Source: an uncultured Candidatus Saccharibacteria bacterium
Lineage (GTDB): Bacteria > Patescibacteriota > Minisyncoccia > Phycocordibacterales > UBA9973
NCBI GenBank assembly: GCA_964450735.1
Contig: CAYVDC010000003.1
Location: 40,342 to 104,341, forward strand
Direction of reading: 5' to 3'
Length of the DNA stretch: 64,000 bases
The notes under the pieces were generated by a model. That model worked only from the letters and a program-made list of their open reading frames with translations. It did no database searches and was not told where the DNA came from. Position 1 is the first letter of the stretch. Each line of letters begins with the position of its first letter. Positions 1 to 64,000 of the stretch are shown here, piece after piece. Both the position numbers and the translations under genes were made by a program.

Positions 1-570
1 TTGAATGTTTCCAAAATGATGGAATCATTAAAACATATGCAGCATGGTCTTACTGTTTCGGGTAAAACTATACTTCTTGGGCCAGAATATACCATTACCG
101 GAGTTGATATGAAAAAACTTACGGATGAATCCCAGGAATATTCCCTCGAAGTGAATTCTAATTTTTTCTTCGAAATGCTCTCTACATTTCCCACAACGGA
201 CATATATTCGCTGGAAGAAATCGTGTTTGCTGATGTCATTGAGCTTGACACAGATGTATATGGAGAAGAAGAAAAAATAATCTTACGAAGGCTTTCTTCG
301 AAGCAGTATGAATTGCATAAATGGGCAATGAGCCGGAAAAACTCGGATGGTGAATGGGATTTTATTTTTTCAATAAGATGGAAAGATATTCATGCCTACT
401 ATACTGCGACCAATCAGACAGATATGCTAAAGGATGAAAAGCCACTTACAAAGAAAAACGAGAATGATACTTATCTATTTTGTGTTGAATCACATCGTTT
501 ATCAAAACTTGTATTTCGGTTTTACATCGAACAAAAAGAGGACACAACAGAAGAGATAAATACTATTTAG
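1..570 (+). CDS. hypothetical protein (begins at the window edge on a TTG, so the 5' end may be truncated)
   Basis: Long ORF from the track with no recognisable motif. It is followed by an intrinsic terminator. Confidence 0.4.
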   Translation: MNVSKMMESLKHMQHGLTVSGKTILLGPEYTITGVDMKKLTDESQEYSLEVNSNFFFEMLSTFPTTDIYSLEEIVFADVIELDTDVYGEEEKIILRRLSSKQYELHKWAMSRKNSDGEWDFIFSIRWKDIHAYYTATNQTDMLKDEKPLTKKNENDTYLFCVESHRLSKLVFRFYIEQKEDTTEEINTI

Positions 571-575
571 AATAG

Positions 576-604
576 CCGGTCTGCTTGCAGACCGGCGTTT
601 TTTA
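576..604 (+). terminator. rho-independent terminator
   Basis: GC hairpin ccggtctgc..gcagaccgg followed by a T-run (cgtttttta). Confidence 0.6.
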
Positions 605-631
605 TGCTATACTATATACAGTTAAATAAGT

Positions 632-770
632 GCAATTATCAAGAGCGCGGGGAGAGTACTGACTCTACGATCCGCCAGCAACCAGTCAAATGACATGGTG
701 CTCCATTCAGCCCGCTTGGGGAGATAAGCTAGTCGCAAACTCTTCCGTATGGGAGAGTTTTATTTTTTAT
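632..770 (+). promoter_or_regulatory. SAM-I (S-box) riboswitch with terminator expression platform, in the metK 5' leader
   Basis: The sequence UUAUCAAGAGCGCGGGGAG...GCAACC...GGUGCUCCAUUCAGCCC...GGGGAGAUAAG matches the SAM-I core (P1 UUAUC/GAUAA, GCAACC, GGUGCU). The hairpin ctcttcc-gtat-gggagag plus T-run at 740-770 acts as the terminator. It lies immediately upstream of metK. Confidence 0.75.
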
Positions 771-792
771 TCAGCTATAGTTAATTGATTCC

Positions 793-1851
793 ATGTTTAC
801 AGACACTCTTCTCCAAACCTATACCGTCGAAAGCGTTACCAATGGCCATCCCGACAAAGTATGCGATCAGATTTCTGACGCTATTTTGGATGCACTCCTA
901 ATACAGGATCCGAACAGCCGTGTTGCCGTTGAAGCTTTTGGCTGTCACGGACTCCTTGTGATTGGCGGCGAAGTTACAACGAACGGCGTTGTGGACTATG
1001 CGGAAATTGCTCGTAACGTCTATACAAAAATCGGTTATGAGAATCCTCTGGAAATAGTCACCCGTGTCGTTACACAGTCACCGGAAATTGCACAGGAAGT
1101 AAACTTTGGCGGAGCAGGAGACCAGGGAATCATGTATGGTTTTGCGACAGACGAAACAGAAGAATTTTTGCCAACAGGAGTAGTGCTCGTGCACAAGCTT
1201 GCAAAACGTTTGGAAGAAGCCCGACGTGAAAAAATAATCCCTTGGCTGCTTCCTGATGGAAAGACTCAGGTTACGATCGTCGATGGAAAGCTGCAAACAA
1301 TTGTTGTTAGCACACAGCATATGCCGGGAATTACTCAGCAAGAAATCATCCAAGAAATAACTCAGAAAATCATCGCTCCTCTGGTTGGCGATGTTTCCGG
1401 CATTGAATTAATAATTAATCCTTCTGGTTCGTTTACAAGCGGTGGTTTCGACGCAGACGCGGGACTAACTGGACGAAAAATAATGGTGGACACCTATGGC
1501 GGACTTGCTCCGCATGGCGGAGGCGCGTTCTCAGGAAAAGATTCAACCAAGGTTGATCGCTCTGCTGCATATATGGCTCGCTTTGCGGCAAAAAATATCG
1601 TTGCAAATAAATTGGCCAAGAAAGCATTGGTCTCAGTTTCGTACGCAATCGGTCGTGTTGATCCGGTACAGGTTCTTGCCTTCAATGAAAAGGGAGAAGA
1701 CATCTCCGAACTCGTTACAAAACATTTTGACTTCCGTCCGAGAGCGATCATTGAGCGACTCGGGTTGCGATTGCCGATCTTTGAGCAGACTGCGGCGTAC
1801 GGACATTTTGGGAAGGATGGATTGCCATGGGAGGAGATAATTAGTCTCTAA
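793..1851 (+). CDS. metK: S-adenosylmethionine synthetase
   Basis: N-terminal ESVTNGHPDKVCDQISDAILDA motif and overall MetK-like sequence. The gene sits behind the SAM riboswitch. Confidence 0.9.
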   Translation: MFTDTLLQTYTVESVTNGHPDKVCDQISDAILDALLIQDPNSRVAVEAFGCHGLLVIGGEVTTNGVVDYAEIARNVYTKIGYENPLEIVTRVVTQSPEIAQEVNFGGAGDQGIMYGFATDETEEFLPTGVVLVHKLAKRLEEARREKIIPWLLPDGKTQVTIVDGKLQTIVVSTQHMPGITQQEIIQEITQKIIAPLVGDVSGIELIINPSGSFTSGGFDADAGLTGRKIMVDTYGGLAPHGGGAFSGKDSTKVDRSAAYMARFAAKNIVANKLAKKALVSVSYAIGRVDPVQVLAFNEKGEDISELVTKHFDFRPRAIIERLGLRLPIFEQTAAYGHFGKDGLPWEEIISL

Positions 1852-1904
1852 GAGCAAATATTGACAAAGGTGTATTTATGTTCTAATGTAAGCAAAAATA
1901 CATT

Positions 1905-2777
1905 ATGCAAAATATACTTTTTTACTCGTTCGTACTAGCAGTACTTGGATTTTCGAGCTGCAACTATTCTCAAAATCAAAACAAAGAATATGACAAATAT
2001 TTTTTAGAAGAACAACAATCAGAACCTCAGCCGGTATATATTCCATCGCTTCCTGAGCAAGCTAGAGACAAGATGGTTAGAGTGAGATCAATTGCGCGCT
2101 CAATTCTGGCACAGTCTTTGGATAAACGCAGTAGAGAAATTGAGGCGATAGAAGCAAAAGTTTCTTCTGGCTGGCTCGATAGCGTTTCCGATTGTTATAA
2201 CCTTAACTTGAAAATGTTACAGCCTAATATTGGGGTGGCATTGGTGATAATTGATACTGCTGCACGCAGGTACATTAACTCACAATGCGAAACTACCAAT
2301 CAATTTGGAAACGAGAATGCTTCAATGCTTTTTGTCGCTCCTGAACTAAGTTTGGTTGAAGGGGATACTATCCTCTATATAATGGCGGATTGGCAAACAT
2401 TTTCTGCCAAAGACGATAAGGTTGGTGCATTAGAATATCTCCATGAACTGATGCATGTATTGCAATGGTTGAAAAAACCTCAGCATATTGCGGAGCGGAA
2501 CAAGGAATCTTTTGCTCGTGAAAGCGAAGCTTGGCAATATCAGATCGATCTTTGGGTTAATTCACTTGAGCCAGAAAAACGCGATGCCTTGTCTGCGAGA
2601 AAAAGGTACTACATACAATTCCCAGTAGATTCATTTATGAGTGGAGGCATTTATCAAGATGAAGCTGATTTTATGATAAAAACAGTTGGCTCATACCAAG
2701 GTTATTGGGAGATGTTCCTCTATTATACTTTCGGGCCGGCATATATTCAGCGCAGCTATAAGTCGCTACAAAAATAA
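1905..2777 (+). CDS. hypothetical lipoprotein with an HExxH motif (possible metallopeptidase-like)
   Basis: Signal peptide with lipobox (LGFSSC) and an HELMH motif. There is no firm family assignment. Confidence 0.45.
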   Translation: MQNILFYSFVLAVLGFSSCNYSQNQNKEYDKYFLEEQQSEPQPVYIPSLPEQARDKMVRVRSIARSILAQSLDKRSREIEAIEAKVSSGWLDSVSDCYNLNLKMLQPNIGVALVIIDTAARRYINSQCETTNQFGNENASMLFVAPELSLVEGDTILYIMADWQTFSAKDDKVGALEYLHELMHVLQWLKKPQHIAERNKESFARESEAWQYQIDLWVNSLEPEKRDALSARKRYYIQFPVDSFMSGGIYQDEADFMIKTVGSYQGYWEMFLYYTFGPAYIQRSYKSLQK

Positions 2778-2867
2778 CTACAATATATAGTTTCGAGGCA
2801 GTTGGTCAAAAAATGACGACTGCCTCTTTTTTATTGCTGTACCTTTTTCTGCTATACTAATTCCATC

Positions 2868-3692
2868 ATGCAAATAGTAAAATCCACCGGTGAAAAACAG
2901 GCATTCAACAAGGCTAAACTCTGCGTATCCCTCAAGCGCTCAGGCGCGCCGGATGATATGGCAAATGCTGTGTGTGCAAAAGTAGAAGAAAAAGTAACGC
3001 CGGGAATTTCAACTTCAAAAGTATACAGGGAAGCGCTGAGATACTTGGTAAAGGAAGATCGAGATGTTGCTGCTCGATACAGCCTGTATCGAGGTATTGC
3101 AGCACTGGGACCCGCAGGTTTCTTGTTCGAGCAATATATTGAGGTAGTGCTCCAGGCTCATGGATACAAAACGATGCGGGACATTTACGTAAAGGGTGCA
3201 TGCATCAGTCATGAAATAGATCTGATTGCCATAAAGGATGGAACGCAGTATTTTATGGAACTTAAATATCACAATGAGCAGGGAATTAAGACGCACGTTC
3301 CCGTGATCATGTATGCCTACGCGCGGCTTGACGATTTGTCTCGAGCGCAGAATGAAAAAGCTGGGCAGAAATACAAGAATGCCATGTGGCTCATTACCAA
3401 TACTAAATTCACTGATACCGCACTGCAGTACGCCAAGTGCAAGCGCATTCGACTGTCTGGGTGGAATTATCCTGATCAAGGTGGATTGGAAGACATGATC
3501 GTCGAGAAGAAATTATATCCAGTTACCGTGTTGCCGTCGATCAATCAGCAATTGCTGGTAGAATTGGCAAAGCGAAAAATAATTCTCGCGCAAGATCTTG
3601 CAACATACTCAGTTTCAGATCTCAAGAAAATGGGAATTACTGAAACACTGGGGCAAAAAATTATTCAGGAGGTTACTGGATTATTCAAATGA
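2868..3692 (+). CDS. ATP-cone domain protein fused to an Mrr-like (PD-(D/E)xK) restriction-endonuclease-like domain
   Basis: The N-terminus MQIVKSTGEKQAFNKAKLCVSL is ATP-cone-like. The central IDLIAIKDGTQYFMELKYH segment resembles a D...ExK nuclease core. Confidence 0.45.
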   Translation: MQIVKSTGEKQAFNKAKLCVSLKRSGAPDDMANAVCAKVEEKVTPGISTSKVYREALRYLVKEDRDVAARYSLYRGIAALGPAGFLFEQYIEVVLQAHGYKTMRDIYVKGACISHEIDLIAIKDGTQYFMELKYHNEQGIKTHVPVIMYAYARLDDLSRAQNEKAGQKYKNAMWLITNTKFTDTALQYAKCKRIRLSGWNYPDQGGLEDMIVEKKLYPVTVLPSINQQLLVELAKRKIILAQDLATYSVSDLKKMGITETLGQKIIQEVTGLFK

Positions 3693-3916
3693 GTATCAAG
3701 AAAAAAATCTTCATAGGTCTCGGGATTTTTCTAGGACTTTTTATTTTAAACGGTCTACTTACGCGTACTACATGCGTTTCTCAAATTGATCCAATAGATG
3801 GAATGGGCAGTATGTCTTGTTCTAAAAATAAATTACGAGATTGGGAAGCAAGTATAGGGTATTGGTATATGAGAACAATTGTAATACCGTATCATATGAA
3901 TCATCCTAAGTCGTAA
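3689..3916 (+). CDS. small hypothetical membrane protein
   Basis: ORF with one hydrophobic N-terminal helix. Its start overlaps the upstream stop by 4 nt. Confidence 0.3.
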   Translation: MSIKKKIFIGLGIFLGLFILNGLLTRTTCVSQIDPIDGMGSMSCSKNKLRDWEASIGYWYMRTIVIPYHMNHPKS

Positions 3917-3959
3917 TACACTTAATGCGCGGGCAAGCCAATTTTGGTATACTCGCCAC

Positions 3960-4658
3960 ATGCAAATGGGAACCCTTTCAATCGTCGCAACACCAATAGG
4001 AAACATGGAAGACATTACGCTTCGAGCGCTTCGCGTGCTTGCAGAGGCTGATATCGTTTTGTGTGAAGACACTCGAACATCGGGAAAACTTTTTGCGTAC
4101 CACAAAATCAAAGCAAAGAAATTTGCCAGCTACAATGCGCACAGTACTTCAGGAAAATCCGATTTTGTATTGGATGCTTTGAAAGAAGGGAAGAATGTGG
4201 CTTTGATTTCAGACGCAGGCACGCCGGGGATTTCAGATCCAGGTATGTTGTTGGTCAGACAGGTGCGAGATGCGTTTGGGGCCGAAGCGAATATTGTCGC
4301 AGTCCCGGGAGCTTCGGCCCTGATTTCCGCATTGTCTATCAGCGGCGTTTCGGCAGCGCCATTTTTGTTCCATGGATTTATTCCGCACAAGAAAGGCCGC
4401 GAGACACTTTTTAAACAAATTCGCGATGACGTCATCAATACGCACGTTGCATATGAATCTTCGCACCGCATCGTCAAAGCACTTCTTTCACTCGCGAAAC
4501 TCCTACAGGAAGGACGAAAGGTTATGATCGCCCGAGAAATTACCAAAATGCATGAAGAAGTACTTGAAGGAAGCGCTGAAGAAATTGCAGGAATTTTGAC
4601 TAAAACTCCAGTGAAGCAGAAAGGGGAGTTTGTGCTAATAGTGGCGGCGCAAGGATAA
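3960..4658 (+). CDS. rsmI: 16S rRNA (cytidine1402-2'-O)-methyltransferase
   Basis: N-terminal GTLSIVATPIGNMEDITLRALRVLAEADIVLCEDTR is typical of the RsmI tetrapyrrole-methylase fold. Confidence 0.85.
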   Translation: MQMGTLSIVATPIGNMEDITLRALRVLAEADIVLCEDTRTSGKLFAYHKIKAKKFASYNAHSTSGKSDFVLDALKEGKNVALISDAGTPGISDPGMLLVRQVRDAFGAEANIVAVPGASALISALSISGVSAAPFLFHGFIPHKKGRETLFKQIRDDVINTHVAYESSHRIVKALLSLAKLLQEGRKVMIAREITKMHEEVLEGSAEEIAGILTKTPVKQKGEFVLIVAAQG

Positions 4659-4706
4659 TACTGCACATGTTGCATTCTATAGGGGAAAATGTGATATAAT
4701 CGACCC

Positions 4707-4946
4707 ATGATATTCGCACGAACAACAGCCATTACAGGACTTATTCTCGTTCTTTTGCCCGCATTGGGATTGCCGACTTCTTGGAAGATGGGCGTCTGCA
4801 TCATTGCCGGCATAGTCTTGTTGTATCTCGGCTACAAAGAATACCGTATTGCTGAACGCCACCGTCTTGCTCGCGAAGAGCGAACCAAAACATATACTGA
4901 AAGCACTTTTGAGGCATCAGACGAATCTCGAGTACCGCGAGTATAA
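4707..4946 (+). CDS. small hypothetical membrane protein
   Basis: Two predicted TM helices. It directly precedes the next gene. Confidence 0.35.
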   Translation: MIFARTTAITGLILVLLPALGLPTSWKMGVCIIAGIVLLYLGYKEYRIAERHRLAREERTKTYTESTFEASDESRVPRV

Positions 4947-4948
4947 CT

Positions 4949-6172
4949 ATGAATACACGAATCATGGTGCCAGTCATTCTGGTCGGAATCCTTCTTGCCG
5001 GAGGAGCATATTTTGCTATTCCAATGATGTCTAAAAACACCTATGATACAAAAACAGCAGTCGTTGCTTCTGTAGTAGAAGAAGGTGCTCTTGTAGAGAC
5101 GCTTCCGGAAGCTTCAGATAATGGCGGTACCGGTATAGACACTGGATCAGAAGGCGCTCCAAGTTCGAGTATTGCCGTAACGCATATTGCAACTCCATCG
5201 TCCGTAAAAGCTCTCTATATGTCGAGCTGGGTTGCTGGAACTCCATCGTTTCGCGCAAAGCTTGTAAAGATCGCAGAGGAGACTGAGATTAATACTTTGG
5301 TTATCGATATCAAGGACGCTACGGGAAAAGTTTCGTTTCTTGCTCATGATCCTGCACTTACTGCGCTCGGTTCAACAGAAAACCGCATAGGCGATCTTGA
5401 TGAGTTCATCGCATCTCTCCACGCTAAAGGTATTTATGTGATTGGCCGCATTGCTGTTTTCCAAGATCCATATATGACCGTCAAACATCCTGATTGGGCA
5501 ATTACCAAAAAGAGCGACGGTGCTATCTGGAAAGATTTTAAGGGATTAAGTTTTCTTGATCCATCAAATTCAGATGTACGAAAGTATATTGTTTCAATCG
5601 CAAAGGAATCGTATGCCCATGGATTTGATGAAATCAATTTCGACTATGTTCGATTTCCATCAGATGGAAAAATTTCTGACATTGCATATCCGAATGTAAA
5701 TGGTACGACAACGCGAGCTGATATTATTGAATCTTTCTTCAAAGAATTACATGAGTCGCTGGCGGGCACAGGTATTATTACTTCAGCTGACCTTTTTGGT
5801 TTGGTAACGACATCAAATGATGATCTCGGCATTGGCCAAGTCCTCGAAAAAGCATTGCCGTATTTTGATTTCATCTGCCCAATGGTCTATCCGTCTCACT
5901 TCGGAGCTGGCTGGAATGGCTACAAAAATCCCGCAGAACATCCATATGAAGTTATCCATGAAAGCATGGCTCGTGCTGTTGAACGAGCAAAGGCAATGGG
6001 ACAGGATCCGCTCAAGCTTCGTCCGTGGCTCCAGGACTTTAATATGGGCGCAACGTACACTTCTGATATGATCAAAGCTCAGATCAAAGGCACCTATGAT
6101 GCGGGTTTGACATCATGGCTCATGTGGAGCGCTGCCAATACCTATACTAGAGGTGCACTTGCCGAGGAATAA
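4949..6172 (+). CDS. putative glycosyl-hydrolase-like TIM-barrel protein (GHL/DUF4015-like), membrane-anchored
   Basis: N-terminal TM helix, then LYMSSWVAG...TLVIDIKD...GIYVIGRIAVFQDP, resembling the putative glycoside-hydrolase-like family. Confidence 0.45.
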   Translation: MNTRIMVPVILVGILLAGGAYFAIPMMSKNTYDTKTAVVASVVEEGALVETLPEASDNGGTGIDTGSEGAPSSSIAVTHIATPSSVKALYMSSWVAGTPSFRAKLVKIAEETEINTLVIDIKDATGKVSFLAHDPALTALGSTENRIGDLDEFIASLHAKGIYVIGRIAVFQDPYMTVKHPDWAITKKSDGAIWKDFKGLSFLDPSNSDVRKYIVSIAKESYAHGFDEINFDYVRFPSDGKISDIAYPNVNGTTTRADIIESFFKELHESLAGTGIITSADLFGLVTTSNDDLGIGQVLEKALPYFDFICPMVYPSHFGAGWNGYKNPAEHPYEVIHESMARAVERAKAMGQDPLKLRPWLQDFNMGATYTSDMIKAQIKGTYDAGLTSWLMWSAANTYTRGALAEE

Positions 6173-6219
6173 TGTATCATTGACCCTAGCGTCTATATTT
6201 GAAATAATAAGCCAGTTAT

Positions 6220-7437
6220 ATGCAACATACTAAAAATCTTAAGTTTTATATCGTAGGGGTCGGAATTCTAGTCCTCGTATTTGCCGCCGGCGCTTTGGCC
6301 GGTTACTCACGAAGACCTTGGATCGATCGCGTCTTGGCCGTTACCAATAAAGAGCCACAGGTGGTGACAAACGCTGATTTTGCGCCGTTTTGGAAGGTCT
6401 GGAACATCATAAACGAGAAATACCCAACTCCTGACGTTGCAACTGACCAGGAACGCGTATGGGCCGCTACGCAGGGTCTTATGTCCTCGCTCAAAGACCC
6501 GTATTCAGTCTTTTTCCCTCCAAAAGATGCCAAGAGCTTTAATGAGCAGATCAAAGGTGAGTTTACTGGCGTTGGCATGGAAGTCGGCATCAAGGACGGT
6601 TTGCTGACTGTTGTTGCCCCGCTCAAAAACACTCCAGCAGAACGTGCTGGCATGAAAACCGGCGACAAGATCATCAAGATTGACGATGTTTCTACCGCTG
6701 ACTTGGCGCTTGATAAAGCGATTGAAATGATGCGCGGTACCAAGGGTACTACCGTCAAACTTACTGTTGTTCGTGAAGGTGAGGAAACATCTCGCGAAGT
6801 TTCAATCGTACGCGATACGATCTCGATTCCCACAATTGATCACAAGATTTTACTAAACGGCGTCCATGTTATTAGCCTCTATAGCTTCGATGCTAATTCT
6901 GCAAATTTGTTTAGAAATGAAATTCTTTCATTTAAGCAAAGCGGTGCTACGCAGCTGGTCCTTGATCTCCGAGGTAATCCTGGCGGCTACCTTGATTCTG
7001 CTGTCGACATGGCGAGCTGGTTCTTGCCTGCAGGTACCACTGTTGTCAAAGAAGACTACGGCACTAAACAGTCGCAAGATGTTCTGAAGAGCAAAGGGTA
7101 CAATATTTTCGGCAAGGATTTGAAAATGGCGATCTTGGTTGACGGTGGTTCTGCATCTGCTTCTGAGATTCTCGCTGGTGCGCTTTCGGAACACAAGATT
7201 GCTAAGTTGATTGGTCTTCAGACGTTCGGTAAGGGTTCAGTGCAGGAATTAATTCCGGTTACTGATGATACGTATGTCAAAGTCACCATTGCGAAATGGC
7301 TGACTCCGAACAACGTTTCGATTTCTGAAAAGGGTCTTACTCCTAATATCGTTGTTAAATCAAACAAGGGTGATCAGATTGGCAAGGCTGACGCGCAGAT
7401 GGATCGAGCGTTGCAATACGTTACTACAGGAAAATAA
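6220..7437 (+). CDS. ctpA: C-terminal processing peptidase, S41 family, with PDZ domain
   Basis: PDZ segment GVGMEVG...AGMKTGDKIIKIDD and S41 motif DLRGNPGGYLDSAVDMA. Confidence 0.85.
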   Translation: MQHTKNLKFYIVGVGILVLVFAAGALAGYSRRPWIDRVLAVTNKEPQVVTNADFAPFWKVWNIINEKYPTPDVATDQERVWAATQGLMSSLKDPYSVFFPPKDAKSFNEQIKGEFTGVGMEVGIKDGLLTVVAPLKNTPAERAGMKTGDKIIKIDDVSTADLALDKAIEMMRGTKGTTVKLTVVREGEETSREVSIVRDTISIPTIDHKILLNGVHVISLYSFDANSANLFRNEILSFKQSGATQLVLDLRGNPGGYLDSAVDMASWFLPAGTTVVKEDYGTKQSQDVLKSKGYNIFGKDLKMAILVDGGSASASEILAGALSEHKIAKLIGLQTFGKGSVQELIPVTDDTYVKVTIAKWLTPNNVSISEKGLTPNIVVKSNKGDQIGKADAQMDRALQYVTTGK

Positions 7438-7449
7438 CAGAGAAACATT

Positions 7450-7896
7450 ATGCAAGTACTACTATTACAGAACGTAAAGGGGATCGGCAAAGCAGGGGAG
7501 GTCAAAACGGTGAGCGACGGATATGCTCAAAATCTCTTGTTTCCCAAGAAATTGGCCGAGGTTGCGACTCCTGAAAAGATCGCCAAAATCAAAAATTCTG
7601 CGCAGGCTAAAATCGATGAAAAGAAACTTCATACTGATTTGACGATCAAAACATTGAGCGGACTTGATGGTTCGGAAATCGAACTTCACCGCAAGGTAAA
7701 CTCTGCCGGTGCGCTTTTTGGCAGCATTCATATTAGCGATGTTCGGGAAGCGATAAAATCTACTCACAAGATTTCTGTCGCAGAAGAGTACATCCATATT
7801 CCTGAGATGAAAACTACGGGAGAATTCAAAGCAAAGATCGGCGGCAAGACTTTAGGAAAAGAATTTTTACTGACTATTAAAGTGATCGGACAATAA
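7450..7896 (+). CDS. rplI: 50S ribosomal protein L9
   Basis: MQVLLLQNVKGIGKAGEVKTVSDGYAQNLLFPKKLA is a typical L9 N-terminus. Confidence 0.85.
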   Translation: MQVLLLQNVKGIGKAGEVKTVSDGYAQNLLFPKKLAEVATPEKIAKIKNSAQAKIDEKKLHTDLTIKTLSGLDGSEIELHRKVNSAGALFGSIHISDVREAIKSTHKISVAEEYIHIPEMKTTGEFKAKIGGKTLGKEFLLTIKVIGQ

Positions 7897-7903
7897 TCAT
7901 TCT

Positions 7904-9571
7904 ATGGAATCTGTAACGAAACAGTGCCAGAATTGCTCGATTGATTTCGTTATTGAAAGTGAGGATTTTTTCTTTTATGAAAAAATAAAAGTTCCACCAC
8001 CGACATTCTGTCCCGATTGTCGTCAGATGCGCCGTTATGCATGGCGAAATGAGCGAACTTTGTATCGTCGCGATTGTGACCTGTGTAAGAAGAAGATCGT
8101 TTCTATCTACCGAGAGGATTCCCCATATACTGTCTATTGTCCATCCTGTTGGTGGAGCGATGGATGGGATTCTGAATCATATGGACAGGACTATGATCCT
8201 TCAAAATCTTTTTTTGAACAGATGAACGAATTGAGGATGAAAGTCCCAAGGGTAGGATTGATGTCAAAGAACTGCGTCAATTCAGACTATGTGAATCATT
8301 CTTCAAATTCAAAGAACTGTTATATGAGCTTTGTTGCTTGGGAGTCTGAAGATTTGCTGTATTCGTCAAGCATCCTCAATGGAAAAAATTGCGTTGATTG
8401 TTACCGCACAGAGGAAGGCTCAAATGAGCGTTTATATGAGTGCATGACTTGCTATCGCTGCTACAAATGCCAGTATTGTTATCAGGTGCATGATTCATCT
8501 GATTGCTACTATTCATTTGATCTCAAAGGATGCACTGATTGTTTTCTTTCATATAACCTCCGCGGCAAGTCGTACTGCTTCATGAACGAGCAGTTAACTC
8601 GTGAAGAGTATTTTGAGCGCCTGAAACAATACGATCTTGGTTCAAGCAAGGTCCGAGAAGAATTATACAAGCTTTGGGTTGAGATTATTCAGAAAAAAGC
8701 TCTGCACCGGTCTTCGGTCATTGAACAGGCGGTAGATTGTACTGGTAACCTTATTTACAATTCAAAGAATGTCAAGAATGGATTTGAAGCGAATAATTGT
8801 GAAGACATGAAGTACACGATCGTTTCGACAGATTCAAAGGATATTATGGATTGCTATCACTATGGCGGCGGTAGTTCTTCGTTGATGTATGAGAGCCATG
8901 CGATCAGCGGAGGCAACTCAGTCATTGTCTGTCATCTGTCGTACGACAATTCGTTCATTTCTTATTGTGATACCTGCCACAACTCGCAGAATCTCTTCGG
9001 CTGTATTTCTGTCCGCAAAGGCTCATACATGATTTTAAATAAAAAATATTCTGAAGCGGAGTTCAAAGAATTGGTTCCGAAAATAATCGAGCGCATGAAA
9101 GAGGCAGGGGAGTACGGCGAATTTTTCCCAGCCGCCCATTCTCCGTTTGGATACAATGAAACTCAGGGCAACGTACATATGCCGCTTTCTAAGGAACAAG
9201 CGATTACATATGGATTGAAGTGGCAGGATTCATTGCCGGGAACATTTCATAAAGGAACAATGACAGCCGATGAATTGCCGGACACTATCAGTGAAGTTTC
9301 TGATTCGATTCTTGCTGAAATTCTTACTTCAGTCAAAACAGGCAGAAATTATAATATTGTTCCACAAGAGCTACAATTTTACCGACAGAACAATATCCCA
9401 ATTCCACAACTGCATCCAGATGAACGATACGAACGCAGGCTTGCACTCAAACCGAGCCGAAAGCTATTCAAGCGAACAACGGAAGATGAAGTTGAAGTTT
9501 TGACAGCCTATGCACCAGGCCGGCCGGAACGGATCGTGAGTGAGGAATATTATAAGAAAAATGTGCTATAA
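7904..9571 (+). CDS. cysteine-rich zinc-ribbon paralog A (type I; C-terminal zinc knuckle degenerate)
   Basis: N-terminal CQNC..F.I..EDFFFYEKIKVPPPTFCPDCRQMRR. It shares CILNKKYS, GEFFP...SPFGYNET and the ...YAPGRPERIV...KNVL tail with the six other copies in the window. The C-terminal CP.CR cysteines are replaced (HPDER). Confidence 0.8.
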   Translation: MESVTKQCQNCSIDFVIESEDFFFYEKIKVPPPTFCPDCRQMRRYAWRNERTLYRRDCDLCKKKIVSIYREDSPYTVYCPSCWWSDGWDSESYGQDYDPSKSFFEQMNELRMKVPRVGLMSKNCVNSDYVNHSSNSKNCYMSFVAWESEDLLYSSSILNGKNCVDCYRTEEGSNERLYECMTCYRCYKCQYCYQVHDSSDCYYSFDLKGCTDCFLSYNLRGKSYCFMNEQLTREEYFERLKQYDLGSSKVREELYKLWVEIIQKKALHRSSVIEQAVDCTGNLIYNSKNVKNGFEANNCEDMKYTIVSTDSKDIMDCYHYGGGSSSLMYESHAISGGNSVIVCHLSYDNSFISYCDTCHNSQNLFGCISVRKGSYMILNKKYSEAEFKELVPKIIERMKEAGEYGEFFPAAHSPFGYNETQGNVHMPLSKEQAITYGLKWQDSLPGTFHKGTMTADELPDTISEVSDSILAEILTSVKTGRNYNIVPQELQFYRQNNIPIPQLHPDERYERRLALKPSRKLFKRTTEDEVEVLTAYAPGRPERIVSEEYYKKNVL

Positions 9572-9578
9572 CTGATTT

Positions 9579-11297
9579 ATGGAACAGCGAAACTGCGAAA
9601 ATTGCAAAATAGATTTTCAGATTACAGCCGAAGATATTTCTTTTTATTCCCAGATGAAAGTTCCTTTTCCGACCTGGTGTCGCGAATGCCGATTTATTCG
9701 CCGTCTCATGTGGCGCAACGAGCGCGCGTATTACAAGCGCCCCTGCGGGCTCTGTCAGAAGAATATTATTTCGCTGTATGCACCAGAAAATACGTTTCCT
9801 GTGTATTGTCACGAATGCTACAACAGCGACAATTGGGACCGATTCGAGCATGGGATGGAATACGATTTCTCTCAGCCGTTTTTCGCGCAGTACAAAGTAC
9901 TACTTTCAAAGGTACCTCGCGTTGCGATGTATCAATATGAATCAACAAAGAGCGAGTATGCTAACTTCATTGGTCATACCAACAACGCATACCTTTCGGT
10001 TTCAGTGGTAGATCATTCAGAGAATATCTACTATTCAAAAAATATTACTCATTCCACAAATCTCTATGATTGTCTGGACTCTTTGACCTGTGAAAATTGC
10101 TACGAGAACATTGGCTGCACCAGCAACTACGGCTGCGCTTTTGCGGTGAACTCAAAAAACTGCGTCAGCTCGCAGTATGTTTTTGACTGTCAAAATTGCT
10201 CAGACTGCTTCATGTCTTCTAACTTGCGCAATAAGCAATATTGCGTGCGAAATCAGCAGCTGACCAAAGAGGAATATGTTGAATTTCTAAAGACTGTATC
10301 TTCCGACGAGTCTTTGAAAAAGGAATTTGATGAACTTACTCGAAACTCTATTCATAGATACGCGAACAACATTAATGCTGTACATTCAAAAGGCGATAAT
10401 TTGAAAAATACCAAAGACTGCAACTATTGCTTTAGTATTTCAGATGGCGAAAATCTTACCTATTGCCACCGAACGCCAGGACTAAAAGACAGCATGGATG
10501 TGAACAACATGATGTGGTCTGCCCGAGGCTATGAGTATTCGAGCGGGGGAGCACAGGGAAGCAGCGATCTGCGGTTTTGTACTAACATGTTTAGAGGTAA
10601 TTTGGATAATGAGTATTCTGACCATTGCGGAACCACATCACATGCCTTCGGCTGCATTTCGGTCAAAAGTGCCGAATACTGTATTTTAAATAAACAGTAT
10701 TCTAAAGAACAATATGAGGAATTGGTTCCACAAATTCGCGAACATATGGACCAATCTAAATATGTTGATTCGAAAGGCCGAGCGTTTGGATACGGCGAGT
10801 TTTTTCCGCCAGAATTTTCCATGTTTGCATATAACGAAACAGCAGCTCAAGAATACTTTCCTAAATCAGAAAGTGAAGTAAGTGACTTTGGGGTCAATTG
10901 GAAAGATCGTGAAAAGACTGACTATGGAACATTGCTCACAGTAGAAGAGTTGAAGAAACTTGATCGTACCGATGCTGCTTCGGTAACAAGCAAAGCCGTT
11001 CAATGTAATGGCGATTCAACCACACTTTGCAGTGGCGCCTATCGTATCTTGCCGGAAGAATTGGAATTTTATAATCGATTCAACATACCGCTTCCAGAAG
11101 CATGTCCTAACTGTAGATATTTCAAGCGCTTGCAACGATTTTGCAATCCGCTGACACTTTGGAAAAAGTCATGTGCCTGTGATATGGAAAACCACGACCA
11201 TTCCGGTACATGCCCCAACGAATTCGAAACGACCTACGCGCCAGACCGGACAGAAAAAGTATACTGTGAATCGTGTTATCAAAAAGAAGTTCTCTAA
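9579..11297 (+). CDS. cysteine-rich zinc-ribbon paralog B (type I)
   Basis: Shows the same N-terminal and C-terminal CxxC...CxxCR modules and ends ETTYAPDRTEKVYCESCYQKEVL. It sits 7 nt downstream of paralog A. Confidence 0.8.
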   Translation: MEQRNCENCKIDFQITAEDISFYSQMKVPFPTWCRECRFIRRLMWRNERAYYKRPCGLCQKNIISLYAPENTFPVYCHECYNSDNWDRFEHGMEYDFSQPFFAQYKVLLSKVPRVAMYQYESTKSEYANFIGHTNNAYLSVSVVDHSENIYYSKNITHSTNLYDCLDSLTCENCYENIGCTSNYGCAFAVNSKNCVSSQYVFDCQNCSDCFMSSNLRNKQYCVRNQQLTKEEYVEFLKTVSSDESLKKEFDELTRNSIHRYANNINAVHSKGDNLKNTKDCNYCFSISDGENLTYCHRTPGLKDSMDVNNMMWSARGYEYSSGGAQGSSDLRFCTNMFRGNLDNEYSDHCGTTSHAFGCISVKSAEYCILNKQYSKEQYEELVPQIREHMDQSKYVDSKGRAFGYGEFFPPEFSMFAYNETAAQEYFPKSESEVSDFGVNWKDREKTDYGTLLTVEELKKLDRTDAASVTSKAVQCNGDSTTLCSGAYRILPEELEFYNRFNIPLPEACPNCRYFKRLQRFCNPLTLWKKSCACDMENHDHSGTCPNEFETTYAPDRTEKVYCESCYQKEVL

Positions 11298-11300
11298 AAT

Positions 11301-11327
11301 AAAAAAACTCCCATTGGGAGTTTTTTT
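11301..11327. terminator. bidirectional intrinsic terminator
   Basis: aaaaaaactcccattgggagttttttt is a palindromic hairpin with A/T runs on both sides. It lies between convergent paralog B and rpmA. Confidence 0.65.
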
Positions 11328-11328
11328 A

Positions 11329-11601
11329 TTAGATAACGTGTACTGCTTTCTTTACAGAAGTCGTACCGTCAAAGTTTCCTTTGCGCTTGTTGGTGAATTT
11401 CACAATTCCTGGCTTGAGTGCGAAGAGAGTGTGATCTTTTCCAATTGAGACGTTTTTACCTGCGAGGATTCGTGTTCCGCGCTGACGTACGAGAATCGAT
11501 CCTGCTTTTGCAGTTTCGCCAGCGTAGAGCTTGGTTCCAAGGTATTTTGGATTTGAATCCTTCAGGTTACTGGCGGTTCCGCCGGCTTTTCGATGTGCCA
11601 T
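11329..11601 (-). CDS. rpmA: 50S ribosomal protein L27
   Basis: [29 protein letters not shown]...[26 protein letters not shown] is L27. Confidence 0.9.
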
Positions 11602-11606
11602 AGAAT

Positions 11607-11852
11607 ATGATTTATTTAATCTTTATAGTTGCTTTATCGAGCCCCTCGTATAATCGAGATGTCATGAATATACATGAAAACTGGGAAAAAATCAAGAGCG
11701 GGAGGGCAGGGGAGTACATTTTCATAATAACCCTTATTTTACTGGTCGGATTGGCTGCCTACCTATTGGGTAGGATTTCAGTCTTACCACAAAACAAAAA
11801 CATACCCTATGTCAATATCACCACGCCTGACGGCACTTTTCTTCATTGTTAG
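11607..11852 (+). CDS. small hypothetical membrane protein
   Basis: ORF with one or two hydrophobic helices. Confidence 0.3.
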
Positions 11853-11887
11853 CGCACAATTGTGTCACAAAATGATATACTTCTAAC

Positions 11888-12799
11888 ATGATACGAGCAA
11901 TTGGTAACCTATTTCTTATCGTTTTTCTTTTTGCTGTAATTTATGCAGCACGTGGAGTAGTTGCTCCAGTGGTACAAAAAGTTGGCACGTATGTAAGCAC
12001 AGCAGTTGTGACATTCCAAAATGAGTATGGACTCAAGAAAGCTTTGCCAGAACTCGACAAACAACCAGAGAAAGAAATAGCCACTCCGGGACCGCTTGAA
12101 GTAAAAACACCTCCAACTACAACCGAAACTCCAGCATCAGGCATTACTAAAGCAAGCATTATCTATTGGACCAATCAGGCACGCAAGGAAAACGGCAATC
12201 TGCCTCCACTGACAGAAAATAAAGTATTAAATGGAACTGCAACAGCAAAAACAAACGACCTCTTTGCAAAAAGTTATTTTGAACACACTTCACCGAGCGG
12301 AGTAACGGTTGCAACTCAGGCTCAGGGTGCAGGGTATGAGTACATTATGATCGGAGAGAACCTCGCCCTCGGAAACTTCGCTTCAGGTGAAGCCATTGTA
12401 GATGCTTGGATGAATAGTCCTGGCCACCGAGCAAATATCCTGAACGATCGGTACACTGAGATCGGTATTGGCGTGAGCCAAGGAACGTATCAGGGCCGTA
12501 CAGTTTGGATCGCAACGCAGCATTTTGGATTGCCAAAGAACGCTTGTCCAATAGTTGAAGAAAGCCTCAAAAATACCATTGCAGCCAATCAGTCCAAAAT
12601 CGATCAACTCAAGGTTCAAATCGAAGCAAAAAAGCGGGAAGTCGACAGCACCAGTCAGCTTTCATCTGAATACAATAATCGAGTAAACGAATATAACGCC
12701 TTGGTTCGAGAATTCAATGATTTGGTTGGAACCACCAAAACGGAGATATCGACATACAACAATCAGGTCCAGGCGTACAATGCATGCGTTCAGGGATAA
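11888..12799 (+). CDS. CAP/SCP (YkwD-like) domain protein with N-terminal TM helix and C-terminal coiled coil
   Basis: The GYEYIMIGENLALG...AWMNSPGHRANIL...YTEIGIGV motifs match CAP domains. Confidence 0.7.
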   Translation: MIRAIGNLFLIVFLFAVIYAARGVVAPVVQKVGTYVSTAVVTFQNEYGLKKALPELDKQPEKEIATPGPLEVKTPPTTTETPASGITKASIIYWTNQARKENGNLPPLTENKVLNGTATAKTNDLFAKSYFEHTSPSGVTVATQAQGAGYEYIMIGENLALGNFASGEAIVDAWMNSPGHRANILNDRYTEIGIGVSQGTYQGRTVWIATQHFGLPKNACPIVEESLKNTIAANQSKIDQLKVQIEAKKREVDSTSQLSSEYNNRVNEYNALVREFNDLVGTTKTEISTYNNQVQAYNACVQG

Positions 12800-12844
12800 G
12801 TAACACGATACAAATACTCAGTTGTATCTATACTAGAAGATTGG

Positions 12845-12870
12845 AAACCAGCTTAATAGGCTGGTTTTTC
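12845..12870 (+). terminator. rho-independent terminator
   Basis: aaccagc-ttaatag-gctggtt followed by ttttc. Confidence 0.6.
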
Positions 12871-13206
12871 TATTGGGGAATTGAGTATAGTAATGTCGCA
12901 CAATATATCTTTTACGACACTATATACTGCAAAATACCTTTATAAATAAGGATTTCTGAATTTGGCTCGTTTTGCATTCTGAGGTTTTGAGTCCCTGCTG
13001 CCCTGTTTTGTATTGTTTTGTTTGTGCATGCTCTTCGACATACAGATAACGTTTCTATCCCTCACTCGACCATCAATATTTTTTTATTTTGCATCCCCTG
13101 TTTGATTACAAATAAGAACACATGTAGTAATAGTGTCAAGTATACGTACAGAGAAAATTAGGTACAGAAAAAGCCGTGGTTGTGCACGGCTTTGATCTGT
13201 CTGGCA

Positions 13207-13377
13207 TTATTTCATCCAGTAACGCACTCCTTTGTGCCACGAACAGGTTCCTTGACGGTGTTTGCTGTAGCTATATGTGCCGTCTTTGCAGACAGCGGTA
13301 GGCCGTGCGGCGTGAGCCAGCGGGCTTACCATCATAAAGCTTCCAAGTATCAAGGTTGAAATAAGTAGCTTTTTCAT
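13207..13377 (-). CDS. small secreted protein, DUF3761-like (56 aa; below the ORF-track length cut-off)
   Basis: Hand translation of the - strand gives MKKLLISTLILGSFMMVSPLAHAARPTAVCKDGTYSYSKHRQGTCSWHKGVRYWMK. It has a signal peptide plus a C.DG.YS.S.HRQGTCS.H.GV..W motif and a downstream hairpin terminator (13175-13200). Confidence 0.5.
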   Translation of the reverse strand: MKKLLISTLILGSFMMVSPLAHAARPTAVCKDGTYSYSKHRQGTCSWHKGVRYWMK

Positions 13378-13520
13378 ATAAATGATTATTATGGTTGTTC
13401 CTGATAATGGCTTTTGAACGTTCTCTTCAAGAAAAATGTAGCAAATAGTATTTAACAGATTTCTAAACTCGATTTTATATCTTTTTCAGGAAAATTTCAT
13501 CTGCATGGTACTATATCCAT

Positions 13521-14444
13521 ATGGAACATTTTCTCACTAATCGGCCGTGGCTTGCCACTGTGCTCAATATTATAGGATTTGTGGTGTTAGTGGGCTTAGT
13601 ATGCGCGCTGTATTTCACTGGAAAACATACTAATACATTGCTCCAGTCAAAAATCGATGCAATCGATACCAGGCTTGCTGATGTTCAGACTCAATCGCAG
13701 TCACGCATGGATGAATTGGCAAAGATCATTATAGACCTTCAGGCGCAGAATAAATATCTCGCAGATACATTACTCACTGAACAGCAAAAAAGCGGTTCTG
13801 TGGCGCAGCAGATTGGTAATATCACCAGTTCAGTTTCTGTATTAACAAGACTCGCTCAGACAGACCCAGAATTGCTCAAGAAATATTCAAAGGTGTATTT
13901 TTTGAATGAACACTATGTTCCGCTGTCGCTTTCGATGATCGATCCTGCATATGTTATTTCGCCTGGTAAAATTTTCCAGATCCATGCAAGCGTGTATCCA
14001 AAGCTAAAAGCCATGCTTGATGCAGCAACGTTAGATCAAGTATCGCTCAAAGTAGATTCCGCATATCGATCATTTGGCACGCAGGCAGTATTGAAATCAA
14101 CCTACAAAGTGTTGTATGGCGCTGGTACTGCCAATCAATTTTCTGCAGAGCAAGGATACTCTGAACACCAGCTTGGTACTACGCTTGATTTTACTTCTGT
14201 TGAAAATGGTGGAGGCTTGGCTGGTTTCGATCAAACAAAAGCATTTGCATGGCTCAATGCAAATGCATACAAGTTTGGCTTTATTCTTTCGTATCCAAAA
14301 AATAATACGTACTACCAATACGAGCCATGGCACTGGCGTTTTGTCGGTACGGCGCTTGCTGCAAAACTACATCAAGAAAATATAAATTTCTATGACGCCG
14401 ATCAGCGAATCATAGATGGCTATTTAGTTGATATCTTTAACTAA
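13521..14444 (+). CDS. M15-family (VanY-like) D-Ala-D-Ala carboxypeptidase-like protein, membrane-anchored with coiled coil
   Basis: The C-terminal domain carries SAYRSFGTQ...YSEHQLGTTLDF...YEPWHWRF, typical of M15B peptidases. Confidence 0.6.
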   Translation: MEHFLTNRPWLATVLNIIGFVVLVGLVCALYFTGKHTNTLLQSKIDAIDTRLADVQTQSQSRMDELAKIIIDLQAQNKYLADTLLTEQQKSGSVAQQIGNITSSVSVLTRLAQTDPELLKKYSKVYFLNEHYVPLSLSMIDPAYVISPGKIFQIHASVYPKLKAMLDAATLDQVSLKVDSAYRSFGTQAVLKSTYKVLYGAGTANQFSAEQGYSEHQLGTTLDFTSVENGGGLAGFDQTKAFAWLNANAYKFGFILSYPKNNTYYQYEPWHWRFVGTALAAKLHQENINFYDADQRIIDGYLVDIFN

Positions 14445-15131
14445 TCAGATCTTAATACTTTGTTCATTGGTGCGCAGCCAGTTTCTAGCTTCGGCGTACT
14501 TGGGATACATGTTGCTCACTTCATCCCAAAATCGCTTTGAATGGTTGTGGTGGCGCAAATGAGCCAATTCATGGCAAATAACGTAGTCAATGATCGATTC
14601 TGGAGTCAGTATAAGCCTCCAGGTGAAGTTTACATTGCCTTTTGCGCTGCATGATCCCCAGCGGCGAAGCGCGCTCGATATCTTGATAGAGCGGTACTCG
14701 AAGCCGTATTTGTGCGCAAGTAAAGCTGTGCGCACGTTTAAATATTCCTTGGCGCGTTCTTTGTACCAATTGGTAAACGAGAGTTCTGCCTTGGGCAGAT
14801 TCGCTGAGTGTAAATAAAAAGTATCAGCTCGCAAGCTTACGCCTTTTGGCACATCATTGCTTACTTGCAATGGAATTTGTTTTCCTAAATATAAAAAAAG
14901 CTCGCCAGAAACAAATTCTTTTTTCTTTGCTCGTGGCCTGCTAGATACTTTTGCAGTAGTCGCCTGTATCCAATCTATTTTGTCATTGATAAATTGCTCA
15001 ATGAATGACAAAGGAGCACGCAGTGGAGCGCGAACTATAAGAGTTGCATCAGAAGAAACGGACAAAGAAAGTGTCCGCCGTTTTGCCCGTATTAATGTGT
15101 ATGGAGGTAATGGCACTTCGCAATTATACAA
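14445..15131 (-). CDS. YgjP-like metal-dependent hydrolase (DUF45/M48-like, HExxH)
   Basis: WRLILTPESIIDYVICHELAHLRHHNHSKRFW is the DUF45 signature. Confidence 0.7.
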   Translation of the reverse strand: MYNCEVPLPPYTLIRAKRRTLSLSVSSDATLIVRAPLRAPLSFIEQFINDKIDWIQATTAKVSSRPRAKKKEFVSGELFLYLGKQIPLQVSNDVPKGVSLRADTFYLHSANLPKAELSFTNWYKERAKEYLNVRTALLAHKYGFEYRSIKISSALRRWGSCSAKGNVNFTWRLILTPESIIDYVICHELAHLRHHNHSKRFWDEVSNMYPKYAEARNWLRTNEQSIKI

Positions 15132-15136
15132 AAAAC

Positions 15137-15703
15137 TTAGTATTTGCGAATCACGCCTTTGACGATGGCCTCAATCTCAAGCCCAGTAGTTGGATAAATG
15201 GGCTTGAAGTTTTTGTTTGCTGGTTCAAGCCATACCTTGTCCCCTTTTTGTCTAAAATATTTCATAGTGAATTCGCCGTCTACTTGGGCAATAACGATAT
15301 CGCCATCGCGGGCAGTTTTGGTGCGTTCAGCGATAACCATATCGCCATCGGCAATATGTGCATCGATCATTGAATCGCCATCAACTTCGAGGATGTATGT
15401 GGACTCTTTTTTTTGTATCAAAAAATCATCGATATTGATGCGAGTCTCTAAAATGTCTTCTGTTGGAGATGGAAAACCTGCTTTGACCAAACCAAGCATC
15501 GGTGTGTCGTTAAGAGCAGATTCAGGAACAAGCCTGCCCAAGTGATCCTTGGCAACCAGGCCTGCTTCTATGAACTTGTTCACTACCTGATAGACGGCGT
15601 TTTTGGATTTGAATCCGAAGAGCTTCATCATTTCTGTATATGTCGGCATTCTTTTTTCATTTCGGTAGAACGCTATCAGTTTGCTTTTGTAGTCGTTAAG
15701 CAT
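15137..15703 (-). CDS. lexA: LexA repressor
   Basis: N-terminal HTH, GFPSP cleavage-site region, and S24 peptidase motifs (GDSMID...GDIVIAQV). Confidence 0.85.
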   Translation of the reverse strand: MLNDYKSKLIAFYRNEKRMPTYTEMMKLFGFKSKNAVYQVVNKFIEAGLVAKDHLGRLVPESALNDTPMLGLVKAGFPSPTEDILETRINIDDFLIQKKESTYILEVDGDSMIDAHIADGDMVIAERTKTARDGDIVIAQVDGEFTMKYFRQKGDKVWLEPANKNFKPIYPTTGLEIEAIVKGVIRKY

Positions 15704-15902
15704 GGCGGAACATAGATGTTAGTGATCCAAAAAGTCGATCAGTGAATGTTTTCTTGGCATGCTTTCTCATGCGGTTTAGGAGCATGCGGTGTTTGTGAGC
15801 CTGGCTGGCGTACATCTCACCCTTGATGATTTTGATATCGATTTCTTCGTTGACCTTTTGAAGTTCCTGACGAAGTATTTTTATGTATTGTTCGTGTGAC
15901 AT
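15696..15902 (-). CDS. small hypothetical protein encoded immediately upstream of lexA and overlapping it (probably SOS-controlled)
   Basis: A 68-aa ORF beginning MSHEQYIKILRQEL, starting 46 nt downstream of the LexA box/promoter and overlapping the lexA start by 8 nt. Confidence 0.35.
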   Translation of the reverse strand: MSHEQYIKILRQELQKVNEEIDIKIIKGEMYASQAHKHRMLLNRMRKHAKKTFTDRLFGSLTSMFRHA

Positions 15903-15947
15903 ATGTTTTGTTGAATACTTGTTATTGTTTTGACCTGTTACAAGTAT

Positions 15948-15967
15948 ATGTGAACGATCGTTCACAT
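15948..15967 (-). promoter_or_regulatory. LexA (SOS) box inside the promoter spacer of the lexA operon
   Basis: Perfect 20-bp palindrome ATGTGAACGATCGTTCACAT containing GAAC-N4-GTTC. On the - strand it sits between TTGCAT (-35) and TATACT (-10), with a 17-nt spacer. Confidence 0.65.
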
Positions 15968-16017
15968 GCAAGAAAAAAAGAAAAGAAAGTTGTGGATAAC
16001 TCAGCATAATAAAAATG

Positions 16018-16278
16018 TTACTGGATTTCCTCTAGAATTTTTTTGCTTTTTATCAACTCGTCGAACAATGCGCGGAGTTTCGTTTCGTTTGGGGCGTCGG
16101 CAGATTGCATTTCAGAAGTAAGCTTGTATAGAAAATGATGGTAGAGATCGTTAACGTATTGTTCGAGTTTGATCGCTTCTTCGTTAGTGGTTCCTCGAAG
16201 ACGCTTAGCAAAAAGGTTTGGCTTATCTCGCAGCAAAAGAGCGTATGGAGATAATACGTACGTTTTGTTTGTTTGCAT
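16018..16278 (-). CDS. hypothetical protein
   Basis: ORF between radC and the lexA operon. No motif recognised. Confidence 0.3.
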   Translation of the reverse strand: MQTNKTYVLSPYALLLRDKPNLFAKRLRGTTNEEAIKLEQYVNDLYHHFLYKLTSEMQSADAPNETKLRALFDELIKSKKILEEIQ

Positions 16279-16298
16279 AAATAAGTACTCAGATGAGA

Positions 16299-17105
16299 TT
16301 AGTAATCGTAGGGCAGTTCGATGCTTGCAAACTTGCCTTTGCCGATGATGACATGGTCTAGAACGGTAATCCCCATAATCTTGCCAGCTTCAATTATCTG
16401 ACGGGTGACTTCCCTGTCTGCTTCTGATGGCTTGATAATGCCGGATGGGTGGTTGTGCGCGAGGATGATGGCGACCGCGCCGTACTCAAATGCAGGCTTG
16501 AATACTTCACGTGGGTGAATAAGGTTGGAGTCTACTGTCCCGATAGAAATAACCTCATCATGGATAACGCGGTAGTGGCTATTGAGATATAGTCCTCGCA
16601 AATGTTCTTTGTCGAGGTTCTGCATATCGGATAGGTATTCAAAAGCATCTTTGGCTGTGCGAACCATAGTGTTGCTGCCCTTTTTCTGGTAGAACCTGCG
16701 GCCAAGTTCTCCGATGGCAACAACTTGTGCAGCGCGTATAATCGGAATATCAAGATCAGCAGCTACCTTTGAGGCGTCTCTATGGTTGATCAAAGCTTTT
16801 TCGCCGTATTCCTTGAGGATGCGTTCAGACATCTGCAAGACGCCTTCTTTTTTGGTGCCGCTGTTAAGTATGACGGCTAGAAGTTCTGCTGTTGAAAGAG
16901 ATGTGGGTCCGGTTGTTAATAATTTTTCTCGAGGTTTGTCGTTATCAGGAAGATCGCGAATCTTGAGATTGTATTTTTTGATCTCAGTAGGAAATGACGA
17001 TGAGAACAAATCGTCATGATTCATGATTGATGCAGTGTCTTTGATCATATATGGTGTACGAACTTTTTGTGTTGTTGGCATATAAGTTTGATTTATGAGT
17101 AACAC
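16299..17105 (-). CDS. radC: RadC-like JAB-domain protein
   Basis: C-terminal HNHPSG JAMM motif and HhH-like N-terminus. Confidence 0.8.
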   Translation of the reverse strand: MLLINQTYMPTTQKVRTPYMIKDTASIMNHDDLFSSSFPTEIKKYNLKIRDLPDNDKPREKLLTTGPTSLSTAELLAVILNSGTKKEGVLQMSERILKEYGEKALINHRDASKVAADLDIPIIRAAQVVAIGELGRRFYQKKGSNTMVRTAKDAFEYLSDMQNLDKEHLRGLYLNSHYRVIHDEVISIGTVDSNLIHPREVFKPAFEYGAVAIILAHNHPSGIIKPSEADREVTRQIIEAGKIMGITVLDHVIIGKGKFASIELPYDY

Positions 17106-17157
17106 TGTAATTGTAGCGTAAAAAAGATGAAGAAAAGATAAAAAAAGAATAAAATAT

Positions 17158-17463
17158 TTATGATTGAGTAGGTTCAGGTGCTTCGATTGTTGGCATTGGA
17201 GGTAGGGACGTTTCGTTGACGCTTTTCATGAATTCATCCCATAATCCACCTACAATAATCTTGTTCCACGCATCAGTAAGCGGCTTTTCGAGATATGTTT
17301 TCCAAAATGTTGTTCCCTCTTTGCTTGCGTACTCAATGCCCTGCTTCGTCTCAGGTTTCTGGAGTTCTTTTTCCAGATCGATATTGAAATAGCTCAAGCT
17401 AATAATGGCAAGAATAATGATAACGAGAATTCCGACAAGGCCTTTATTTTGCATTTGTCTCAT
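17158..17463 (-). CDS. hypothetical membrane protein
   Basis: N-terminal TM helix. It overlaps the upstream gene by 4 nt. Confidence 0.35.
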   Translation of the reverse strand: MRQMQNKGLVGILVIIILAIISLSYFNIDLEKELQKPETKQGIEYASKEGTTFWKTYLEKPLTDAWNKIIVGGLWDEFMKSVNETSLPPMPTIEAPEPTQS

Positions 17464-18773
17464 GATGCATATTGTAACATAGCTTTTGTTGGAGCAGGAA
17501 AATAAAGCATGGGGTCAAGGTACGCATTTGTAGCGGCGATTGGCATGGTGTATGTTTTGCCGGTGCATGCCTGGCTTTTGAGCGTGGTTATCTTCACGCC
17601 AGTAGAAACAAAGGCTGATACATGCAAATGCGGGCCCGTTGCGTAACCAGTAGCGCCACTATACGCAATAGTAGATGCCGGCGTTACTCGTGAACCTGTT
17701 TGTGCGGTAACCAGTGAAAGATGTCCATATACAGTCGATAGTCCATTGTCGTGTTTTACTAGCACCCAGTTTCCGTATGATGCTCCTGGACAGGTAAGAT
17801 CTGTATTACCGCTACCTACAATTGTTCCAGCCATTACCGGGTGTACTGGAGTTCCTGTTGGCATGCCAAAGTCGATGCCATTATGGGTTCCTGAAGCGTA
17901 TAAACGGCCCGAGGCGCTTGTTTTTCCAAATAGTTGAGTAATGCGAACCAATTCAACTGGCCAGCCAAAAACAGAGCTTCCAGCCTTTGGGATGGCGCTT
18001 GGATCAAGTACGAATTTGAGCTGAGATTCGTAGTTTCGTACGTCCGCTTCGAATGCTTGCTTTTTGGCTTGGCGATCTTTGAGAAGGGCTGCGTAGTTGG
18101 CTTCTTTGTTCTTGGTTTCTTTGAGAAGGCTGGCTTTGTCTCGTGCGTTAGCATCAACTACTTTTTTTTGATTGTTCAGTCCTGCTGAAAGGTCGCGGAG
18201 GGTCTTCTCATTTTCTTCGACGGCTTTTTTGTGGTCTTCGAGAATGATCTTGTCGCTGTGCAATTTTTCTGCAGCATGAGCGAATGTATCGTTGAGCGTT
18301 TGGATTGCATCCATCTCTCGCCAGACTTCACCAAGTGATGTCCCTGGTTGTGCTAGGTACGCAACGAGGTCGGTATTATCTGACTCTTGGGTCTTGCGCA
18401 AAAGTGCGGCGATGGCGTTTTTTTGAAGACTGATTCCTTGGGAAGTCACTGTGATTGAGTCAGAAAGTTTTTTCTTTTCTAGCAGTGCGGCATCGATCTT
18501 TTTCTGAGTGATTTTGATATCGGTGGCCAGTTTTTTTGCATTAAGATCGAGTTCTGAAATTGCTTTGGAAAGTGAGTCTTTTTCTTGGCCGACCGAAGTA
18601 AGCTGTTTTTGGTAGCTGGCGATCTCGGCTTCAAGTGCAGCGATTTGGCTCTGCGTGGTATTGATCTTAGATTGAAGTTCGTCCGCAGTTTGCGCATAGG
18701 CATTAGCAAAAAATACTCCTGATATAATCAGTGTTGCAACGAGAAGTATTTTTGCAAGAAATCTGTGTGACAC
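17460..18773 (-). CDS. M23 (LytM) peptidase with long coiled-coil (EnvC-like murein hydrolase activator)
   Basis: N-terminal signal/TM, extended coiled coil, and C-terminal GTHNGIDFG...HLHVS M23 motifs. Confidence 0.75.
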   Translation of the reverse strand: MSHRFLAKILLVATLIISGVFFANAYAQTADELQSKINTTQSQIAALEAEIASYQKQLTSVGQEKDSLSKAISELDLNAKKLATDIKITQKKIDAALLEKKKLSDSITVTSQGISLQKNAIAALLRKTQESDNTDLVAYLAQPGTSLGEVWREMDAIQTLNDTFAHAAEKLHSDKIILEDHKKAVEENEKTLRDLSAGLNNQKKVVDANARDKASLLKETKNKEANYAALLKDRQAKKQAFEADVRNYESQLKFVLDPSAIPKAGSSVFGWPVELVRITQLFGKTSASGRLYASGTHNGIDFGMPTGTPVHPVMAGTIVGSGNTDLTCPGASYGNWVLVKHDNGLSTVYGHLSLVTAQTGSRVTPASTIAYSGATGYATGPHLHVSAFVSTGVKITTLKSQACTGKTYTMPIAATNAYLDPMLYFPAPTKAMLQYAS

Positions 18774-18799
18774 GGATCTATTGTACCATGTCGTATTGC

Positions 18800-20257
18800 C
18801 TAGTTGGCAAGGAGGCTCTGCGCAATAGCAAGTCGCTCAAGCGTAGTATCTTTTCCGAGGATTTCTGCCAATGTGAATGGATCTGGGCTCTTGTCCTTTC
18901 CTGAGAGCGAGTATCGCATTGGCCACAAAATGTTTCCTCTGCCAACTGATTCTGCGTATTCCCATACCGCAGCTTTGACAGTGTCTTTGTTCCAGGTCGC
19001 CTGGTCTACTGCCCCTAAAAGTTCAATTGCTTTTGCTAGATGTGTGAAAGTATTTTCTTTTGTTTCAGTCTTCCAAACTAATTTAGCAGAGTCGTATGAA
19101 GGATTGATGAAATAATAATCAAATTCCCCATCATCTGCCATGGTTGAAAGATCGCTCCATTTTTCTAGACGTTCAGTAATGACTGGAGTGATTTTGGCGA
19201 CGAATGTGTCTGAAAAACCAGGCATGGACTTTATCTTTTCTGGCATAAAGGTAACCACAGCAGAAACCTGCTCATCCTGCGAGAGTTTTTTGATGTGCTC
19301 TTTGTTCATCCAGTTTAATTTTTCTTCATTCCACTGTGCACCTGATTTTTGTACTCGCTCAATTTCAAATTTTTCGATAAGTTCTGAAGATGTGAAAAGT
19401 TCTTGTTCGCCGCCTGGATTCCAGCCAAGAAGCGCCATGAAGTTCATCATTGCCTGTGGAAGATATCCCTCTTTTCGATATTCAAGAATGTCTTTTGCGC
19501 CATCTCGTTTGCCGAGTTTTTTATTGCCGCCTTCGCCAAGAATCGGCGGAAGTGTAACAAAGACAGGATGCTCGATTCCGAGTGCATCATAGAGCGATAA
19601 GAATTTTGGTGTTGAAGAAATAAATTCATCCGCGCGGAAAATATGTGTAACGCCCATTTCAAGGTCGTCGATGATGTGTGCAAAATTGTATGTTGGATAG
19701 CCGTCGCCTTTGATCAAAATAAAATCATCAAGCGCCTCAGGTCCAGCAGAAAGTGTCCCGCGAACAGCATCCTGCCATTCGTAAGATTTTATTTCTGGTA
19801 CTTTGAATCGAAGCGGTCGAGTTCCATCCCATGTTCCTGGATTTTCTGGGCGATGATCGCGGAACAAAAACGCGCGCTTCTCCTCGTTTGCTTTTTGGCG
19901 GAATGATTCGAGTTCTTCTTTGGTGTATGGGTCTGGGTATGCAAAACCTTTTTCGATAAGTTTTTGTGCGTATGTTCGGTATGATTCGAGGCGCTGTGAT
20001 TGCAGATATGGCGCGTGCGGTCCACTGACGTCAGGGCCCTCATTCCACTCGATATCGAGCCATTTGAGTGACTCAATGATGTGCTCCATTGATCCAGCAA
20101 CCTCGCGTTCCTTGTCGGTATCTTCGATACGAAGAATAAATGTACCGCCATGTTTGCGGGCAAAAAGCCATGCAAAAAGTGCTGTACGGACACCGCCGAC
20201 ATGCATAAAACCCGTTGGAGACGGGGCGAAACGAGTTACTACTTTGTTAGTTGACAT
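18800..20257 (-). CDS. gltX: glutamyl-tRNA synthetase
   Basis: VVTRFAPSPTGFMHVGGVRTALFAW (HIGH-class motif) and a KLSKR-like region. Confidence 0.9.
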   Translation of the reverse strand: MSTNKVVTRFAPSPTGFMHVGGVRTALFAWLFARKHGGTFILRIEDTDKEREVAGSMEHIIESLKWLDIEWNEGPDVSGPHAPYLQSQRLESYRTYAQKLIEKGFAYPDPYTKEELESFRQKANEEKRAFLFRDHRPENPGTWDGTRPLRFKVPEIKSYEWQDAVRGTLSAGPEALDDFILIKGDGYPTYNFAHIIDDLEMGVTHIFRADEFISSTPKFLSLYDALGIEHPVFVTLPPILGEGGNKKLGKRDGAKDILEYRKEGYLPQAMMNFMALLGWNPGGEQELFTSSELIEKFEIERVQKSGAQWNEEKLNWMNKEHIKKLSQDEQVSAVVTFMPEKIKSMPGFSDTFVAKITPVITERLEKWSDLSTMADDGEFDYYFINPSYDSAKLVWKTETKENTFTHLAKAIELLGAVDQATWNKDTVKAAVWEYAESVGRGNILWPMRYSLSGKDKSPDPFTLAEILGKDTTLERLAIAQSLLAN

Positions 20258-20310
20258 AGGGAGACTATACCAAAAAAAGCTTTAAAATAAAAGATTTCAG
20301 AAGTTGGCTA

Positions 20311-20403
20311 TTATTCCTCGTGTTCAAGCGCCATGCGAACTACTTCTTTTGCGATGCTGTCTGCCGCATCCCCTTGTGCAAATTTGAGCGCGTTTTCTGA
20401 CAT
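20311..20403 (-). other. orphan 30-aa ORF resembling a MurG C-terminal tail (possible remnant of a disrupted murG 3' end)
   Basis: Hand translation gives MSENALKFAQGDAADSIAKEVVRMALEHEE. It lies 63 nt downstream of the murG stop, which falls in an A6 homopolymer. Confidence 0.3.
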
Positions 20404-20466
20404 GACTTTTCGTCGTGTAGGGAAAGAGTGTCTTCGCCTGTGTAGATCTCGGTGGTCGCCGTATCA

Positions 20467-21438
20467 TTAAAAAACTTCTTCGATGACATCGCATGCCCCA
20501 GAACGAGCATAGTTGAATGCATTGTGTTTTTGATCACGGCTGATCGTTTCAGGAATAGGAATAATAATAGAAGGAATTCCCCATGCGGCGATTTCAAATA
20601 TCGACGAACCGGCGCGAGAGACGATAACGGTTGCAGCACCAGCGGCCATTTTTACCATAAGCGGCGTCATGTAGCCGATCGGCTTATAACGATCCTTGAA
20701 GGCATGCTTGTCGAGAATGACGGAAATACGCTCTTCGTTTTCTTTGATGTTGTTTGGGCCAACTTGGTGGATGACTTGGTATGTATTGAGCAGCGTCGGC
20801 AAAATATCGAGCAGCGTATTGTTGATTGTCTGTGCTCCTTGAGAGCCACAGAAAACAAAAACAGTAGGTGTGTTTTGATCAAACTTCCAATATTCAAATG
20901 CTCCCTCGGTTGCTTTTTTGAAGACTTCTTCGCGGATTGGCTGTCCCGTTAGAGCTGTCTTTTCTTTTGGAAAATATTCAATTGCTTCAGGATATGAAAT
21001 AGCAATACGGGTAGCGAATTTTGCTGACCAGAGGCTTACGCGGCCTGGAACAGAATCTGAGTCATGGATGATAATTGGGATGCGAAGCAACCGTGCTGCA
21101 AAAAGTGCCGGAACGCTCGCGTAGCCGCCTTTTGAAAGAACGACATCGGGATACATTGCAAACAACTGAAATGTTGCTGAAATGCAGCCGAGGGCTACTT
21201 TGAACATGTCGGTGATATTTTTGGATGAGTTGTAGAGTCGGTTTTTGCCTGAGGTAACCTCGACAAAGGTGATGCCATTTTCAAACAAAGCCGCCTTGTC
21301 GTATGGAGAATCTGACATGTAGTACATTTTCAAATCCACGATACGGTCGCGGTCAGCAATCTTGTTGATTTTTTCTGCAACGGCGATCAGGGGGTAAAAA
21401 TGTCCGCCAGTGCCGCCTCCGGTAAATAGGATCTTCAT
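20467..21438 (-). CDS. murG: UDP-GlcNAc:MurNAc-pentapeptide-undecaprenol GlcNAc transferase (possibly 3'-truncated or frameshifted)
   Basis: MKILFTGGGTGGHFYPLIAVAEKI is the N-terminal glycine-rich motif, followed by a GT28 C-terminal domain. The ORF ends early at a homopolymer. Confidence 0.75.
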   Translation of the reverse strand: MKILFTGGGTGGHFYPLIAVAEKINKIADRDRIVDLKMYYMSDSPYDKAALFENGITFVEVTSGKNRLYNSSKNITDMFKVALGCISATFQLFAMYPDVVLSKGGYASVPALFAARLLRIPIIIHDSDSVPGRVSLWSAKFATRIAISYPEAIEYFPKEKTALTGQPIREEVFKKATEGAFEYWKFDQNTPTVFVFCGSQGAQTINNTLLDILPTLLNTYQVIHQVGPNNIKENEERISVILDKHAFKDRYKPIGYMTPLMVKMAAGAATVIVSRAGSSIFEIAAWGIPSIIIPIPETISRDQKHNAFNYARSGACDVIEEVF

Positions 21439-21454
21439 GGGTAGTACTATAGTA

Positions 21455-22081
21455 TCAGTTTTTAAAAATATGAGCTAGATCGTCAAGCGATGTAAAAAGA
21501 AATTCTGGATGTAAGGCTGCAAGTTTTTGCCGAGCAACTTCCCTGCGCTCTATGCCTCCCGCCTGAACCCCAACCGCATGTGCGGCAGTGATGTCTGAAG
21601 GCAGATCCCCGACATACAATATTTCATCAAGTGGAACATTAAAAAGACCAATCAGATGACGAAGCTTCTCTTCTTTGTGAAGCTCTCCTCCTATGATCGT
21701 TTCAGTTTCAAAAATATCTTCAAGGCCAGCTGATTTGAGCTGTTCGATGATGTGGTCTGTTTTTGCTGTTGAACCGACACCTAATTTCAATCCTCGATCT
21801 TTTAGGAACCGTAATACTGCTGCCGACTCAGGAAAAAATGGAGCAGGTCGATGATGCTTCTCGATAGCTGCCCAGTGTCTTTTGTTTAATTCTTCTTCGT
21901 CCGTTATATCGATGCCAATACTTTTGTAGTATGCCAATCGAGGTTGAAAATATCCATCGAGGACTTCTTCTAATGTCAGTTGTTTGCCATATGAAGCCGC
22001 TGTTTCAACGATTCCAAGCGCGATAATCGGCATTGAATCAACGATAACTCCATCCCAGTCGAAAATAATTGTTGTGATCAT
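21455..22081 (-). CDS. HAD-superfamily hydrolase (phosphatase/beta-PGM-like)
   Basis: IIFDWDGVIVDS motif I, plus GSTAK and YVGDLPSD motifs. Confidence 0.7.
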   Translation of the reverse strand: MITTIIFDWDGVIVDSMPIIALGIVETAASYGKQLTLEEVLDGYFQPRLAYYKSIGIDITDEEELNKRHWAAIEKHHRPAPFFPESAAVLRFLKDRGLKLGVGSTAKTDHIIEQLKSAGLEDIFETETIIGGELHKEEKLRHLIGLFNVPLDEILYVGDLPSDITAAHAVGVQAGGIERREVARQKLAALHPEFLFTSLDDLAHIFKN

Positions 22082-22095
22082 ATGTATAAAAATAG

Positions 22096-23217
22096 TTACG
22101 CAATAGTTTTTTGATATCTTGAAATGTTAAGCACAATCCCCACCGCCGCAAGCGAAAATAACAGCGATGTTCCTCCTTGGCTCATAAATACCAGCGGTAC
22201 TCCTGTCAGCGGGAAAACTCCGGTGATCGAAGCGATATTGAGGAATGATTGGAAGGTGATCAATATGACGATACCGAGCGCCAGCAATCTGCCGAATTGG
22301 TCTGCTGCGCGAGTTGCAATGCGGAATCCTCGAAAAGCAAACATGAGATAGAGCAGAATTACAATAGTAGAACCAATAAATCCGAATTCCTCGCCAATGA
22401 CGGCAAAAATCGAGTCACCTTGCGGTTCGGGGAGATAGCTGAATTTTTGCACGCTCTGTCCTAGCCCACGTCCAGCAATGCCTCCCCCGCCAATTGCGAT
22501 CAAAGATTGTTTGAGTTGATATGAGGAACCGCTCTGGTCATGGCTTGGGTCGATGAATGTTTTTACTCGGGCCTGAAGATACGGCGTAAAGAAAATCAAA
22601 CTACCGAGTACGACAGTGCCTACGAGGCCGATTCCAATAAGATATTTGATCGGAACACCTGAGACAAAGAGCATTGAAGTTCCGGCCACGAGTATCAATA
22701 TGAAGCTTTTGGTGTCGGGCTGTACAAATAACAGCGCAGCTGAGATTGCAAGCAAGACCAAGAGTGGAAGAATGCCGAAACGAAAATCAGTGACGCGGGA
22801 TTTTGCCCACGAAAGCCAGGCGGCAAAATAAATGACGCATCCCATTTTGAGAAGTTCCGCAGGCTGGAATGTGATTGGACCCAAAGCAACCCAGCGCTGT
22901 GCGCCGCCGTGCGCAAATCCGAGCCCAGGAATAAAAACGAGAATCATTGCAACAATAGTTGCGATGAGGATATGGAGAGCGTATTTTTTGAGCCATGAGT
23001 AATGGATGCGCGACATGATGAACATCGCAACCAATCCTCCACCAAGTCCAAGCGCGAGTTGAGTAAATATGATGCTGTAAAATTTTACTTCGTTCTTGGC
23101 CAGCACGCCGAGAGAGGCGGAAATAAACGCAACGATGCCGACGATCAAAAGGACTACAATGAGTCCGAGAAAAAATGAGTCTACTGGTTTCCCTTTGATT
23201 GCCTTAGCTACTTTCAT
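22096..23217 (-). CDS. ftsW: SEDS-family cell division/peptidoglycan polymerase
   Basis: About ten TM segments and conserved FtsW/RodA blocks. It is in a dcw gene context. Confidence 0.8.
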   Translation of the reverse strand: MKVAKAIKGKPVDSFFLGLIVVLLIVGIVAFISASLGVLAKNEVKFYSIIFTQLALGLGGGLVAMFIMSRIHYSWLKKYALHILIATIVAMILVFIPGLGFAHGGAQRWVALGPITFQPAELLKMGCVIYFAAWLSWAKSRVTDFRFGILPLLVLLAISAALLFVQPDTKSFILILVAGTSMLFVSGVPIKYLIGIGLVGTVVLGSLIFFTPYLQARVKTFIDPSHDQSGSSYQLKQSLIAIGGGGIAGRGLGQSVQKFSYLPEPQGDSIFAVIGEEFGFIGSTIVILLYLMFAFRGFRIATRAADQFGRLLALGIVILITFQSFLNIASITGVFPLTGVPLVFMSQGGTSLLFSLAAVGIVLNISRYQKTIA

Positions 23218-23221
23218 TCCC

Positions 23222-24328
23222 CTATTTTAGCAGAATTATGATAACTCCGGTAATCGCGCATAGAAGCGAGATGACCCAGTATCGCATCGTGACCTTTGCG
23301 GCAGGCCAGCCGAGGGCTTGAAAGTGGTTATGTAATGGCGCAACAAGGAAGACTTTTTTGCCGCCGCGGTATTTTTTGGAGATTATTTGAATAAGGCTTG
23401 AAAGTGTCGTGACAATGAGCGGCAGTGCGATGATCGGAAGGACAAAAACGGAGTTGGTCAAAAATGCGATGACAACAAGCGTCGTCGTGAGCCCCATCGT
23501 TCCTGTTTCTGAAAGGAAAAAACGTGCAGGCGGGATATTGAACCATAGAAATGCCAGCAGTCCTCCTGATACCGCCATGCAGAACGCAGCGATATCGATC
23601 TGGTTATTGTAAAACGCAATGATAGCAAACGCGCTATACATAATACCGAACACTCCGCCGGCAAGGCCATCTACCCCATCGATGATTCCGCCAGAGTACA
23701 GCCCGATCATAAAAATAATAAAGACTGGAATGAAAAAGAATCCGAGGTTGAGAATGCCAATCGTTGGAATGAAGATGCTCATAACGCCGAGCTTTGCAAA
23801 GAACCACCATGCACCGGCTAGACCGACAAGTGCGACGAGTATTACTCGAGTGCTCAGTGAAAGTCCGCCACCGTGGTAGGTTCCCTTGTCATTGCATACA
23901 AGATAATCATCAAAGGCGCCGATCAGTGATGTGATTGTTAGTGTGAAAAATAGCAGCCATGTTTGGTTTCGGGAAAGGAATGATATTTTTTGTAGAATTA
24001 TATTGTCAGAGACAGAGCTTACAATCGCCAAGATAATTGCCACAACAAGTACGCTTCCCCAAACAATAATGCCGCCCATGCGAGGAGTTTTTCGTTCCTC
24101 ATCATTGTGCAGTTTGCTCGTGATTGATGAGTCTCCACCGTCCATGCTTTTTTTGACGCTAGATTTCTTCCACATCTTGTTTGCATAGAGCCAGTCTGTG
24201 AGAAACGGCGTAGCCAAAATACCTACGATGAACGCAAGCACTGCTGGTAAAATTGTTTTGACGACGTCTGGTATCATGAATTTTGTAAACTTATTTTGTA
24301 AGTGATTCTTGGACGAGCTCTCGGACAA
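23222..24328 (-). CDS. mraY: phospho-N-acetylmuramoyl-pentapeptide transferase (the true start may be the internal MIPDVV... Met near 24277)
   Basis: GAFDDYL and DGVDGLAGG MraY motifs, a polytopic membrane protein. Confidence 0.85.
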   Translation of the reverse strand: MSESSSKNHLQNKFTKFMIPDVVKTILPAVLAFIVGILATPFLTDWLYANKMWKKSSVKKSMDGGDSSITSKLHNDEERKTPRMGGIIVWGSVLVVAIILAIVSSVSDNIILQKISFLSRNQTWLLFFTLTITSLIGAFDDYLVCNDKGTYHGGGLSLSTRVILVALVGLAGAWWFFAKLGVMSIFIPTIGILNLGFFFIPVFIIFMIGLYSGGIIDGVDGLAGGVFGIMYSAFAIIAFYNNQIDIAAFCMAVSGGLLAFLWFNIPPARFFLSETGTMGLTTTLVVIAFLTNSVFVLPIIALPLIVTTLSSLIQIISKKYRGGKKVFLVAPLHNHFQALGWPAAKVTMRYWVISLLCAITGVIIILLK

Positions 24329-25583
24329 TCAATCGCTCGTTCCATGGGAGGGCTTCCCCAGCTACCATCATCGTTTCCTGCGCGCCCATGCCGGTAATGA
24401 GCACTATATCATCTTCGCGTGCTATTGAAAGCGCTTTCTTGAGGCCCTCTCTGCGATCGACGATTACGAACAATGTCTCATCTCGCTTCTTGCCCGCAAT
24501 CTCGGCAAATCCTGCAACTGCCTCGCAGAGCATGAGAGGATCGTCATCATATGGATCAGTCGTAGTAACAATAACGTAATCAGATTTTGCTCCTGCTGCT
24601 CGTCCCATGTGTTCGCGCTTTGCGGGATCACGTCCGCCGCCCTCAGCGCCGACGACGGTAATGATTCGCGAGCCTTCTTTTCTCCACGAGTTTGCATCAT
24701 CCAAAAGAGCGTTGATGGATAATTGTTCATGAGCATAGTCAACGATGACGGTGTATGGTTGCCCGGCAATGATACGCTCCATTCTTCCGGGAATAAGCGA
24801 AATGGCCGCAAGCCCTTGTCGGATTTTGCTTTGAAGCATGCCGAATTCTTTGCCGAGGATTATCGCTGGCAGTGCATTGGCAACATTGAATGTTCCGAGA
24901 ATATTGAGCTGATAGAGTTCTTTGTCGACATCAAACAAAAGTCCGTCTGGAGTTTCGCGTATGTGCGTTGCTTGCACCGACCCGCCGATGAGCCCGTAGG
25001 TAATTATTTTTTGTGCAGGAAATGAAGCGTAGTATGCGCCATGTTCTGTGTCTGTATTTACGATTGAAAGGCTGCCTTTGATTTTTGAAACAGTTTTAAA
25101 GAGAACACCCTTCATTTCTTTGTATGTCTGAAAATTATTTCCATGCGATGCTAAATGTTCTGGTGACAAATTGGTGAATACTGCAGTTTTAAACGTAATG
25201 CCGGTATGACGATGTTGCTTTAATCCCTCTGAAGTAACTTCGATGACAACATGCGTGCAGCCGCTCTCAAGCATTTCTGCAAAAAGTTTCTGGATGATCC
25301 ATGGTCCTGGCATCGTCATATGCATAGTGTTCGGCCTTTCAATATCACCGATGCGGATGTTTGCAGTTCCAACAAGGCCTACTTTGAACCCGCCAAAACT
25401 TAGAACTGACCAAACAAGATTTGCTGTCGATGTTTTGCCTTTGGTGCCCGTTATTCCAATGACGTGCATTTTCTTGCTCGGAAATCCATACCAGAGCGCT
25501 GCCAAGAATGCATCGCACTTATGATAGGCGTTGCGGATTCCTTCTGGCAGTATTCTCCAAATGTATTTTTTAATCGTGTCCAT
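24291..25583 (-). CDS. murE: Mur ligase family protein, MurE-like
   Basis: GITGTKGKTST P-loop and a DYAHEQLSINALL (DYAH.PD.L-like) motif. It sits upstream of mraY. Confidence 0.65.
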   Translation of the reverse strand: MDTIKKYIWRILPEGIRNAYHKCDAFLAALWYGFPSKKMHVIGITGTKGKTSTANLVWSVLSFGGFKVGLVGTANIRIGDIERPNTMHMTMPGPWIIQKLFAEMLESGCTHVVIEVTSEGLKQHRHTGITFKTAVFTNLSPEHLASHGNNFQTYKEMKGVLFKTVSKIKGSLSIVNTDTEHGAYYASFPAQKIITYGLIGGSVQATHIRETPDGLLFDVDKELYQLNILGTFNVANALPAIILGKEFGMLQSKIRQGLAAISLIPGRMERIIAGQPYTVIVDYAHEQLSINALLDDANSWRKEGSRIITVVGAEGGGRDPAKREHMGRAAGAKSDYVIVTTTDPYDDDPLMLCEAVAGFAEIAGKKRDETLFVIVDRREGLKKALSIAREDDIVLITGMGAQETMMVAGEALPWNERLIVRELVQESLTK

Positions 25584-25587
25584 AGTG

Positions 25588-26535
25588 TTAGATGCCGTAC
25601 ATTTCTACGTACTTATTTGTGCGCTTTACTAATTCAAGCATATCACTAAAGCGTCCCTCTCGCGAAGCGCCGAGCACTACAATAACAACATGCAAGCCTG
25701 GACGAGGTTCATAGAGTACCGCCAAGTTGCCACCTGCCGTATCTGTATAGCCTGTTTTGCCTGCTAGAACTGTTTTTATATCATCGAGTACTTTGTCAGT
25801 ATTTGTTGCTTCGTACACATAGTTTGGCGTGCGGAATGTGACTACTGGTTCGCTGGTAACCGTAAAGAGCGATGGATATGAGTTATAGGCAATATTGAGC
25901 ATTTTGGCTACATCGTATGCAGAGCCAAAACTGCTCGGTGCTCCTGATGTAAGATCAAGTCCTGATGGGTTTGAGAAATAGAGGCTTGAAAGTCCTTGGT
26001 TTTGAGCATATTGATTCATGAGCTTTACACACGTAAGCGTTGCGTCGTTTTTTCTAACCAAAGATGTAACTGCATCGCATACTGCAGTCGCTCCATCATT
26101 TGATGATTTAACAAGAAAATATTGCGTGAGGTCTTTGGCAGTCCATGTGTCACCTAACCTAAGATCAAGATCGGGTTCTTCGGTTCGCGAGCTCTGGGTA
26201 AACGTTACTGGAGTTGAAGATGGCAAGATTGTTCGGCCGACAAGCGCCGTCATGATTTTTGTAATCGATGCAAGCGGACGGCGCTTGGACTGATTTTTTG
26301 AAAATAATACTTCATTACTTGTTGCGTTATATACGATGGCTGAGTCCGCCTCGAGATTCATATCTGCGTAAATATAGTGGAGCGACATTCGATGTTGCTC
26401 TTGCGCGATCAGTTCTTCGGTTTGCGTATCAATGTCCCTCAACAAGGTTAGCATCGTCGAAAAAATGATGATCACCCCGAGGAGGATGACCAACAAAATT
26501 CTCTTCGGGACATGTGCGTGAAGTATATGCCGCAT
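25588..26535 (-). CDS. dacA: serine-type D-Ala-D-Ala carboxypeptidase (S11, PBP5-like)
   Basis: SITK (SxxK), SSN and KTGYT motifs with an N-terminal TM helix. Confidence 0.8.
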   Translation of the reverse strand: MRHILHAHVPKRILLVILLGVIIIFSTMLTLLRDIDTQTEELIAQEQHRMSLHYIYADMNLEADSAIVYNATSNEVLFSKNQSKRRPLASITKIMTALVGRTILPSSTPVTFTQSSRTEEPDLDLRLGDTWTAKDLTQYFLVKSSNDGATAVCDAVTSLVRKNDATLTCVKLMNQYAQNQGLSSLYFSNPSGLDLTSGAPSSFGSAYDVAKMLNIAYNSYPSLFTVTSEPVVTFRTPNYVYEATNTDKVLDDIKTVLAGKTGYTDTAGGNLAVLYEPRPGLHVVIVVLGASREGRFSDMLELVKRTNKYVEMYGI

Positions 26536-26540
26536 GTAAT

Positions 26541-27137
26541 CTATCGCGTATCAGGCGTAACTTCCTCAGGTTCCGAAGAAGGAATTTCATTAACTGAATT
26601 TGCGGTGCTTACCAAGTGCGTATTTCGTTCAACAAACATTTTGTGGATTGAGGCAAAGTCTGGCAATTCAGCGATCGTGCTTACGCCGAGGTGCGTCATA
26701 AGATCAAGTGTTGGAACATAAAAAGACTTGCGGCTATCCTGTGCGTACTCAGTTCGCTCGATCAATCCACGCATCACGAGGTTGCGAAGAATAAAATTTG
26801 AATTTACACCGCGGATGAAGTCGATATCGCTTCGTGTCGCCCCATTGTAGTACAGAATGATCGCCAATGTTTCCAAACTAGATTTGGAAAGTTCTTTGCC
26901 GAGTTCGTCTTTGCGAATTGCATCAAGCATTGATGAGGCTTCTGGATTTGTTCCTAATGTGTAGCCGGTGTGGGATTCAACAAGCATGACGCCGCGATTA
27001 GCAAGTGAAGTTCTGAGTGCCTCGATTCCCTCTTTCATGGTGTCTTCGTTTTCCTTGATCAGCCCAATAAGCTCATGGAGGGTGACCGGCTCGCCGAGGG
27101 CAAAAAGGATTGCTTCTATTTTTTGTTCGGTATTCAT
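26541..27137 (-). CDS. scpB: segregation and condensation protein B
   Basis: Winged-helix ScpB N-terminus KIEAILFALGEPVTLHEL. It lies downstream of scpA with a 4-nt overlap. Confidence 0.85.
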   Translation of the reverse strand: MNTEQKIEAILFALGEPVTLHELIGLIKENEDTMKEGIEALRTSLANRGVMLVESHTGYTLGTNPEASSMLDAIRKDELGKELSKSSLETLAIILYYNGATRSDIDFIRGVNSNFILRNLVMRGLIERTEYAQDSRKSFYVPTLDLMTHLGVSTIAELPDFASIHKMFVERNTHLVSTANSVNEIPSSEPEEVTPDTR

Positions 27138-27916
27138 AGTGTTGTCGGGTTTGGATCAGGCTCCAGAGTTAGTTTGCTAATGGTGATGTCGCTCGCAGTG
27201 CTTTCTTGTAGTGCATCGATAATTCCTTCTCTGATCAGTTCAAGTAATGCGAGGAATGAAATAATCGTATGCACTCGCTGGTCTTTTTCGTCCTCAGCTC
27301 CTGGATGTTTTGAGAATTCTCTAAAGCTCATGGAAAGTTGGTTGCTAATGCGATCCGTGAGACTCGAGATCATGTCATCAATGCTCATGACTTTACGGAT
27401 CTTCACTTCAGGATTCGGTTCTTTTTCTTCAGGGAGTTTCTGGAGGAGTTCACGAGCTATGTTGAACAAAATATTTTTCTCAACATTTTTGTCCGGACTC
27501 CAGATTGGATGTGAGCCAAGTCTGCGAACGCCGAGGTGCACTCTCTTTTTGCCGTAAATCTTTTTAAGCGTCTCGCCCACTTCTTTAGCCTTTTGGTAAA
27601 GGATCAATCGGGTTTCGAGATCGGTAATGTTTTCTTTTTCTTCCGGCGTAAGTTCCAGTCCTGGGAGCAGTGAACGTGATTTGATGAGGATGAGCGTGGC
27701 AGCAACAATGATGAAGCCCGTTAATTCTTCCATATGATATTTTGGAAGCGTTTTGATGTATGCCAAGTAATCGTTCGTCACTTGAGCGAGCGATACTTCG
27801 TTGATGAAAAGCTTGCGCGACTCAACAAGTGAGAGCAAGTGTTCCAGCGGACCTTCAAAGGTTCCGGATTTGACGAGATAGGCTTGTCTCGGTTCTGTTT
27901 CTGTCACGGTGTCCAT
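27134..27916 (-). CDS. scpA: segregation and condensation protein A
   Basis: GTFEGPLEHLLSLVESRKLFINEVSLAQVTNDYLAYI is ScpA-like. Confidence 0.85.
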   Translation of the reverse strand: MDTVTETEPRQAYLVKSGTFEGPLEHLLSLVESRKLFINEVSLAQVTNDYLAYIKTLPKYHMEELTGFIIVAATLILIKSRSLLPGLELTPEEKENITDLETRLILYQKAKEVGETLKKIYGKKRVHLGVRRLGSHPIWSPDKNVEKNILFNIARELLQKLPEEKEPNPEVKIRKVMSIDDMISSLTDRISNQLSMSFREFSKHPGAEDEKDQRVHTIISFLALLELIREGIIDALQESTASDITISKLTLEPDPNPTTL

Positions 27917-28305
27917 AAATATAGGAATATTGTATCACAGACGAAGACTATCTTTAAAGGATTTTCAGATAGATTTCAGTTTGTGGATAACTTGACTTGC
28001 ATACTATTCTAATGTCCTGTATAAACAAACTATGTTCGCAAAGATTACAAATACACAAAACCGACGACGTACAACCCCACAATTTGAGGTTGTCTTCGAG
28101 TGTTTGTAAATTTCTCCAAAATCTAAACAAACTTTCCAAAACGGCCTCAAGTGAGGTCGTTTTATTTTTTACATTCTTTAACACCTAAATAACAAAAATA
28201 TCCTATGTATATGAGATTAGGACTCTCGCTTCCCTATGCGCCAAATGCACGCTTGCGTTAATGTGGGCAAAACTTAATTTTTTAATTTAAACTAAAACAA
28301 AAATT

Positions 28306-28800
28306 ATGAAAAAAACAGAAATTATTGGAAACAAATTTAATGCATGGGTTGCAAGGCTTTCAGAAAGTGCAAAAAAATTTGGTGGACGTGTTCACGTTAT
28401 TCCATTGATTCGTGTAGATTATCGCAAAAAGTTATTTGGCATAAAAGACGCGAAGAGTATTAAGGCAACTAGCAACATCTATGATATCGCTAGTGAGTAT
28501 GCAGATACCAAGCATATGGGGGTCCGACAAGAAACTATTGTATTATTTAATCCCGGAAAAAGGTCGGGAGAAAGGGATCATGTAAACTACCTCGATGTTA
28601 TTATTTGGGGATTAGAAAATGGTCTTCGCAAAACGACACCACACACTGTTGTGGAAATTGTTGAAAATGCTTCAGGTCATATAAAAAAACTGGCAAATCA
28701 GGGTTTAAGACAGTGCTTGAAACTACTGGATGTTTTTGGCATCTTCGGTACCTTTGCGGTACTTGTGACTTCCCTGATTTTAACTTTGAAGGCCATGTAG
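28306..28800 (+). CDS. hypothetical protein (C-terminal hydrophobic helix)
   Basis: ORF in an AT-rich region with no recognisable domain. Its 3' end overlaps the next ORF in another frame. Confidence 0.3.
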   Translation: MKKTEIIGNKFNAWVARLSESAKKFGGRVHVIPLIRVDYRKKLFGIKDAKSIKATSNIYDIASEYADTKHMGVRQETIVLFNPGKRSGERDHVNYLDVIIWGLENGLRKTTPHTVVEIVENASGHIKKLANQGLRQCLKLLDVFGIFGTFAVLVTSLILTLKAM

Positions 28801-29162
28801 TAGATGTAAAGGACGAGGGAGGGTGGTATAGCCATGTCTGGTTCGCGTTTAGTGTTGACCCTAGTCAGTTTAACCTTACTGCTGAGACAGAAAATGACCA
28901 GCTTAAAAAATCTGGGAAGCCACGAATAACCTATTTGACGAAGGAAGATGTTGACCCAAATGACTTCGTTAACATTAATCATTCGTATTTTCTCGTAAGA
29001 GTAACCGAACGTCTCCGAAAAGATCGACATTTCTGTTCTACTCACAAATTACAACTTGTTGAGCATGATGGTTACCTAGTGAGGTGGAAAAAACCTATTT
29101 CACAAGGCGGTCCAAATAGCAGAAATTCACCAGGCCCTCTTAAAAAACATGGACATCATTAA
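28713..29162 (+). CDS. hypothetical protein (possibly the frameshifted continuation of 28306..28800)
   Basis: ORF overlapping the previous one by 88 nt in a different frame. No recognisable domain. Confidence 0.25.
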   Translation: MLETTGCFWHLRYLCGTCDFPDFNFEGHVVDVKDEGGWYSHVWFAFSVDPSQFNLTAETENDQLKKSGKPRITYLTKEDVDPNDFVNINHSYFLVRVTERLRKDRHFCSTHKLQLVEHDGYLVRWKKPISQGGPNSRNSPGPLKKHGHH

Positions 29163-29245
29163 TTTATTAATTAAAACCCTGTTCAGAAATGAATGGGGCT
29201 TTTTTATATAAAACAAAAATCCCCTTTCGGGGACTTTGGAATCGT

Positions 29246-29563
29246 TTAGACGATTGCTGAGATTTTGACTTGCACGTAAGGCTGCTTGTGGCCGTTTTTC
29301 TTGAAGTATCGTGACTTCTGTTTGTAGCGGATGACGGTTACTTTCTGTGCTCGGCCAGCTTTTTCAAAAATAGCTTCTACTTTTGCTCCGGTGATGTACG
29401 GTGTACCGATAGATGTATCAGTTCCGTTGTCCACCAAGAGGACCTTGTCGAATGTTACCTTGTCGCCCGCGGCAAAGTCGCCCTTAAGCTTCTCAATCTT
29501 GATTGAGTCGCCGACAGAGACCTTATATTGCTTTCCGCCTGTGTGTATTACTGCAAATTCCAT
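29246..29563 (-). CDS. rplU: 50S ribosomal protein L21
   Basis: MEFAVIHTGGKQYKVSVGDSIKIEKL...KVTVIRYKQKSRYFKKNGHKQPY is L21. I chose the internal Met at 29563 as the start. Confidence 0.85.
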   Translation of the reverse strand: MEFAVIHTGGKQYKVSVGDSIKIEKLKGDFAAGDKVTFDKVLLVDNGTDTSIGTPYITGAKVEAIFEKAGRAQKVTVIRYKQKSRYFKKNGHKQPYVQVKISAIV

Positions 29564-29622
29564 AACGTGAGCAATATTAGCGTAGTTTAAAGGAAAAGTC
29601 AAATCGTCGTGGCGGTAACCTT

Positions 29623-29731
29623 AAAAAGTAATGGCATGTGCAAATAGCTTCCTGCGGAACCACCCGCTTTCGGCAAGCAAAAGAGAGGGCTACTGGCCCT
29701 CGAAAGCAATTTGCACATGCCATTACTTTTT
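29623..29731. repeat. 109-nt structured element: perfect 23-bp inverted repeat enclosing nested hairpins
   Basis: AAAAAGTAATGGCATGTGCAAAT (29623-29645) is the exact reverse complement of 29709-29731. The inner stems are gctttcg/cgaaagc and agggc/gccct. It sits in the divergent intergenic region between rplU and the NRAMP gene. Confidence 0.5.
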
Positions 29732-29817
29732 AGGCTCACTCTTTTCTATAGTGGTAAATCACTAGCTCACCTGCTAGAATATCCCTATGAATAAAACTTC
29801 TAACGGCCTTTTTATAT

Positions 29818-31089
29818 ATGCTTAGCAACTTAGTTGGACGGACACGGACATATCTTCGAAAGCTTGGTCCGGGCTTGATTACTGGAGCTGCAGATGATGA
29901 TCCATCTGGCATTGCAACCTACTCACAAATCGGCGCACAGTACGGATTCAAATTCCTCTGGCTTTCAATTGTCAGTTTTCCGCTCATGGGATTCGTACAA
30001 GAAATGTGCGCTCGAATTGCGCTGGTTACCGGTAGAGGCTTGGCTGGTAATATTAAAAAGCATTATTCCAAAAGAGCTTTACATGCAGTTATCATTCTTT
30101 TGTTCTTTGCGAATACTTTGAATATCGGTGCTGACCTCGGTGTCATGGCGCAGGCAGTGGACCTGATCGTTCCGATCAATGCGACGCTCGTCATGATCAT
30201 TATCGGACTTTCGATTATCGTGCTTGAAATATTTCTTTCGTATCAGACGTACGCAAAATATTTGAAGTGGGTTACCCTTGCCCTCTTCACATATGTAATT
30301 ACCCTCTTTTTCGTAAAGCTTGATTGGGCTGCGGTTGCGTTCGGCACCTTTGTTCCGACATTTGCATTTACCAAAGAGGCGCTCCTCATCATCACTGCAG
30401 TGCTGGGTACTACTATTTCACCGTATCTCTTTTTTTGGCAGACATCGCAGGAAGTTGAAGAGCAGATATTGGAAGGCAAAGCTACTGTTGCTTCACGACA
30501 AGGAACAAATGCTCGCGAAATATCAATGATGCGTGCTGATGTGTGGACAGGAATGTTTTTCTCTAACCTCGTCATGTTCTGCATCATTGCAGTATGTGGA
30601 GCAACGCTCTACGCAAACGGAATCACTACTATCAATACCGCAGCTCAAGCGGCAAGTGCGCTTAAGCCATTTGCTGGAAACACGGCATATCTTCTTTTTG
30701 CGCTTGGAATCATTGGAACTGGCTTCCTCGCTATTCCTGTGCTCGCTGGATCAACATCATATGCTTTTGCTGAAAGCTTTGGCTGGAAAGAAGGCCTCTA
30801 TCGAAAATGGAGCAAGGCCCGCGCGTTTTATGGCGTTATTATCCTCTCGATTGGCTGCGGACTTTTGTTGAACTTCTTCAAGATTGATCCAATCAAGGCA
30901 TTGATCTATTCAGCGATCTTAAATGGAATTATTGCTCCGGTCATTATCTATTTCATTGTCAATCTTTCTAGTAACGGCCGCATCATGGGCGAATTCAAAA
31001 ATTCGCGATGGTACAAGATTGTCGGATATGCGGCATTCATTATTATGTTCCTCGCAAGTACGGCAACAATTATTTCATTTTTCTTCTAA
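29818..31089 (+). CDS. mntH: NRAMP-family divalent metal (Mn2+/Fe2+) transporter
   Basis: GPGLITGAADDDPSGIATYSQIGAQYGF matches the Nramp signature, and the protein has 11-12 TM helices. Confidence 0.75.
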   Translation: MLSNLVGRTRTYLRKLGPGLITGAADDDPSGIATYSQIGAQYGFKFLWLSIVSFPLMGFVQEMCARIALVTGRGLAGNIKKHYSKRALHAVIILLFFANTLNIGADLGVMAQAVDLIVPINATLVMIIIGLSIIVLEIFLSYQTYAKYLKWVTLALFTYVITLFFVKLDWAAVAFGTFVPTFAFTKEALLIITAVLGTTISPYLFFWQTSQEVEEQILEGKATVASRQGTNAREISMMRADVWTGMFFSNLVMFCIIAVCGATLYANGITTINTAAQAASALKPFAGNTAYLLFALGIIGTGFLAIPVLAGSTSYAFAESFGWKEGLYRKWSKARAFYGVIILSIGCGLLLNFFKIDPIKALIYSAILNGIIAPVIIYFIVNLSSNGRIMGEFKNSRWYKIVGYAAFIIMFLASTATIISFFF

Positions 31090-31111
31090 AGAACGATATA
31101 CTGTTTGATAT

Positions 31112-32023
31112 ATGATTTCAAAATGCATCTACAAAAAGAACACTTGGATCGACCTTGAATCTCCTACTCGAGAAGAAGTTGAAGCCCTCAAAGAAGAACT
31201 GGGGCTCCCAGATCTCGTTGCTGACGGACTTCGCTCTCCTGTCTTTCGAGCAAAAGTAAATCGCTACCCTAATTGCATTTATCTTGTCTTGCACTTCCCT
31301 TCATATTCCAAAAAAGCTGGAAGCGTTGTCGAACAAGAAGTCGATTTCGTGATTGGCAAAGATTTTGTGCTGACCGCTCACTATGAGCCAGTAAACGCAA
31401 TTACTGAGTTCTCGAAACTGTTTGAGATCAACTCTGCACTTGATCGCGGTATCGACATGAGCCATGCAGGATTCCTTTTCTATTTCATAATCGAGGAAAT
31501 GTACCGCTCTCTCGCAGTTGAGCTCGATACTATCAATGATTCAATTCATGATATTGAACGACACATTTTTGGCGGCAAAGAAAGCCAGATGGTTAGCGTT
31601 ATTTCAGCAGCAAACCGAACATTGGTTGATTTCAAGCAGACAATCCGTTTTCATAACGAAACACTGATTTCTCTCGAGCAGGCTGGAGTAGAATTTTTCG
31701 GAAAAGAGTTCGAGTATCAACTCTCAGCAGTTACTGGCGAGTACCGCAAGATCCAAAAAACAGTTGATGATCACAAAGAAATCCTCCGCGATCTTCGAGA
31801 GACCAATGATTCATTGTTGACCGCAAAAACAAACGATATCATCACCAAACTTACCATCATGAACTTCATCATGCTTCCGCTTGGCTTGATCACCTGGGTC
31901 TTTGCAATGGATACTGGCGAACCACTCTTGCCTACCAATACTGATTTCTTGATCGTTATTGGCGCGATGGCGCTTACTGGTATTGTTATGATTATTTACT
32001 TCAAGAACAAAAAATGGCTCTAA
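31112..32023 (+). CDS. corA: CorA-family Mg2+/Co2+ transporter
   Basis: Soluble N-terminal domain plus two C-terminal TM helices with a GMN-like motif (FAMDTG). Confidence 0.65.
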   Translation: MISKCIYKKNTWIDLESPTREEVEALKEELGLPDLVADGLRSPVFRAKVNRYPNCIYLVLHFPSYSKKAGSVVEQEVDFVIGKDFVLTAHYEPVNAITEFSKLFEINSALDRGIDMSHAGFLFYFIIEEMYRSLAVELDTINDSIHDIERHIFGGKESQMVSVISAANRTLVDFKQTIRFHNETLISLEQAGVEFFGKEFEYQLSAVTGEYRKIQKTVDDHKEILRDLRETNDSLLTAKTNDIITKLTIMNFIMLPLGLITWVFAMDTGEPLLPTNTDFLIVIGAMALTGIVMIIYFKNKKWL

Positions 32024-33384
32024 AACTCCACAACTCCCTTACTCGGTCGCTCGAAGAATTTGTTCCGATCAAAAAAGATCATGTCGGACTCTATACGTGC
32101 GGTCCTACTGTCTATAACTATCCGCATATCGGCAACTACCGGGCGTATCTTTTTACCGATACCTTGAAGCGCACGCTGCTCTATCTCGGCTATGAAGTAA
32201 ACCACATCATGAACATTACTGACATCGACGACAAGACGATTCGTGATTCACAAAAAGAAGGCAAAAGCCTTCTTGAGTTTACTGAGTTTTACACGCAGGA
32301 ATTTTACAAGGATCGTGATGCACTCAACATGATCCCCGCCGTGACATACACCAAGGCGACTGACTATGTTCCACAAATGGTGGCAATTATCGAAAAGCTA
32401 TTGGAAAAAGGTTTTGCGTACAAGAGCGATGATGGCAGCGTGTATTTTGATATTGCCAAAGACAAAGAATACGGCAAGCTTTCCCGACTCGATATGGACC
32501 AGCTTTCTACGAACGCTGCTGGCCGCATCAAAACTGACGAATATGAAAAGGAGAATGTGCAGGACTTTGCTCTCTGGAAGGCTTGGGATGCCGCTGACGG
32601 CGATGTGTTCTGGGAAACCAGCCTTGGTAAGGGTCGTCCTGGATGGCACATCGAATGCTCGGCTATGAGCATGGACAACCTTGGCCACCATTTTGATATT
32701 CACACCGGCGGAAAGGATAACATGTTCCCTCATCACGAGAATGAAATTGCACAGTCAGAGTGCTCGACTGGCGAGAAATTCGTGAACTACTGGCTTCACA
32801 ATGAATGGCTGCTCGTGGATGGAAAAAAGATGGCAAAATCTGCCGGTAATTTTTATACATTACGCGATGTTATAAAGGAAGGATTTGATCCGTTGGTATT
32901 CCGCTACCTGTCGCTTCAGACGCACTACCGAACCCCATTTAACTTTACCTGGGATGCTTTGAAGTCTGCACAAGTTGGGCTCGCGAGCTTGCATCAGTTC
33001 TATATGCTTTTGGGCGATGAGCCATATTCGTTGGTCAATGTGTCAGATGAATACAAGCAAAAATTCACTGAAGCGGTAAGCAATGATCTTAATACATCGC
33101 AAGCTTTGGCAATTGTTTCTGAACTCCGAAGTGATGCTGCACTTTCTGCTGCTGCCAAAAAAGCTACGCTCGTTGATTTTGACCGCGTACTCGGACTTGG
33201 ATTGATTGGTCTTGATGGCAAGCGAAGAATCCCTGAAAATATTCAAGCAATGATCGTGGAGCGCGATGAGGCTCGCAAGGCAAAAGACTGGCAAAAGAGC
33301 GACGCGCTTCGCGCGTCGCTCCAGGATGCTGGCTACAACGTCTACGACAACGCTGACGGAACTGTCGTTATGCCAAAAGTCTAA
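32014..33384 (+). CDS. cysS: cysteinyl-tRNA synthetase
   Basis: CGPTVYNYPHIGNYRAY (HIGH) and KMAKSAGN (KMSKS) motifs. Confidence 0.9.
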   Translation: MALKLHNSLTRSLEEFVPIKKDHVGLYTCGPTVYNYPHIGNYRAYLFTDTLKRTLLYLGYEVNHIMNITDIDDKTIRDSQKEGKSLLEFTEFYTQEFYKDRDALNMIPAVTYTKATDYVPQMVAIIEKLLEKGFAYKSDDGSVYFDIAKDKEYGKLSRLDMDQLSTNAAGRIKTDEYEKENVQDFALWKAWDAADGDVFWETSLGKGRPGWHIECSAMSMDNLGHHFDIHTGGKDNMFPHHENEIAQSECSTGEKFVNYWLHNEWLLVDGKKMAKSAGNFYTLRDVIKEGFDPLVFRYLSLQTHYRTPFNFTWDALKSAQVGLASLHQFYMLLGDEPYSLVNVSDEYKQKFTEAVSNDLNTSQALAIVSELRSDAALSAAAKKATLVDFDRVLGLGLIGLDGKRRIPENIQAMIVERDEARKAKDWQKSDALRASLQDAGYNVYDNADGTVVMPKV

Positions 33385-33425
33385 TAACCTTTGACTTTTT
33401 AATTTAAAGATGTTTAACTAGATTT

Positions 33426-33500
33426 ATGCAGCGGAAATTCCAAAACATGATGCCGATGATGAACAGCCCAAAAATCGGGGTTGCTTGTTGCATTGCATAA
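33426..33500 (+). CDS. candidate 24-aa Met-rich upstream ORF (MQRKFQNMMPMMNSPKIGVACCIA) in the leader of the DUF62-like gene
   Basis: Hand translation. It has four Met in five codons and is followed 36 nt later by an intrinsic terminator. It could be a chance ORF. Confidence 0.2.
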   Translation: MQRKFQNMMPMMNSPKIGVACCIA

Positions 33501-33535
33501 ATTGGAAACGCTCTCTAATCGATGAAATGTGAAAA

Positions 33536-33560
33536 ACAGCCCCGAAAGGGCTGTTTTTTG
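33536..33560 (+). terminator. rho-independent terminator/attenuator
   Basis: acagccc-gaaa-gggctgt followed by tttttt. Confidence 0.65.
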
Positions 33561-33581
33561 TTCATTTAAAACTAAAAAAGT

Positions 33582-34328
33582 ATGCAACTAACAATCATTT
33601 CAGATTGCCAAGACGACAACGCTCGTGGAAGGCAGTTGAGCCGTTATCAGGCTCTTTTGGGTACAGTAACGCCACTATTCATCGGGGCAAGCACCGACCT
33701 GCAGGCGCAAGGAGAACTCGTCGATGCAATCGATGCGCGCAAAGGCCAGCCGGCTATCATTGTGGTGAACGTTGCTCCGCGGGGCAACAAGGAAAAGTAT
33801 CCTAATGGTATTCCTTTCTCATTTCACAAATTGGGAGAGATAATCATCATCGGTACACCTAACTGTTTTTCGCTGGCAAAAAAACTTGGATTATTTTCTA
33901 AAACATTCCAAACGGATGTTTTAGAAGTATGCAGTAAGTTTCTTTCCAAACGAGAAGCGAAACGAATCGCTGAGTCGCAATTCAGGAGTTATGAGTATCT
34001 TCCGTACCTTGCCAAATGGATTTCCGAAGGTGAAGATATTCCATGCATTGAAAACAGTATAGAGAATTTCGGCGAAAAAGATTTTGTCTGGAGCGTTGAT
34101 TGTTTTGGCAATTGTAAAACAACTTCAACGAGAAAGTGGGTTGATTTGAGCAATTACACTTCACTCGACACTGATTACTTTGAAAGATTGGCTGATGTTC
34201 CTAAAAATCAAATTCCTGCGTTTGTTAAAGGAAGTTCCGGTTACAAAGGAAAACGCTTTTTGGAAGTTATGGTACAAGGCGGTTCAGCGAGCCAGCTTTT
34301 GGGTTTAAAAGTAGGAAGCGCAGTTTAG
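33582..34328 (+). CDS. SAM hydroxide adenosyltransferase-like (DUF62/fluorinase-fold) protein
   Basis: IISDCQDDNARG, AIIVVNVAPRGN and VDCFGNCKTT blocks parallel the DUF62 N- and C-domains. This is from memory; there is no database hit. Confidence 0.45.
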   Translation: MQLTIISDCQDDNARGRQLSRYQALLGTVTPLFIGASTDLQAQGELVDAIDARKGQPAIIVVNVAPRGNKEKYPNGIPFSFHKLGEIIIIGTPNCFSLAKKLGLFSKTFQTDVLEVCSKFLSKREAKRIAESQFRSYEYLPYLAKWISEGEDIPCIENSIENFGEKDFVWSVDCFGNCKTTSTRKWVDLSNYTSLDTDYFERLADVPKNQIPAFVKGSSGYKGKRFLEVMVQGGSASQLLGLKVGSAV

Positions 34329-34346
34329 ACGTGCGAATAAATAGCA

Positions 34347-34381
34347 TGAGAGCCTGGTATTTTTTACCAGGCTCTTTTTTA
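34347..34381. terminator. bidirectional intrinsic terminator
   Basis: gagagcctggta-tttttt-accaggctctc palindrome with T-runs on both sides. It sits between convergent genes. Confidence 0.65.
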
Positions 34382-34384
34382 TGC

Positions 34385-35269
34385 TTACAGTCCCTCTTCC
34401 TTTAATTTCTCCGCAGCCTTTTTTGCTTCCTTTGAAAGCTTCTCAGGCATTTTGATGCTGATAGTGAGGAGCAAGTCTCCGCGGCGTTTGCCGGCAGGGA
34501 CTCCTTTTTCTTTGACTCGAAGGATTTCGTTCGGCTGAATACCGACAGGAATTTTAACCGTCAGTTTTCCTTCAAGTGTTTCGATCTCATATGATCCGCC
34601 AAGCAATGAGTCTGAAAGTTTGATGACTAATGGTCGAACAAGATTTTGTCCGACTTTTCGATAGTGTGGATCAGGCTTTACTGATACTTGCACATGCAAG
34701 TCGCCAGTTGTTCCGCCGTCGATCATTTCGCCATATTCGCGCACACGAAGTGTTTCGCCATGCTCAATGCCTTCTGGGATTTTGACGGTTACTTCTTCGG
34801 CTTTGGTTTTTACGCCGATGCCTTTGAGTGAGATTTTCTTTTCAGTACCAAAAATAGATTCTTTGAATGTGAGTTCTACTGTCGCATTTATATTACGTCC
34901 TTTTGGAGTTCGCTGTCGTGCCCCGCCGCCAAAAAATGAGCTGAAGATGTCGCCCAAGTCATCGCCGCCGCCCTGCTGGAAACCAGAAAAATCGAACCCA
35001 AAGTCATTTGGATTGAATCCTCCCTGGAAGCCGCCATATTGTCCGCCTCCACCACCGCCAACACCCGCTTCCCCGAACTGGTCGTACTGCGCGCGCTTCT
35101 TTTCGTCTGAGAGGACTTGGTATGCTTCATTGACCTCTTTGAATTTGGTGTCGTCGCCTTTGTTTTTGTCTGGGTGATGTTGGTGGGCGAGCTTTCTGAA
35201 CGCCTTTTTAACCTCGTCCTGTGAGGCGTTCTTCTCTACTCCCAATACTTTGTAAAAATCTTTTGCCAT
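34385..35269 (-). CDS. DnaJ-class chaperone (J-domain, Gly-rich, DnaJ C-terminal domains; no CxxCxGxG zinc finger; CbpA-like)
   Basis: [11 protein letters not shown]...HHPDKN J-domain, a G/F-rich linker and a C-terminal substrate-binding region. Confidence 0.8.
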
Positions 35270-35393
35270 ATGTGTCATTATTATACGGTTCGACGAAAAT
35301 TCCGCAAGCGCGGAAAAAATGTAAAAAAAAGAGCACCAACTGAAACAGTCGGTGTCTTGTATTTTGAAATCTAGTGAAGGTAGTAAATAGTCG

Positions 35394-35849
35394 TTATTGC
35401 TCTAAATAAGCAACGGTTTGAGCAAGCATTGCTGAGATGTATTCAGTATGATTTTTGTGTAAACCTTGGGTGTACCATGGTTTATTTATCTCCTTGATTA
35501 ATATAATTATTTCAGGGTTGCAGTATCTACCGCTTTGTTTACTTTTTTTTGAAAGTTCAATTCTTACAATTTTGGTCTGTGTGTTTTGTGAAGTTATACA
35601 TTCCAATGTAAAAAGTGTTCCTTTTGCTGTATCTAAAACCGTTTTGTTTTTGTAATTAGAATAAAATTTCTCAATTACAGCAATGTTGGGGTCCATAATG
35701 GGTACCTCAGTAGTCATGGCTTCGATAGTTGCCACATTTTCCGGTGTTAGTGCAGCATTGGTGGTTACCACTTGCTGCTGAGCCTGCAGTAGATTTGCTG
35801 AAAAGCAAAGTGTAAATACGATTAGCAGTGTTGATGCGATTTTTTTCAT
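35394..35849 (-). CDS. hypothetical secreted protein
   Basis: Signal peptide [24 protein letters not shown] hairpin terminator lies downstream at about 35330-35365. Confidence 0.4.
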
Positions 35850-36010
35850 AAAATATTTGTTAGTGATTGAATATCCAAATTGGCGGAAATCCGTCTGCTT
35901 GGATATTCAATCAGTTGTTTCAAAGAGATTTATTAAAACAATAACAAATAAGCCACTCTTGTCAAATATAAAAACCCCTTAAAATTAAGGGGTTTTTATA
36001 GATTTGGACG

Positions 36011-37372
36011 TTATTCCGAAAGTCGCTTGTCGATGCGGTTAATATCTCGTGGGAACGCTGTTCCTTCTTTGATATTAGCCAATCCGAGGAAACGTGAAGT
36101 GAGACGCTCAAGTCCCATTCCCAGTCCCCCGTGCGGAGGCAAACCGTATTTGAAAGCTTGCAGATAGAAGTCGAATTTTTGAGGATCGAGACCCTTCCAT
36201 TTCATCTTTTCAACAAGCTTCTCGTATCGGTGTTCGCGCTGGTTTCCAGAGATCAATTCAAGACCACGGAAGAGCAAGTCGTAACACTTTGTTCGTCCTT
36301 CAACATTTTCGTCATCCATTGCGTAGAATGGACGCTTGGTTCGAGGATAGTTGGTGATGAAGATGAAGTCAGAGTTGAATGTCTTCTTTGAATATTCGCA
36401 CAACCATCGTTCGTGTTCAGGATCAAGGTCAGGTTCGTTTCGGCAATCAACGCCGGTTTCCTTTGAAATAAGTTCCTGAGCTTCGGTGAGCTTCATCGAT
36501 GGGAACATTTCTGTTTCGCCAAGCAATGGGAATGTCGCGCCAACGAGTTCAAACTCTTTTGCACATGTTTCCTGAAGATGTTTCGTGACATATTTAAGCA
36601 ATCGGCTTTCGAGAAGCATAACATCTTCCGGTCCGTCGATGAATCCCATTTCCAAGTCGAGAGATGTGTATTCATTGAGGTGGCGAGTAGTCGCGTGCTT
36701 TTCAGCGCGAAATACGTTCGCAACAGTGAATACTCTTTCGAATACGCCAACCATCATCTGCTTGTAGAGCTGTGGGCTGGTTGCGAGATATGCAGTCTTG
36801 TCATAGAAGTAATCAAACTTGAACACTTCGGTGCCGCCTTCGGCATCTCCACCTACCATTGCTGGCGCGCGGAATTCAGTGAAGTTTTCGCTGACGAGAA
36901 ATTCTCGGAAAGCAGTGAGGATTTCTCCCTGCACTTTGAAGATCGCATGTTCGCGATCACGGCGAAGCGTGAGCGGTCGATTGTCGAGCAAAGTGTCGAG
37001 GTTCAATTCTGCATCAGATGAGAATGGAAGCTCCTGTGCTTCAACCATGACTTCGATGTTGAGGATCTCAAGTTCGATGTCGCCGTTGATAACTCCCTGC
37101 TTAACATTTCGCTCAGGTCGCTTGTTGACCTTGCCGGTAATTTTCAAAATCCATTCTGAACGGACTTTGCTTGCTGCTTCGACGACGCCTTCGTGCATTG
37201 GGAGTGCGACGCACTGTACTTTGCCCGACATGTCGCGGATGTCCATGAAGACCATTTTGCCTTGGTCTCGGCGGACGTCGACCCATCCTGCAATGATCAC
37301 TTCCTGATCGATGTGCTGGTTGAGGTCTTTTATAAGAATTCTTCCTGTCATAGGTAACTCTTGTAGAGACAT
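36011..37372 (-). CDS. aspS: aspartyl/asparaginyl-tRNA synthetase, type 2 (archaeal/eukaryotic-like class II). The start is uncertain (track TTG at 37399; Met codons near 37372 and 37351)
   Basis: N-terminal OB-fold anticodon-binding domain, class II motifs, and the GGLGMGLERL...FPRD C-terminus. Confidence 0.8.
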   Translation of the reverse strand: MSLQELPMTGRILIKDLNQHIDQEVIIAGWVDVRRDQGKMVFMDIRDMSGKVQCVALPMHEGVVEAASKVRSEWILKITGKVNKRPERNVKQGVINGDIELEILNIEVMVEAQELPFSSDAELNLDTLLDNRPLTLRRDREHAIFKVQGEILTAFREFLVSENFTEFRAPAMVGGDAEGGTEVFKFDYFYDKTAYLATSPQLYKQMMVGVFERVFTVANVFRAEKHATTRHLNEYTSLDLEMGFIDGPEDVMLLESRLLKYVTKHLQETCAKEFELVGATFPLLGETEMFPSMKLTEAQELISKETGVDCRNEPDLDPEHERWLCEYSKKTFNSDFIFITNYPRTKRPFYAMDDENVEGRTKCYDLLFRGLELISGNQREHRYEKLVEKMKWKGLDPQKFDFYLQAFKYGLPPHGGLGMGLERLTSRFLGLANIKEGTAFPRDINRIDKRLSE

Positions 37373-37382
37373 TTTCCAAAAG

Positions 37383-37620
37383 AAAAATCGCCTCTTCAAA
37401 TTAACTGTTAATTAATTTGCAGGGGCGATGTTTCATCGCGGTGCCACCCTACTTTTTCGACTCATTTATAGCTATATCGGGCAAACCCGCAAAGTTCTAC
37501 GCCCAGAATGGGTTTCTTCTTTGAGCCTCCCCCGTGTCAGCGGGATCGTTGGTATATAGATACTAGCAAGTGTCAAAGCCGAAAGCAAGCTTATGCTATA
37601 AGGGTTATTTCTATTGACAC
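37383..37620 (-). promoter_or_regulatory. T-box riboswitch leader of aspS with intrinsic terminator
   Basis: The - strand reads AGUAGGGUGGCACCGCG, matching the T-box consensus AAUUAGGGUGGNACCGCG. AGGG/CCCU (A1), GCGAUG/CAUCGC (A2) and a UGGCACC bulge form a textbook antiterminator. The terminator AUCGCCCCUGCAAAUUAA...UUAAUUUGAAGAGGCGAU plus UUUUUCUUUU ends 27 nt before the aspS ORF. Confidence 0.7.
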
Positions 37621-37641
37621 TAATATATAAATATGGTATAA
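37613..37641 (+). promoter_or_regulatory. consensus sigma70-type promoter
   Basis: TTGACA-17 nt-TATAAT, upstream of the lipoprotein gene at 37657. Confidence 0.55.
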
Positions 37642-37656
37642 TATACACAAGTTAGA

Positions 37657-38286
37657 TTGAATTCTTTTCCAAATATTGGTTTGGTTGCTAAAGCGGGATC
37701 GTCTCCCCTTTTGGTAACCAAATCAATCAATTCAGTTATGAAAACAAACATTATCATCGCAATCGCAGCCTTTTTGGTAACTCTTGCATCTTGCAGCAAA
37801 GAAAAAGAAATACTGCCGGCAAATGACCGCATCATCCTAACGCAAGCGCAGAAGGATTCACTATGGAATATCCATGTTGCGCCGAACGAAGTATGGCAGC
37901 TAAAAATAGTTGCTTCATACAAATCGCAAGGCAAAGTGGTTACTGAAACTTTTGCAGAAGGAGTTAGTGACAACGTTGGCAAAGTTGCTAACGGTACTGG
38001 CCCAAATGCAGAAAGAATAATTGGAAGGAATATCACATTCCCTTCCGGTAATCGCGTTATCTGCAATTTCTTAAATGATACAATTGGCACCGTGGGAACC
38101 GGACGTTTCTCTGGAACAATTCAAAATGGCAAATGGGCTGGACATGATTTTGGTATAAGCAATATTGAATACCGTGATGAAGATCATATTGTCTCTACAT
38201 CAGGATCATACGGTGGCGTATGCAACGGGCCTCAAGCCTTTACTATCATCCGCTTCGAGTGCATAAGAATTAAAAAAAGCTTCTAA
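37657..38286 (+). CDS. hypothetical lipoprotein (likely start MKTNIIIAIAAFLVTLASC at about 37738), a paralog of 50549..51070
   Basis: Lipobox LASC followed by SKEKEILP and a C-terminal C.GPQ...C motif shared with the 50549 ORF. Confidence 0.5.
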   Translation: MNSFPNIGLVAKAGSSPLLVTKSINSVMKTNIIIAIAAFLVTLASCSKEKEILPANDRIILTQAQKDSLWNIHVAPNEVWQLKIVASYKSQGKVVTETFAEGVSDNVGKVANGTGPNAERIIGRNITFPSGNRVICNFLNDTIGTVGTGRFSGTIQNGKWAGHDFGISNIEYRDEDHIVSTSGSYGGVCNGPQAFTIIRFECIRIKKSF

Positions 38287-38368
38287 GAGCTTTTATCTAA
38301 CATTATAGGAACCATTCATGTATTTGAATGGTTCCTTTTTTATTTCAAGTAATAAAAAAGGAGTCCCA

Positions 38369-39289
38369 TTACGGAACTCCAAGAGTGAATAAATCAATTA
38401 GATAGTCGGCTGATCCTGAAATCAGCGCAGTTCCCAGTATGAAGCAGACAAGTGCAATCGCGTTTCGTTTGGTAAATGGTTCTTTGAACCAAAATACTCC
38501 GATAACAATTGCAGCTAGAAAGCCAACTGAGCGTAAAGCAAGCGTATAGGATGTTTGCGCTTCTGTGTATGCAATCAACGTGAACGTAAAGGAAATTGCT
38601 TGGAATACGCCGAGAATCAAAAGTCCTTTGAGTTTTGTTGAAACTCGGATTAGTTGCGTGCGCTGCATTCTTTTGCTAAATGTTTGAGCAATGAGCGACA
38701 AGAATACAATTCCTGCAACAAACGTATTTGCCATGCTGTAAAATCCTGGCGATGAGGCCAGCGTAGCTACTTTGTCGAGTGAGGAAGTAAAAGCCATACA
38801 TGCTGCTGCTAGGATCATAAATATGATTGAGCGGTGGTATGTTATTTTTCCATTGTCGTCTTTTTTATCAATGAGCGATAGATACGTGCCGAACCCCATA
38901 ATTACGATGCCTACTCCTCCCGTGCGTGTTGGGAATTCGTGCAGCAAAAGCATCGAGCTAAACATGTTGAAGACGGGAAGGATGGAAATAATCGGTGTAA
39001 CGTGCGACATGTTGCCGATCCGAAGCGATTCATAATAAAAATAGAATTGAAACGGATAGACACAGCACACCACGATCAATGGCACCCAGAATTTCCAGGA
39101 CAAATGCAAGATGTCAGCCGGCATTTTCATTGAGCAAGCAAAGACAAGCACGATGGTCGGAATAATGGAGAACGCCTGTATGATGAATCCGATGGTGAGA
39201 TTTTGAAATTTCTCCGTCATCTTTTTTTCATATGGCCGTTTCCCCGCAGAGATGAGAGCAGCAATGACAGCGTAGGTTAGCCAGTTCAT
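38369..39289 (-). CDS. DMT-superfamily (EamA-like) membrane transporter
   Basis: About 10 TM helices arranged as two EamA-like halves. I chose the internal Met at 39289 as the start; the track ORF extends to 39367. Confidence 0.55.
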   Translation of the reverse strand: MNWLTYAVIAALISAGKRPYEKKMTEKFQNLTIGFIIQAFSIIPTIVLVFACSMKMPADILHLSWKFWVPLIVVCCVYPFQFYFYYESLRIGNMSHVTPIISILPVFNMFSSMLLLHEFPTRTGGVGIVIMGFGTYLSLIDKKDDNGKITYHRSIIFMILAAACMAFTSSLDKVATLASSPGFYSMANTFVAGIVFLSLIAQTFSKRMQRTQLIRVSTKLKGLLILGVFQAISFTFTLIAYTEAQTSYTLALRSVGFLAAIVIGVFWFKEPFTKRNAIALVCFILGTALISGSADYLIDLFTLGVP

Positions 39290-39440
39290 AGGTGGGATTT
39301 TGAAGTGAACAAATGTATATACACGAGTCTGTGCTCGCATACGTGCATTTGCCCACTTGTTTTTCAAAGTTGAGCGGTTTCAGTTGATACTAATATAGTT
39401 GCTTAGGTAAGTCAAATAAACTTAATGTAATATTAATATA

Positions 39441-41126
39441 CTAGGCTACTTCGTTCTGATAGCAAGATTCGCAGTAGATGATCTGCTTTGATTCGGGAGA
39501 ATATGAAGTCTCGAATTCATTTGGACATCCCTCGTTCATGCAGTGACGGTGCCAGAGCTTGCGCGGTGTACGTCGGTTCAGTCGATCACGGAATCGGCAT
39601 GGGAAGCATTGCTCTGGAAGCGGCATGTTTAGTTTTCGGTGGAGCATAAGTTCGTCCTGGGTAATTCTAAAAGCAGTAGCGCATGCAGTATGCAGCTTTT
39701 TGCTTTCTTCAGAATCCTGGGAGCTGCAGCTGATCGTTTGCTGTAGAATTGTGTCGTCAGTTTCAGCGATTGATTGCGGAATGTTTGAGTGTTCCAAGGT
39801 GATGGTGTAATTGCGATTGTCGCGGTCATGCCACTTCCAGCCTTTGGCGAGAACCTCTTCTTTTGTCATTGGGAAATAAAATTGAGCAACCGTTTCGTTG
39901 TATGCAAACGGTGAAATAGATGTCGGCATGAATTCTCCCCATTCGCCTGTCTGCTTCATGTGCTCAACAATTTTCTTGGTAAGCGCCTCATAGTCTTCTT
40001 TTGTATATTGTTTGTTGAGAATGCAGTATTTGTTTTTGTTTAATGCTACACAGCCAAAAAGATAATCACAGCTGAAGCAATTTTCTACATAGCGTGAATC
40101 TGAAATATTCCAGGTACGTGAACAGCCAATACTTCGTGCTGAATAGCCAATGCCTTCCATTTCATAATCAAGCTCGTTGAAGGCCATCTCGGTGACATCC
40201 ATGCAGTTTTTGACATGCCACGCGTCTTGGCAGTAGCTTGAATCTTCCGCATCGAACATGCAAAAGTTCGCTTTGCAGTTCTTTACGTCATCAATGTAGG
40301 AGCCAGTCGACTGCACGATCTTTTGGCCTTGATAATACTTTTTTGGCAATCCAAGCGAAAGTTCACTTTGTATTCTTTGTGCTTCTGCGATGTTTGCTCG
40401 TGAGAACGTGAATTCTGAAAGTCTCTTTTTGTATTCTTCTTTGCTGAGCTGTTCATTGAACCAGCAATACGACTTGCTGCGGAGATTCACACATCCGAAA
40501 CAGCTGATGCATCCCTTGCAGTCTTTGAGAAAATAGCTCTCCGTGCAATCAGAACAGTCGTCGAGATAGGCTGATCGAGAACAATTAGTACAGTTGATGC
40601 ATTCATAGAGGAGTTCTGATGTGAGCAAACGATGGCTGTCGATACATTCTTTGCTGCTGAAATAGAGCGAGCCGTACATGGAGTCTTCGCTCTGATCGGA
40701 ACCAAATACCATGTAGCAATTCTTTAGATCCTGGGATTGGTTGGTGTAGTCGCTGTTTACGCATCGTGGATGAGCAATGCTGAGCTTTGGTGTTCGTTCG
40801 CGAAGTTCTTTGAATTGATCGAAGAACGGCCGATTGAAATCGAAATCTGCACCGTATTGCAAACGATCCCAATCATCACTCCACCAACAGCTGGTGCAGT
40901 AAACGGGGCCTTTATAGTCAGGGTTGTAAATTGAAACCATCGGCGTTTCGCACTTGGTGCAATTTCGGCGATAGAGCTCCCACTCATTGCGATCTGAGAT
41001 GCGTCGCTGGTAGCGACAGTCAGGACAAAGAGTTGGTGCAGGCACACCGATCTTTTCATAGAAACTTATGTCATCAGCAGTCGGGCTGAAGTTGGTTCTG
41101 CATTGGGCGCAGGTAATTGCATTCAT
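39441..41126 (-). CDS. cysteine-rich zinc-ribbon paralog C (type I); the start is the internal Met MNAITCAQCRTNF
   Basis: Carries the same N- and C-terminal zinc-ribbon modules, CILNKQY, GEFMP...SPFAYNET, and ends ETSYSPESKQIIYCESCYQNEVA. Confidence 0.8.
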   Translation of the reverse strand: MNAITCAQCRTNFSPTADDISFYEKIGVPAPTLCPDCRYQRRISDRNEWELYRRNCTKCETPMVSIYNPDYKGPVYCTSCWWSDDWDRLQYGADFDFNRPFFDQFKELRERTPKLSIAHPRCVNSDYTNQSQDLKNCYMVFGSDQSEDSMYGSLYFSSKECIDSHRLLTSELLYECINCTNCSRSAYLDDCSDCTESYFLKDCKGCISCFGCVNLRSKSYCWFNEQLSKEEYKKRLSEFTFSRANIAEAQRIQSELSLGLPKKYYQGQKIVQSTGSYIDDVKNCKANFCMFDAEDSSYCQDAWHVKNCMDVTEMAFNELDYEMEGIGYSARSIGCSRTWNISDSRYVENCFSCDYLFGCVALNKNKYCILNKQYTKEDYEALTKKIVEHMKQTGEWGEFMPTSISPFAYNETVAQFYFPMTKEEVLAKGWKWHDRDNRNYTITLEHSNIPQSIAETDDTILQQTISCSSQDSEESKKLHTACATAFRITQDELMLHRKLNMPLPEQCFPCRFRDRLNRRTPRKLWHRHCMNEGCPNEFETSYSPESKQIIYCESCYQNEVA

Positions 41127-41182
41127 GGAGTAAGTATAGCGCGCTTCGCGGGTCTGTAAACTATCTAAGTCATATATACTAA

Positions 41183-41205
41183 AAAGTGTCATTTTTTGAC
41201 ACTTT
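41183..41205. promoter_or_regulatory. palindromic operator-like site AAAGTGTCA-ttttt-TGACACTTT in a divergent promoter region
   Basis: 9-bp perfect arms centred in the 95-nt gap between paralog C (-) and the wHTH-like gene (+). Confidence 0.4.
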
Positions 41206-41221
41206 ATGATATGGTTCAAAA

Positions 41222-42052
41222 ATGCTGTTTTCGAGAAATACGGGAGCGACAATTGAAGAATTGATTATCGAATCGCTTGGCGCACATGCTGTGACAGGCG
41301 CTACTCTTTTGGAGAAAATCAGGAAAACGCTTCCGAAAACGCCGAAAGAGACTTTTTACCGGATCCTCCGTTCCCTGCTTGAGCAGGAAGTTGTGACCAA
41401 GTATGGCATGCTCTATGGAGTGAATCGCCATTGGCTCAAACGCCTTTACCGTTTTAGTAAACCAAAACTCGATCTGACACAGCCAACAAACACTATGAGT
41501 GTACTATCTTTCGAGGAAGGAGATTCCATCACGTACACATTTAAAACACCCAACCTAATGGGAATTTACTGGGCACATCTGTATGATGCGGTGTTTGACC
41601 TTCACTATCCCCAAATACCGATTCTTATATTCCACCCACATGAATGGCTGATTCACACTCGCACTGACTCAGAAACTTTTTTCCTCAAACGTTTTTCCGA
41701 AGATCAGAAACGAGGTCTGTTTTCTATTGGCGGCTCAACTGAACTAGATACAGAATTTAAAAAGAAATGGGCAAACAAGTATCTCGAGGTTGCGACGGGT
41801 GCGTCATATGGATTAAAAAATACTGAGTACTTGAATGTTTTAGGCGACTTTATTTTCAAAGTTAAAGTGAGTGCGCGATTCGCAAAAGATATTGATGGGT
41901 TCTTCAGAAAATATAAAACAATCAATGACGACAACCGAGAAGAATTGATGTCCATCTGCAATCGTCCCGACAAAGTTAAAATGATCTTTACGAGATCGAA
42001 GAAAGAAGCGGATAAATGGCGAGCGAAGTGGAAGAAAGACTTCTTTATATAA
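41222..42052 (+). CDS. hypothetical protein with an N-terminal winged-helix-like region (possible transcription regulator)
   Basis: TGATLLEKIRKTLPKTPKETFYRILRSLLEQEVVTKYG resembles a wHTH. It is divergent from paralog C and convergent with paralog D, overlapping it by 8 nt. Confidence 0.4.
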   Translation: MLFSRNTGATIEELIIESLGAHAVTGATLLEKIRKTLPKTPKETFYRILRSLLEQEVVTKYGMLYGVNRHWLKRLYRFSKPKLDLTQPTNTMSVLSFEEGDSITYTFKTPNLMGIYWAHLYDAVFDLHYPQIPILIFHPHEWLIHTRTDSETFFLKRFSEDQKRGLFSIGGSTELDTEFKKKWANKYLEVATGASYGLKNTEYLNVLGDFIFKVKVSARFAKDIDGFFRKYKTINDDNREELMSICNRPDKVKMIFTRSKKEADKWRAKWKKDFFI

Positions 42053-43796
42053 CCTCTTTTTGGTAGCAGGATTCGCAATACACTTTTTCTGGTCGTTCTG
42101 TCGAATACGTTGTTTCAAATTCAACCGGACACTTTCCTGCATGGTCATGACTCGCCTCTTCGCACATACATGAACGCTGGTAGAGTTCCGGGCTATTTCG
42201 CCAATGAACTCGCTCCACATGTCGGCAGTTGAAGCACAATCGCGGCAGTGGCACATTCATTTGTCGGTAAAACTGCACTTCCTCTGGTGTAAGTCGAAAT
42301 GCTGTCATGCAGTTGGCTCCGCAGTCCTTGTTGTGGCTATTTTCTTCATGATGCATGCATTCAATCACTTCCTGAGTGATTTCGTCAGGCACATCGGCAA
42401 TGCTGTTAGGGAGATTTTTGGATGTTTTAGTAACCGTGTAATTTCTGGTGTCAGGAGTTCGCCAGTTAAATCCGAGTTCAAGTACTTCTTCTTTTGGAAT
42501 TGGAAAATACTCATATCCCTGTGATTCGTTGTAGCCATAGGCGCTAAACATCGGTGGGAAAAATTCTCCGTATTTGTAGACGCGCCCTTTTTCATCGGTG
42601 TACGGCATGTCGATCATGTGCTGAATGATTTTTGGTACCAATGCCTCGTATGCTTCCTTGGTGTATTGTTTATTCAAAATGCAGTACTGTTTGCTATGAA
42701 GTGCGATGCAGCCGAAGGTGTTGGATACCGTTCTGCAGTTGATGATGTATCTCGAATCCGCAGCTGTTAAGGAATCAACTGCAAAAAATGTTCTGTTCAT
42801 TCCGGAACCTGAACCGCTGATTTCATAGGCGAGCTCAATCCCCACTCCTGATGAAGTGAGATCCATTGAGTCCTTGATTGGATCATAAATAATACTCTGC
42901 GAGTGTGCGCAGTTTTGAGCGCCGTTGGAGAAGAAGCAGTTTCGAAGTTCAGATGCGTTGTAGAGATAGTCTCCAGTGCAGCCAAAGTCTTTCAGTCCAT
43001 GTCGAAAACGAACTGGCTGGCTTGTCCAAAAAGCTTCCGCACCTCCTCGAGCTTTTTGCAATCCTTTCCAAGTGTCTAACTTGAACTCTTGGATTTTCTT
43101 TGAGTATTCTTCTTTGGTATATGGCTGATTAAAAATATGATAGCTTTTGTTGCGCAAGTTGGTGCAGCCAAAACAGTCAGTACAACCAACGCAATCTTGG
43201 CTGAACCACACATCAGCACAGGCATTTAAATTGCGAGAAAAAGCTACTTTGTTGCAGTTGGTGCAGTTGATGGCCCAGTAGGTAAATTCACAGAGTTTGC
43301 AGTTGATTGTATCGAAACAGTTTTTGCTTTTCTGCAGGCTTACTCCGTAAGCGCTGTCTTCGGCATATCCAGCATCGAAGCAGAGATAGCAGTTTTTCAG
43401 ATCAATTCCGAGGCTGTATTCGCTGTTGACCTGATTTTGGTTAAGCGTATTGCTTGCTGGAACAACATCAAACAATTCCTTGAACTGCAGAAAAAACGGT
43501 TTTGAAAAGTCATAGTCCTTGCCATAGTCGAGCGGATCCCAGGCATCGCTTCCCCAATATTCCCGATCATACGCCGGCATCAGTGCGCTCGGAGGAACCA
43601 TGGAGAATATCTTCTTGCCAGTCGCCGCGCAGGTACGGCTATACAAATACCTAAAATTACGAAACGCCATGCGACGCATCGCACGGCATCTCCAGCACCA
43701 CGTCGGAGGAGGAACATTTATTTTCTGGTAGAACGAAGAATCATCGGGGGTGATGGTGAAGAAGGTTTTGCAGTTTTGGCAGGAAATGTTTTGCAT
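42045..43796 (-). CDS. cysteine-rich zinc-ribbon paralog D (type II; second N-terminal zinc knuckle lost)
   Basis: N-terminal CQNCKTFF...FYQKINVPPPTWCWRCRAMRR, then AATGKKIFS in place of C..C.K, then YDREYWGSDAWDP. The C-terminal ribbon is intact and the protein ends VYCESCYQKEVI. Confidence 0.8.
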   Translation of the reverse strand: MQNISCQNCKTFFTITPDDSSFYQKINVPPPTWCWRCRAMRRMAFRNFRYLYSRTCAATGKKIFSMVPPSALMPAYDREYWGSDAWDPLDYGKDYDFSKPFFLQFKELFDVVPASNTLNQNQVNSEYSLGIDLKNCYLCFDAGYAEDSAYGVSLQKSKNCFDTINCKLCEFTYWAINCTNCNKVAFSRNLNACADVWFSQDCVGCTDCFGCTNLRNKSYHIFNQPYTKEEYSKKIQEFKLDTWKGLQKARGGAEAFWTSQPVRFRHGLKDFGCTGDYLYNASELRNCFFSNGAQNCAHSQSIIYDPIKDSMDLTSSGVGIELAYEISGSGSGMNRTFFAVDSLTAADSRYIINCRTVSNTFGCIALHSKQYCILNKQYTKEAYEALVPKIIQHMIDMPYTDEKGRVYKYGEFFPPMFSAYGYNESQGYEYFPIPKEEVLELGFNWRTPDTRNYTVTKTSKNLPNSIADVPDEITQEVIECMHHEENSHNKDCGANCMTAFRLTPEEVQFYRQMNVPLPRLCFNCRHVERVHWRNSPELYQRSCMCEEASHDHAGKCPVEFETTYSTERPEKVYCESCYQKEVI

Positions 43797-43799
43797 AGA

Positions 43800-45236
43800 T
43801 TATTTTAGTAAGAAATCTATTTCACCCTTAAAAAGATTACTAAAATCTTGAGGCTTCTCTATTTTATCTGCGATTTTATCTGCGATTTCTCCCTTTAAAT
43901 CACCAATGGATTCACCAGACTTTTTTCTAGTTTGAAATTCAGTAAAAAGTAAGTTATTGAAGTCCTCATAATAATCTTCTAGTGCCTGTTTTTTTAGTTC
44001 GTGGAATCTGCTTTCTCCTAATGTAGTAAGTTTTGTATATTTTTGATTACTTTTTTCACTTGTAGCTACTTGGTCAATAATTATATGGTATGAGTCTCGA
44101 TACAAAGGATGACAAGTAAATAAAGTATTATAAATAGATAAATTTTCAATCCTCTCTTTAAATTTTTCTGTCCTAGTTACTCCCGAGCATGATATAAAAT
44201 TAAAGTCTTGTAAAAATCCCTTTTCCTTGCATTTATTTAAAATTCTACAAATACTACTTTCTTCAACTAAGCAGAGATTGTCTGTAAGCCCGATATCGCT
44301 TGGATCTGCCCCTAGCAGCATTGCAACTTCCTTCATTTTAAAACCACCGTTAAAACCATTACTATCGATATTTTTCCCATTTTCAATTCTGAAAACTTTT
44401 TGGGTTGGAAAATTTTTAGAAGAGTTTATTATAAACGGACTATGTGTCGCAATAAAAAACATTACTTTGTCATTCAGACTATTTTCAGTTATAAATGAAT
44501 CAATTAAGCCAGGTAATATTTTTTGAGCTTCAGGATGTAAGTTATTTTCAGGTTCTTCAATTAGCACAATTACCAGCTCCGGCTTTACTTCTTGAGCAGA
44601 CTTTAAGATTTGTTCAAAAATTCCGTTTAATCGCTCTAGTCGTTTAATTCCCTGAGCTAAATACTTAGGTTTTATTTTATTTCCATTTTGAAAAAAAGAT
44701 CTTGAAGGTGTTTCTTCGAAAGGGTCAACAGGGGTTTCAATTTTTACTTCAATTGGTTCAAGATTTAAATATATGGCTGATTGTTTAATTCTATTAAACA
44801 ATCTTGCCTCAACTCCACTTCCGGTGTTACGACTTGCCCCAATTCCTCTTCCAAAATTACGGGTTGCCTCTAGAGAATCAAAATTTACACTTTCAGCTTT
44901 TTTAATACTACCTAACGCTGTAGGAAAATCTTCAAAATCAGTATCAGCAACAAAATCTAATAACATGGTTCCAGTTATATTTATATTATTACCGTCAGAA
45001 ATAACTTTTTTAATCGTATTATGCTTTTCAAATACAATTTCTGACTCTTTTCCCCACATGAATGTGTTTAGTGCAGGTATTTTATTAATTCTTATTGATA
45101 ATAAAGCTAGTGCGTTTAGAACGCTAGTTTTTCCACTACCATTTTTCCCAACTAAATAGTTAACAAACTCAAGTGATTTGAATTCATTAACTCCTTGTAG
45201 GTTTTTTATGTTTTTAATTTTAAGATTGATAGCCAT
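43800..45236 (-). CDS. OLD/AAA15-type ABC ATPase, possibly with a degenerate C-terminal Toprim-like region
   Basis: Walker A LVGKNGSGKTSVLNAL, Walker B/D-loop VIVLIEEPENNLHP and H-loop ATHSP. The C-terminal LCLVEESS...ISCSGVT...HIIIDQ weakly resembles Toprim. It lies 3 nt from the flanking paralogs on each side. Confidence 0.7.
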   Translation of the reverse strand: MAINLKIKNIKNLQGVNEFKSLEFVNYLVGKNGSGKTSVLNALALLSIRINKIPALNTFMWGKESEIVFEKHNTIKKVISDGNNINITGTMLLDFVADTDFEDFPTALGSIKKAESVNFDSLEATRNFGRGIGASRNTGSGVEARLFNRIKQSAIYLNLEPIEVKIETPVDPFEETPSRSFFQNGNKIKPKYLAQGIKRLERLNGIFEQILKSAQEVKPELVIVLIEEPENNLHPEAQKILPGLIDSFITENSLNDKVMFFIATHSPFIINSSKNFPTQKVFRIENGKNIDSNGFNGGFKMKEVAMLLGADPSDIGLTDNLCLVEESSICRILNKCKEKGFLQDFNFISCSGVTRTEKFKERIENLSIYNTLFTCHPLYRDSYHIIIDQVATSEKSNQKYTKLTTLGESRFHELKKQALEDYYEDFNNLLFTEFQTRKKSGESIGDLKGEIADKIADKIEKPQDFSNLFKGEIDFLLK

Positions 45237-45239
45237 ATT

Positions 45240-46934
45240 TTATATTACTTCTCTCTGATAACACTCCTCACAATAAACCACCTCCTCCCTCCCCGCCTCA
45301 AACGATGACTTTACCTCTTTTCCGCACTTATCACATGTCCGATCATACAACCGAAATCCATTCAGCATTCTAATTCTCCCCATATGCCGGCAGTCAGGAC
45401 ATTCTCTTGGAACTGGAATTCCAAATCGCTTCAAGAGCTGCAGTTCGCCAACCACAATGCGATAAAATTTTCCACAATTGCATTTCAAGATTTCATCGGT
45501 AAAAGCATCTGGAATATCGTTGATGCTATCCGGAATATCCGCCAACTCAATTGTCTGCGTATAGTTCGGCACCGTCGGCTCGATCCATTTGAAACCACTT
45601 TCAAGAATTTCTTCTTTGTCCATCGGGAAATATTGTTCAGCAAATGATTCGTTGTACGCAAACGGTGAAATGTCATACGGCATAAAGTCGCCGTATTTCC
45701 AGACGCGACCTTTGGAGTCCACATACGGATTGGCGTTCATATCCGCAATAATTTTTTCACGAAGGGCAAAATAGTCTTCTTTGGTGTATTGCTTGTTGAG
45801 GATGCAGTATTCTTTCTTGCGCAAATTCACGCAGCCGAAACAGTTTGTTGAACCCAAGGTAAAGATTGAATACTCTACATCGCGGATATTACCCCAGCTC
45901 ATAGCGCTGTATTTGACCTCATACGCCCCTTCGCCCGTATTGGTGACATCTATGCAGCGTTCGACGTTATTACCCCAGTCAGTGATGTCGTACGAGTCTT
46001 TGACGGTTGGCAGCGTAATCATCTGCACATAGGCGCTGTCTTCCGCTCCAGCCTGGTAGCATTGTTTGGCGTTTTTGGCATGAAAGACGTATTCGCCGGT
46101 TGAGTTATGGTTCATGCGAGCATGCACATATCGAATCGGAAACTTCTTCCAGAATTTGTAAATCTCTTCGCGGATTTTTACATGACTTGAATGTTTATCA
46201 AGTTCCATCTCAGCGATCTTTTTGTCGTATTCTTCTTTGGAATATTGTTCGTTGAAAATACAATGGCTCTTGTTTCGCAAATTCACGCAACCAAAACAGT
46301 CAGTACAGCCAATGCATTCCTTGGAGTACCACATGCCGACAGAGCTTGAGCAGTTATTTGAAAAGTAACATCGAGAACTGCCAGAGCCGCCGATCGTTCC
46401 GTAGTTGAGCTCGACATGCATTCCCATGAGCAGATCGGCAGAATCTTTGACATAGGCAAGCGTTGAGCCGTAGTAGGTATTCTCGCAAAAGTCTGCGGTA
46501 AATATCAGATGCGAGTCTTTGATGCTGCCAGCGTGATTGATGTAGTCGCTATTTACCACAGTCGCGTAGTCGGTCACTTTTTGCATCCAAATAGTTTTGG
46601 ATTGCAGTTCGTAGAGCTGATCAAAGAAATTTCTATTCGGATCATAGTCGAGATATGTATCGCTCGGATCCCAATTGTCGCTCCACCAACAGGCGCTGCA
46701 GTAGACTCGCAATCCCCGTTCTGGTGAGAATATTGAAATTATTTTTTTGTTGCACAGTTCGCATTCGCGGCGGTAAAAGGTGCGTTCGTTGCGGAACATC
46801 AGGCGACGTTGAAAACGGCATTCAACGCAAAAGGTCGGTGCCGGTACATTCAAGGAATGGTAAAAATTGAAATCGTCGGAGTCGATAGTGAAGGAGGTTT
46901 TGCAGTTTTGGCAGGTCCGGGTTTCCATATACAT
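45240..46934 (-). CDS. cysteine-rich zinc-ribbon paralog E (type I)
   Basis: N-terminus METRTCQNCKTSFTIDSDDFNFYHSLNVPAPTFCVECRFQRR, and ends with a C-terminal ribbon ...VYCEECYQREVI. Confidence 0.8.
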   Translation of the reverse strand: MYMETRTCQNCKTSFTIDSDDFNFYHSLNVPAPTFCVECRFQRRLMFRNERTFYRRECELCNKKIISIFSPERGLRVYCSACWWSDNWDPSDTYLDYDPNRNFFDQLYELQSKTIWMQKVTDYATVVNSDYINHAGSIKDSHLIFTADFCENTYYGSTLAYVKDSADLLMGMHVELNYGTIGGSGSSRCYFSNNCSSSVGMWYSKECIGCTDCFGCVNLRNKSHCIFNEQYSKEEYDKKIAEMELDKHSSHVKIREEIYKFWKKFPIRYVHARMNHNSTGEYVFHAKNAKQCYQAGAEDSAYVQMITLPTVKDSYDITDWGNNVERCIDVTNTGEGAYEVKYSAMSWGNIRDVEYSIFTLGSTNCFGCVNLRKKEYCILNKQYTKEDYFALREKIIADMNANPYVDSKGRVWKYGDFMPYDISPFAYNESFAEQYFPMDKEEILESGFKWIEPTVPNYTQTIELADIPDSINDIPDAFTDEILKCNCGKFYRIVVGELQLLKRFGIPVPRECPDCRHMGRIRMLNGFRLYDRTCDKCGKEVKSSFEAGREEVVYCEECYQREVI

Positions 46935-46937
46935 ACT

Positions 46938-48677
46938 CTACAGGACTTCCTTCTGATAGCAAGTTTCGCAATACACCTTTTCTGGCCGCTCAGGCGCATA
47001 AGCAGTTTCAAATTCCACCGGACATTTCTGTTTGTGGTCGTGATTTGTCTCAGTACACATACATGAACGGTGCCATAGTTTCCATGGCAGGATTCGCTCA
47101 AGGCGTTTAAAATATCTGCAGTTTGGGCAAAGCCGAGGCAGGGCTAAGTTAAATTTCTGCAACAGTTGTAATTCTTCCTTGGTAACTCGGAAAGCCCCTG
47201 AACAAATATGATTACACTCTTCTGAGTGCTCACACGGCAATGATTCTTGAGTTATAGATTCGGGAATATCTTTGACGTGTTTCGGAAGCGAATCAAACCC
47301 AACTGTACCCTGGTGCCCGCGCTTCGGCTGATCTATCCAGGTATATCCTTGTTTGAGTGCCTCTTCTTTGCTTAGTGGAAAAAGCTCAAAGAGGTTTGTC
47401 TGATTGTATGGAAATCGGGATAGTTCGATTGGAAAATATTCACCATAAAAGTAAGTCCTGCCTTTAGTGTCAATATATGGCACTTTTTTCATCTGCTCAA
47501 TTATCTTGTTGCGGAGTTCATAGTACTCAGCTTCAGAATATTGCTTATTTAGAATGCAGAATTTTTTATGCTTAAGGCCAGTACAGCCGAACAAGTTCTT
47601 AACATGATTGGTGCCGTCGCAATAGGTAATTTCCCGTACGTCGCCGACATCAAAGCAAAAAAGTGCATGGTCGACTCCTCTTCCAGCAACAGAAAATTCG
47701 TATGACAACTCTGCTCTTCCTGACATTGAAAAGTCACAAGAATCTACTACCGGTGATACGGTGATCTGTGCGTAGCGAATATTTTCTGAGTCGTTGATAG
47801 CAAAGGAATGGAATACATTTTTTGAGTTAAAAATAGTGTCCCCTGTAACATTTTCGGATTGCAGGATTGTCGCATATCGATGAATTGCATTGGTATACAT
47901 ATCAGCATATTCTGTTTTCAGTTTTGAGAGCGAATCAAAGCCGCCATCAAGCTCTTCTGTAATCTTTTGCTTGTATTCTTCCTGTGTAAGTTGCTGATTG
48001 CGAAATACATATGATTTATTTCGTAAATTCGACGACATGAAGCAATTGGTACAATTCACGCAATCAAAAAGGAAATGCGATTCCACGCACGCTTGTGATC
48101 GGGTTAGAAAAGAGGAGCCATAGTTTTCGTGCGACGCAACTAATTCATAGCAATTTTCATTGCCGCTAAAATTCGCCGAGTCCATGCACATCCGGTTGCC
48201 GTTCTCGCTTCCCCATGAATAGTACACGTGTTCACTTTTGGTTACTCCATAGGATAGATAAATATTGCTTGATTTGTATACATAATTTGAGAAAACAATA
48301 TTCTCTCCGTTGTTGTTAGTATGCGCCAAATGCAATTGCGGTACGCGCTTCATGAGATCGTGAAATTGTTCAAAAAACGGCTTAGAGAAATCATAGTCCG
48401 CGCTGTATTCACTGGCGTCCCAATCATCTTTGAAATAGCAATCGGTACAGTACACCGTAAATGGTGAATCTGGGGCATACGATGAAGCCATATCTGTGCC
48501 GCATTTTGAACAGGAACGCTTAAAGAGCGAACGCTGGTTTCTGGAAGCCGTGCGGCGTTCCATTCTGCAGTCGGGGCAAAATGTAGGAGGTGGAACGTTT
48601 ACTTTTGCGTAAAAAGCAAAATCTTCAGGAAAAATAGTGAAGTCGGTTTTGCAGTTTTGGCAGGTTCGGGGTTCCAT
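46938..48677 (-). CDS. cysteine-rich zinc-ribbon paralog F (type I); start at the internal MEPRTCQNCKTDF
   Basis: Same architecture, ending ETAYAPERPEKVYCETCYQKEVL. It sits 5 nt after the paralog G stop. Confidence 0.8.
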   Translation of the reverse strand: MEPRTCQNCKTDFTIFPEDFAFYAKVNVPPPTFCPDCRMERRTASRNQRSLFKRSCSKCGTDMASSYAPDSPFTVYCTDCYFKDDWDASEYSADYDFSKPFFEQFHDLMKRVPQLHLAHTNNNGENIVFSNYVYKSSNIYLSYGVTKSEHVYYSWGSENGNRMCMDSANFSGNENCYELVASHENYGSSFLTRSQACVESHFLFDCVNCTNCFMSSNLRNKSYVFRNQQLTQEEYKQKITEELDGGFDSLSKLKTEYADMYTNAIHRYATILQSENVTGDTIFNSKNVFHSFAINDSENIRYAQITVSPVVDSCDFSMSGRAELSYEFSVAGRGVDHALFCFDVGDVREITYCDGTNHVKNLFGCTGLKHKKFCILNKQYSEAEYYELRNKIIEQMKKVPYIDTKGRTYFYGEYFPIELSRFPYNQTNLFELFPLSKEEALKQGYTWIDQPKRGHQGTVGFDSLPKHVKDIPESITQESLPCEHSEECNHICSGAFRVTKEELQLLQKFNLALPRLCPNCRYFKRLERILPWKLWHRSCMCTETNHDHKQKCPVEFETAYAPERPEKVYCETCYQKEVL

Positions 48678-48682
48678 ATCAA

Positions 48683-50401
48683 TTAGAGGATTTCTTTTTG
48701 GTAACACTGTTCACAATATACTTTTTCAGGACGGTTTGGCGAGTAGGTAGTTTCAAAGGTATTTGAGCAGGCTCCAGAATGGCTGTGGCCGGAAATATCA
48801 CACGAGCAGGTTCGAGTATGCAGCTTCGGCACATTTCGAAGCGCCAATCGCTCATAATGACGACAGTTAGGGCAAAGGTTTGGCAGCGGAATATTCATTC
48901 GTTTGCAGAAATCAAATTCAGTCTCAATCATGCGGAATGCGCCCGTACATTCATGTGTGCAGGATTCTTTGTGAGCACATTCAATAACCTGATCAAGAAT
49001 AGTTTTGTCAGCATCTTGGATATTGTCGGCAAGATTTTCTGCTGGAATTGTAATCGTGTATTGCTGTTTCGCAATCGGATACCAAACTAATCCTTTCTCA
49101 GTCGCCTCAGTTTCAGTTAGCGGAAAGAATTCATGCGCCTGAGTCGCATAATATGGAAATGGGGACATACTTGATGGGAAAAACTCGCCATATTCCCCTG
49201 TTGTTTCCATATGTTCGATAATTTTTGGAACTAATGCCTCATATTCTTCCTTTGAATATTGCTTGTTTAAAATGCAATATTTTTTATTGCGGAGTGACAC
49301 GCAGCCAAAAAGATATGAAGCATTGCTGCAGTGAACTGAATACTCCATAAATGAAGCATTTGGATATCCCTCTGCGCAGAATTTCACATTCGAAACGCCA
49401 GTACCCATAACCATGGATTCGTAGACGAGCTCTGCGTTGTCTCCGTAGTTGCTGTAATCGTAACAGTCTTTGACCGGGCCAGTCAGAATATTTTGGATGT
49501 ATTTGCTGTCTTCGGTTCCACGAACACGATAGCAATCTTTTGCATTCTTGGATTCGTAAATATAGTCGCCGGAAACATTTACATTCTGGCCGCCATGCAT
49601 GAACTTGTGCGGAAATGTTTTCCAATGCTTGTACGCTTCTTCTCGTGCAGTATCAAACGATTTCCGTGAACCAAGATTCATTTCAGCTATTTTCGCAAAG
49701 TATTCTTCTTTTGAATACGGCTGATTAAAAATATGATACGACTTGCTTCTCAAACCAATTGAGCCGAAGCAATCATTGCATCCGACGCAGTCTTTAGAAA
49801 GTGTCATTTCGTGACACTTTTCACAATCTACTGAAAAGAAGGTCCTGTAGCATTCGATCGTATTTATATTGCCATAGCTGAGCTCGCAGCGATTGGTCAT
49901 GTGGCTGTCGAAACACTGTTTCGAGCCTTGATCCCAGATAACATAGGCAGAATCCTCGGTAAATGACGCTCCACGAACAAGGTAGCAATTCTTGATATCG
50001 TTTGCATTAGTACAATACTGAGAATTGACCGCGTTCATAATCGGATGCGCTGGCAGTGGAACAGAATGAAATAATTCCTGCCACTGCTCAAAAAACGGTC
50101 GGTTGAAATCAAAATCACGGCCATGATCCATTGGATCCCAGGCATCAGACATCCAATATTCTTTGTCGTAAATTTTTACCGGGCTTTCTTCAGGATACAA
50201 AGAAAAAATCTTCTCGCCAGTTCGCTCATCGGTTTTCTTGAAAAGATGCCAGTCGTTACGCCATGAGAGACGACGTTTAAGACGGCATTCAGGACAAAGC
50301 GTTGGCGGAGGAACTTGGATTTTGGAATAGAAATCAAAGTCCTCTGCGAGAATATCAAAAGTAGTATTGCAGTTCGCACATGCGACTGAAGCGGTTTCCA
50401 T
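48683..50401 (-). CDS. cysteine-rich zinc-ribbon paralog G (type II)
   Basis: N-terminal CANCNTTF...FYSKIQVPPPTLCPECRLKRR, then ERTGEKIFS with no second knuckle, then YDKEYWMSDAWDP. The C-terminal ribbon is intact. Confidence 0.8.
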   Translation of the reverse strand: METASVACANCNTTFDILAEDFDFYSKIQVPPPTLCPECRLKRRLSWRNDWHLFKKTDERTGEKIFSLYPEESPVKIYDKEYWMSDAWDPMDHGRDFDFNRPFFEQWQELFHSVPLPAHPIMNAVNSQYCTNANDIKNCYLVRGASFTEDSAYVIWDQGSKQCFDSHMTNRCELSYGNINTIECYRTFFSVDCEKCHEMTLSKDCVGCNDCFGSIGLRSKSYHIFNQPYSKEEYFAKIAEMNLGSRKSFDTAREEAYKHWKTFPHKFMHGGQNVNVSGDYIYESKNAKDCYRVRGTEDSKYIQNILTGPVKDCYDYSNYGDNAELVYESMVMGTGVSNVKFCAEGYPNASFMEYSVHCSNASYLFGCVSLRNKKYCILNKQYSKEEYEALVPKIIEHMETTGEYGEFFPSSMSPFPYYATQAHEFFPLTETEATEKGLVWYPIAKQQYTITIPAENLADNIQDADKTILDQVIECAHKESCTHECTGAFRMIETEFDFCKRMNIPLPNLCPNCRHYERLALRNVPKLHTRTCSCDISGHSHSGACSNTFETTYSPNRPEKVYCEQCYQKEIL

Positions 50402-50481
50402 GCCTCAAATATACCACGAAATGCCCCTTTGTCTGTAAGATTTCTTTTTGACTACCGTCTCTATCTATGTTCCCGTTCTCT

Positions 50482-50522
50482 GACATTTTGTAAGGTTAAG
50501 CAAGCAAATCAAGGGTTATTTT
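50482..50522. repeat. 12-bp perfect inverted repeat AAGGTTAAGCAA-N17-TTGCTTAACCTT in a divergent intergenic region
   Basis: Seen directly in the sequence. It lies between the paralog G start (-) and the lipoprotein gene (+). Confidence 0.45.
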
Positions 50523-50548
50523 GCTTAACCTTATAAACCATACCTCTT

Positions 50549-51070
50549 ATGACCCAGACTAACCGCCTATTTGCCGCCTGTATTTTTACTGCCCTCTTGT
50601 CCATCTCTGTATGCAGTAAAGAGTCCGATATTGTACCGAACTACGCCCGCACTATTGTTGCGCCTGCTAACACTCAACAGACGACCAAAGAAATTTGGGA
50701 TGTAGTACTAATTGTTACATACCAGGGTACTGTTGATACTGTTGCGTTAGATTCAACAACCGATATCGTGCCGCTGCTTTCAGGTTCACTAACAAATCCG
50801 AACAAACAAATTGGACATTGTTTTCGCTTCCCCATTGTAAAAGTGTGCGCAGCATACACAACCGAAAACCAGAATGTAAATTCAGTTACCGGCAATGTGC
50901 TCTCTGGCCCATACAAAGGCAAATCATTTGTTATGCACAATATTCACACCACTAACGAAAGTTTGATCACCACAACAAGCGCCACAACTCTTTCTATTTG
51001 CGGCGGCCCACAGAAAGTAACAGATGTATATTTCATCTGTAAAAAAAGAACTACGCACGTAACCCAATAA
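50549..51070 (+). CDS. hypothetical lipoprotein, paralog of 37657..38286
   Basis: Lipobox ISVC followed by SKESDIVP and a C-terminal SICGGPQ...C motif shared with the 37657 ORF. Confidence 0.5.
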   Translation: MTQTNRLFAACIFTALLSISVCSKESDIVPNYARTIVAPANTQQTTKEIWDVVLIVTYQGTVDTVALDSTTDIVPLLSGSLTNPNKQIGHCFRFPIVKVCAAYTTENQNVNSVTGNVLSGPYKGKSFVMHNIHTTNESLITTTSATTLSICGGPQKVTDVYFICKKRTTHVTQ

Positions 51071-51090
51071 TGTTTCTAAATAAATTTTAA

Positions 51091-51119
51091 AAGGCTGCCC
51101 TCTCGGACAGCCTTTTTTC
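51091..51119 (+). terminator. rho-independent terminator
   Basis: aaggctgccc-tctc-ggacagcctt followed by tttttt. Confidence 0.6.
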
Positions 51120-51124
51120 ATGTA

Positions 51125-51340
51125 TTAGTGAGCGCTCTCAACCATCAATTCATACGGAACTGAAAGTATAGAAACGACAGCCCAGAGTGGAAAGATGCCG
51201 ATGCGTATGACCCAGTAGAGCGGGTCATGTCGATCCATTTTTTGGTAGAGGTCGCTTACTTTGAGGAGTAGGAGGTTCAGTGGAATATATACTACGCCAA
51301 TGACGATGGCCAAAAGCATTTTTATGAGTGTGATGATCAT
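51125..51340 (-). CDS. small hypothetical membrane protein
   Basis: Two TM helices. It overlaps the upstream gene by 4 nt. Confidence 0.3.
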   Translation of the reverse strand: MIITLIKMLLAIVIGVVYIPLNLLLLKVSDLYQKMDRHDPLYWVIRIGIFPLWAVVSILSVPYELMVESAH

Positions 51341-51612
51341 TGCTTTACTCCAGTTACTTTTTTAAATGCCTTTGCTCCGCGCGAAACTACATGTGAGCCA
51401 CGAGTGACAGTGGCAATACCAAGCCCGAGATCAGTTGCGATCGCACGCTGCGCTTCGCCAGCTATAAGCCGAGTAAGTATCTCAAATCTGCGTACTAACT
51501 CTACATACTCCTTTTCAGTGAGAACTTCAGTCAAAAAAGCTTTGAGAACTTTCTCATCTTTCCCCGCTTTTATCAGTGCTGCTATGAGTTTTTTTTCGTA
51601 GGACTTATTCAT
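51337..51612 (-). CDS. YerC/YecD-like TrpR-family DNA-binding protein
   Basis: LTEKEYVELVRRFEILTRLIAGEAQRAIATDLGLGIATVTRGS is a TrpR-like HTH. It is encoded 4 nt downstream of trpS. Confidence 0.6.
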   Translation of the reverse strand: MNKSYEKKLIAALIKAGKDEKVLKAFLTEVLTEKEYVELVRRFEILTRLIAGEAQRAIATDLGLGIATVTRGSHVVSRGAKAFKKVTGVKQ

Positions 51613-51615
51613 AGA

Positions 51616-52623
51616 TTAAAAGTAGTTGATCTTCATTGCTTCTTTGACTTCAAGCAATGTTTTTCGCGCGGTCTCACGGGCTTTTTCGGTTCCTTCTTTT
51701 AGAATTGCCATGATCTGTTCAGGATTCTTGGCGAGCTCTTCGCGCTTCTCACGGATCGGCGTAATTAATTCCTGCAAAATACCGATCAAGCGCTTTTTGA
51801 TAACAACATCGCCAAGTCCGCCTTTTTGGTACTGGGCTTTGAGTTCTGCAACCTCTTCTTTGTTTGGATCAAAAATGTCGAGGTACTGGAAAACAACATT
51901 GCCTTCTACTTTTCCAGGATCCTGTACATGAATGTGCGTCGGATCTGTGTACATCTGCATGACTTTCTTTTCAATGACTTCGTTTGAGTCAGAAAGTTCA
52001 ATGCTATTGCCGAGCGACTTGGACATTTTTGCGTTACCATCCATACCGACGAGGCGTGAGGTCTCAGAAAGTTTTACGTCTACTTTGGAAAATACTTCGC
52101 CATAAATCGAATTGAATTTCTGAAGAATATCGTTTGTCTGTTCGATGTGTGGAACCTGGTCTACTCCAACCGGAATAACATTTGCCTTGAACGCAAGAAT
52201 ATCTGCCGCTTGGGAAACTGGATAGATCAAAAATCCTGCGTTAACATCCTCACCGTAGCCTTTCTGTGTCATCTCATCTTTGACAGTGGGATTGCGTTTG
52301 AGTCGTGCCAGTGTGACGAGGTTCAGGAAAAAGACAGTAAGTTCAGCGATTTCTGGAACTTCAGATTGTATGAAAAAAGTAGTTTTGGCTGGATCAAGTC
52401 CGCAGGCCATATTGTCGAGAACAACTTCAAGAACATTGTTGCGCACTTTTTCTGGATTCTCAGCATTGTCAGTGAGACCTTGAACGTCGGCTACCATATA
52501 AAAAGCCTTGTCGTATTCTCCTTGGAGTTTGACGCGGTTCTGAATCGAGCCTACGTAGTGGCCCAAATGAAGTTTGCCTGTCGGGCGGTCGCCTGTCAGG
52601 AGGACCTTGGTTTTGTCTGTCAT
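51616..52623 (-). CDS. trpS: tryptophanyl-tRNA synthetase
   Basis: TGDRPTGKLHLGHYVGS (HIGH) and KMSKS motifs. Confidence 0.9.
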   Translation of the reverse strand: MTDKTKVLLTGDRPTGKLHLGHYVGSIQNRVKLQGEYDKAFYMVADVQGLTDNAENPEKVRNNVLEVVLDNMACGLDPAKTTFFIQSEVPEIAELTVFFLNLVTLARLKRNPTVKDEMTQKGYGEDVNAGFLIYPVSQAADILAFKANVIPVGVDQVPHIEQTNDILQKFNSIYGEVFSKVDVKLSETSRLVGMDGNAKMSKSLGNSIELSDSNEVIEKKVMQMYTDPTHIHVQDPGKVEGNVVFQYLDIFDPNKEEVAELKAQYQKGGLGDVVIKKRLIGILQELITPIREKREELAKNPEQIMAILKEGTEKARETARKTLLEVKEAMKINYF

Positions 52624-52650
52624 AGGGCTATTGTAGCAAAATTTGGCAAG

Positions 52651-52677
52651 AAAAAAAGCCGGTTGTGGTAACCGGCT
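52651..52677 (-). terminator. rho-independent terminator of the upstream HD-like gene
   Basis: agccggttacc..ggtaaccggct hairpin followed by a U-run on the - strand. Confidence 0.5.
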
Positions 52678-52702
52678 TTATATAATATCGATGAAGGTAA
52701 AA

Positions 52703-53395
52703 TTAGGTAAGTTCGTAGAACAAGTTTCTCAAAACTGGGCTAGAAAGTTTTGTATTGATTTTTTCTTCAGTATAAAACTCGCTTAAGTCCTTATTGAATC
52801 TCTTTTCTAGGACTTTTACTTCGATTATCATCTGAAGATAGTCAATCTGTTTTACTAATATTGCAGTTGGGTCTTTTTGTGCAACATACCGTTGCCAAAG
52901 ATTGTAATCATATTTTAAGTTACGGGAGTCACCAAAGACAGTAACTACGCTTGCATGTTCGAGATTGTATTTCTCTTCTTTGCTTATATTTTCGCTCGGT
53001 GTTATATCGCCTTTTTCATTAATCACTTCTCCATTTTCATGTCCAATGGTCATAATGAGAGCATCTTCCCAGTCAACGCCAGGAAATTGATCCCTAAAAC
53101 CAGAACGAACAACACGAAGCAAAATTAACATTCCGAAGATATGTTCAGCATCGCTTTCGCACAAGAAGAAAGGAATATCGCGCCCAGGCAGCAAATAACC
53201 TGCTCGTGCAATGTAATTGAGACGTTTGGTATGCAAAATGAACCGCATGTTTGACGAAAGCTTCTGTTGATCGAAAAAATGGGTAACATCACCTTCCTTG
53301 TAGTATTTTTCTCCCTTTAGGAAGATTGTTAATTTAGGAAAAAAAAGCAACCAGTATTTCACTTGAATCAGGTAGGACTGTAGGTTTTTTATCAT
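52703..53395 (-). CDS. HD-domain hydrolase-like protein (YfbR-like 5'-nucleotidase fold?)
   Basis: SDAEHIFGMLIL and MTIGHENGEVINEKGDI resemble the HD H...HD...D motifs. Confidence 0.4.
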   Translation of the reverse strand: MIKNLQSYLIQVKYWLLFFPKLTIFLKGEKYYKEGDVTHFFDQQKLSSNMRFILHTKRLNYIARAGYLLPGRDIPFFLCESDAEHIFGMLILLRVVRSGFRDQFPGVDWEDALIMTIGHENGEVINEKGDITPSENISKEEKYNLEHASVVTVFGDSRNLKYDYNLWQRYVAQKDPTAILVKQIDYLQMIIEVKVLEKRFNKDLSEFYTEEKINTKLSSPVLRNLFYELT

Positions 53396-53526
53396 GGGGT
53401 AGTTTTTTTGTCATTTAATCACAAAACCTCCTTTTGTCAAAATGCTTCTCCCCACGTTTATAACACCTTTATGCGATTTTTAAAGTTTCGATGGGCTTGC
53501 TGCCGTGTTACAATCTCCTTACCAAT

Positions 53527-54918
53527 ATGACAAAACAACCCAACGGCATGCGCATTCCCCCACAAAGCATAGACTCAGAACGAGCAGTTCTTGGAGCTGT
53601 TATGCTTCGTCCAACTGCCCTTCAAGAAATCGAAGACATCATCGCAGCCGAGGCTTTTTATGTCGACAAGCACCGCATTATTTTCCGTGCCATGCAGGAG
53701 CTTGCCGAAAAGCACGAGCCGATCGACGTGCTCTCGCTCACCCATACGCTCAAAGAAAAAAAACAGCTTGATTCAATCGGTGGCAGCGCATACCTCGCAG
53801 AACTTACACAGACTGTTCCTGCTTCAACAAATGCAAAGTACTACGCGGAAATCGTAAACAAAAAATACATTCTTCGCTCATTGATTGATGCATCAGATGT
53901 CATTTCTCAATCTGCGTTTAACGAAGGCGATGAAGAGATCGATGACGTGCTCGACCAGGCAGAAAAGAAGATCTTTGAGATCACCAACAGCCCCAAAGGA
54001 CAAAAATTCATCAGCATGAAGGAGTCTTTGGCTACCGCTTGGGATCGTATTGAACGCCTCCACGAAAATCGCGGCGAGCTTCGCGGTGTGCCGACAGGAT
54101 TCAAGGCGCTCGACAATATCTTGGCTGGATTCCAGAAGTCAGACCTTATCATCCTCGCTGCTCGACCATCCGTCGGTAAAACCTCCCTTGCCCTCGACAT
54201 CGCTCGTATGACGGCAATCAAGCATGGAACACCGGTTGGAATATTCTCATTGGAAATGGACTCACAGCAACTCGTAGACCGTATGCTTGCCGCTGAAGCA
54301 AAGGTTAATGCGTGGCAGCTCCGAACTGGAAACCTCCCTCAGCAAGGAAACGAATTTACCGCCCTTGCCACAGCTCTTGATACCCTTTCAAAAGCCCCAA
54401 TCTACATTAACGACGATTCATCAAGCTCGATCTCAAAGATGCGTGCCTTTGCACGACGACTCAAGGCTGAACACGGCCTTGGTTTGATCATTGTCGACTA
54501 CTTGCAGCTCATGACCACATCCAAGAGCTATGACAACATGGTGAACCAGGTGACTGAAATCTCACGATCCCTCAAAGGATTGGCTCGTGACCTCGAAGTG
54601 CCTGTCATTGCCCTCTCACAGCTCTCTCGTGCAGTTGAATCCCGCGGAGGTAAGCCTCGACTCTCCGACCTCCGAGACTCCGGTTCCATTGAGCAAGACG
54701 CGGACGTGGTAATGTTCATCCACCGCGAAATCGACCAAGAAAAAGGTGGTAAGATGAATACCGCAGAAATCATGATCGAAAAGCACCGTAACGGTCCGAC
54801 TGGAAAAGTCGATCTCTTCTTTGATGACAAGTACACGACATTCGTCGATCCAGAAGAAGGACATGGATACGAAAAGATGGCTGCACAAGCTGGCCCAAGT
54901 TCATTCGGAATCTTCTAA
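53527..54918 (+). CDS. dnaB: replicative DNA helicase
   Basis: The N-terminal domain (PPQSIDSERAVLGAVML) and RecA-like C-terminal domain are DnaB-like. Confidence 0.9.
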   Translation: MTKQPNGMRIPPQSIDSERAVLGAVMLRPTALQEIEDIIAAEAFYVDKHRIIFRAMQELAEKHEPIDVLSLTHTLKEKKQLDSIGGSAYLAELTQTVPASTNAKYYAEIVNKKYILRSLIDASDVISQSAFNEGDEEIDDVLDQAEKKIFEITNSPKGQKFISMKESLATAWDRIERLHENRGELRGVPTGFKALDNILAGFQKSDLIILAARPSVGKTSLALDIARMTAIKHGTPVGIFSLEMDSQQLVDRMLAAEAKVNAWQLRTGNLPQQGNEFTALATALDTLSKAPIYINDDSSSSISKMRAFARRLKAEHGLGLIIVDYLQLMTTSKSYDNMVNQVTEISRSLKGLARDLEVPVIALSQLSRAVESRGGKPRLSDLRDSGSIEQDADVVMFIHREIDQEKGGKMNTAEIMIEKHRNGPTGKVDLFFDDKYTTFVDPEEGHGYEKMAAQAGPSSFGIF

Positions 54919-54943
54919 AGAAAAATAAATATAATAAAAGTAT

Positions 54944-55561
54944 ATGAGCGAACATATTGAGAAATTAGCAGAACTCTTCAAGGAATTCCCTGGCATCGGT
55001 GAACGACAGGCGAAGCGTTTTGTGTATTTTCTGCTTGCAAAACATCCTGCCTATCTGCGCGAGCTTGCGACAAATATCCAATCCATCCAGCAAAGCATTT
55101 CCCAGTGCCAAATGTGCTTCCGCTATTTTGAAAAGCGCGACGCGCGCATTTGCGACATTTGTTCAAATCCAAAAACAGATATGAGTTCGCTTTTGATTAT
55201 TGAAAAAGACTCAGACCTCGAAGCAATCCGACGAAGCGCAACATATAAAGGCGCGTACTTTGTTTTTGGCGGCGTTATCCCCGTGGCAGATGAAAAAACT
55301 CTTAGCTATACTCATCTTAAAGAATTAGAAAAAAGAATCACTGACGACCTTGGTAAAGGCGTGCTCAAAGAAGTCATCCTCGCCTTCTCGCTCTCGCCGC
55401 AGGGAGACTACACTGACATGTATCTCAAACAAGTACTCGGTCCAATTCTCGAAAGCGGATCAGCAAAACTAACATCACTTGGCCGTGGTCTTTCAACCGG
55501 CTCAGAATTGGAATACTCAGACCGCGATACCCTCAGTTACGCTTTGCAAAATAGAAAATAA
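54944..55561 (+). CDS. recR: recombination protein RecR
   Basis: HhH N-terminus, C4 zinc finger CQMC...CDIC, and Toprim domain. Confidence 0.9.
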   Translation: MSEHIEKLAELFKEFPGIGERQAKRFVYFLLAKHPAYLRELATNIQSIQQSISQCQMCFRYFEKRDARICDICSNPKTDMSSLLIIEKDSDLEAIRRSATYKGAYFVFGGVIPVADEKTLSYTHLKELEKRITDDLGKGVLKEVILAFSLSPQGDYTDMYLKQVLGPILESGSAKLTSLGRGLSTGSELEYSDRDTLSYALQNRK

Positions 55562-55581
55562 AATATTTTTTGCATAAAAAA

Positions 55582-55610
55582 AACCGCATGGATAGGACAT
55601 GCGGTTTTTT
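55582..55610 (+). terminator. rho-independent terminator
   Basis: accgcatg-gatagga-catgcggt followed by tttttt. Confidence 0.65.
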
Positions 55611-55773
55611 CGTAAAGGAGCCACGTCGACTTGGCGAACCTTATTGATCTTGTGGAGGCCTTGCCTCTCTGAATAGTCTTTTGCAATACTATTCCAGATC
55701 GACCTACAACAATTATACTAAGAGAAATATATTTAGCTACACAAAAATGTGGAAAACTGTGGAAAAGAATTTT

Positions 55774-56676
55774 TTACGCAGTCGCAAGATTTTTTTCATG
55801 ATGCAATGATTCACATTGCGGTCCACAGTACGATGCATTTTCATTCGGATCGCATGATTCGCAGACGATCATGTGCTCATGGCATTGCGGATACGCGCAG
55901 TTCACGTATCGTTCGCTCGCGCTGTCGCATTTTTTGCATCGTCCGATGATTTCGTGCGTTGTCGGATCATCAAATGTTACCGTTTTTCGCTTATCAAACA
56001 CGTACAAGCTTCCTTTGAAGTGCTGAGATGGGAATTGTTCCATATAAGTAACCATTCCGCCGTCTAGCTGGTACACATTATTGAATCCTTCTTTCTTGAG
56101 AAGTCCTGATGCCTTTTCGCAGCGAACGCCGCCAGTACAAACAGTGAGAACGGTCTTGTCTTTCAAGTTTTCAATTTCAGAAAGTTTTTCTTTGAGGTCG
56201 CGGAAGTTCTTGAGTCCTGGGAAAATAGTGTTTTCAAATTTGCCAACCTGTAATTCATAGTCGTTGCGCATATCGACGACATAAAATTCCTTGCCTGACT
56301 CGTACCACTTCTGAAGTTCTTCTGCTTTGAGGTGCGTACCGGTTATTTCGTTCGGATCGATGTCGGCTTCATGGAGATGAAGTGAGACAATTTCATTTCG
56401 GACTTTCACCGAGAGGCGTGGAAATGAATCTCCAAGTCCGCGGCTTTTCTTCCAGTGGATGTTACGAAAACGCCGATCGGTGTTCATCCAGGCGATGTAT
56501 TTTTCGGTATTTTCTTTGGTGCCTTCGATCGTGCCGTTAATGCCTTCTTTGGCTACAATGATGCGCCCCTTCATGCCTAAAGCCTCGCAAAAGGCCTTCT
56601 GAGAGGCCATAACGAGCTCAGGCTGGTCGATCTGTACATATTTGTAGTAGAGGAGGATTTGAAAATCTTGTTCCAT
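55774..56676 (-). CDS. trhO: tRNA U34 hydroxylase TrhO (rhodanese-like, UPF0176/YceA) with Cys-rich C-terminal extension
   Basis: N-terminal ILLYYKYVQIDQPE...GRIIVAKEGINGT, rhodanese CTGGVRCEKAS, and a C-terminal CxxC cluster. Confidence 0.7.
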   Translation of the reverse strand: MEQDFQILLYYKYVQIDQPELVMASQKAFCEALGMKGRIIVAKEGINGTIEGTKENTEKYIAWMNTDRRFRNIHWKKSRGLGDSFPRLSVKVRNEIVSLHLHEADIDPNEITGTHLKAEELQKWYESGKEFYVVDMRNDYELQVGKFENTIFPGLKNFRDLKEKLSEIENLKDKTVLTVCTGGVRCEKASGLLKKEGFNNVYQLDGGMVTYMEQFPSQHFKGSLYVFDKRKTVTFDDPTTHEIIGRCKKCDSASERYVNCAYPQCHEHMIVCESCDPNENASYCGPQCESLHHEKNLATA

Positions 56677-56718
56677 ATGAGGAGTACTATACCCTATTTT
56701 TGTTGGTTTTTCTAGCTA

Positions 56719-56747
56719 TTGACTATATATTAAATATGTAGTATAAT
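56719..56747 (+). promoter_or_regulatory. consensus sigma70-type promoter
   Basis: TTGACT-17 nt-TATAAT, upstream of a 44-codon ORF. Confidence 0.45.
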
Positions 56748-56829
56748 ACTCATATGACTGGGTAACACCAGCATCGTATCTCGAAGGACCGTATGCCTTC
56801 TAAATTCATTTACATTGTAATCATACTTT

Positions 56830-56964
56830 ATGAAAAAGACAGTTATTTTAGTAAAAAGACATGCCAATTTGGCTATGTTCGTTGCAGTAATGTTTGTAAT
56901 TGGTTCAACTTTAGGTATTGGCCTTAACCCAACACTTTTAGACCATATTTCTAACTGGTTTTAA
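56830..56964 (+). CDS. candidate 44-aa membrane peptide (MKKTVILVKRHANLAMFVAVMFVIGSTLGIGLNPTLLDHISNWF)
   Basis: Hand translation. It sits downstream of a consensus promoter and before a strong terminator, and has one TM helix. Confidence 0.3.
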   Translation: MKKTVILVKRHANLAMFVAVMFVIGSTLGIGLNPTLLDHISNWF

Positions 56965-56981
56965 GAGATAAAAAAATTAAA

Positions 56982-57013
56982 AGAGCAGATATATAAATAT
57001 CTGCTCTTTTTTA
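56982..57013. terminator. bidirectional intrinsic terminator (also ends the ATP synthase operon)
   Basis: agagcagatat-ataa-atatctgctct followed by tttttt, with A-run on the other side. Confidence 0.65.
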
Positions 57014-57018
57014 TTTCC

Positions 57019-57453
57019 CTATCTTCGATATTTCTTCGTCTTCCACTTGTCAGCAATTCGGACTCGGTTGAGCGAGCGTTCGAGTTCTGCTTCAAAGTGT
57101 TCGAAGTCCACGACTTCCCCATTTTCTTTTGCTTTTTGGAGTTCGACAGCTTTGGCTTTCGCTTTTTCAACTGCGTCGTCAGTGAGTTCAGAAACATGTT
57201 CAGCAAAGTCAGCAAGTACTGCCACTTCGTCGTCTTTGATTTCTACGAAACCGCCGACTACTGCAACTGGTGCGTATTCGCCGTTGGTCATGGCAACGAT
57301 GTCGCCCGACTTCAGTGCCGCAATCAGTGGAATGTGGCTAGGAAGTATGGTAATTTCCCCTTCTGTTGTCGGAAGTGAAACCTGATCTACGTCTTCCTCG
57401 AGGATTACTCGTTCAGGTGTAACTATCTTAAGATGTATTTTTTTTGTTGCCAT
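57019..57453 (-). CDS. atpC: F1 ATP synthase epsilon subunit
   Basis: MATKKIHLKIVTPERVILEEDVDQVSLPTTEGEITILPSHIPLIAALKSG is epsilon-like. It is the last gene of the operon. Confidence 0.8.
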   Translation of the reverse strand: MATKKIHLKIVTPERVILEEDVDQVSLPTTEGEITILPSHIPLIAALKSGDIVAMTNGEYAPVAVVGGFVEIKDDEVAVLADFAEHVSELTDDAVEKAKAKAVELQKAKENGEVVDFEHFEAELERSLNRVRIADKWKTKKYRR

Positions 57454-57560
57454 AATTTTTATACTAAGTTTAGTTACCAAAGCCGGAGCACAACCTTCCA
57501 TACTGAACCGGTTGACCGCTAAGCGAGAGCTGTTAGTTCAGAATGGAAAGTTTGCGAAGG

Positions 57561-59730
<2,170 letters not shown>

Positions 59731-59733
59731 ACC

Positions 59734-60627
59734 TTAACTCACACTTGCCATACCGGCACTGATTTCTGATATTTCCTGCGTGATCGACGCTTGTCGCGCT
59801 TTGTTGAATACGAGGGTCAAATCCTGAATCATTTCTCCTGCGGCTTCCGATGCGTTCTTCATCGCTACCATTCGAGACGATTGTTCTGAGGCTGCGGATT
59901 CGAGGATCATTTGATACATCTGCATTCGAGCGATCTTGTCTACGAGTTGGGTGATCAGCGTATCGTAGCTCGGTTCGAAGAGATATTCAGTCTGGATTTC
60001 GGCTTCGTGAGGAGCAGTTTCCTTCAGTTCATCAATCTCTCGCTTGATGTCTTCCTTTTGAATTGGAAGGATCTGTCTAATAGTTGGTTTCTGCGAGAGT
60101 GCTGATTTGAAGTCGGTGTATGCGACGTAAATCTTGTCGTATGAATTTTCTTTATATAAATCGAGTATGAGGTTTGATATTGGTACGGTGTTTTGTAGGT
60201 GGATTGTTTCGGGCAGTTCGGTGAATGATGCGATAATGTTCTGTCCGATTCTTCGCATTGCTGTGTCGCCTTTGCGTCCAACAGTGACGAAGTCTATGTG
60301 CTGGTCAGGATTTTCTCTGAGCATCAGCATGACTGCTCGGATGATCTGAGCATTGTATGCTCCGCAGAGTCCGCGGTTTGAAGAGACCAGAACAACGAGC
60401 TTGCGGTTCCCTTCTCGAGGAGTGAGCAATGGATGTGAATGCTCAACGATGGCGTTTGAAATTGATTCCAACACCTCCCATGAGTATTTTGCATAGGCTC
60501 GCGAAGCAAGCGTGCTTGATACAGCGCGCTTCATCTTTGAAGCAGCCACGAGCTCCATAGCTTTCGTGATCTTCTTCGTGTTCTTCACACTCTTTATTCG
60601 TCGTTTGATTTCTTTTGTTGCGGGCAT
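59734..60627 (-). CDS. atpG: F1 ATP synthase gamma subunit
   Basis: MPATKEIKRRIKSVKNTKKITKAMELVAASKMKRA is the canonical gamma N-terminus. Confidence 0.85.
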   Translation of the reverse strand: MPATKEIKRRIKSVKNTKKITKAMELVAASKMKRAVSSTLASRAYAKYSWEVLESISNAIVEHSHPLLTPREGNRKLVVLVSSNRGLCGAYNAQIIRAVMLMLRENPDQHIDFVTVGRKGDTAMRRIGQNIIASFTELPETIHLQNTVPISNLILDLYKENSYDKIYVAYTDFKSALSQKPTIRQILPIQKEDIKREIDELKETAPHEAEIQTEYLFEPSYDTLITQLVDKIARMQMYQMILESAASEQSSRMVAMKNASEAAGEMIQDLTLVFNKARQASITQEISEISAGMASVS

Positions 60628-60638
60628 AAAATTATACT

Positions 60639-60839
60639 CTAATGTAGCTGGTTAACCATTCCAAGTTTGATTTTTACAAAATAGAATGGTGTTACTTTGT
60701 AGTAAGGATTAGGAAAATTGAGTCCTTCACACTCCATTATGCAAGGCAAATAATTAGTTCTAGTTTGCGGGACAATTGGTGCAAAGAAAAATATTCCACC
60801 AAGTCCGAGCACGATTAAACTAATTACAATTTTTTTCAT
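60639..60839 (-). CDS. small hypothetical membrane protein between atpA and atpG
   Basis: 66 aa with an N-terminal TM helix and a C..CEG motif. Confidence 0.3.
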   Translation of the reverse strand: MKKIVISLIVLGLGGIFFFAPIVPQTRTNYLPCIMECEGLNFPNPYYKVTPFYFVKIKLGMVNQLH

Positions 60840-60840
60840 A

Positions 60841-62343
60841 TTACTTTACAAACCCTGCCTTAAAGTCTCCAATCGCCTGTTTCAATTCTGCCTCTCCATC
60901 TTCCTCCCACATCTTCTTTTCGCGAACCTGTTTGAGGAATGTCTTGGCGTTTGTTTCAGCGTATTCAACGAGACCAGCCTGGAATTCTGAGATCTTCGCT
61001 ACTGCGATATCGTCGATGAATCCTTTGACTAATGCGTAGAGACCAATGATCTGATGCTCAACAAGCATTGGAGAATACTGGCTCTGCTTCAACATTTCAA
61101 CTGCGCGCTTTCCACGTTCGAGCTGGCGCTTTGTTGCTTCGTCGAGGTCTGAACCGAACTGTGAGAAGGCTTCAAGTTCTCGGAACTGAGCGAGGTCGAG
61201 TTTCAAAGTACCCGCAACCTTTTTCATAGCCTTGATCTGAGCCGATCCTCCCACGCGAGACACTGAGTTACCGACGTTGATCGCAGGACGGATACCCTTG
61301 TAGAAGAGGTCTGTTTCCAAAAAGATTTGTCCGTCAGTAATTGAGATCACGTTTGTAGGAATGTACGCTGAGATGTCGCCAGCCTGAGTTTCGATGATTG
61401 GAAGCGCTGTGATTGATCCGCCGCCGTATTCTTTGTTTCGTCGGCAAGCTCGTTCCAAAAGTCGTGAGTGCAAGTAAAAGACGTCTCCAGGATATGCTTC
61501 ACGGCCTGGTGGTCGTCGGAGCAAGAGAGAGATTTCTCGGTATGCAACAGCGTGCTTTGAGAGATCATCGTAAACGATCAACACGTCTTTGCCCTGATCC
61601 ATGAAGTATTCAGCGATCGCAACACCTGTATAGGGAGCGATGTATGAACGAGCTGCCGGTTCTGATGCGCCTGCAGAAACGATGACAGTGTATTCCATTG
61701 CGCCGCCTTCGCGGAGACGAGTTTCGATTTTGCGGAGTTTTGAATCTTTCTGACCAATTGAAACATACACGCAGAGCATGTTCTGGCCTTTCTGGTTCAA
61801 GATTGCATCGATAGCAACAGCTGTCTTACCAGTCTGTCGGTCACCGATGATCAATTCACGCTGACCTCGTCCAACTGGAACGAGTGCGTCGATAGCCTTG
61901 ATACCTGTCTGAAGCGGCTGGTCAACTGACTGACGAGTAACTACACCCGGAGCAACTTTTTCAACTGGCTGAGTTTTGGTAACTTTCAAAGCACCCTGTC
62001 CGTCGATAGGAAGAGCAAGTGAGTTTACTACGCGGCCGATGATTGTATCACCTACGCCGATTTCGAGAATTTTACCGGTAGCTTTTACTTCATCACCTTC
62101 TTTAATTTTTTTGTAGTCATCCAAAACGATGATACCAACGAAGTCTTCTTCAAGGTTGAGCGCTACGCCAGTTTCGCCGCCTGGAAAGGTAACCATTTCT
62201 GATGCCTTGATGTCAGAGAGTCCAGATACACGAGCAATACCGTCGGCAATTTCTGCCACGATACCGACTTTTTCGCCGCCAGTTGTTTTCTGGAAGGCAG
62301 CGATTTCATTCTTTAGATTTTCGATAATTGTATTTTTTGTCAT
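60841..62343 (-). CDS. atpA: F1 ATP synthase alpha subunit
   Basis: [10 protein letters not shown]-loop and alpha-type sequence throughout. Confidence 0.9.
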
Positions 62344-62349
62344 ATAGAT

Positions 62350-62742
62350 TTATGCAGCTAATTGCTTATGTAACTCCTTGAGGGTGTGTCCGAGACTGGA
62401 ATCGTAGATTGTGTCTCCTATTTTTACCTTAATTCCTCCGATGAGTCTCTGATCGACTTTTTCGATTACCTCGATTTCTTTCGCGTCGAACTTTTTCTTG
62501 AGGGCAAGCGCGAGTGATTTGAGCGACGCTTCATCGAGCCTGTTTGCTGTGGTGACTGTTGCTTCGATGATGCCGTGGGATTTGTTGTAGAGTTCCTGGT
62601 ATTCAGCGATGATTGCTTGGACATCTCCCTGCATCTTTTTCTTGTAGATGAGTTCGACGAATTCTTTCATGCTGCTTTCTTTCCCCTGTTCGGTTATTTC
62701 AAGCAAGAGCTGAGCGAGGTCTTTTGGTTTTAATTTGCTCAT
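62350..62742 (-). CDS. atpH: F1 ATP synthase delta (OSCP) subunit, short form
   Basis: 130 aa, with an OSCP-like C-terminus LIGGIKVKIGDTIYDSSL. Confidence 0.65.
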   Translation of the reverse strand: MSKLKPKDLAQLLLEITEQGKESSMKEFVELIYKKKMQGDVQAIIAEYQELYNKSHGIIEATVTTANRLDEASLKSLALALKKKFDAKEIEVIEKVDQRLIGGIKVKIGDTIYDSSLGHTLKELHKQLAA

Positions 62743-63290
62743 GAGGTAACCTCGTTTATGCTTTTGGTAACCAAAGCGCTTTCGACGGGGCCCTTTACTG
62801 TGCCATCAAGTACTTTTTCGGTTGCCGCGATGACAATATCAGCCAATTCTTTCTTTGCGTCAGCGAGCATTTTTGCCTTGTCTGCCTCGAGCTGCTGCTT
62901 TCCCTGTGCGAGGATCTTGTCTGCTTCTGCCTTTGCCTGTTCCATGATGCGAGCTTTTTCTGATTCAGCTTCATTTTTTGCGCTGGTAACCAAAGCGCTT
63001 CCTTCTTTTCGTGCCTGAGCGAGCGCAGCAGCGTATTCCTTTTCAGTATCTGAAAGCTTTTCGGCATTTTCCTTGGCGTCAGAAAGTCCTTTTGCGATGG
63101 TAGCTCCACGCTCTTCCATGAGTTTGCCGAGCGGCTTGATCGCGTATCGGTACAGAACAAAAAAGACAATGCCAAAGTTCACCATCTGAGCGATGATGAT
63201 TTTCCAATCGATGTGAAATATTGAAATGAGTGAATCCATAATATGTATTGTTTGATTAACTCCGGAATAATAATATCCAGAATCCGACAC
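62739..63290 (-). CDS. atpF: Fo ATP synthase subunit b
   Basis: N-terminal TM helix followed by a long charged coiled-coil (AKKELADIVIAATEKVL). Confidence 0.75.
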   Translation of the reverse strand: MSDSGYYYSGVNQTIHIMDSLISIFHIDWKIIIAQMVNFGIVFFVLYRYAIKPLGKLMEERGATIAKGLSDAKENAEKLSDTEKEYAAALAQARKEGSALVTSAKNEAESEKARIMEQAKAEADKILAQGKQQLEADKAKMLADAKKELADIVIAATEKVLDGTVKGPVESALVTKSINEVTS

Positions 63291-63341
63291 CGAACCAGAT
63301 AGGAATAGTTAGGCGCCGATTTCCTGATACCAACTAATTGC

Positions 63342-63584
<243 letters not shown>

Positions 63585-63659
63585 TTAACCATTCCGTAAA
63601 ACGGATGGGTTTCAAGGAGAAGCTTTTCTCCGCAAAACCCAGCCGTCTTTGGAATATTG

Positions 63660-64000
63660 TTAATGTAAACTGACTTCCTCGAGACTGTGAACTGATTCCG
63701 ATTCCTTTGCGTGATCTTCCTCATGCTCTTCATGATCATCCGATGCGACCGTGAAGTACACAAGAGTAAGCATTGAAAAGATAAGGGCTTGTACTACTCC
63801 CACCAATACTTCAAGGAATAAGAACGGTATTGGGATCGCGTATGCCAGGAGGGCTGCCATGGATGCGAGAAGCACTTCTCCTGCAAATACGTTTCCGAAC
63901 AAACGGAATGAGAGCGAGGCAATCTTGGCGCCTTCTCCAATGATCTCTAGGAGTCCGACAAAGAATGTAATCGGAGCCACCATAATGATCGTAGGGTCTT
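63660..64000 (-). CDS. atpB: Fo ATP synthase subunit a (partial; 5' end beyond the window)
   Basis: The conserved C-terminal region contains LSFRLFGNVFAGEVLL with the essential Arg. The reading frame stays open to the window edge. Confidence 0.75.
   Translation of the reverse strand, partial: DPTIIMVAPITFFVGLLEIIGEGAKIASLSFRLFGNVFAGEVLLASMAALLAYAIPIPFLFLEVLVGVVQALIFSMLTLVYFTVASDDHEEHEEDHAKESESVHSLEEVSLH

Follow-up and report, generated by a model that had tools for sequence, protein, structure and literature searches.

Why do seven members of one protein family, encoded within a single 64-kb window (the whole stretch of DNA analysed), differ in the cysteine clusters that they retain? The initial annotation sorted these paralogs into two subfamilies and read the mix of retained and lost cysteines as functional specialisation rather than redundancy. 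Our analyses point to an answer that we regard as probable: the paralogs are intact and anciently diverged, and the mix of zinc-site states reflects inherited, stable divergence between non-redundant subfamilies. Patterns of this kind are known from evolution elsewhere; the family is new. The seven copies occupy 12 kb, or 19% of the window, although the genomes of Patescibacteria are very small.

Seven full-length paralogs and their neighbours

The window contains seven complete, full-length ORFs of the family (555-583 aa), designated A to G, which align end to end at 34-46% pairwise identity. On the forward strand, paralog A (7904..9571; 555 aa) starts 7 nt after rplI and is followed by paralog B (9579..11297; 572 aa). 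The other five lie on the reverse strand: C (39441..41126; 561 aa), whose true start is the Met codon at 41126 and not the TTG at 41252, D (42045..43796; 583 aa), E (45240..46934; 564 aa), F (46938..48677; 579 aa, with a Met start at 48677), and G (48683..50401; 572 aa). Site numbering follows paralog F, which was also the first to be modelled (AF2; pLDDT 83.6, pTM 0.84), and the AF2 model of A has a pLDDT of 88.2.

Between E and D lies gene X (43800..45236, reverse strand), a low-GC gene outside the family that encodes a 478-aa AAA_15/AAA_21 (PtuA/AriA/GajA-like) ATPase. The position of X is a variable cargo slot of the array, and in a related genome this slot holds two different low-GC ORFs. 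PADLOC models of the AriA/PtuA/GajA type matched only X, and none of the seven paralogs (0/7) matched a PADLOC model. Genes in the co-directional run G-F-E-X-D are spaced by 3-5 nt, which argues for co-transcription; a promoter/terminator scan returned background-level signal. The paralogs' other neighbours are housekeeping genes (among them rplI, an S41 protease, aaRS genes, mur/ftsW genes, ATP synthase, dnaB, and Nramp and CorA transporters) and offer no clue to paralog function.

Architecture and cysteine sites

Each paralog consists of a double zinc module, two Cys/Ser-laddered beta-solenoid halves, a conserved alpha/beta linker, and a second, homologous double zinc module. The N-terminal module combines a treble-clef finger (zf_Tbcl type) with a CxxC-x17-CxxC finger (zf_Tbcl_2 type), and its similarity to the C-terminal module (31% identity, E 4e-15) identifies the two as internal duplicates. 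The solenoid halves are also homologous to each other (23% identity, E 2e-7), and each has an internal Cys/Ser ladder and is capped by the motif 'FGC..L..K.YCI.N.QY.KEEY' and a helix. The first half is modelled by AF2 with a pLDDT of only 63-76. Since the paralogs are cytoplasmic, the ladder cysteines are probably not disulfide-bonded. A central CxxCxxC was considered as an Fe-S motif and rejected as the leading reading, because its cysteines swap freely with Ser, Val, or Ile at a fixed three-residue spacing, as residues of an inward-facing ladder do. The seven proteins (~570 aa) are Cys-rich, soluble (maximum KD(19) ≤0.85), and acidic (pI 5.4-6.0 in 7/7); their acidity argues against general nucleic-acid binding, which we down-weighted as a main role.

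Profile matches to the terminal modules vary in strength. The zf_Tbcl model (PF13451, gathering threshold 24 bits) scores 24.3 bits at the N-terminus of C and 18.9, 18.7, and 16.1 bits in F, A, and G, and finds no match in B, D, or E; the CxxC-x24-CxxC spacing and the hairpin-plus-helix layout are present in 7/7 paralogs. The zf_Tbcl_2 model (PF23477, threshold 27 bits) scores 31.3 bits at the C-terminus of E (residues 529-561), 18.3 in F, and 15.5 in B, and TIGR04272 (NCBIfam) reaches 24.1 bits at the C-terminus of E, short of its 36-bit cut-off. Exact CxxC-x17-CxxC spacing is found at site 2 in A, B, C, E, and F. The central ~400 residues match nothing in Pfam, NCBIfam, PADLOC, or the PDB (profile search). 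Neither the bactofilin Pfam model nor the hexapeptide-repeat Pfam models, by which a left-handed beta-helix acyltransferase would be recognised, match any paralog, and no catalytic motif was recognised in the seven. Three longer homologues (P0232, P0059, and P0116) contain only additional zf_Tbcl copies as fused domains.

The 16 ligand cysteines make up four Cys4 sites (F numbering): site 1 (C6/C9/C34/C37), site 2 (C56/C59/C77/C80), site 3 (C482/C492/C517/C520), and site 4 (C539/C552/C570/C573). Cysteine conservation at sites 1 and 4 (94-100%), the domain matches, and an all-or-none mode of loss suggest that all four are structural zinc sites. Writing + for a kept and o for a lost site, in order from 1 to 4, paralogs B, C, E, and F are ++++, with 16/16 ligand cysteines. 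B has a CxC-x5-HxH-x3-C insert inside its site-4 knuckle, and E has compact knuckles, with CNC at site 3 and CDKC at site 4.

The motifs quoted in the initial annotation are all present as written. It had also correctly described the N-terminal CxxC pairs as kept in A, B, C, E, and F (its 'type I'), where sites 1 and 2 are intact, and D and G, its 'type II', as lacking the second N-terminal site while keeping the C-terminal ones (both +o++). Its common type II pattern needs an amendment: site 2 is lost in both proteins, but D retains the first of the four cysteines and G none. Site 2 of D (43557..43631, reverse strand; CAATGKKIFSMVPPSALMPAYDREY) has C-T-D-Y in place of C-C-C-C (CAATGKKIFS...AYDREYWGSDAWDP), and that of G (50156..50230, reverse strand; DERTGEKIFSLYPEESPVKIYDKEY) has D-T-D-Y (DERTGEKIFS...IYDKEYWMSDAWDP).

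Paralog A (++oo) keeps sites 1 and 2 and has 0/8 C-terminal ligand cysteines, in line with the earlier description, but what was there called a ribbon comprises two Cys4 sites in a double module that is a homologue of the N-terminal module, and A has thus lost two sites. Its C-terminal double module (9329..9550, forward strand) contains no ligand cysteine; the site 3 remnant (nt 9329-9424, forward strand) reads S-T-H-E (SVKTGRNYNIV...QLHPDE; ...LHPDER...) and the lost site 4 (nt 9476-9550, forward strand) reads TTEDEVEVLTAYAPGRPERIVSEEY (...IVSEEYYKKNVL). AF2 gives this module the same order of secondary structure as in F, with pLDDT 89-95; since AF2 takes no account of metals and draws part of its signal from homologues that have the cysteines, retention of the fold in A is a prediction.

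Site loss across the family

The paralogs belong to an unannotated family whose sources, wherever the name tells the organism, are all Patescibacteria. Searches returned 3,701-7,566 90%-clusters each, with at least 2,287 50%-clusters (E≤1e-30), and relatives are encoded at 556 or more genome loci. The number of full-length copies in related genomes reaches eleven, in a locus of 22 kb. In many Paceibacteria, family arrays lie between grpE and dnaK, a link to chaperone genes that is one of synteny only and is absent from the window. A phage or other mobile-element origin was rejected, as 2.9 million viral contigs yielded one marginal match. Our literature search returned nothing on the Pfam/TIGR accessions, nor on any CPR family of zinc-finger paralogs, and neither 'zinc' nor 'cysteine' appears in Meheust et al. 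2019 (PMC6744442), which mentions no such family. Being large, range-restricted, and well conserved, the family probably has a central, lineage-specific function.

Site loss is not peculiar to this genome. Among 562 members, site 2 has four cysteines in 321, none or one in 240, two in 1, and three in none, an all-or-none occupancy that places the pattern beyond chance. The 206 members from 79 loci include 83 ++++, 42 +o++, 40 +oo+, and 14 ++o+ proteins. Among 148 representatives at 50% identity, losses number 12 at site 1, 78 at site 2, 35 at site 3, and 5 at site 4; family-wide frequencies are ~50% for site 2, 25-35% for site 3, and 3-8% for sites 1 and 4. The replacements recur as well: the first Cys is kept, and Thr/Ser, Asp/Glu/His, and Tyr/Glu follow in turn. 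Loss recurs through at least 20 state changes at site 2 and at least 18 at site 3, minimum estimates on an approximate, midpoint-rooted NJ tree whose sample over-represents the A, D, and F orthogroups. Judged from these sequences, sites 2 and 3 would be dispensable and sites 1 and 4 indispensable modules. The pattern shows how a fixed polar set can take the place of a Cys4 site while constraint persists, and the four-, three-, and two-site proteins form a natural series for biochemical comparison.

In an alignment and tree of homologues, D and G fall within one clade in which site 2 is absent from 130/131 sequences, and with the ligand columns removed their grouping apart from the other window paralogs is recovered in 82/100 NJ bootstraps. 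The clade of B and F is ++++ in 132/135 sequences. A sits inside a mostly ++++ clade with nested losses, in a sub-clade (~40 sequences) whose cysteine-free C-module has a conservation of 0.71, against 0.69 for the Cys-bearing C-module. The division into two subfamilies does not hold up as a classification: type II is a clade, but 'type I' is the ancestral state, found in four or more distinct old lineages (A; B+F; C; E).

Each tested paralog has orthologues in other Patescibacteria at 50-97% identity, above the 34-46% between window paralogs, those of B, C, E, and G being seen only indirectly. Against a related genome, C and E both have a dN/dS of 0.05 and D has one of 0.12, and the C orthologue in L081 is 84% identical in amino acids. 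The proposal of specialisation thus stands in part: the paralogs are ancient, constrained, and equipped with their own orthologues, and the different partners or metal sites that the initial annotation proposed might set them apart.

On the reading that we favour, D and G descend from one old site-2 loss, and A belongs to a sub-clade, within another orthogroup, in which sites 3 and 4 were lost; the mix in the window is therefore inherited divergence. Sites 2 and 3 have been replaced repeatedly by the same polar set, in modules that stay conserved and are predicted to keep their fold. We tentatively suggest that the solenoid acts as a scaffold whose terminal modules serve for docking, in which case site loss would alter docking and not folding, and, with similarly low confidence, that these modules might cooperate with orphan VirD4-like ATPases whose genes often adjoin arrays in other genomes.

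Competing explanations and comparison with known systems

Could the missing cysteines be artefacts of frameshift, misassembly, or misalignment? The chance of this is vanishingly small, and we consider it refuted. The ORFs are intact, the conserved residues on both sides of every lost site are in frame and align without indels, and the A protein is 100% identical in two independent sources (the NCBI contig and Logan SRR12404947). The same replacements occur in orthologues from other genomes: a 97%-identical orthologue of D carries its site-2 pattern, and ~100 orthologue clusters of D share C-T-(D/S/E)-Y. It is also very improbable that A, D, and G are redundant copies degenerating towards pseudogenes. 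Arrays do gain and lose copies, and one related genome carries, between D and C, an eighth copy that is truncated at its N-terminus and missing from the window. Decay is nonetheless largely refuted by the full-length ORFs, the fixation of replacements across whole clades, the confident models, the dN/dS of D, and Cys-less modules as conserved as Cys-bearing ones. A further idea, which we judge unlikely, casts A, D, and G as zinc-sparing 'C-minus' back-ups that replace Cys-rich paralogs under zinc scarcity, on the model of the C+/C- pairs of ribosomal proteins. Zinc-ribbon disruption that recurs among paralogs in the same form, with the fold kept, fits this idea, as do the ArsR-type and other wHTH regulators that adjoin arrays in some genomes. 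D (+o++), however, is separated by 3-5 nt from its neighbours in a tight run co-directional with E and F (++++), which makes separate regulation unlikely; paralogs of 34-46% identity with conserved orthologues of their own are not interchangeable isoforms; and in this genome every member retains at least some of its zinc demand.

A different reading treats the paralogs as exchangeable cassettes, namely substrates or adaptors of VirD4-like coupling ATPases (for example, type IV secretion cargo of Patescibacteria or cargo moved by a cytoplasmic translocase), with zinc-site variation a by-product of diversification for different targets; we judge this rather unlikely. VirD4/TrwB/HerA-like ATPase genes account for 34/920 non-family genes across 79 loci, occurring in 23/79, and they directly adjoin family genes 20 times against an expected 10.3 (permutation p 0.0004), though many of the linked loci come from related genomes that share one synteny block and are not independent. 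One ATPase subtype bears the same zf_Tbcl_2 finger as the family (CxxC-x17-CxxC, E 1e-10). Array composition is mosaic between related genomes, in that D is 96.5% identical in nucleotides against a background of 70-81%, and non-orthologous members occupy the slots of G and F. Patescibacteria also encode 5,713 VirD4 homologues in 2,918 genomes, of which only 148 lie near virB4, according to a study that does not rule out exaptation (PMC12102498). Yet no VirD4-like gene occurs within the 64-kb window or, at 2/4 further loci, within 10 kb, and, with ~50% identity maintained between classes, the orthogroups differ from typical effectors, which evolve fast. ATPase linkage and mosaic exchange would tie the family to the orphan coupling-protein homologues of Patescibacteria. 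In a bolder form, which we likewise think rather improbable, the family and these orphan ATPases would make up a Patescibacteria-specific multi-paralog system, whose members, solenoid adaptors or cargo proteins, dock onto a hexameric translocase through their terminal zinc modules and pass between lineages as cassettes, with the number of intact sites setting the docking mode. If true, such an adaptor/cargo system would provide a first function for orphan T4CP homologues and for a family that ranks among the largest without annotation in these reduced genomes.

The family can be compared with several known systems. The terminal modules resemble zf_Tbcl and zf_Tbcl_2, each site being modelled as a beta-hairpin knuckle and then a CxxC where a helix begins, although those models span only ~40 residues each and are without known function. 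LIM domains and the cysteine-rich domain of DnaJ place paired structural zinc sites in one compact docking module, as the terminal modules may do; the profile match to LIM proteins is weak and not significant (1ctl, E 0.28), and the paralogs differ in spacing and motifs and have no CxxCxGxG. Comparison of the central region with narrow beta-solenoids (spruce budworm antifreeze protein 1m8n, curli CsgA 8c50, left-handed beta-helix acyltransferases, and bactofilin) gives low scores and no sequence similarity.

The mode of site loss has a parallel in ribosomal proteins, where C+/C- paralogs are documented (PMC3087516, PMC7363858) and pairs comprise L31, L33, L36, S14, S18, and S4; Makarova, Ponomarev and Koonin reportedly spoke in 2001 of 'recurrent disruption of Zn-ribbons'. 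In such paralogs, too, the four zinc-ribbon cysteines are lost in an all-or-none and recurrent manner, with duplication and horizontal transfer involved; the ribosomal proteins retain their fold and function. The family proteins differ in being multi-domain (~570 aa), in losing four sites independently, and in not being ribosomal (0/7 matched ribosomal Pfam/NCBIfam models). Unlike Zur-regulated ribosomal proteins, their Cys-poor and Cys-rich copies are co-oriented and near-contiguous, and as far as visible are not separately Zur-regulated.

Substrates of VirD4-type coupling proteins, of which XVIPCD-bearing effectors are an example, offer the remaining comparison. The family resembles such substrates or adaptors in its multiple copies, its location, at some loci, beside VirD4-like ATPase genes, and its conserved terminal modules. 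It differs in that there is no sequence relation, that the ATPases concerned are mostly encoded far from virB4 (PMC12102498), and that the association is statistical and partial.

Zinc-site states and anatomy of the seven paralogs

The seven full-length paralogs (A-G) belong to a single unannotated Patescibacteria family, and each is encoded by a complete ORF: A (7904-9571) and B (9579-11297) on the plus strand, and C (39441-41126), D (42045-43796), E (45240-46934), F (46938-48677) and G (48683-50401) on the minus strand. Their combined length of 11,979 nt makes up 19% of the window, and their pairwise identities of 34-46% come from an alignment that spans the whole length. Sixteen cysteines form four putative Cys4 zinc sites (F numbering): sites 1 (C6/9/34/37) and 2 (C56/59/77/80) near the N-terminus and sites 3 (C482/492/517/520) and 4 (C539/552/570/573) near the C-terminus.

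All 16 ligand cysteines are present in B, C, E and F. Site 2 reads C-T-D-Y in D and D-T-D-Y in G, and A carries S-T-H-E at site 3 and no ligand at all at site 4. The cysteine losses that the initial annotation described in D, G and A are thus borne out, together with every motif that it quoted. It had also raised the possibility that alignment or frame errors produced the missing cysteines. Frameshifts and assembly errors are excluded because residues flanking every lost site align in frame on both sides, the A protein is identical between an NCBI contig and an independent Logan assembly of SRR12404947, and the same replacements recur in orthologues.

The remaining knuckles differ in elaboration. 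In B, D, F and G the first site-4 knuckle is expanded to CxC-x5-HxH-x3-C (11172-11276 in B, 42066-42170 in D, 46959-47063 in F and 48704-48808 in G), a form shared by 182 of 566 family members, and D, F and G have an additional Cys/His-rich insert within the site-3 knuckle (42225-42359, 47118-47234 and 48863-48979, respectively). Knuckles are minimal in E, with CDKC as its site-4 form and CNC as its site-3 form; in C the site-4 knuckle is Cx4C, and A has neither site. The expanded and inserted knuckles may represent a fifth metal site, a candidate absent from the initial annotation.

The N-terminal 85 residues are homologous to the C-terminal 90 (31% identity, E 4e-15), forming double modules that hold two sites each, and the two central halves are homologous to one another (23%, E 2e-7). 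Pfam matches are limited to two small zinc-finger models, zf_Tbcl and zf_Tbcl_2, partly above and partly below threshold, and the centre of A-G has no match in NCBIfam or PADLOC. Along successive short repeats, central cysteines recur every three residues and exchange with Ser, Val or Ile across the family, so an inward-facing ladder seems a better fit than additional metal sites. Because A-G contain no hydrophobic segment (maximum KD(19) ≤0.85) and are acidic (pI 5.4-6.0), they are predicted to be soluble and presumably cytoplasmic.

Patterned site loss across a large family

Searches with F, D and A returned 3,701-7,566 clusters each at 90% identity, and source names that identify an organism were Patescibacteria without exception. 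A profile search run exhaustively against 1.84 billion representatives at 50% identity yielded 2,287 family representatives at E≤1e-30, and a scan of one genome per species identified at least 556 loci, spanning Paceibacteria-type lineages as well as Gracilibacteria, Peregrinibacteria, Peribacteria and Abawacabacteria. Many loci (L001, L008, L012 and others) are titled 'uncultured Candidatus Saccharibacteria' in TPA assemblies and have Paceibacteria-like synteny. Tandem arrays are the rule, with up to eleven full-length copies in 22 kb (L004); L064 has seven, and L050, L056 and L066 have six apiece. Database names for these proteins are 'hypothetical' or generic zinc-ribbon labels; we found no description of the family in the literature, and a search of 2.9 million viral contigs gave one marginal match only.

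Two independent samples were scored for site states, written here in the order of sites 1 to 4 with + for kept and o for lost. Among 206 full-length members from 79 loci, 83 are ++++, 42 are +o++, 40 are +oo+ and 14 are ++o+, the remainder being scattered other states that include one member with no intact site. The corresponding counts among 148 representatives at 50% identity are 55, 43, 19 and 6; counted by site, 12 of these representatives lack site 1, 78 lack site 2, 35 lack site 3 and 5 lack site 4. Occupancy is all-or-none: at site 2, all four cysteines are present in 321 sequences, none or one in 240 and an intermediate number in one. Both dispensable sites (2 and 3) follow a fixed replacement pattern: position one usually stays cysteine, position two changes to Thr or Ser, position three to Asp, Glu or His, and position four to Tyr or Glu. 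On an approximate neighbour-joining tree of 566 sequences, drawn from a biased sample, the site states require at least 20 changes at site 2, 18 at site 3, 6 at site 1 and 4 at site 4. Loss of the putative zinc sites is a patterned process that runs through the whole family.

The alignment and tree proposed in the initial annotation also clarify its division into two subfamilies. D and G (its type II) fall in one clade of 131 sequences, 130 of which lack site 2, and when the sixteen ligand columns are left out they still group apart from the rest of the window paralogs in 82 of 100 bootstraps. The clade of B and F has 135 members, 132 of them ++++. A belongs to a mostly ++++ clade of 145; nested within it is a group of about 40 in which sites 3 and 4 are gone, with further loss of site 2 in 31 and of site 1 in 3; the ++oo state of A itself is rare. 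From these placements, type II is a real clade, and type I (A, B, C, E and F) is the ancestral state, kept by several old lineages.

Array exchange and genomic neighbourhood

In the window, rplI is followed by A and B, each after a spacer of 7 nt. G, F, E, D and an inserted ATPase gene (X; 43800-45236, minus strand) make up a single co-directional run, G-F-E-X-D, with spacers of 3-5 nt. X encodes a 478-aa AAA_15/AAA_21 protein (AriA/PtuA/GajA-like in PADLOC) that is unrelated to the family; it lies 3 nt from both E and D and has a GC content of 36% against about 43% in its surroundings. No partner nuclease gene is evident at this locus. Between this run and C lies a 276-aa ORF in divergent orientation (41222-42052, plus strand); its N-terminus is winged-helix-like, and Pfam gives no match. 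A 228-aa gene at the equivalent position of L081, a locus in a related genome (GCA_964532495.1), shares 78% identity with this ORF, which is therefore a real gene. Winged-helix genes of TrmB, PaaX and ArsR types adjoin arrays in other genomes.

The other window genes are housekeeping genes, including metK (793-1851, plus strand) directly downstream of a SAM riboswitch (633-730, plus strand; Rfam RF00162, 47 bits), aminoacyl-tRNA synthetase, mur/ftsW, ATP synthase and dnaB genes. A 297-aa DnaJ homologue (34385-35278, minus strand) has a J domain and a C-terminal domain but no match to the cysteine-rich zinc-finger domain, and a 274-aa protein (2868-3692, plus strand) shows an unusual fusion of ATP-cone, Mrr-type restriction endonuclease and AF1548-like C-terminal domains.

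A comparison of window positions 39441-50401 with L081 positions 3836-16210 revealed mosaic divergence. The flanking housekeeping genes share 70-81% nucleotide identity and C is at this background (76%), whereas E reaches 87% and D 96.5% (dS 0.14). In the slots of G and F, L081 carries two family genes that are non-orthologous to G and F (34-43% amino acid identity to every window paralog), and despite this the zinc-site states agree slot by slot. In place of X, L081 has two unrelated small ORFs (9037-9995, GC 28%), and the E-D slot looks like a cargo site or integration hotspot within the array. L081 also has an eighth member missing from the window (11923-13479, 518 aa), located between D and the winged-helix gene; this copy is N-terminally truncated, lacks site 1, has HPDER at site 3 like A, and retains site 4. 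The divergence pattern suggests that D and E were recently exchanged and that slots were replaced; with the non-orthologous G and F slots, the variable E-D slot and the extra L081 copy, it indicates that arrays swap and replace members.

In many Paceibacteria the gene order is L17-L13-S9-grpE, two to six family genes, a PaaX-like gene, dnaK, a VirD4-like ATPase gene and a further family gene. The order through L17-L13-S9-grpE, family genes, PaaX-like(-) and dnaK is found in L001, L008, L011-L014, L017, L020, L023, L033 and L046. Family genes thus split the usual grpE-dnaK pair, and grpE adjoins them in 12 of 13 loci. In other loci, family genes are embedded in the spc operon, with adk and map on either side (L083), or follow ruvX (L085).

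Genes for soluble TrwB/VirD4/HerA-like ATPases account for 34 of the 920 non-family genes across the 79 loci and are present in 23 of these loci (for example, within L010-L078, in L011, L012, L013, L023, L033 and L046, and in L032, L047 and L064). Such a gene directly adjoins a family gene in 20 cases against 10.3 expected (permutation p 0.0004), and the association extends to Gracilibacteria-type loci. The linkage is partial and partly non-independent, since many linked loci come from related genomes. One subtype has a C-terminal CxxC-x17-CxxC finger (zf_Tbcl_2, E 1e-10) followed by a long low-complexity tail. For VirD4 homologues in Patescibacteria, a 2025 survey gave a count of 5,713 across 2,918 genomes (PMC12102498). 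No VirD4-like gene lies within the 64-kb window; four further loci include two with one within 6 kb and two with none within 10 kb. These neighbourhoods are leads, short of proof.

Constraint on the modules and parallels in known systems

The reading we consider probable is that the putative Cys4 sites are structural, that a set of polar side chains can take the place of the two inner sites (2 and 3) with fold and constraint retained, and that the window pattern would reflect inherited divergence of ancient, non-redundant paralogs. Decay of redundant copies is unlikely because the C-terminal module in A's orthogroup is as conserved in Cys-less members (mean column identity 0.71) as in Cys-bearing ones (0.69), with a fixed Cys-less consensus (...GRNYNI...IPIPRLHPDERY...RKLY...); an AF2 model of A, which does not model metals, preserves the strand/helix order of this C-terminal module at pLDDT 89-95; and dN/dS against L081 is low (D 0.12, E 0.05, C 0.05). 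Pseudogene decay, like artefact, is effectively excluded. A zinc-sparing role could be proposed by analogy to C-minus ribosomal proteins, yet these paralogs are tightly co-oriented and deeply diverged, and we regard this role as improbable. The specialisation that the initial annotation preferred over redundancy is partly supported, in that the paralogs are old and constrained. With low confidence, the terminal modules might be docking surfaces on a solenoid scaffold, perhaps with VirD4-like ATPases. If true, this link to orphan coupling-protein ATPases and the cassette-like exchange would raise the family's significance.

Family membership can be claimed for the small finger domains only: the terminal fingers belong to or near zf_Tbcl and zf_Tbcl_2, and the centre resembles Cys-laddered solenoids at the fold level alone. 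Loss of zinc sites is a known kind of pattern, seen here in an undescribed and surprisingly large family. In 2001, Makarova et al. reportedly described repeated disruption of Zn-ribbons among paralogous ribosomal proteins. Ribosomal protein paralogs with and without the zinc-ribbon cysteines are documented (PMC3087516, PMC7363858), and their evolutionary pattern matches that seen here, whereas the present family is non-ribosomal, four-site and multi-domain.

Follow-up and report, generated by a model that had tools for sequence, protein, structure and literature searches.

A TrmB-like winged-helix regulator of Patescibacteria and its conserved candidate operator: predicted autoregulation and the probable replacement of a partner gene

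Regulators of the TrmB type act as dimers on palindromic DNA sites, and their activity depends on small ligands. In TrmB (PDB 3qph, 2f5t) and in TrmBL2 (PDB 5bpd), a winged helix is followed by a connecting helix and by a phospholipase-D-like (PLD-like) fold devoid of the HKD motif, an order of domains that is also predicted for the 276-aa regulator described here, whose length is close to that of TrmBL2. TrmB proper carries in addition a C-terminal sugar-binding barrel, which is lacking both in TrmBL2 and in this regulator, the latter ending at residue 276 after its PLD-like domain. Whereas TrmB and TrmBL2 are archaeal, and in some cases bacterial, the family to which this regulator belongs appears from sequence searches to be large and unannotated, and has been found so far only in Patescibacteria.

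Other described systems share one aspect or another with this locus. By analogy, the nearest functional counterpart in the literature would be PchR (YvmB) of B. subtilis, a MarR-type repressor located beside the cyclodipeptide synthase operon yvmC-cypX, that binds a 14-bp palindrome and represses both yvmC-cypX and its own gene (PMC4992311). The likeness lies in the association of a winged-helix regulator with a neighbouring cyclodipeptide synthase gene and a short palindrome, here predicted from sequence. In contrast, PchR belongs to the unrelated MarR family and has no PLD-like domain, and the synthase is present here only in relatives of the locus. PLD and winged-helix domains are also fused in endonucleases such as Aba4572I and CbaI (PMC11037411). 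Finally, homologs of the regulator are labelled as Fur/Zur in some JGI records, but this likeness is weak and limited to the winged helix, over about 55 residues (7-61), with E values of 0.02-1 for Zur, and of 0.02-0.04 for Fur and AdcR against the regulator profile; the C-terminal fold of the regulator is predicted to be PLD-like, and the metal-site motifs of Fur are absent.

To our knowledge, gene regulation in Patescibacteria (candidate phyla radiation), very few of which can be cultured, is almost entirely unexplored. What the present locus offers is a concrete pair of regulator and candidate operator for this group, open to direct in vitro testing, together with a 19-bp site defined to single-base resolution and a promoter model in which an extended -10 box would feed a leaderless mRNA. 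The best explanation of these features is an ordinary autoregulated transcription factor that would have lost its ancestral partner gene.

The regulator and its family

In the window, i.e. the whole 64-kb stretch of DNA that was analysed, the regulator gene stands between two genes of a cysteine-rich paralog family, and its product can be divided into two predicted domains:

39441-41126, minus strand: paralog C, 561 aa, cysteine-rich and containing treble-clef zinc fingers (match to Pfam zf_Tbcl at E 3e-5)
41222-42052, plus strand: regulator gene, 276 aa, with a winged helix and a PLD-like-fold domain (from homologs, AlphaFold2 and Foldseek)
41252-41422, plus strand: predicted winged-helix DNA-binding domain, residues 11-67
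41345-41383, plus strand: predicted recognition helix, residues 42-54, PKETFYRILRSLL
41519-42031, plus strand: C-terminal PLD-like-fold domain, approximately residues 100-270, putative dimerisation/effector domain
42045-43796, minus strand: paralog D

The regulator ORF, as read from the window sequence, is separated from the divergent paralog C by an intergenic gap of 95 nt (41127-41221), and its last 8 nt (42045-42052) overlap the stop of paralog D. The length of the gap, this overlap and the presence of a perfect palindrome with 9-bp arms, as announced in the original prediction, are all found in the sequence. The ATG of paralog C at 41126, on the minus strand, is of the consensus type and gives a protein start matching the MxxxxCxNC pattern shared by its six paralogs in the window. 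Paralog D closes a string of closely spaced minus-strand genes (in order G, F, E, an ATPase and D) that opens with paralog G and terminates 8 nt inside the regulator gene.

Close homologs of the 276-aa protein number 85, all of them about 280 aa long and all from Patescibacteria/Paceibacterota assemblies. Among 1.84 billion representative proteins searched with a profile, 1472 cluster representatives were recovered at E<=1e-3, including 178 at E<=1e-30, and nearly all of these family members are 265-290 aa long and matched over their full length. Searches of Pfam, NCBIfam, PADLOC and PHROGs gave no above-threshold family for the protein, nor did the PDB yield a match by sequence or by profile; the window protein has zero matches in Pfam at E<=1, and none of 54 diverse family members matches Pfam at E<=0.01. 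As far as sequence goes, the connection to the TrmB family is confined to sub-threshold matches to PF01978 (TrmB), recorded in 11 of 44 family members (best E 0.0043), the C-terminal families being unmatched, while other sub-threshold winged-helix matches involve Zur (E 0.02), Fur, PadR and HVO_A0261_N. A comparison by hhalign of family alignment A1 with the PF01978-positive protein of locus L007 gives a probability of 3.6%, over 38 winged-helix columns only.

The structural model, built by AlphaFold2 from a 44-sequence alignment (mean pLDDT 87), comprises three helices and a beta-hairpin wing at residues 11-67, a helix at 69-84, a disordered linker at 84-92 and, from about residue 100 to 270, an alpha/beta domain with a fold of the PLD type. 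The best full-length Foldseek match is TrmB of P. furiosus (3qph_A, E 2.2e-6, 263 columns), and on this model the architecture would be TrmB-like, and nearest in size to TrmBL2. The N-terminus, first described as resembling a winged helix-turn-helix, is thus predicted to be a winged helix at residues 11-67, and the C-terminal domain, first regarded as uncharacterised, can be reassigned to a PLD-like fold as found in TrmB and TrmBL2. Residues W117, H119, H140, W142, E151, D176, K181, N205, V206, G208 and D209 are conserved down to 26% identity, and family motifs include WxH, (H/N)PHEW and NVxGD; these conserved C-terminal residues are read as a putative ligand pocket or dimer interface.

The palindrome and the promoter of the regulator gene

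Three elements are distinguished in the gap between the two divergent genes:

41183-41205, no strand assigned: candidate operator AAAGTGTCA-TTTTT-TGACACTTT (from sequence and conservation)
41207-41215, plus strand: extended -10 element TGaTATGGT, followed by 6 nt (41216-41221) and the ATG (read from the sequence)
41133-41160, minus strand: promoter-like site of paralog C, made of TTTACA, 16 nt and TATACT, with 6 nt separating it from the ATG at 41126 (consensus scan)

The arms of the palindrome, AAAGTGTCA (41183-41191) and TGACACTTT (41197-41205), are perfect over 9 bp on either side of the spacer TTTTT (41192-41196), the whole containing a 19-bp core, AGTGTCA-N5-TGACACT (41185-41203, centre 41194), with an imperfect extension to 16-nt arms of 81% complementarity (41176-41212). 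By itself, this palindrome is not significant, and a 9-bp inverted repeat is not rare: a scan of the window for perfect inverted repeats with arms of at least 9 bp and spacers of up to 10 nt yielded 49 matches, against a mean of 2.7 in composition-preserving shuffles, and the 49 amount to some 22 separate repeats, most of which look like terminators. The case for a function must therefore rest on other evidence, and the palindrome is counted as real because 22 genomes have conserved it ahead of their orthologous genes, for which chance is no explanation.

These 22 distinct genomes encode proteins 40-98% identical to the window protein, and every one of them harbors a palindrome with a core of the AGTGTCA-N5-TGACACT type immediately upstream of the regulator gene. 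All 14 core positions are invariant in 20 genomes, the spacer measures 5 nt throughout, with A or T at 108 of its 110 bases, and the distance from the core end to the ATG is 17-19 nt in 20 of the 22, while the flanks of the palindrome have diverged. One relative (L024) displays a symmetric change in both arms (AGTGTTA...TAACACT), and another (L025) has this type of change in one arm only. The original prediction had made its case dependent on conservation of the palindrome in related genomes, which is what the comparison shows, and gene and site move together across unrelated genomic contexts.

More distant homologs, at 26-32% identity (L026-L031), lack AGTGTCA. Another palindrome is present in four of these six loci, spanning 19 bp overall as in the window and with identical outer AGT...ACT: AGTAAA-N7-TTTACT in L026, L030 and L031, and AGTCAAAA-N3-TTTTGACT in L027. 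The predicted recognition helix of the distant homologs reads TKQAxYxxL(R/K), versus SKETFYRxLR in the close set, K42 and Y46 being retained, and E43, T44 and R47 altered. The operator type and the recognition helix thus vary in concert, and the gene is not separated from its site; both observations make the adjacent regulator, rather than another factor, the likely reader of the palindrome. The second operator type of this sister clade would in turn predict which residues of the recognition helix read which bases.

The extended -10 box abuts the right arm of the palindrome, and TGnTAnnnT-6 nt-ATG is encountered again at most orthologous loci, with TGaTATAAT in L004, for instance, or TGaTATACT in L018, L019 and L021. 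No other arrangement is as frequent among the first genes of the window: of 52 genes, 10 have a TAnnnT hexamer whose end lies exactly 6 nt ahead of the start codon, compared with about two at other offsets, and just one has a Shine-Dalgarno-like motif. As the extended -10 box lies only 6 nt before the ATG, we infer that the regulator mRNA is leaderless and starts at about 41222, so that the palindrome would occupy positions -39 to -17, centred near -28. In many relatives the palindrome is preceded by a canonical TTGACA-17-TATTTT promoter and then falls at about +8 to +30, which would again be a repressor position. A -35 role for the TTGACA within the right arm was rejected: the -10 box is just 8 nt away, and the alternative pairing proposed by the scan, TTGACA-16-AAAAAT, would start transcription inside the conserved ORF.

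The palindrome is thus found over the promoter of the regulator gene and conserved with that gene, as in an autoregulated repressor. We consider it probable that the protein is a dimeric and presumably ligand-responsive autorepressor, combining a winged helix with a PLD-like domain. The dimer would bind the 19-bp AGTGTCA-N5-TGACACT site through the recognition helix (residues 42-54), and the bound site would span about -39 to -17 of the leaderless mRNA driven by TGaTATGGT, thereby blocking RNA polymerase and repressing the transcription of its own gene. A putative polar pocket (H119, H140, E151, D176, K181, N205, D209) would probably bind an effector that alters the affinity for DNA. Dimer binding, the transcription start and effector binding are deduced from sequence and model, and it is the position of the site alone that suggests repression rather than activation.

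Partner genes and competing readings

Which gene shares the divergent promoter region depends on the clade considered. Paralog C adjoins the regulator only in the window clade (L004, L010, L011 and L012, with 66-98% regulator identity), and its -10 box (AGTATA on the plus strand) is retained in L001/L010, L004, L011 and L012. In 13 genomes (L008/L022, L013, L014, L015, L018-L021, L023-L025, L153 and L155), the divergent neighbour is a cyclodipeptide synthase gene located 100-190 nt away, and five synthase neighbours that were checked score 90-110 bits against Pfam PF16715, for a cut-off of 27. The synthases are mutually as low as 23-30% identical, which indicates that their pairing with the regulator is old. 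Furthermore, a neighbour-joining tree places the window clade within synthase-linked clades, with the synthase-linked L023-L025 at a basal position, which argues for an ancestral pairing that the window clade has lost; with a custom HMM, no cyclodipeptide synthase was detected at E<=1 either within the 64 kb of the window or at the loci of its clade. The pairing with the synthase therefore appears to be the ancestral state: the regulator and its site would have stood back to back with a cyclodipeptide synthase, and this neighbour would have been replaced by paralog C in the window lineage. The recurrence of this association hints that these reduced genomes hold a natural-product or signalling gene under regulation, and a literature search on these synthases, or on promoter and regulator work in Patescibacteria, retrieved nothing specific.

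The original prediction was of a candidate locus-specific regulator that controls itself and paralog C. Its first half fits a site placed over the promoter of the regulator gene. The second half is not supported as it was put, as the regulator and its operator form a module occurring in many contexts, with a synthase as partner in 13 genomes, and as the palindrome lies outside the promoter of paralog C: it is located 22 bp upstream of the -35 box, centred at about -68, and does not overlap this promoter. The winged helix and autoregulation are well supported, whereas paralog C as a target is not, adjacency alone pointing, weakly, to this possible control.

A broader version of this idea, which we regard as unlikely, holds that the protein is a locus-specific regulator of the cysteine-rich paralogs as a group, that the palindrome serves paralog C, and that a second operator, in paralog G, gates the string G-F-E-ATPase-D. 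It draws on the following features:

48683-50401, minus strand: paralog G
49798-49820, no strand assigned: second perfect copy of the palindrome, AAAGTGTCA-TTTCG-TGACACTTT, inside paralog G, 581 nt from its start

About 0.02 matches to the palindrome would be expected by chance in the window, with up to three mismatches allowed, and this perfect copy lies in the first gene of the minus-strand string. In the same direction, the divergent arrangement with paralog C is retained in all four of the relatives named above for the window clade, the distant homolog L026 is likewise surrounded by such paralogs, and they also occur within 4-8 kb in L007 and L016. On the other hand, such paralogs are missing within 10 kb of the regulator in most members of its family, and the paralog family is so abundant (>7351 proteins) that chance adjacency is not negligible; the synthase partners and the position of the palindrome relative to the paralog C boxes weigh on the same side. 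The site in paralog G is also partly dictated by its coding function: it encodes E-K-C-H-E-M-T-L, in which the family-conserved C-[HQ]-E-M fixes TGTCA-N5-TGA and thereby 8 of the 18 arm positions. K and T occur in this lineage only, orthologs at 64-69% identity having S or N in place of K and I in place of T, and in these orthologs the palindrome would not form; the nearest paralog G homolog in the database, 69% identical, has another peptide at the site. The copy in paralog G may be a true secondary operator, or a coincidence aided by coding constraints, and in the former case the link to the paralogs would be revived.

More doubtful still is the reading in which the whole family would respond to cyclic dipeptides, the PLD-like pocket binding the product of the ancestrally adjacent cyclodipeptide synthase, and in which the circuit would have been rewired in the window lineage onto the zinc-finger paralogs, with the palindrome of paralog G as a second operator. 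If true, it would reveal a small-molecule feedback or signalling circuit in Patescibacteria.

It is improbable that the protein acts as a chromatin-like binder of low specificity, as TrmBL2 does, with the palindrome as just one of its high-affinity sites. The family is found widely, at roughly one copy per genome, in small genomes with few regulators, in line with such a role, but the strict conservation of a 19-bp site at a fixed position, and its covariation with the recognition helix, argue for sequence-specific recognition.

There is very little chance that the protein is a nuclease of the winged-helix/PLD family, restriction-type or site-specific, rather than a regulator. PLD-winged-helix fusion endonucleases do exist (PMC11037411), and the C-terminal domain does contain conserved His, Lys, Asn and Asp residues. 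However, the HxK(x)4D(x)6GSxN catalytic motif was not found in family alignments A1, A3 and A4, the closest string, HPHEWLIH, having its first His replaced by N or D in distant members. Compared with Aba4572I, CbaI and Nuc/NucT, the regulator has its domains in the reverse order and lacks the catalytic HxK/HxD/HxE...K motif, and unlike these nucleases it is encoded in a non-defence context, amid housekeeping genes and with no methyltransferase partner; PADLOC and PHROG matches are lacking as well. Besides, a conserved recognition site beside the enzyme's own gene, here a candidate operator over its promoter, would be self-destructive.

Just as improbable is an RNA stem-loop (a 5'-leader hairpin or a terminator) in place of a protein-binding DNA site: the window palindrome does fold as a 9-bp hairpin of -10.9 kcal/mol (z = -4.2), it would be transcribed in several relatives from the upstream TTGACA-17-TATTTT, and many of the listed matches of a metagenome scan resemble A-tract/stem/T-tract terminators, but the sole recognisable promoter element of the window clade is downstream of the palindrome, which would leave it untranscribed, the divergent flanking genes need no terminator, the spacer length is strictly fixed, the palindromes of the distant clade fold weakly in the stretches tested (-5.3 and -1.5 kcal/mol), and the palindrome type shifts along with the recognition helix.

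This metagenome scan, performed with AAAGTGTCA-N5-TGACACTTT, recovered at least 120 loci, and among the matches listed only L150 carries the regulator. The scan is uninformative on a regulon, because the AAA/TTT flanks give the pattern a terminator-like character. An assignment of the regulator itself as an AbiEi antitoxin was rejected (hhalign probability 0.1%), and no AbiEii homolog was found in the window or in any locus of the regulator family. Among the matches listed, at least 29 loci have the 23-bp pattern some 50 nt ahead of an unrelated gene pair, an AbiEi-like antitoxin gene and then an AbiEii toxin gene, so that the palindrome sequence is not diagnostic of the regulator family.

Cysteine-rich paralogs and turnover of their array

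Seven paralogs of a cysteine-rich protein, each 555-589 aa long and carrying treble-clef zinc fingers at both ends, are found in the window, those designated C to G being arranged as an array that is interrupted, between D and E, by the insertion of an ATPase gene:

7904-9571, + strand, paralog A
9579-11297, + strand, paralog B
within 39441-50401, - strand, paralogs C to G
43800-45236, - strand, ABC-type ATPase of 478 aa (Pfam AAA_15 and AAA_21)

The family is large (at E<=1e-50 it has over 7351 members), its named members are all 'hypothetical' proteins and all belong to Patescibacteria, and the central part of the paralogs is covered by no Pfam family. The ATPase is similar to AriA, PtuA and GajA, which are defence ATPases (E about 1e-15 in PADLOC), and at the matching position of a comparison locus, L001, a 158-aa gene is found instead.

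Identity between the window and another comparison locus, L011, is uneven along the region, reaching 97% for paralog D and 94% for paralog E, 84% for paralog C, and 78% for the regulator, the predicted winged-helix protein encoded divergently from C. Nothing in L011 closely matches paralog F or G (at most 45% identity). This pattern suggests recombination or turnover inside the paralog array.

Palindromes in the window and beside AbiEi/AbiEii genes

The operator palindrome, a candidate regulator site upstream of the regulator gene, has a second perfect copy in the window, and an inverted-repeat scan of the window returned a further palindrome:

49798-49820, the second copy, inside the paralog G coding sequence
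15948-15967, perfect 20-bp palindrome ATGTGAACGATCGTTCACAT

The copy in paralog G, for which a conserved C-[HQ]-E-M peptide accounts in part, may be a second operator, and ATGTGAACGATCGTTCACAT may be another candidate operator.

A palindrome identical to that upstream of the regulator gene, AAAGTGTCA-N5-TGACACTTT, is located about 50 nt 5' of an AbiEi-like antitoxin gene in at least 29 metagenome loci, and is presumably the antitoxin's own operator. This antitoxin (about 200 aa) is unrelated to the regulator and has no Pfam match; its gene is followed by that of an AbiEii nucleotidyltransferase toxin.

Metagenome loci with the palindrome and AbiEi-like/AbiEii genes
L043, L049, L052, L057, L067, L070, L071, L092, L095, L103, L112
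L114, L117, L120, L130, L134, L135, L139-L142, L145, others

Regulator relatives, promoter layout and neighbouring genes

Cyclodipeptide synthase genes (PF16715) occur in Patescibacteria genomes, consistently head to head with the regulator family, a pairing for which literature searches found no paper in Patescibacteria:

L013, L014, L015, L018-L025, L153 and L155, synthase gene on the strand opposite the regulator gene and about 100-190 nt upstream of it

Some genomes may possess two regulator-family paralogs, since L028 has, 1.6 kb upstream of its family member, a second, divergent 265-aa ORF resembling the family (7527-8324, + strand).

A leaderless layout is common in the window, many first genes having an extended -10 box (TGnTAnnnT) exactly 6 nt 5' of the start codon, and Shine-Dalgarno-like motifs are present in only one of 52 window genes.

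Examples of the extended -10 box plus 6 nt
3945-3959, 11873-11887, 18258-18272, 41207-41221, 50402-50416, 52624-52638

Elsewhere in the window, a Trp-repressor-like gene adjoins, directly downstream, that of tryptophanyl-tRNA synthetase:

51337-51612, - strand, Trp-repressor-like gene (PF01371-type), 91 aa
51616-52623, - strand, tryptophanyl-tRNA synthetase gene

The annotation of L004 shows this same pair, and L008 too has a Trp_repressor gene.

What the first reader, a model, noticed from the sequence alone, without database searches (positions are those of the whole stretch)
42045..50401. Tight five-gene operon: paralog G - paralog F - paralog E - OLD/AAA15-type ABC ATPase - paralog D
On the - strand the five genes are separated by 3-5 nt (stop 48683 / start 48677; stop 46938 / start 46934; stop 45240 / start 45236; stop 43800 / start 43796), so they are almost certainly co-transcribed and translationally coupled. 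The embedded 478-aa protein has the GKNGSGKT Walker A, VIVLIEEPENNLHP and ATHSP motifs of the AAA15/OLD-family ABC ATPases. Those ATPases typify phage-defence and abortive-infection modules such as OLD, Gabija GajA, PARIS AriA and Septu PtuA. The C-terminal half has a weak Toprim-like pattern (LVEESS...SGVT...IIIDQ) that lacks a clean DxD. An OLD-like ATPase wedged between multiple Cys-rich zinc-ribbon paralogs is not an arrangement I know from described defence systems. The paralogs could act as sensor or effector partners, or the ATPase could serve the family in another role.
Basis: partly seen in the sequence, partly recalled or inferred. Interest (0 to 1): 0.8.

Follow-up and report, generated by a model that had tools for sequence, protein, structure and literature searches.

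The report
Strain-specific OLD-like ATPase in paralog array
The five tightly packed genes are real, but the ATPase is a lone, horizontally acquired OLD-type ATPase-Toprim gene sitting in a swappable slot of a Paceibacteria-wide array of zinc-ribbon proteins, not the core of a new multi-gene defence system.

Summary
Five minus-strand ORFs (G, F, E, ATPase, D) are separated by 5, 3, 3 and 3 nt, and the 478-aa protein carries the quoted motifs.

The ATPase is an ABC (AAA_15) ATPase fused to a divergent OLD-like Toprim domain. Its closest solved folds are Thermus OLD and GajA. A profile-profile comparison links its C-terminus, at 99.8% probability, to proteins carrying the Pfam OLD-like_TOPRIM domain.

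The ATPase is not a partner of the Cys-rich paralogs:
- Its composition is foreign: GC 31% and GC3 20%, against 42-45% in the neighbouring genes.
- About 16 distinct loci carry a full-length family member (27-34% identity, mostly Bacteroidota). In each it is a solitary gene, with no paralog nearby and no conserved neighbour.
- Three related Paceibacteria genomes keep the same TrpRS-to-AspRS paralog array without it. One has E directly next to the 276-aa gene. One has two different AT-rich genes between E and D. One has ThsB-TIR plus 8xMP after E.

The paralogs belong to a very large Patescibacteria-only family of zinc ribbons plus a beta-solenoid, with no known function.

Best reading: a Class-1-like OLD defence-type cargo gene in a recombination hotspot. 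Interest is moderate to low.

The parts
48683..50401 (-). Paralog G (572 aa). First gene of the cluster, with zinc ribbons and a beta-solenoid. Its second N-terminal CxxC ribbon is degenerate.
   Evidence: ORF; alignment A1. The segment 46915-51124 is absent from the close relative L006.
46938..48677 (-). Paralog F (579 aa from the ATG at 48677; an alternative GTG start at 48707 gives 589 aa).
   Evidence: Weak Pfam zf_Tbcl and zf_Tbcl_2 hits.
45240..46934 (-). Paralog E (564 aa), the most conserved copy. Orthologues run from 96% down to about 50% identity across Paceibacteria.
43800..45236 (-). Solitary OLD-like protein (478 aa): an ABC (AAA_15) ATPase fused to a divergent Toprim domain. Compositionally foreign, strain-specific cargo.
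   Evidence: Pfam and PADLOC hits. GC 30.8% and GC3 20.3%. Foldseek top hits 6p74 (Ts OLD) and GajA. Missing from L006, L007 and L191.
45126..45149 (-). Walker A motif GKNGSGKT (residues 30-37 of the ATPase).
   Evidence: Translation. G30, G35 and K36 are invariant in family alignment A2.
44532..44576 (-). Walker B / D-loop region VIVLIEEPENNLHPE (residues 221-235).
   Evidence: E227, E228, P229, E230, L233, H234 and P235 are invariant in A2. This is the stretch matched by the AriA, PtuA and GajA models.
44436..44450 (-). H-loop ATHSP (residues 263-267).
   Evidence: T264, H265, S266 and P267 are invariant in A2.
43803..44351 (-). Divergent OLD-like Toprim domain (residues about 296-478). Its motifs are LGADPSD, LVEESS, IIIDQ and ALEDYY.
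   Evidence: The model shows a beta-alpha-beta-alpha-beta-alpha-beta topology. hhalign gives 99.8% probability and E 1.2e-27 over 176 columns against a group with the consensus IVEGxSD / VVLxD / SxEEYYP. 8 of 54 members of that group hit Pfam OLD-like_TOPRIM.
42045..43796 (-). Paralog D (583 aa), last gene of the cluster. Its stop overlaps the 3' end of the convergent 276-aa gene by 8 nt.
   Evidence: It is 96.5% identical at nucleotide level to the D copy in L191, with about 1.05 kb at the 3' end scoring 100%, while the flanks are 76-87% identical. It is absent from L006.
50408..50435 (-). Sigma-70-like promoter candidate (CAGACA, 16 nt, TG-TATATT) just upstream of the G start codon.
   Evidence: This is a consensus match only; promoter-like sites in the region are not more frequent than in shuffled sequence.
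41222..42052 (+). Conserved 276-aa gene that closes the cluster. It is convergent with D and divergent from paralog C.
   Evidence: 94% identical in L006, 75% in L007 and 78% in L191, always next to the C-type paralog. No Pfam hit.
39441..41252 (-). Paralog C, outside the five-gene cluster but part of the same TrpRS-to-AspRS array.
   Evidence: 95% identical in L006.

Best explanation
The cluster is a segment of a lineage-typical array of paralogous zinc-ribbon/beta-solenoid genes. In this Paceibacteria (Patescibacteria) lineage the array lies between trpS/trpR and aspS. A single foreign gene has been placed into the slot between paralogs E and D.

That gene encodes a stand-alone OLD-family-type protein: an N-terminal ABC ATPase and a C-terminal divergent Toprim domain. 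This is the architecture of Class 1 OLD nucleases.

Shown:
- The gene order and the tight spacing.
- The domain assignment.
- The foreign base composition.
- The solitary context of every family member examined.
- The absence or replacement of the gene in the orthologous arrays of three related genomes.

Inferred:
- The ATPase is transcribed as a passenger of the array's transcript, from a promoter upstream of G.
- It acts on its own as a homo-oligomer. ATP-driven engagement of the ABC heads would gate the Toprim domain to nick or cut invading or host DNA, as in P2/Ts/Vibrio OLD and GajA. That makes it an accessory anti-phage or anti-plasmid gene.
- It keeps equivalents of only three of the six Ts OLD catalytic residues (E377, D431 and E480). 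It may therefore be a one-metal or weak nuclease, or only a DNA binder.
- The paralogs are not its partners. Their conserved sequences provide the homologous flanks across which cargo is exchanged between strains.
For: 1. Domain identity.
- Pfam AAA_15 (56 bits) and AAA_21 (53 bits).
- PADLOC hits only through the generic ATPase motifs.
- AlphaFold2 model with pLDDT 81. Foldseek top PDB hits are Ts OLD 6p74 (8.9e-13) and GajA.
- A profile of the C-terminal domain finds only 186 cluster representatives among 1.84 billion proteins.
- The more distant of these have the consensus LLGxSxxDL..NFLIVEGxSD..VVLxD..SxEEYYP. 8 of 54 hit Pfam OLD-like_TOPRIM.
- hhalign to that group gives 99.8% probability, E 1.2e-27.

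2. Foreign origin.
- GC 30.8% and GC3 20.3%, against 42-45% and 42-53% for all neighbours.
- The nearest relatives are only 30-35% identical and, where named, mostly Bacteroidota.

3. Solitary gene elsewhere.
- Contexts in Nonlabens, Mucilaginibacter, Flavobacterium, Segetibacter, Subsaxibacter and Lutibacter, in six further full-length metagenome loci, and around P0002 and P0003, show no paralog and no conserved neighbour.

4. Orthologous arrays without it.
- L006 (about 90% nucleotide identity) is collinear but lacks window 42049-45240 (ATPase plus D).
- L191 has G'-F'-E(94%)-[119 aa + 198 aa, GC 28%]-D(97%).
- L007 has ThsB_TIR plus 8xMP after E.
- L190 has an array of at least nine paralogs with no ATPase.

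5. Recombination hotspot.
- About 1.05 kb at the 3' end of D is 100% identical to L191, while the flanks are 76-87% identical.

6. Class definitions and the catalytic residues of Ts OLD come from PMC12392090 and PMC7049728.
Against: - The gene sits with 3-nt spacers on both sides and in the same orientation as the paralogs, so co-expression is likely and a local functional link cannot be excluded by comparison alone.
- In L006 the ATPase and D are missing together, so the two could have arrived as one unit.
- No experiment shows a defence function for this family.
- Three of the six Ts OLD catalytic residues are not conserved: the +4 Asp, the second Asp of DxD, and Ser (Ala in this protein).
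- At least one OLD-family class works outside defence: archaeal Cran1, in cell-cycle progression (PMC12796447, title and abstract seen).
Confidence: 0.7

Rival explanations
1. One reading: the ATPase and the Cys-rich paralogs form one new multi-gene defence system. The paralogs would act as sensors or effectors and the ATPase as the motor.
For: Same strand, 3-5 nt spacers and probable co-transcription. The ATPase is of the type used in Gabija, Septu, PARIS and OLD.
Against: - No co-occurrence anywhere else. None of the roughly 180 loci fetched through the ATPase (about 16 with a full-length family member) has a paralog within the flanks held, up to 8 kb a side.
- Orthologous arrays lack the ATPase.
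- The ATPase is compositionally foreign.
- The paralogs are conserved at about 50% identity across many Parcubacteria lineages and number in the thousands, unlike patchy defence genes.
- No PADLOC model hits the paralogs.
Confidence: 0.06
2. The paralog array is itself a modular immune-like locus. Each conserved zinc-ribbon/beta-solenoid protein would be a scaffold or sensor, and the slots between them would hold interchangeable effectors: OLD-like ATPase-Toprim here, TIR plus 8xMP in L007, and a small protein plus a membrane protein in L191.
For: In three genomes the slot downstream of E holds different, tightly packed, co-oriented genes. The window and L191 cargoes are AT-rich, and the window and L007 cargoes have defence-type domains.
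Against: - Other slots hold metabolic-type genes: aldo-keto reductase, AAA_33 kinase, peptidase M17 and APH.
- Many arrays have no cargo at all.
- High conservation of the paralogs argues for a core cellular role.
- Defence cargo accumulating between conserved core genes is a known hotspot pattern (background knowledge, not tested here) and needs no functional link.
Confidence: 0.1
3. The ATPase-Toprim protein is not a defence gene. It would be an accessory DNA-maintenance, repair or cell-cycle factor, as reported for the archaeal OLD-class protein Cran1. Alternatively it is a catalytically dead remnant.
For: The Toprim active site is incomplete: the +4 Asp, the second Asp of DxD and the Ser are lacking. 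In Nonlabens the homologue lies among housekeeping genes rather than in an obvious island.
Against: - The family is rare and sporadically distributed: 49 cluster representatives at E<=1e-30 in 1.84 billion proteins, and five full-length copies among the best 80 loci kept from 185,579 species genomes.
- It shows strain-level presence or absence and a foreign composition.
- These features fit an accessory conflict gene, not a housekeeping one.
- The ORF is intact with all ATPase motifs invariant.
Confidence: 0.12

Closest known systems
Class 1 OLD family nucleases (phage P2 Old, Thermus scotoductus OLD PDB 6p74, Vibrio cholerae Class 1 OLD)
   Same: [quoted passage not shown] It is encoded as a single isolated gene in the homologues' genomes. 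6p74 is the best structural match. Class definitions are from PMC12392090 and PMC7049728.
   Different: - Shorter: 478 aa against 525 for Ts OLD.
- The insert in the ATPase domain is modelled as a single helix (141-156) with low-confidence flanks, not a four-helix dimerisation domain.
- The Toprim motif is VEE-S-S-I instead of VEGxxD, D-Q-V instead of DxD, and A-L-E instead of S-x-E.
- No direct Pfam OLD-like_TOPRIM hit.
Gabija GajA (Class 2 OLD) with GajB
   Same: ATPase plus Toprim fold. GajA structures are ranks 2-4 in Foldseek, and the PADLOC GajA models hit the Walker B region.
   Different: No UvrD-like GajB gene is adjacent, here or in any homologue locus. The protein is about 100 aa shorter.
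PARIS (AriA ATPase plus AriB DUF4435/Toprim; fused AriAB variants)
   Same: The best PADLOC scores are to the AriA models (1.5e-15). A fused ATPase-Toprim layout exists in AriAB. One distant relative of the C-terminal domain has a sub-threshold DUF4435 hit.
   Different: The hits cover only residues about 170-290, the generic ATPase motifs. There is no separate AriB gene. The AriAB model matches only the ATPase part.
Septu PtuA and retron-associated PtuA ATPases
   Same: Similar sequence scores over the ATPase core.
   Different: No HNH PtuB gene and no reverse transcriptase or ncRNA nearby. PtuA has no Toprim domain.
Defence or accessory-gene hotspots flanked by conserved core genes
   Same: One chromosomal slot (after paralog E, between trpS and aspS) carries different cargo in related strains: OLD-like ATPase, TIR plus 8xMP, two small AT-rich genes, or nothing. 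A recent recombination tract lies in the flanking gene D.
   Different: The flanks are themselves members of a tandem paralog family, in an ultra-small Patescibacteria genome. No integrase, tRNA or terminal repeats are present.

Membership tests
OLD family (any class) | N-terminal ABC-type ATPase with Walker A, Walker B and H-loop | tested here: met
   AAA_15 at 56.4 bits (cut-off 32.1) and AAA_21 at 53.2 bits (cut-off 27). GKNGSGKT, IEEPE and THSP are invariant across 31 family members.
OLD family (any class) | C-terminal Toprim domain | tested here: met
   There is no direct Pfam or PDB sequence hit. However, the model has Toprim-like beta-alpha topology. A profile search and hhalign (99.8% probability, E 1.2e-27) link it to a group with the motifs IVEGxSD / VVLxD / SxEEYYP, 8 of 54 of which hit PF20469 OLD-like_TOPRIM.
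OLD family (any class) | Complete two-metal catalytic set (Ts OLD E377, D381, D431, D433, S478, E480; PMC7049728) | tested here: not met
   By motif alignment, E325 (with E326), D388 and E420 are present. The +4 Asp is Ile, the second Asp of DxD is Val, and the Ser is Ala in this protein (Ser in most family members). The alignment is by motif, not by superposed structures.
Class 1 OLD | Single isolated gene, with no conserved partner | tested here: met
   There is no conserved neighbour among six homologue loci compared all-against-all. Contexts are solitary.
Class 1 OLD | Helical dimerisation domain inserted in the ATPase domain | tested here: inconclusive
   The region 98-160 is short and mostly low-confidence, with one helix at 141-156. 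No oligomer was modelled.
Gabija (Class 2 OLD) | UvrD/PcrA-like helicase gene (gajB) immediately downstream | tested here: not met
   The downstream gene is paralog D. No helicase lies next to any homologue.
Retron-associated (Class 3) OLD | Adjacent reverse transcriptase and msr/msd ncRNA | tested here: not met
   No RT ORF in the cluster. Rfam finds no ncRNA in the region.
PARIS (Class 4 OLD) | AriA ATPase with a separate or fused DUF4435-type AriB | tested here: inconclusive
   The AriA models hit at 1.5e-15 but only over generic motifs, and the AriAB model matches residues 215-293 only. There is no DUF4435 hit in this protein.
Septu | PtuA ATPase with an adjacent HNH nuclease PtuB | tested here: not met
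   There is no HNH gene. NCBIfam PtuA scores 28 bits against a cut-off of 500.
RecF / SbcC / Rad50 housekeeping ABC ATPases | Score above the curated family cut-off | tested here: not met
   recf 30 bits against 172; sbcc 14 against 478; Rad50 15 against 700.
Cys-rich paralog family (zf_Tbcl / CxxC-x17-CxxC containing, Patescibacteria) | Length of about 565 aa, N- and C-terminal CxxC...CxxC ribbons, a central repeat module containing FGC..L..K.YCILNKQY.KEEY, and orthologues in Parcubacteria | tested here: met
   Seven window copies align over their full length. More than 6,600 homologues were found; every hit that carries a source name is Patescibacteria or unclassified 'bacterium'. Pfam zf_Tbcl_2 and TIGR04272 give partial hits. 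The fold is generic beta-solenoid only.

The most novel reading that the evidence does not exclude
The tandem zinc-ribbon/beta-solenoid paralogs of Paceibacteria may be more than passive flanks. They could be conserved scaffolds of a modular immune-like locus whose inter-paralog slots recruit interchangeable effectors: OLD-like ATPase-Toprim, TIR plus 8xMP, or a small protein plus a membrane protein. On that reading the ATPase would act downstream of, or together with, paralog D or E.
Probability: 0.1. Interest if true: 0.75.

Novelty: new variant of a known kind. Interest (0 to 1): 0.33.

Why it matters
This removes a tempting false lead. Operon-like packing in a compact Patescibacteria genome does not establish a functional system, and the ATPase-paralog pairing is a one-off.

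Three modest results remain:
- A rare, uncharacterised clade of short single-gene OLD-type ATPase-Toprim proteins with a reduced catalytic site. It could be informative about the minimal requirements of OLD nucleases.
- A concrete example of a cargo-exchange hotspot in an ultra-small genome, where little is known about defence.
- A very large Patescibacteria-specific family of multi-copy zinc-ribbon/beta-solenoid proteins with no known function. This family is the more interesting open question at this locus.

Tried and rejected
- PADLOC, Pfam and NCBIfam on the paralogs gave only partial zinc-ribbon hits and no defence model.
- Direct sequence tests of the ATPase C-terminus failed: Pfam on 14 members (one hit at 0.063), a PDB profile search (nothing), and hhalign against a five-sequence OLD-like Toprim set (E 0.013, probability 3%). 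The link came only through the exhaustive profile search and a larger intermediate alignment.
- A local jackhmmer run over the 117 ATPase hits reached a protein with a sub-threshold DUF4435 hit, but not the proteins with confirmed PF20469 hits.
- Viral contigs (IMG/VR) hold no full-length ATPase family member and no paralog. A phage origin has no support.
- There are no direct or inverted terminal repeats around the ATPase gene, no tRNA and no integrase, so the insertion mechanism is not identified.
- The promoter and terminator scans are not above shuffled expectation for promoters and give only candidates.
- Literature searches found no description of the paralog family.
- The RecF/SbcC housekeeping assignment was considered and rejected on curated cut-offs.

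Full report
**Observation.** The ORF table and the junction sequences confirm five co-directional minus-strand genes.

| Gene | Coordinates | Length |
|---|---|---|
| G | 48683-50401 | 572 aa |
| F | 46938-48677 | 579 aa |
| E | 45240-46934 | 564 aa |
| ATPase | 43800-45236 | 478 aa |
| D | 42045-43796 | 583 aa |

- The spacers between them are 5, 3, 3 and 3 nt.
- G, F, E and D are paralogs at 34-45% identity.
- Three more copies lie in the window: C at 39441-41252 (-), and A and B at 7904-9571 and 9579-11297 (+).
- A promoter-like site with an extended -10 element lies just upstream of G (50435-50408). No convincing terminator lies at the internal junctions. One transcript is therefore plausible.
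- Tight spacing is the norm in this genome. 10 of 34 other same-strand junctions have 6 nt or less, or overlap. Packing alone says little about shared function.

**The ATPase.**
- Pfam assigns AAA_15 and AAA_21.
- PADLOC gives 133 weak hits (AriA, PtuA, GajA and others). For the models listed, the best-scoring stretches are mostly the Walker B region and otherwise lie within the ATPase domain.
- NCBIfam scores for RecF, SbcC and Rad50 are far below their cut-offs.
- An AlphaFold2 model built on 31 homologues has pLDDT 81. Its best PDB matches are Thermus scotoductus OLD (6p74) and then GajA.

**The ATPase C-terminal domain (residues about 296-478).**
- The model shows beta-alpha-beta-alpha-beta-alpha-beta topology, with acidic residues at the ends of the first and third strands (LVEE, IIID).
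- Direct sequence tests failed.
- An exhaustive profile search of 1.84 billion representatives found 186 proteins.
- The more distant of these have the consensus LLGxSxxDL..NFLIVEGxSD..VVLxD..SxEEYYP. 8 of the 54 scanned hit Pfam OLD-like_TOPRIM.
- They align with this family at 99.8% hhalign probability, E 1.2e-27, over 176 columns.

**Catalytic residues.** The Ts OLD catalytic set is E377, D381, D431, D433, S478 and E480 (PMC7049728).
- The window protein keeps equivalents of E377 (E325, with E326 beside it), D431 (D388) and E480 (E420).
- It lacks the +4 Asp (Ile here), the second Asp of DxD (Val here) and the Ser (Ala here; Ser in most relatives).
- Nuclease competence is therefore uncertain.

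**Is the ATPase tied to the paralogs? No.**

*Composition.* The ATPase gene has GC 30.8% and GC3 20.3%. Every neighbour has 42-45% and 42-53%.

*Relatives.*
- Apart from its own exact copy, which was also recovered on a 1.7-kb Logan contig, its nearest relatives are only 30-35% identical.
- The full-length members found among GTDB species genomes are all Bacteroidota: Flavobacterium, Segetibacter, Mucilaginibacter, Subsaxibacter and Lutibacter. Nonlabens adds another.
- Other named hits include Acidobacteriota, a cyanobacterium and a Bathyarchaeota MAG.

*Context of the relatives.*
- In those loci, in six further full-length metagenome loci, and around the two closest homologues P0002 and P0003, the gene stands alone.
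- tblastn with all seven paralogs finds nothing in any of the roughly 180 ATPase-relative loci.
- An all-against-all comparison of neighbours finds no conserved partner.

*The orthologous array in related genomes.*
- L006 (about 90% nucleotide identity) is collinear with the window from dnaB/trpS to aspS/cysS. It lacks exactly 42049-45240 (ATPase plus D), 46915-51124 (F, G and a lipoprotein ORF) and 37555-39440. E abuts the conserved 276-aa gene directly.
- L191 (GCA_964532495.1) has the full order: trpS, trpR, a 71-aa ORF, G', F', E (94%), D (97%). Between E and D it carries two unrelated genes of 119 and 198 aa with GC 28% in place of the ATPase.
- L007 carries ThsB-TIR (62 bits) plus an 8xMP membrane protein (148 bits) directly after E. 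It also has an AAA_33 kinase and an aldo-keto reductase before E.
- A 729-kb Patescibacteria scaffold (L190) has an array of at least nine paralogs, interrupted only by a peptidase M17 gene and followed by an APH kinase.

*Conclusion.* The slot downstream of E is a cargo slot. The ATPase is one of several alternative occupants.

*Recent recombination.* About 1.05 kb at the 3' end of D is 100% identical between the window and L191. The adjacent genes are 76-87% identical. This indicates recent recombination at the locus. No terminal repeats, tRNA or integrase mark the insertion.

**The paralogs.**
- More than 6,600 homologues were found. Every hit that carries a source name is Patescibacteria/Parcubacteria or unclassified "bacterium". 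The E type is conserved at about 50% identity across many candidate phyla.
- None occur in IMG/VR.
- The E model (pLDDT 85, pTM 0.86) shows N- and C-terminal zinc ribbons around a beta-solenoid. An internal duplication is visible as repeats spaced 456 nt apart.
- No defence model matches them, and I found no literature on the family.
- Their function stays unknown. Their high conservation and copy number argue for a core cellular role rather than a defence role.

**Comparison with known systems.** OLD nucleases are divided into four classes (PMC12392090):
- Class 1: single gene.
- Class 2: GajA with GajB.
- Class 3: retron-associated.
- Class 4: PARIS.

This protein has the Class 1 architecture and a solitary genomic habit. 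It has no helicase, RT/ncRNA, HNH or separate DUF4435 partner. It differs from characterised Class 1 enzymes in being shorter, in lacking a recognisable four-helix dimerisation insert, and in having a reduced Toprim active site. I file it as a new variant within the OLD family, not as a new kind of system.

**Verdict.**
- The domain call is supported.
- The proposed ATPase-paralog system is not supported.
- Best explanation, at confidence 0.7: a stand-alone, horizontally acquired OLD-type accessory (probably defence) gene riding in a recombination hotspot formed by a paralog array.
- Most novel reading still open, at about 0.1: the array is a modular immune-like locus with exchangeable effectors.

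Noticed in passing
L191:9037-9995, L007:8820-9768 and window 43800-45236: The same slot, directly downstream of paralog E, holds different cargo in three related genomes. L191 has a 119-aa protein plus a 198-aa membrane-type protein (GC 28%, no family hit). L007 has ThsB-TIR plus the octameric membrane protein 8xMP. The window has the OLD-like ATPase. It looks like a small defence or accessory hotspot in a Patescibacteria genome.
   Followed up: partly
window 42045-43100 against L191:10700-11752: About 1.05 kb at the 3' end of paralog D is 100% identical between the window and a genome whose neighbouring genes are only 76-87% identical. This implies very recent recombination or transfer confined to this gene.
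   Followed up: partly
window 50549-51070 (+) and 37657-38286 (+): Two lipoprotein-like ORFs (173 and 209 aa, with lipobox-like LASC and SVCS) are paralogs at 27% identity (E 2e-17). Both lie in segments absent from the close relative L006. No Pfam hit.
   Followed up: partly
window 37555-39440: A further strain-specific segment relative to L006. It carries an EamA-family transporter (38369-39367, -) and the 209-aa lipoprotein ORF.
   Followed up: partly
window 41222-42052 (+): A 276-aa gene with no Pfam hit is conserved (75-94%) next to, and divergent from, the C-type paralog in all four related genomes. In another Paceibacteria contig a TrmB-family regulator occupies a similar position next to a paralog. 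It may be a regulator of the paralog.
   Followed up: no
window 633-730 (+): A SAM riboswitch (RF00162, 47 bits, above the gathering score) upstream of the ORF at 793-1851.
   Followed up: no
window 50487-50537: A 17-nt inverted repeat (94% complementary, 17-nt spacer) in the divergent intergenic region between paralog G and the 173-aa lipoprotein ORF. It could be an operator or a hairpin.
   Followed up: no
window 42649/43105, 45772/46228 and equivalents in F and G: Each paralog contains an internal duplication spaced 456 nt (152 aa) apart. It carries the FGC..L..K.YCI(L/F)N.QY.KEEY motif, so the family arose from a duplicated module.
   Followed up: partly
L188:2724-4976 and L189:2647-4935: In two other Paceibacteria contigs, VirD4/TraG-like coupling ATPases (DUF87/TrwB_AAD_bind) carry a C-terminal zf_Tbcl_2 zinc ribbon of the kind found in the paralogs. 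They lie within a few kb of a paralog.
   Followed up: no
L190:1-18849: A 729-kb Patescibacteria scaffold carries at least nine tandem copies of the paralog family within 19 kb. The array size therefore varies widely between lineages: 2 in L006 and 7 in this 64-kb window.
   Followed up: partly
L192:1720-2181: The C-terminally most similar ATPase homologue (P0003) is followed by an EVE (PUA-like) domain gene on the opposite strand. Such domains are often seen near restriction or defence genes (background knowledge, not tested here).
   Followed up: no
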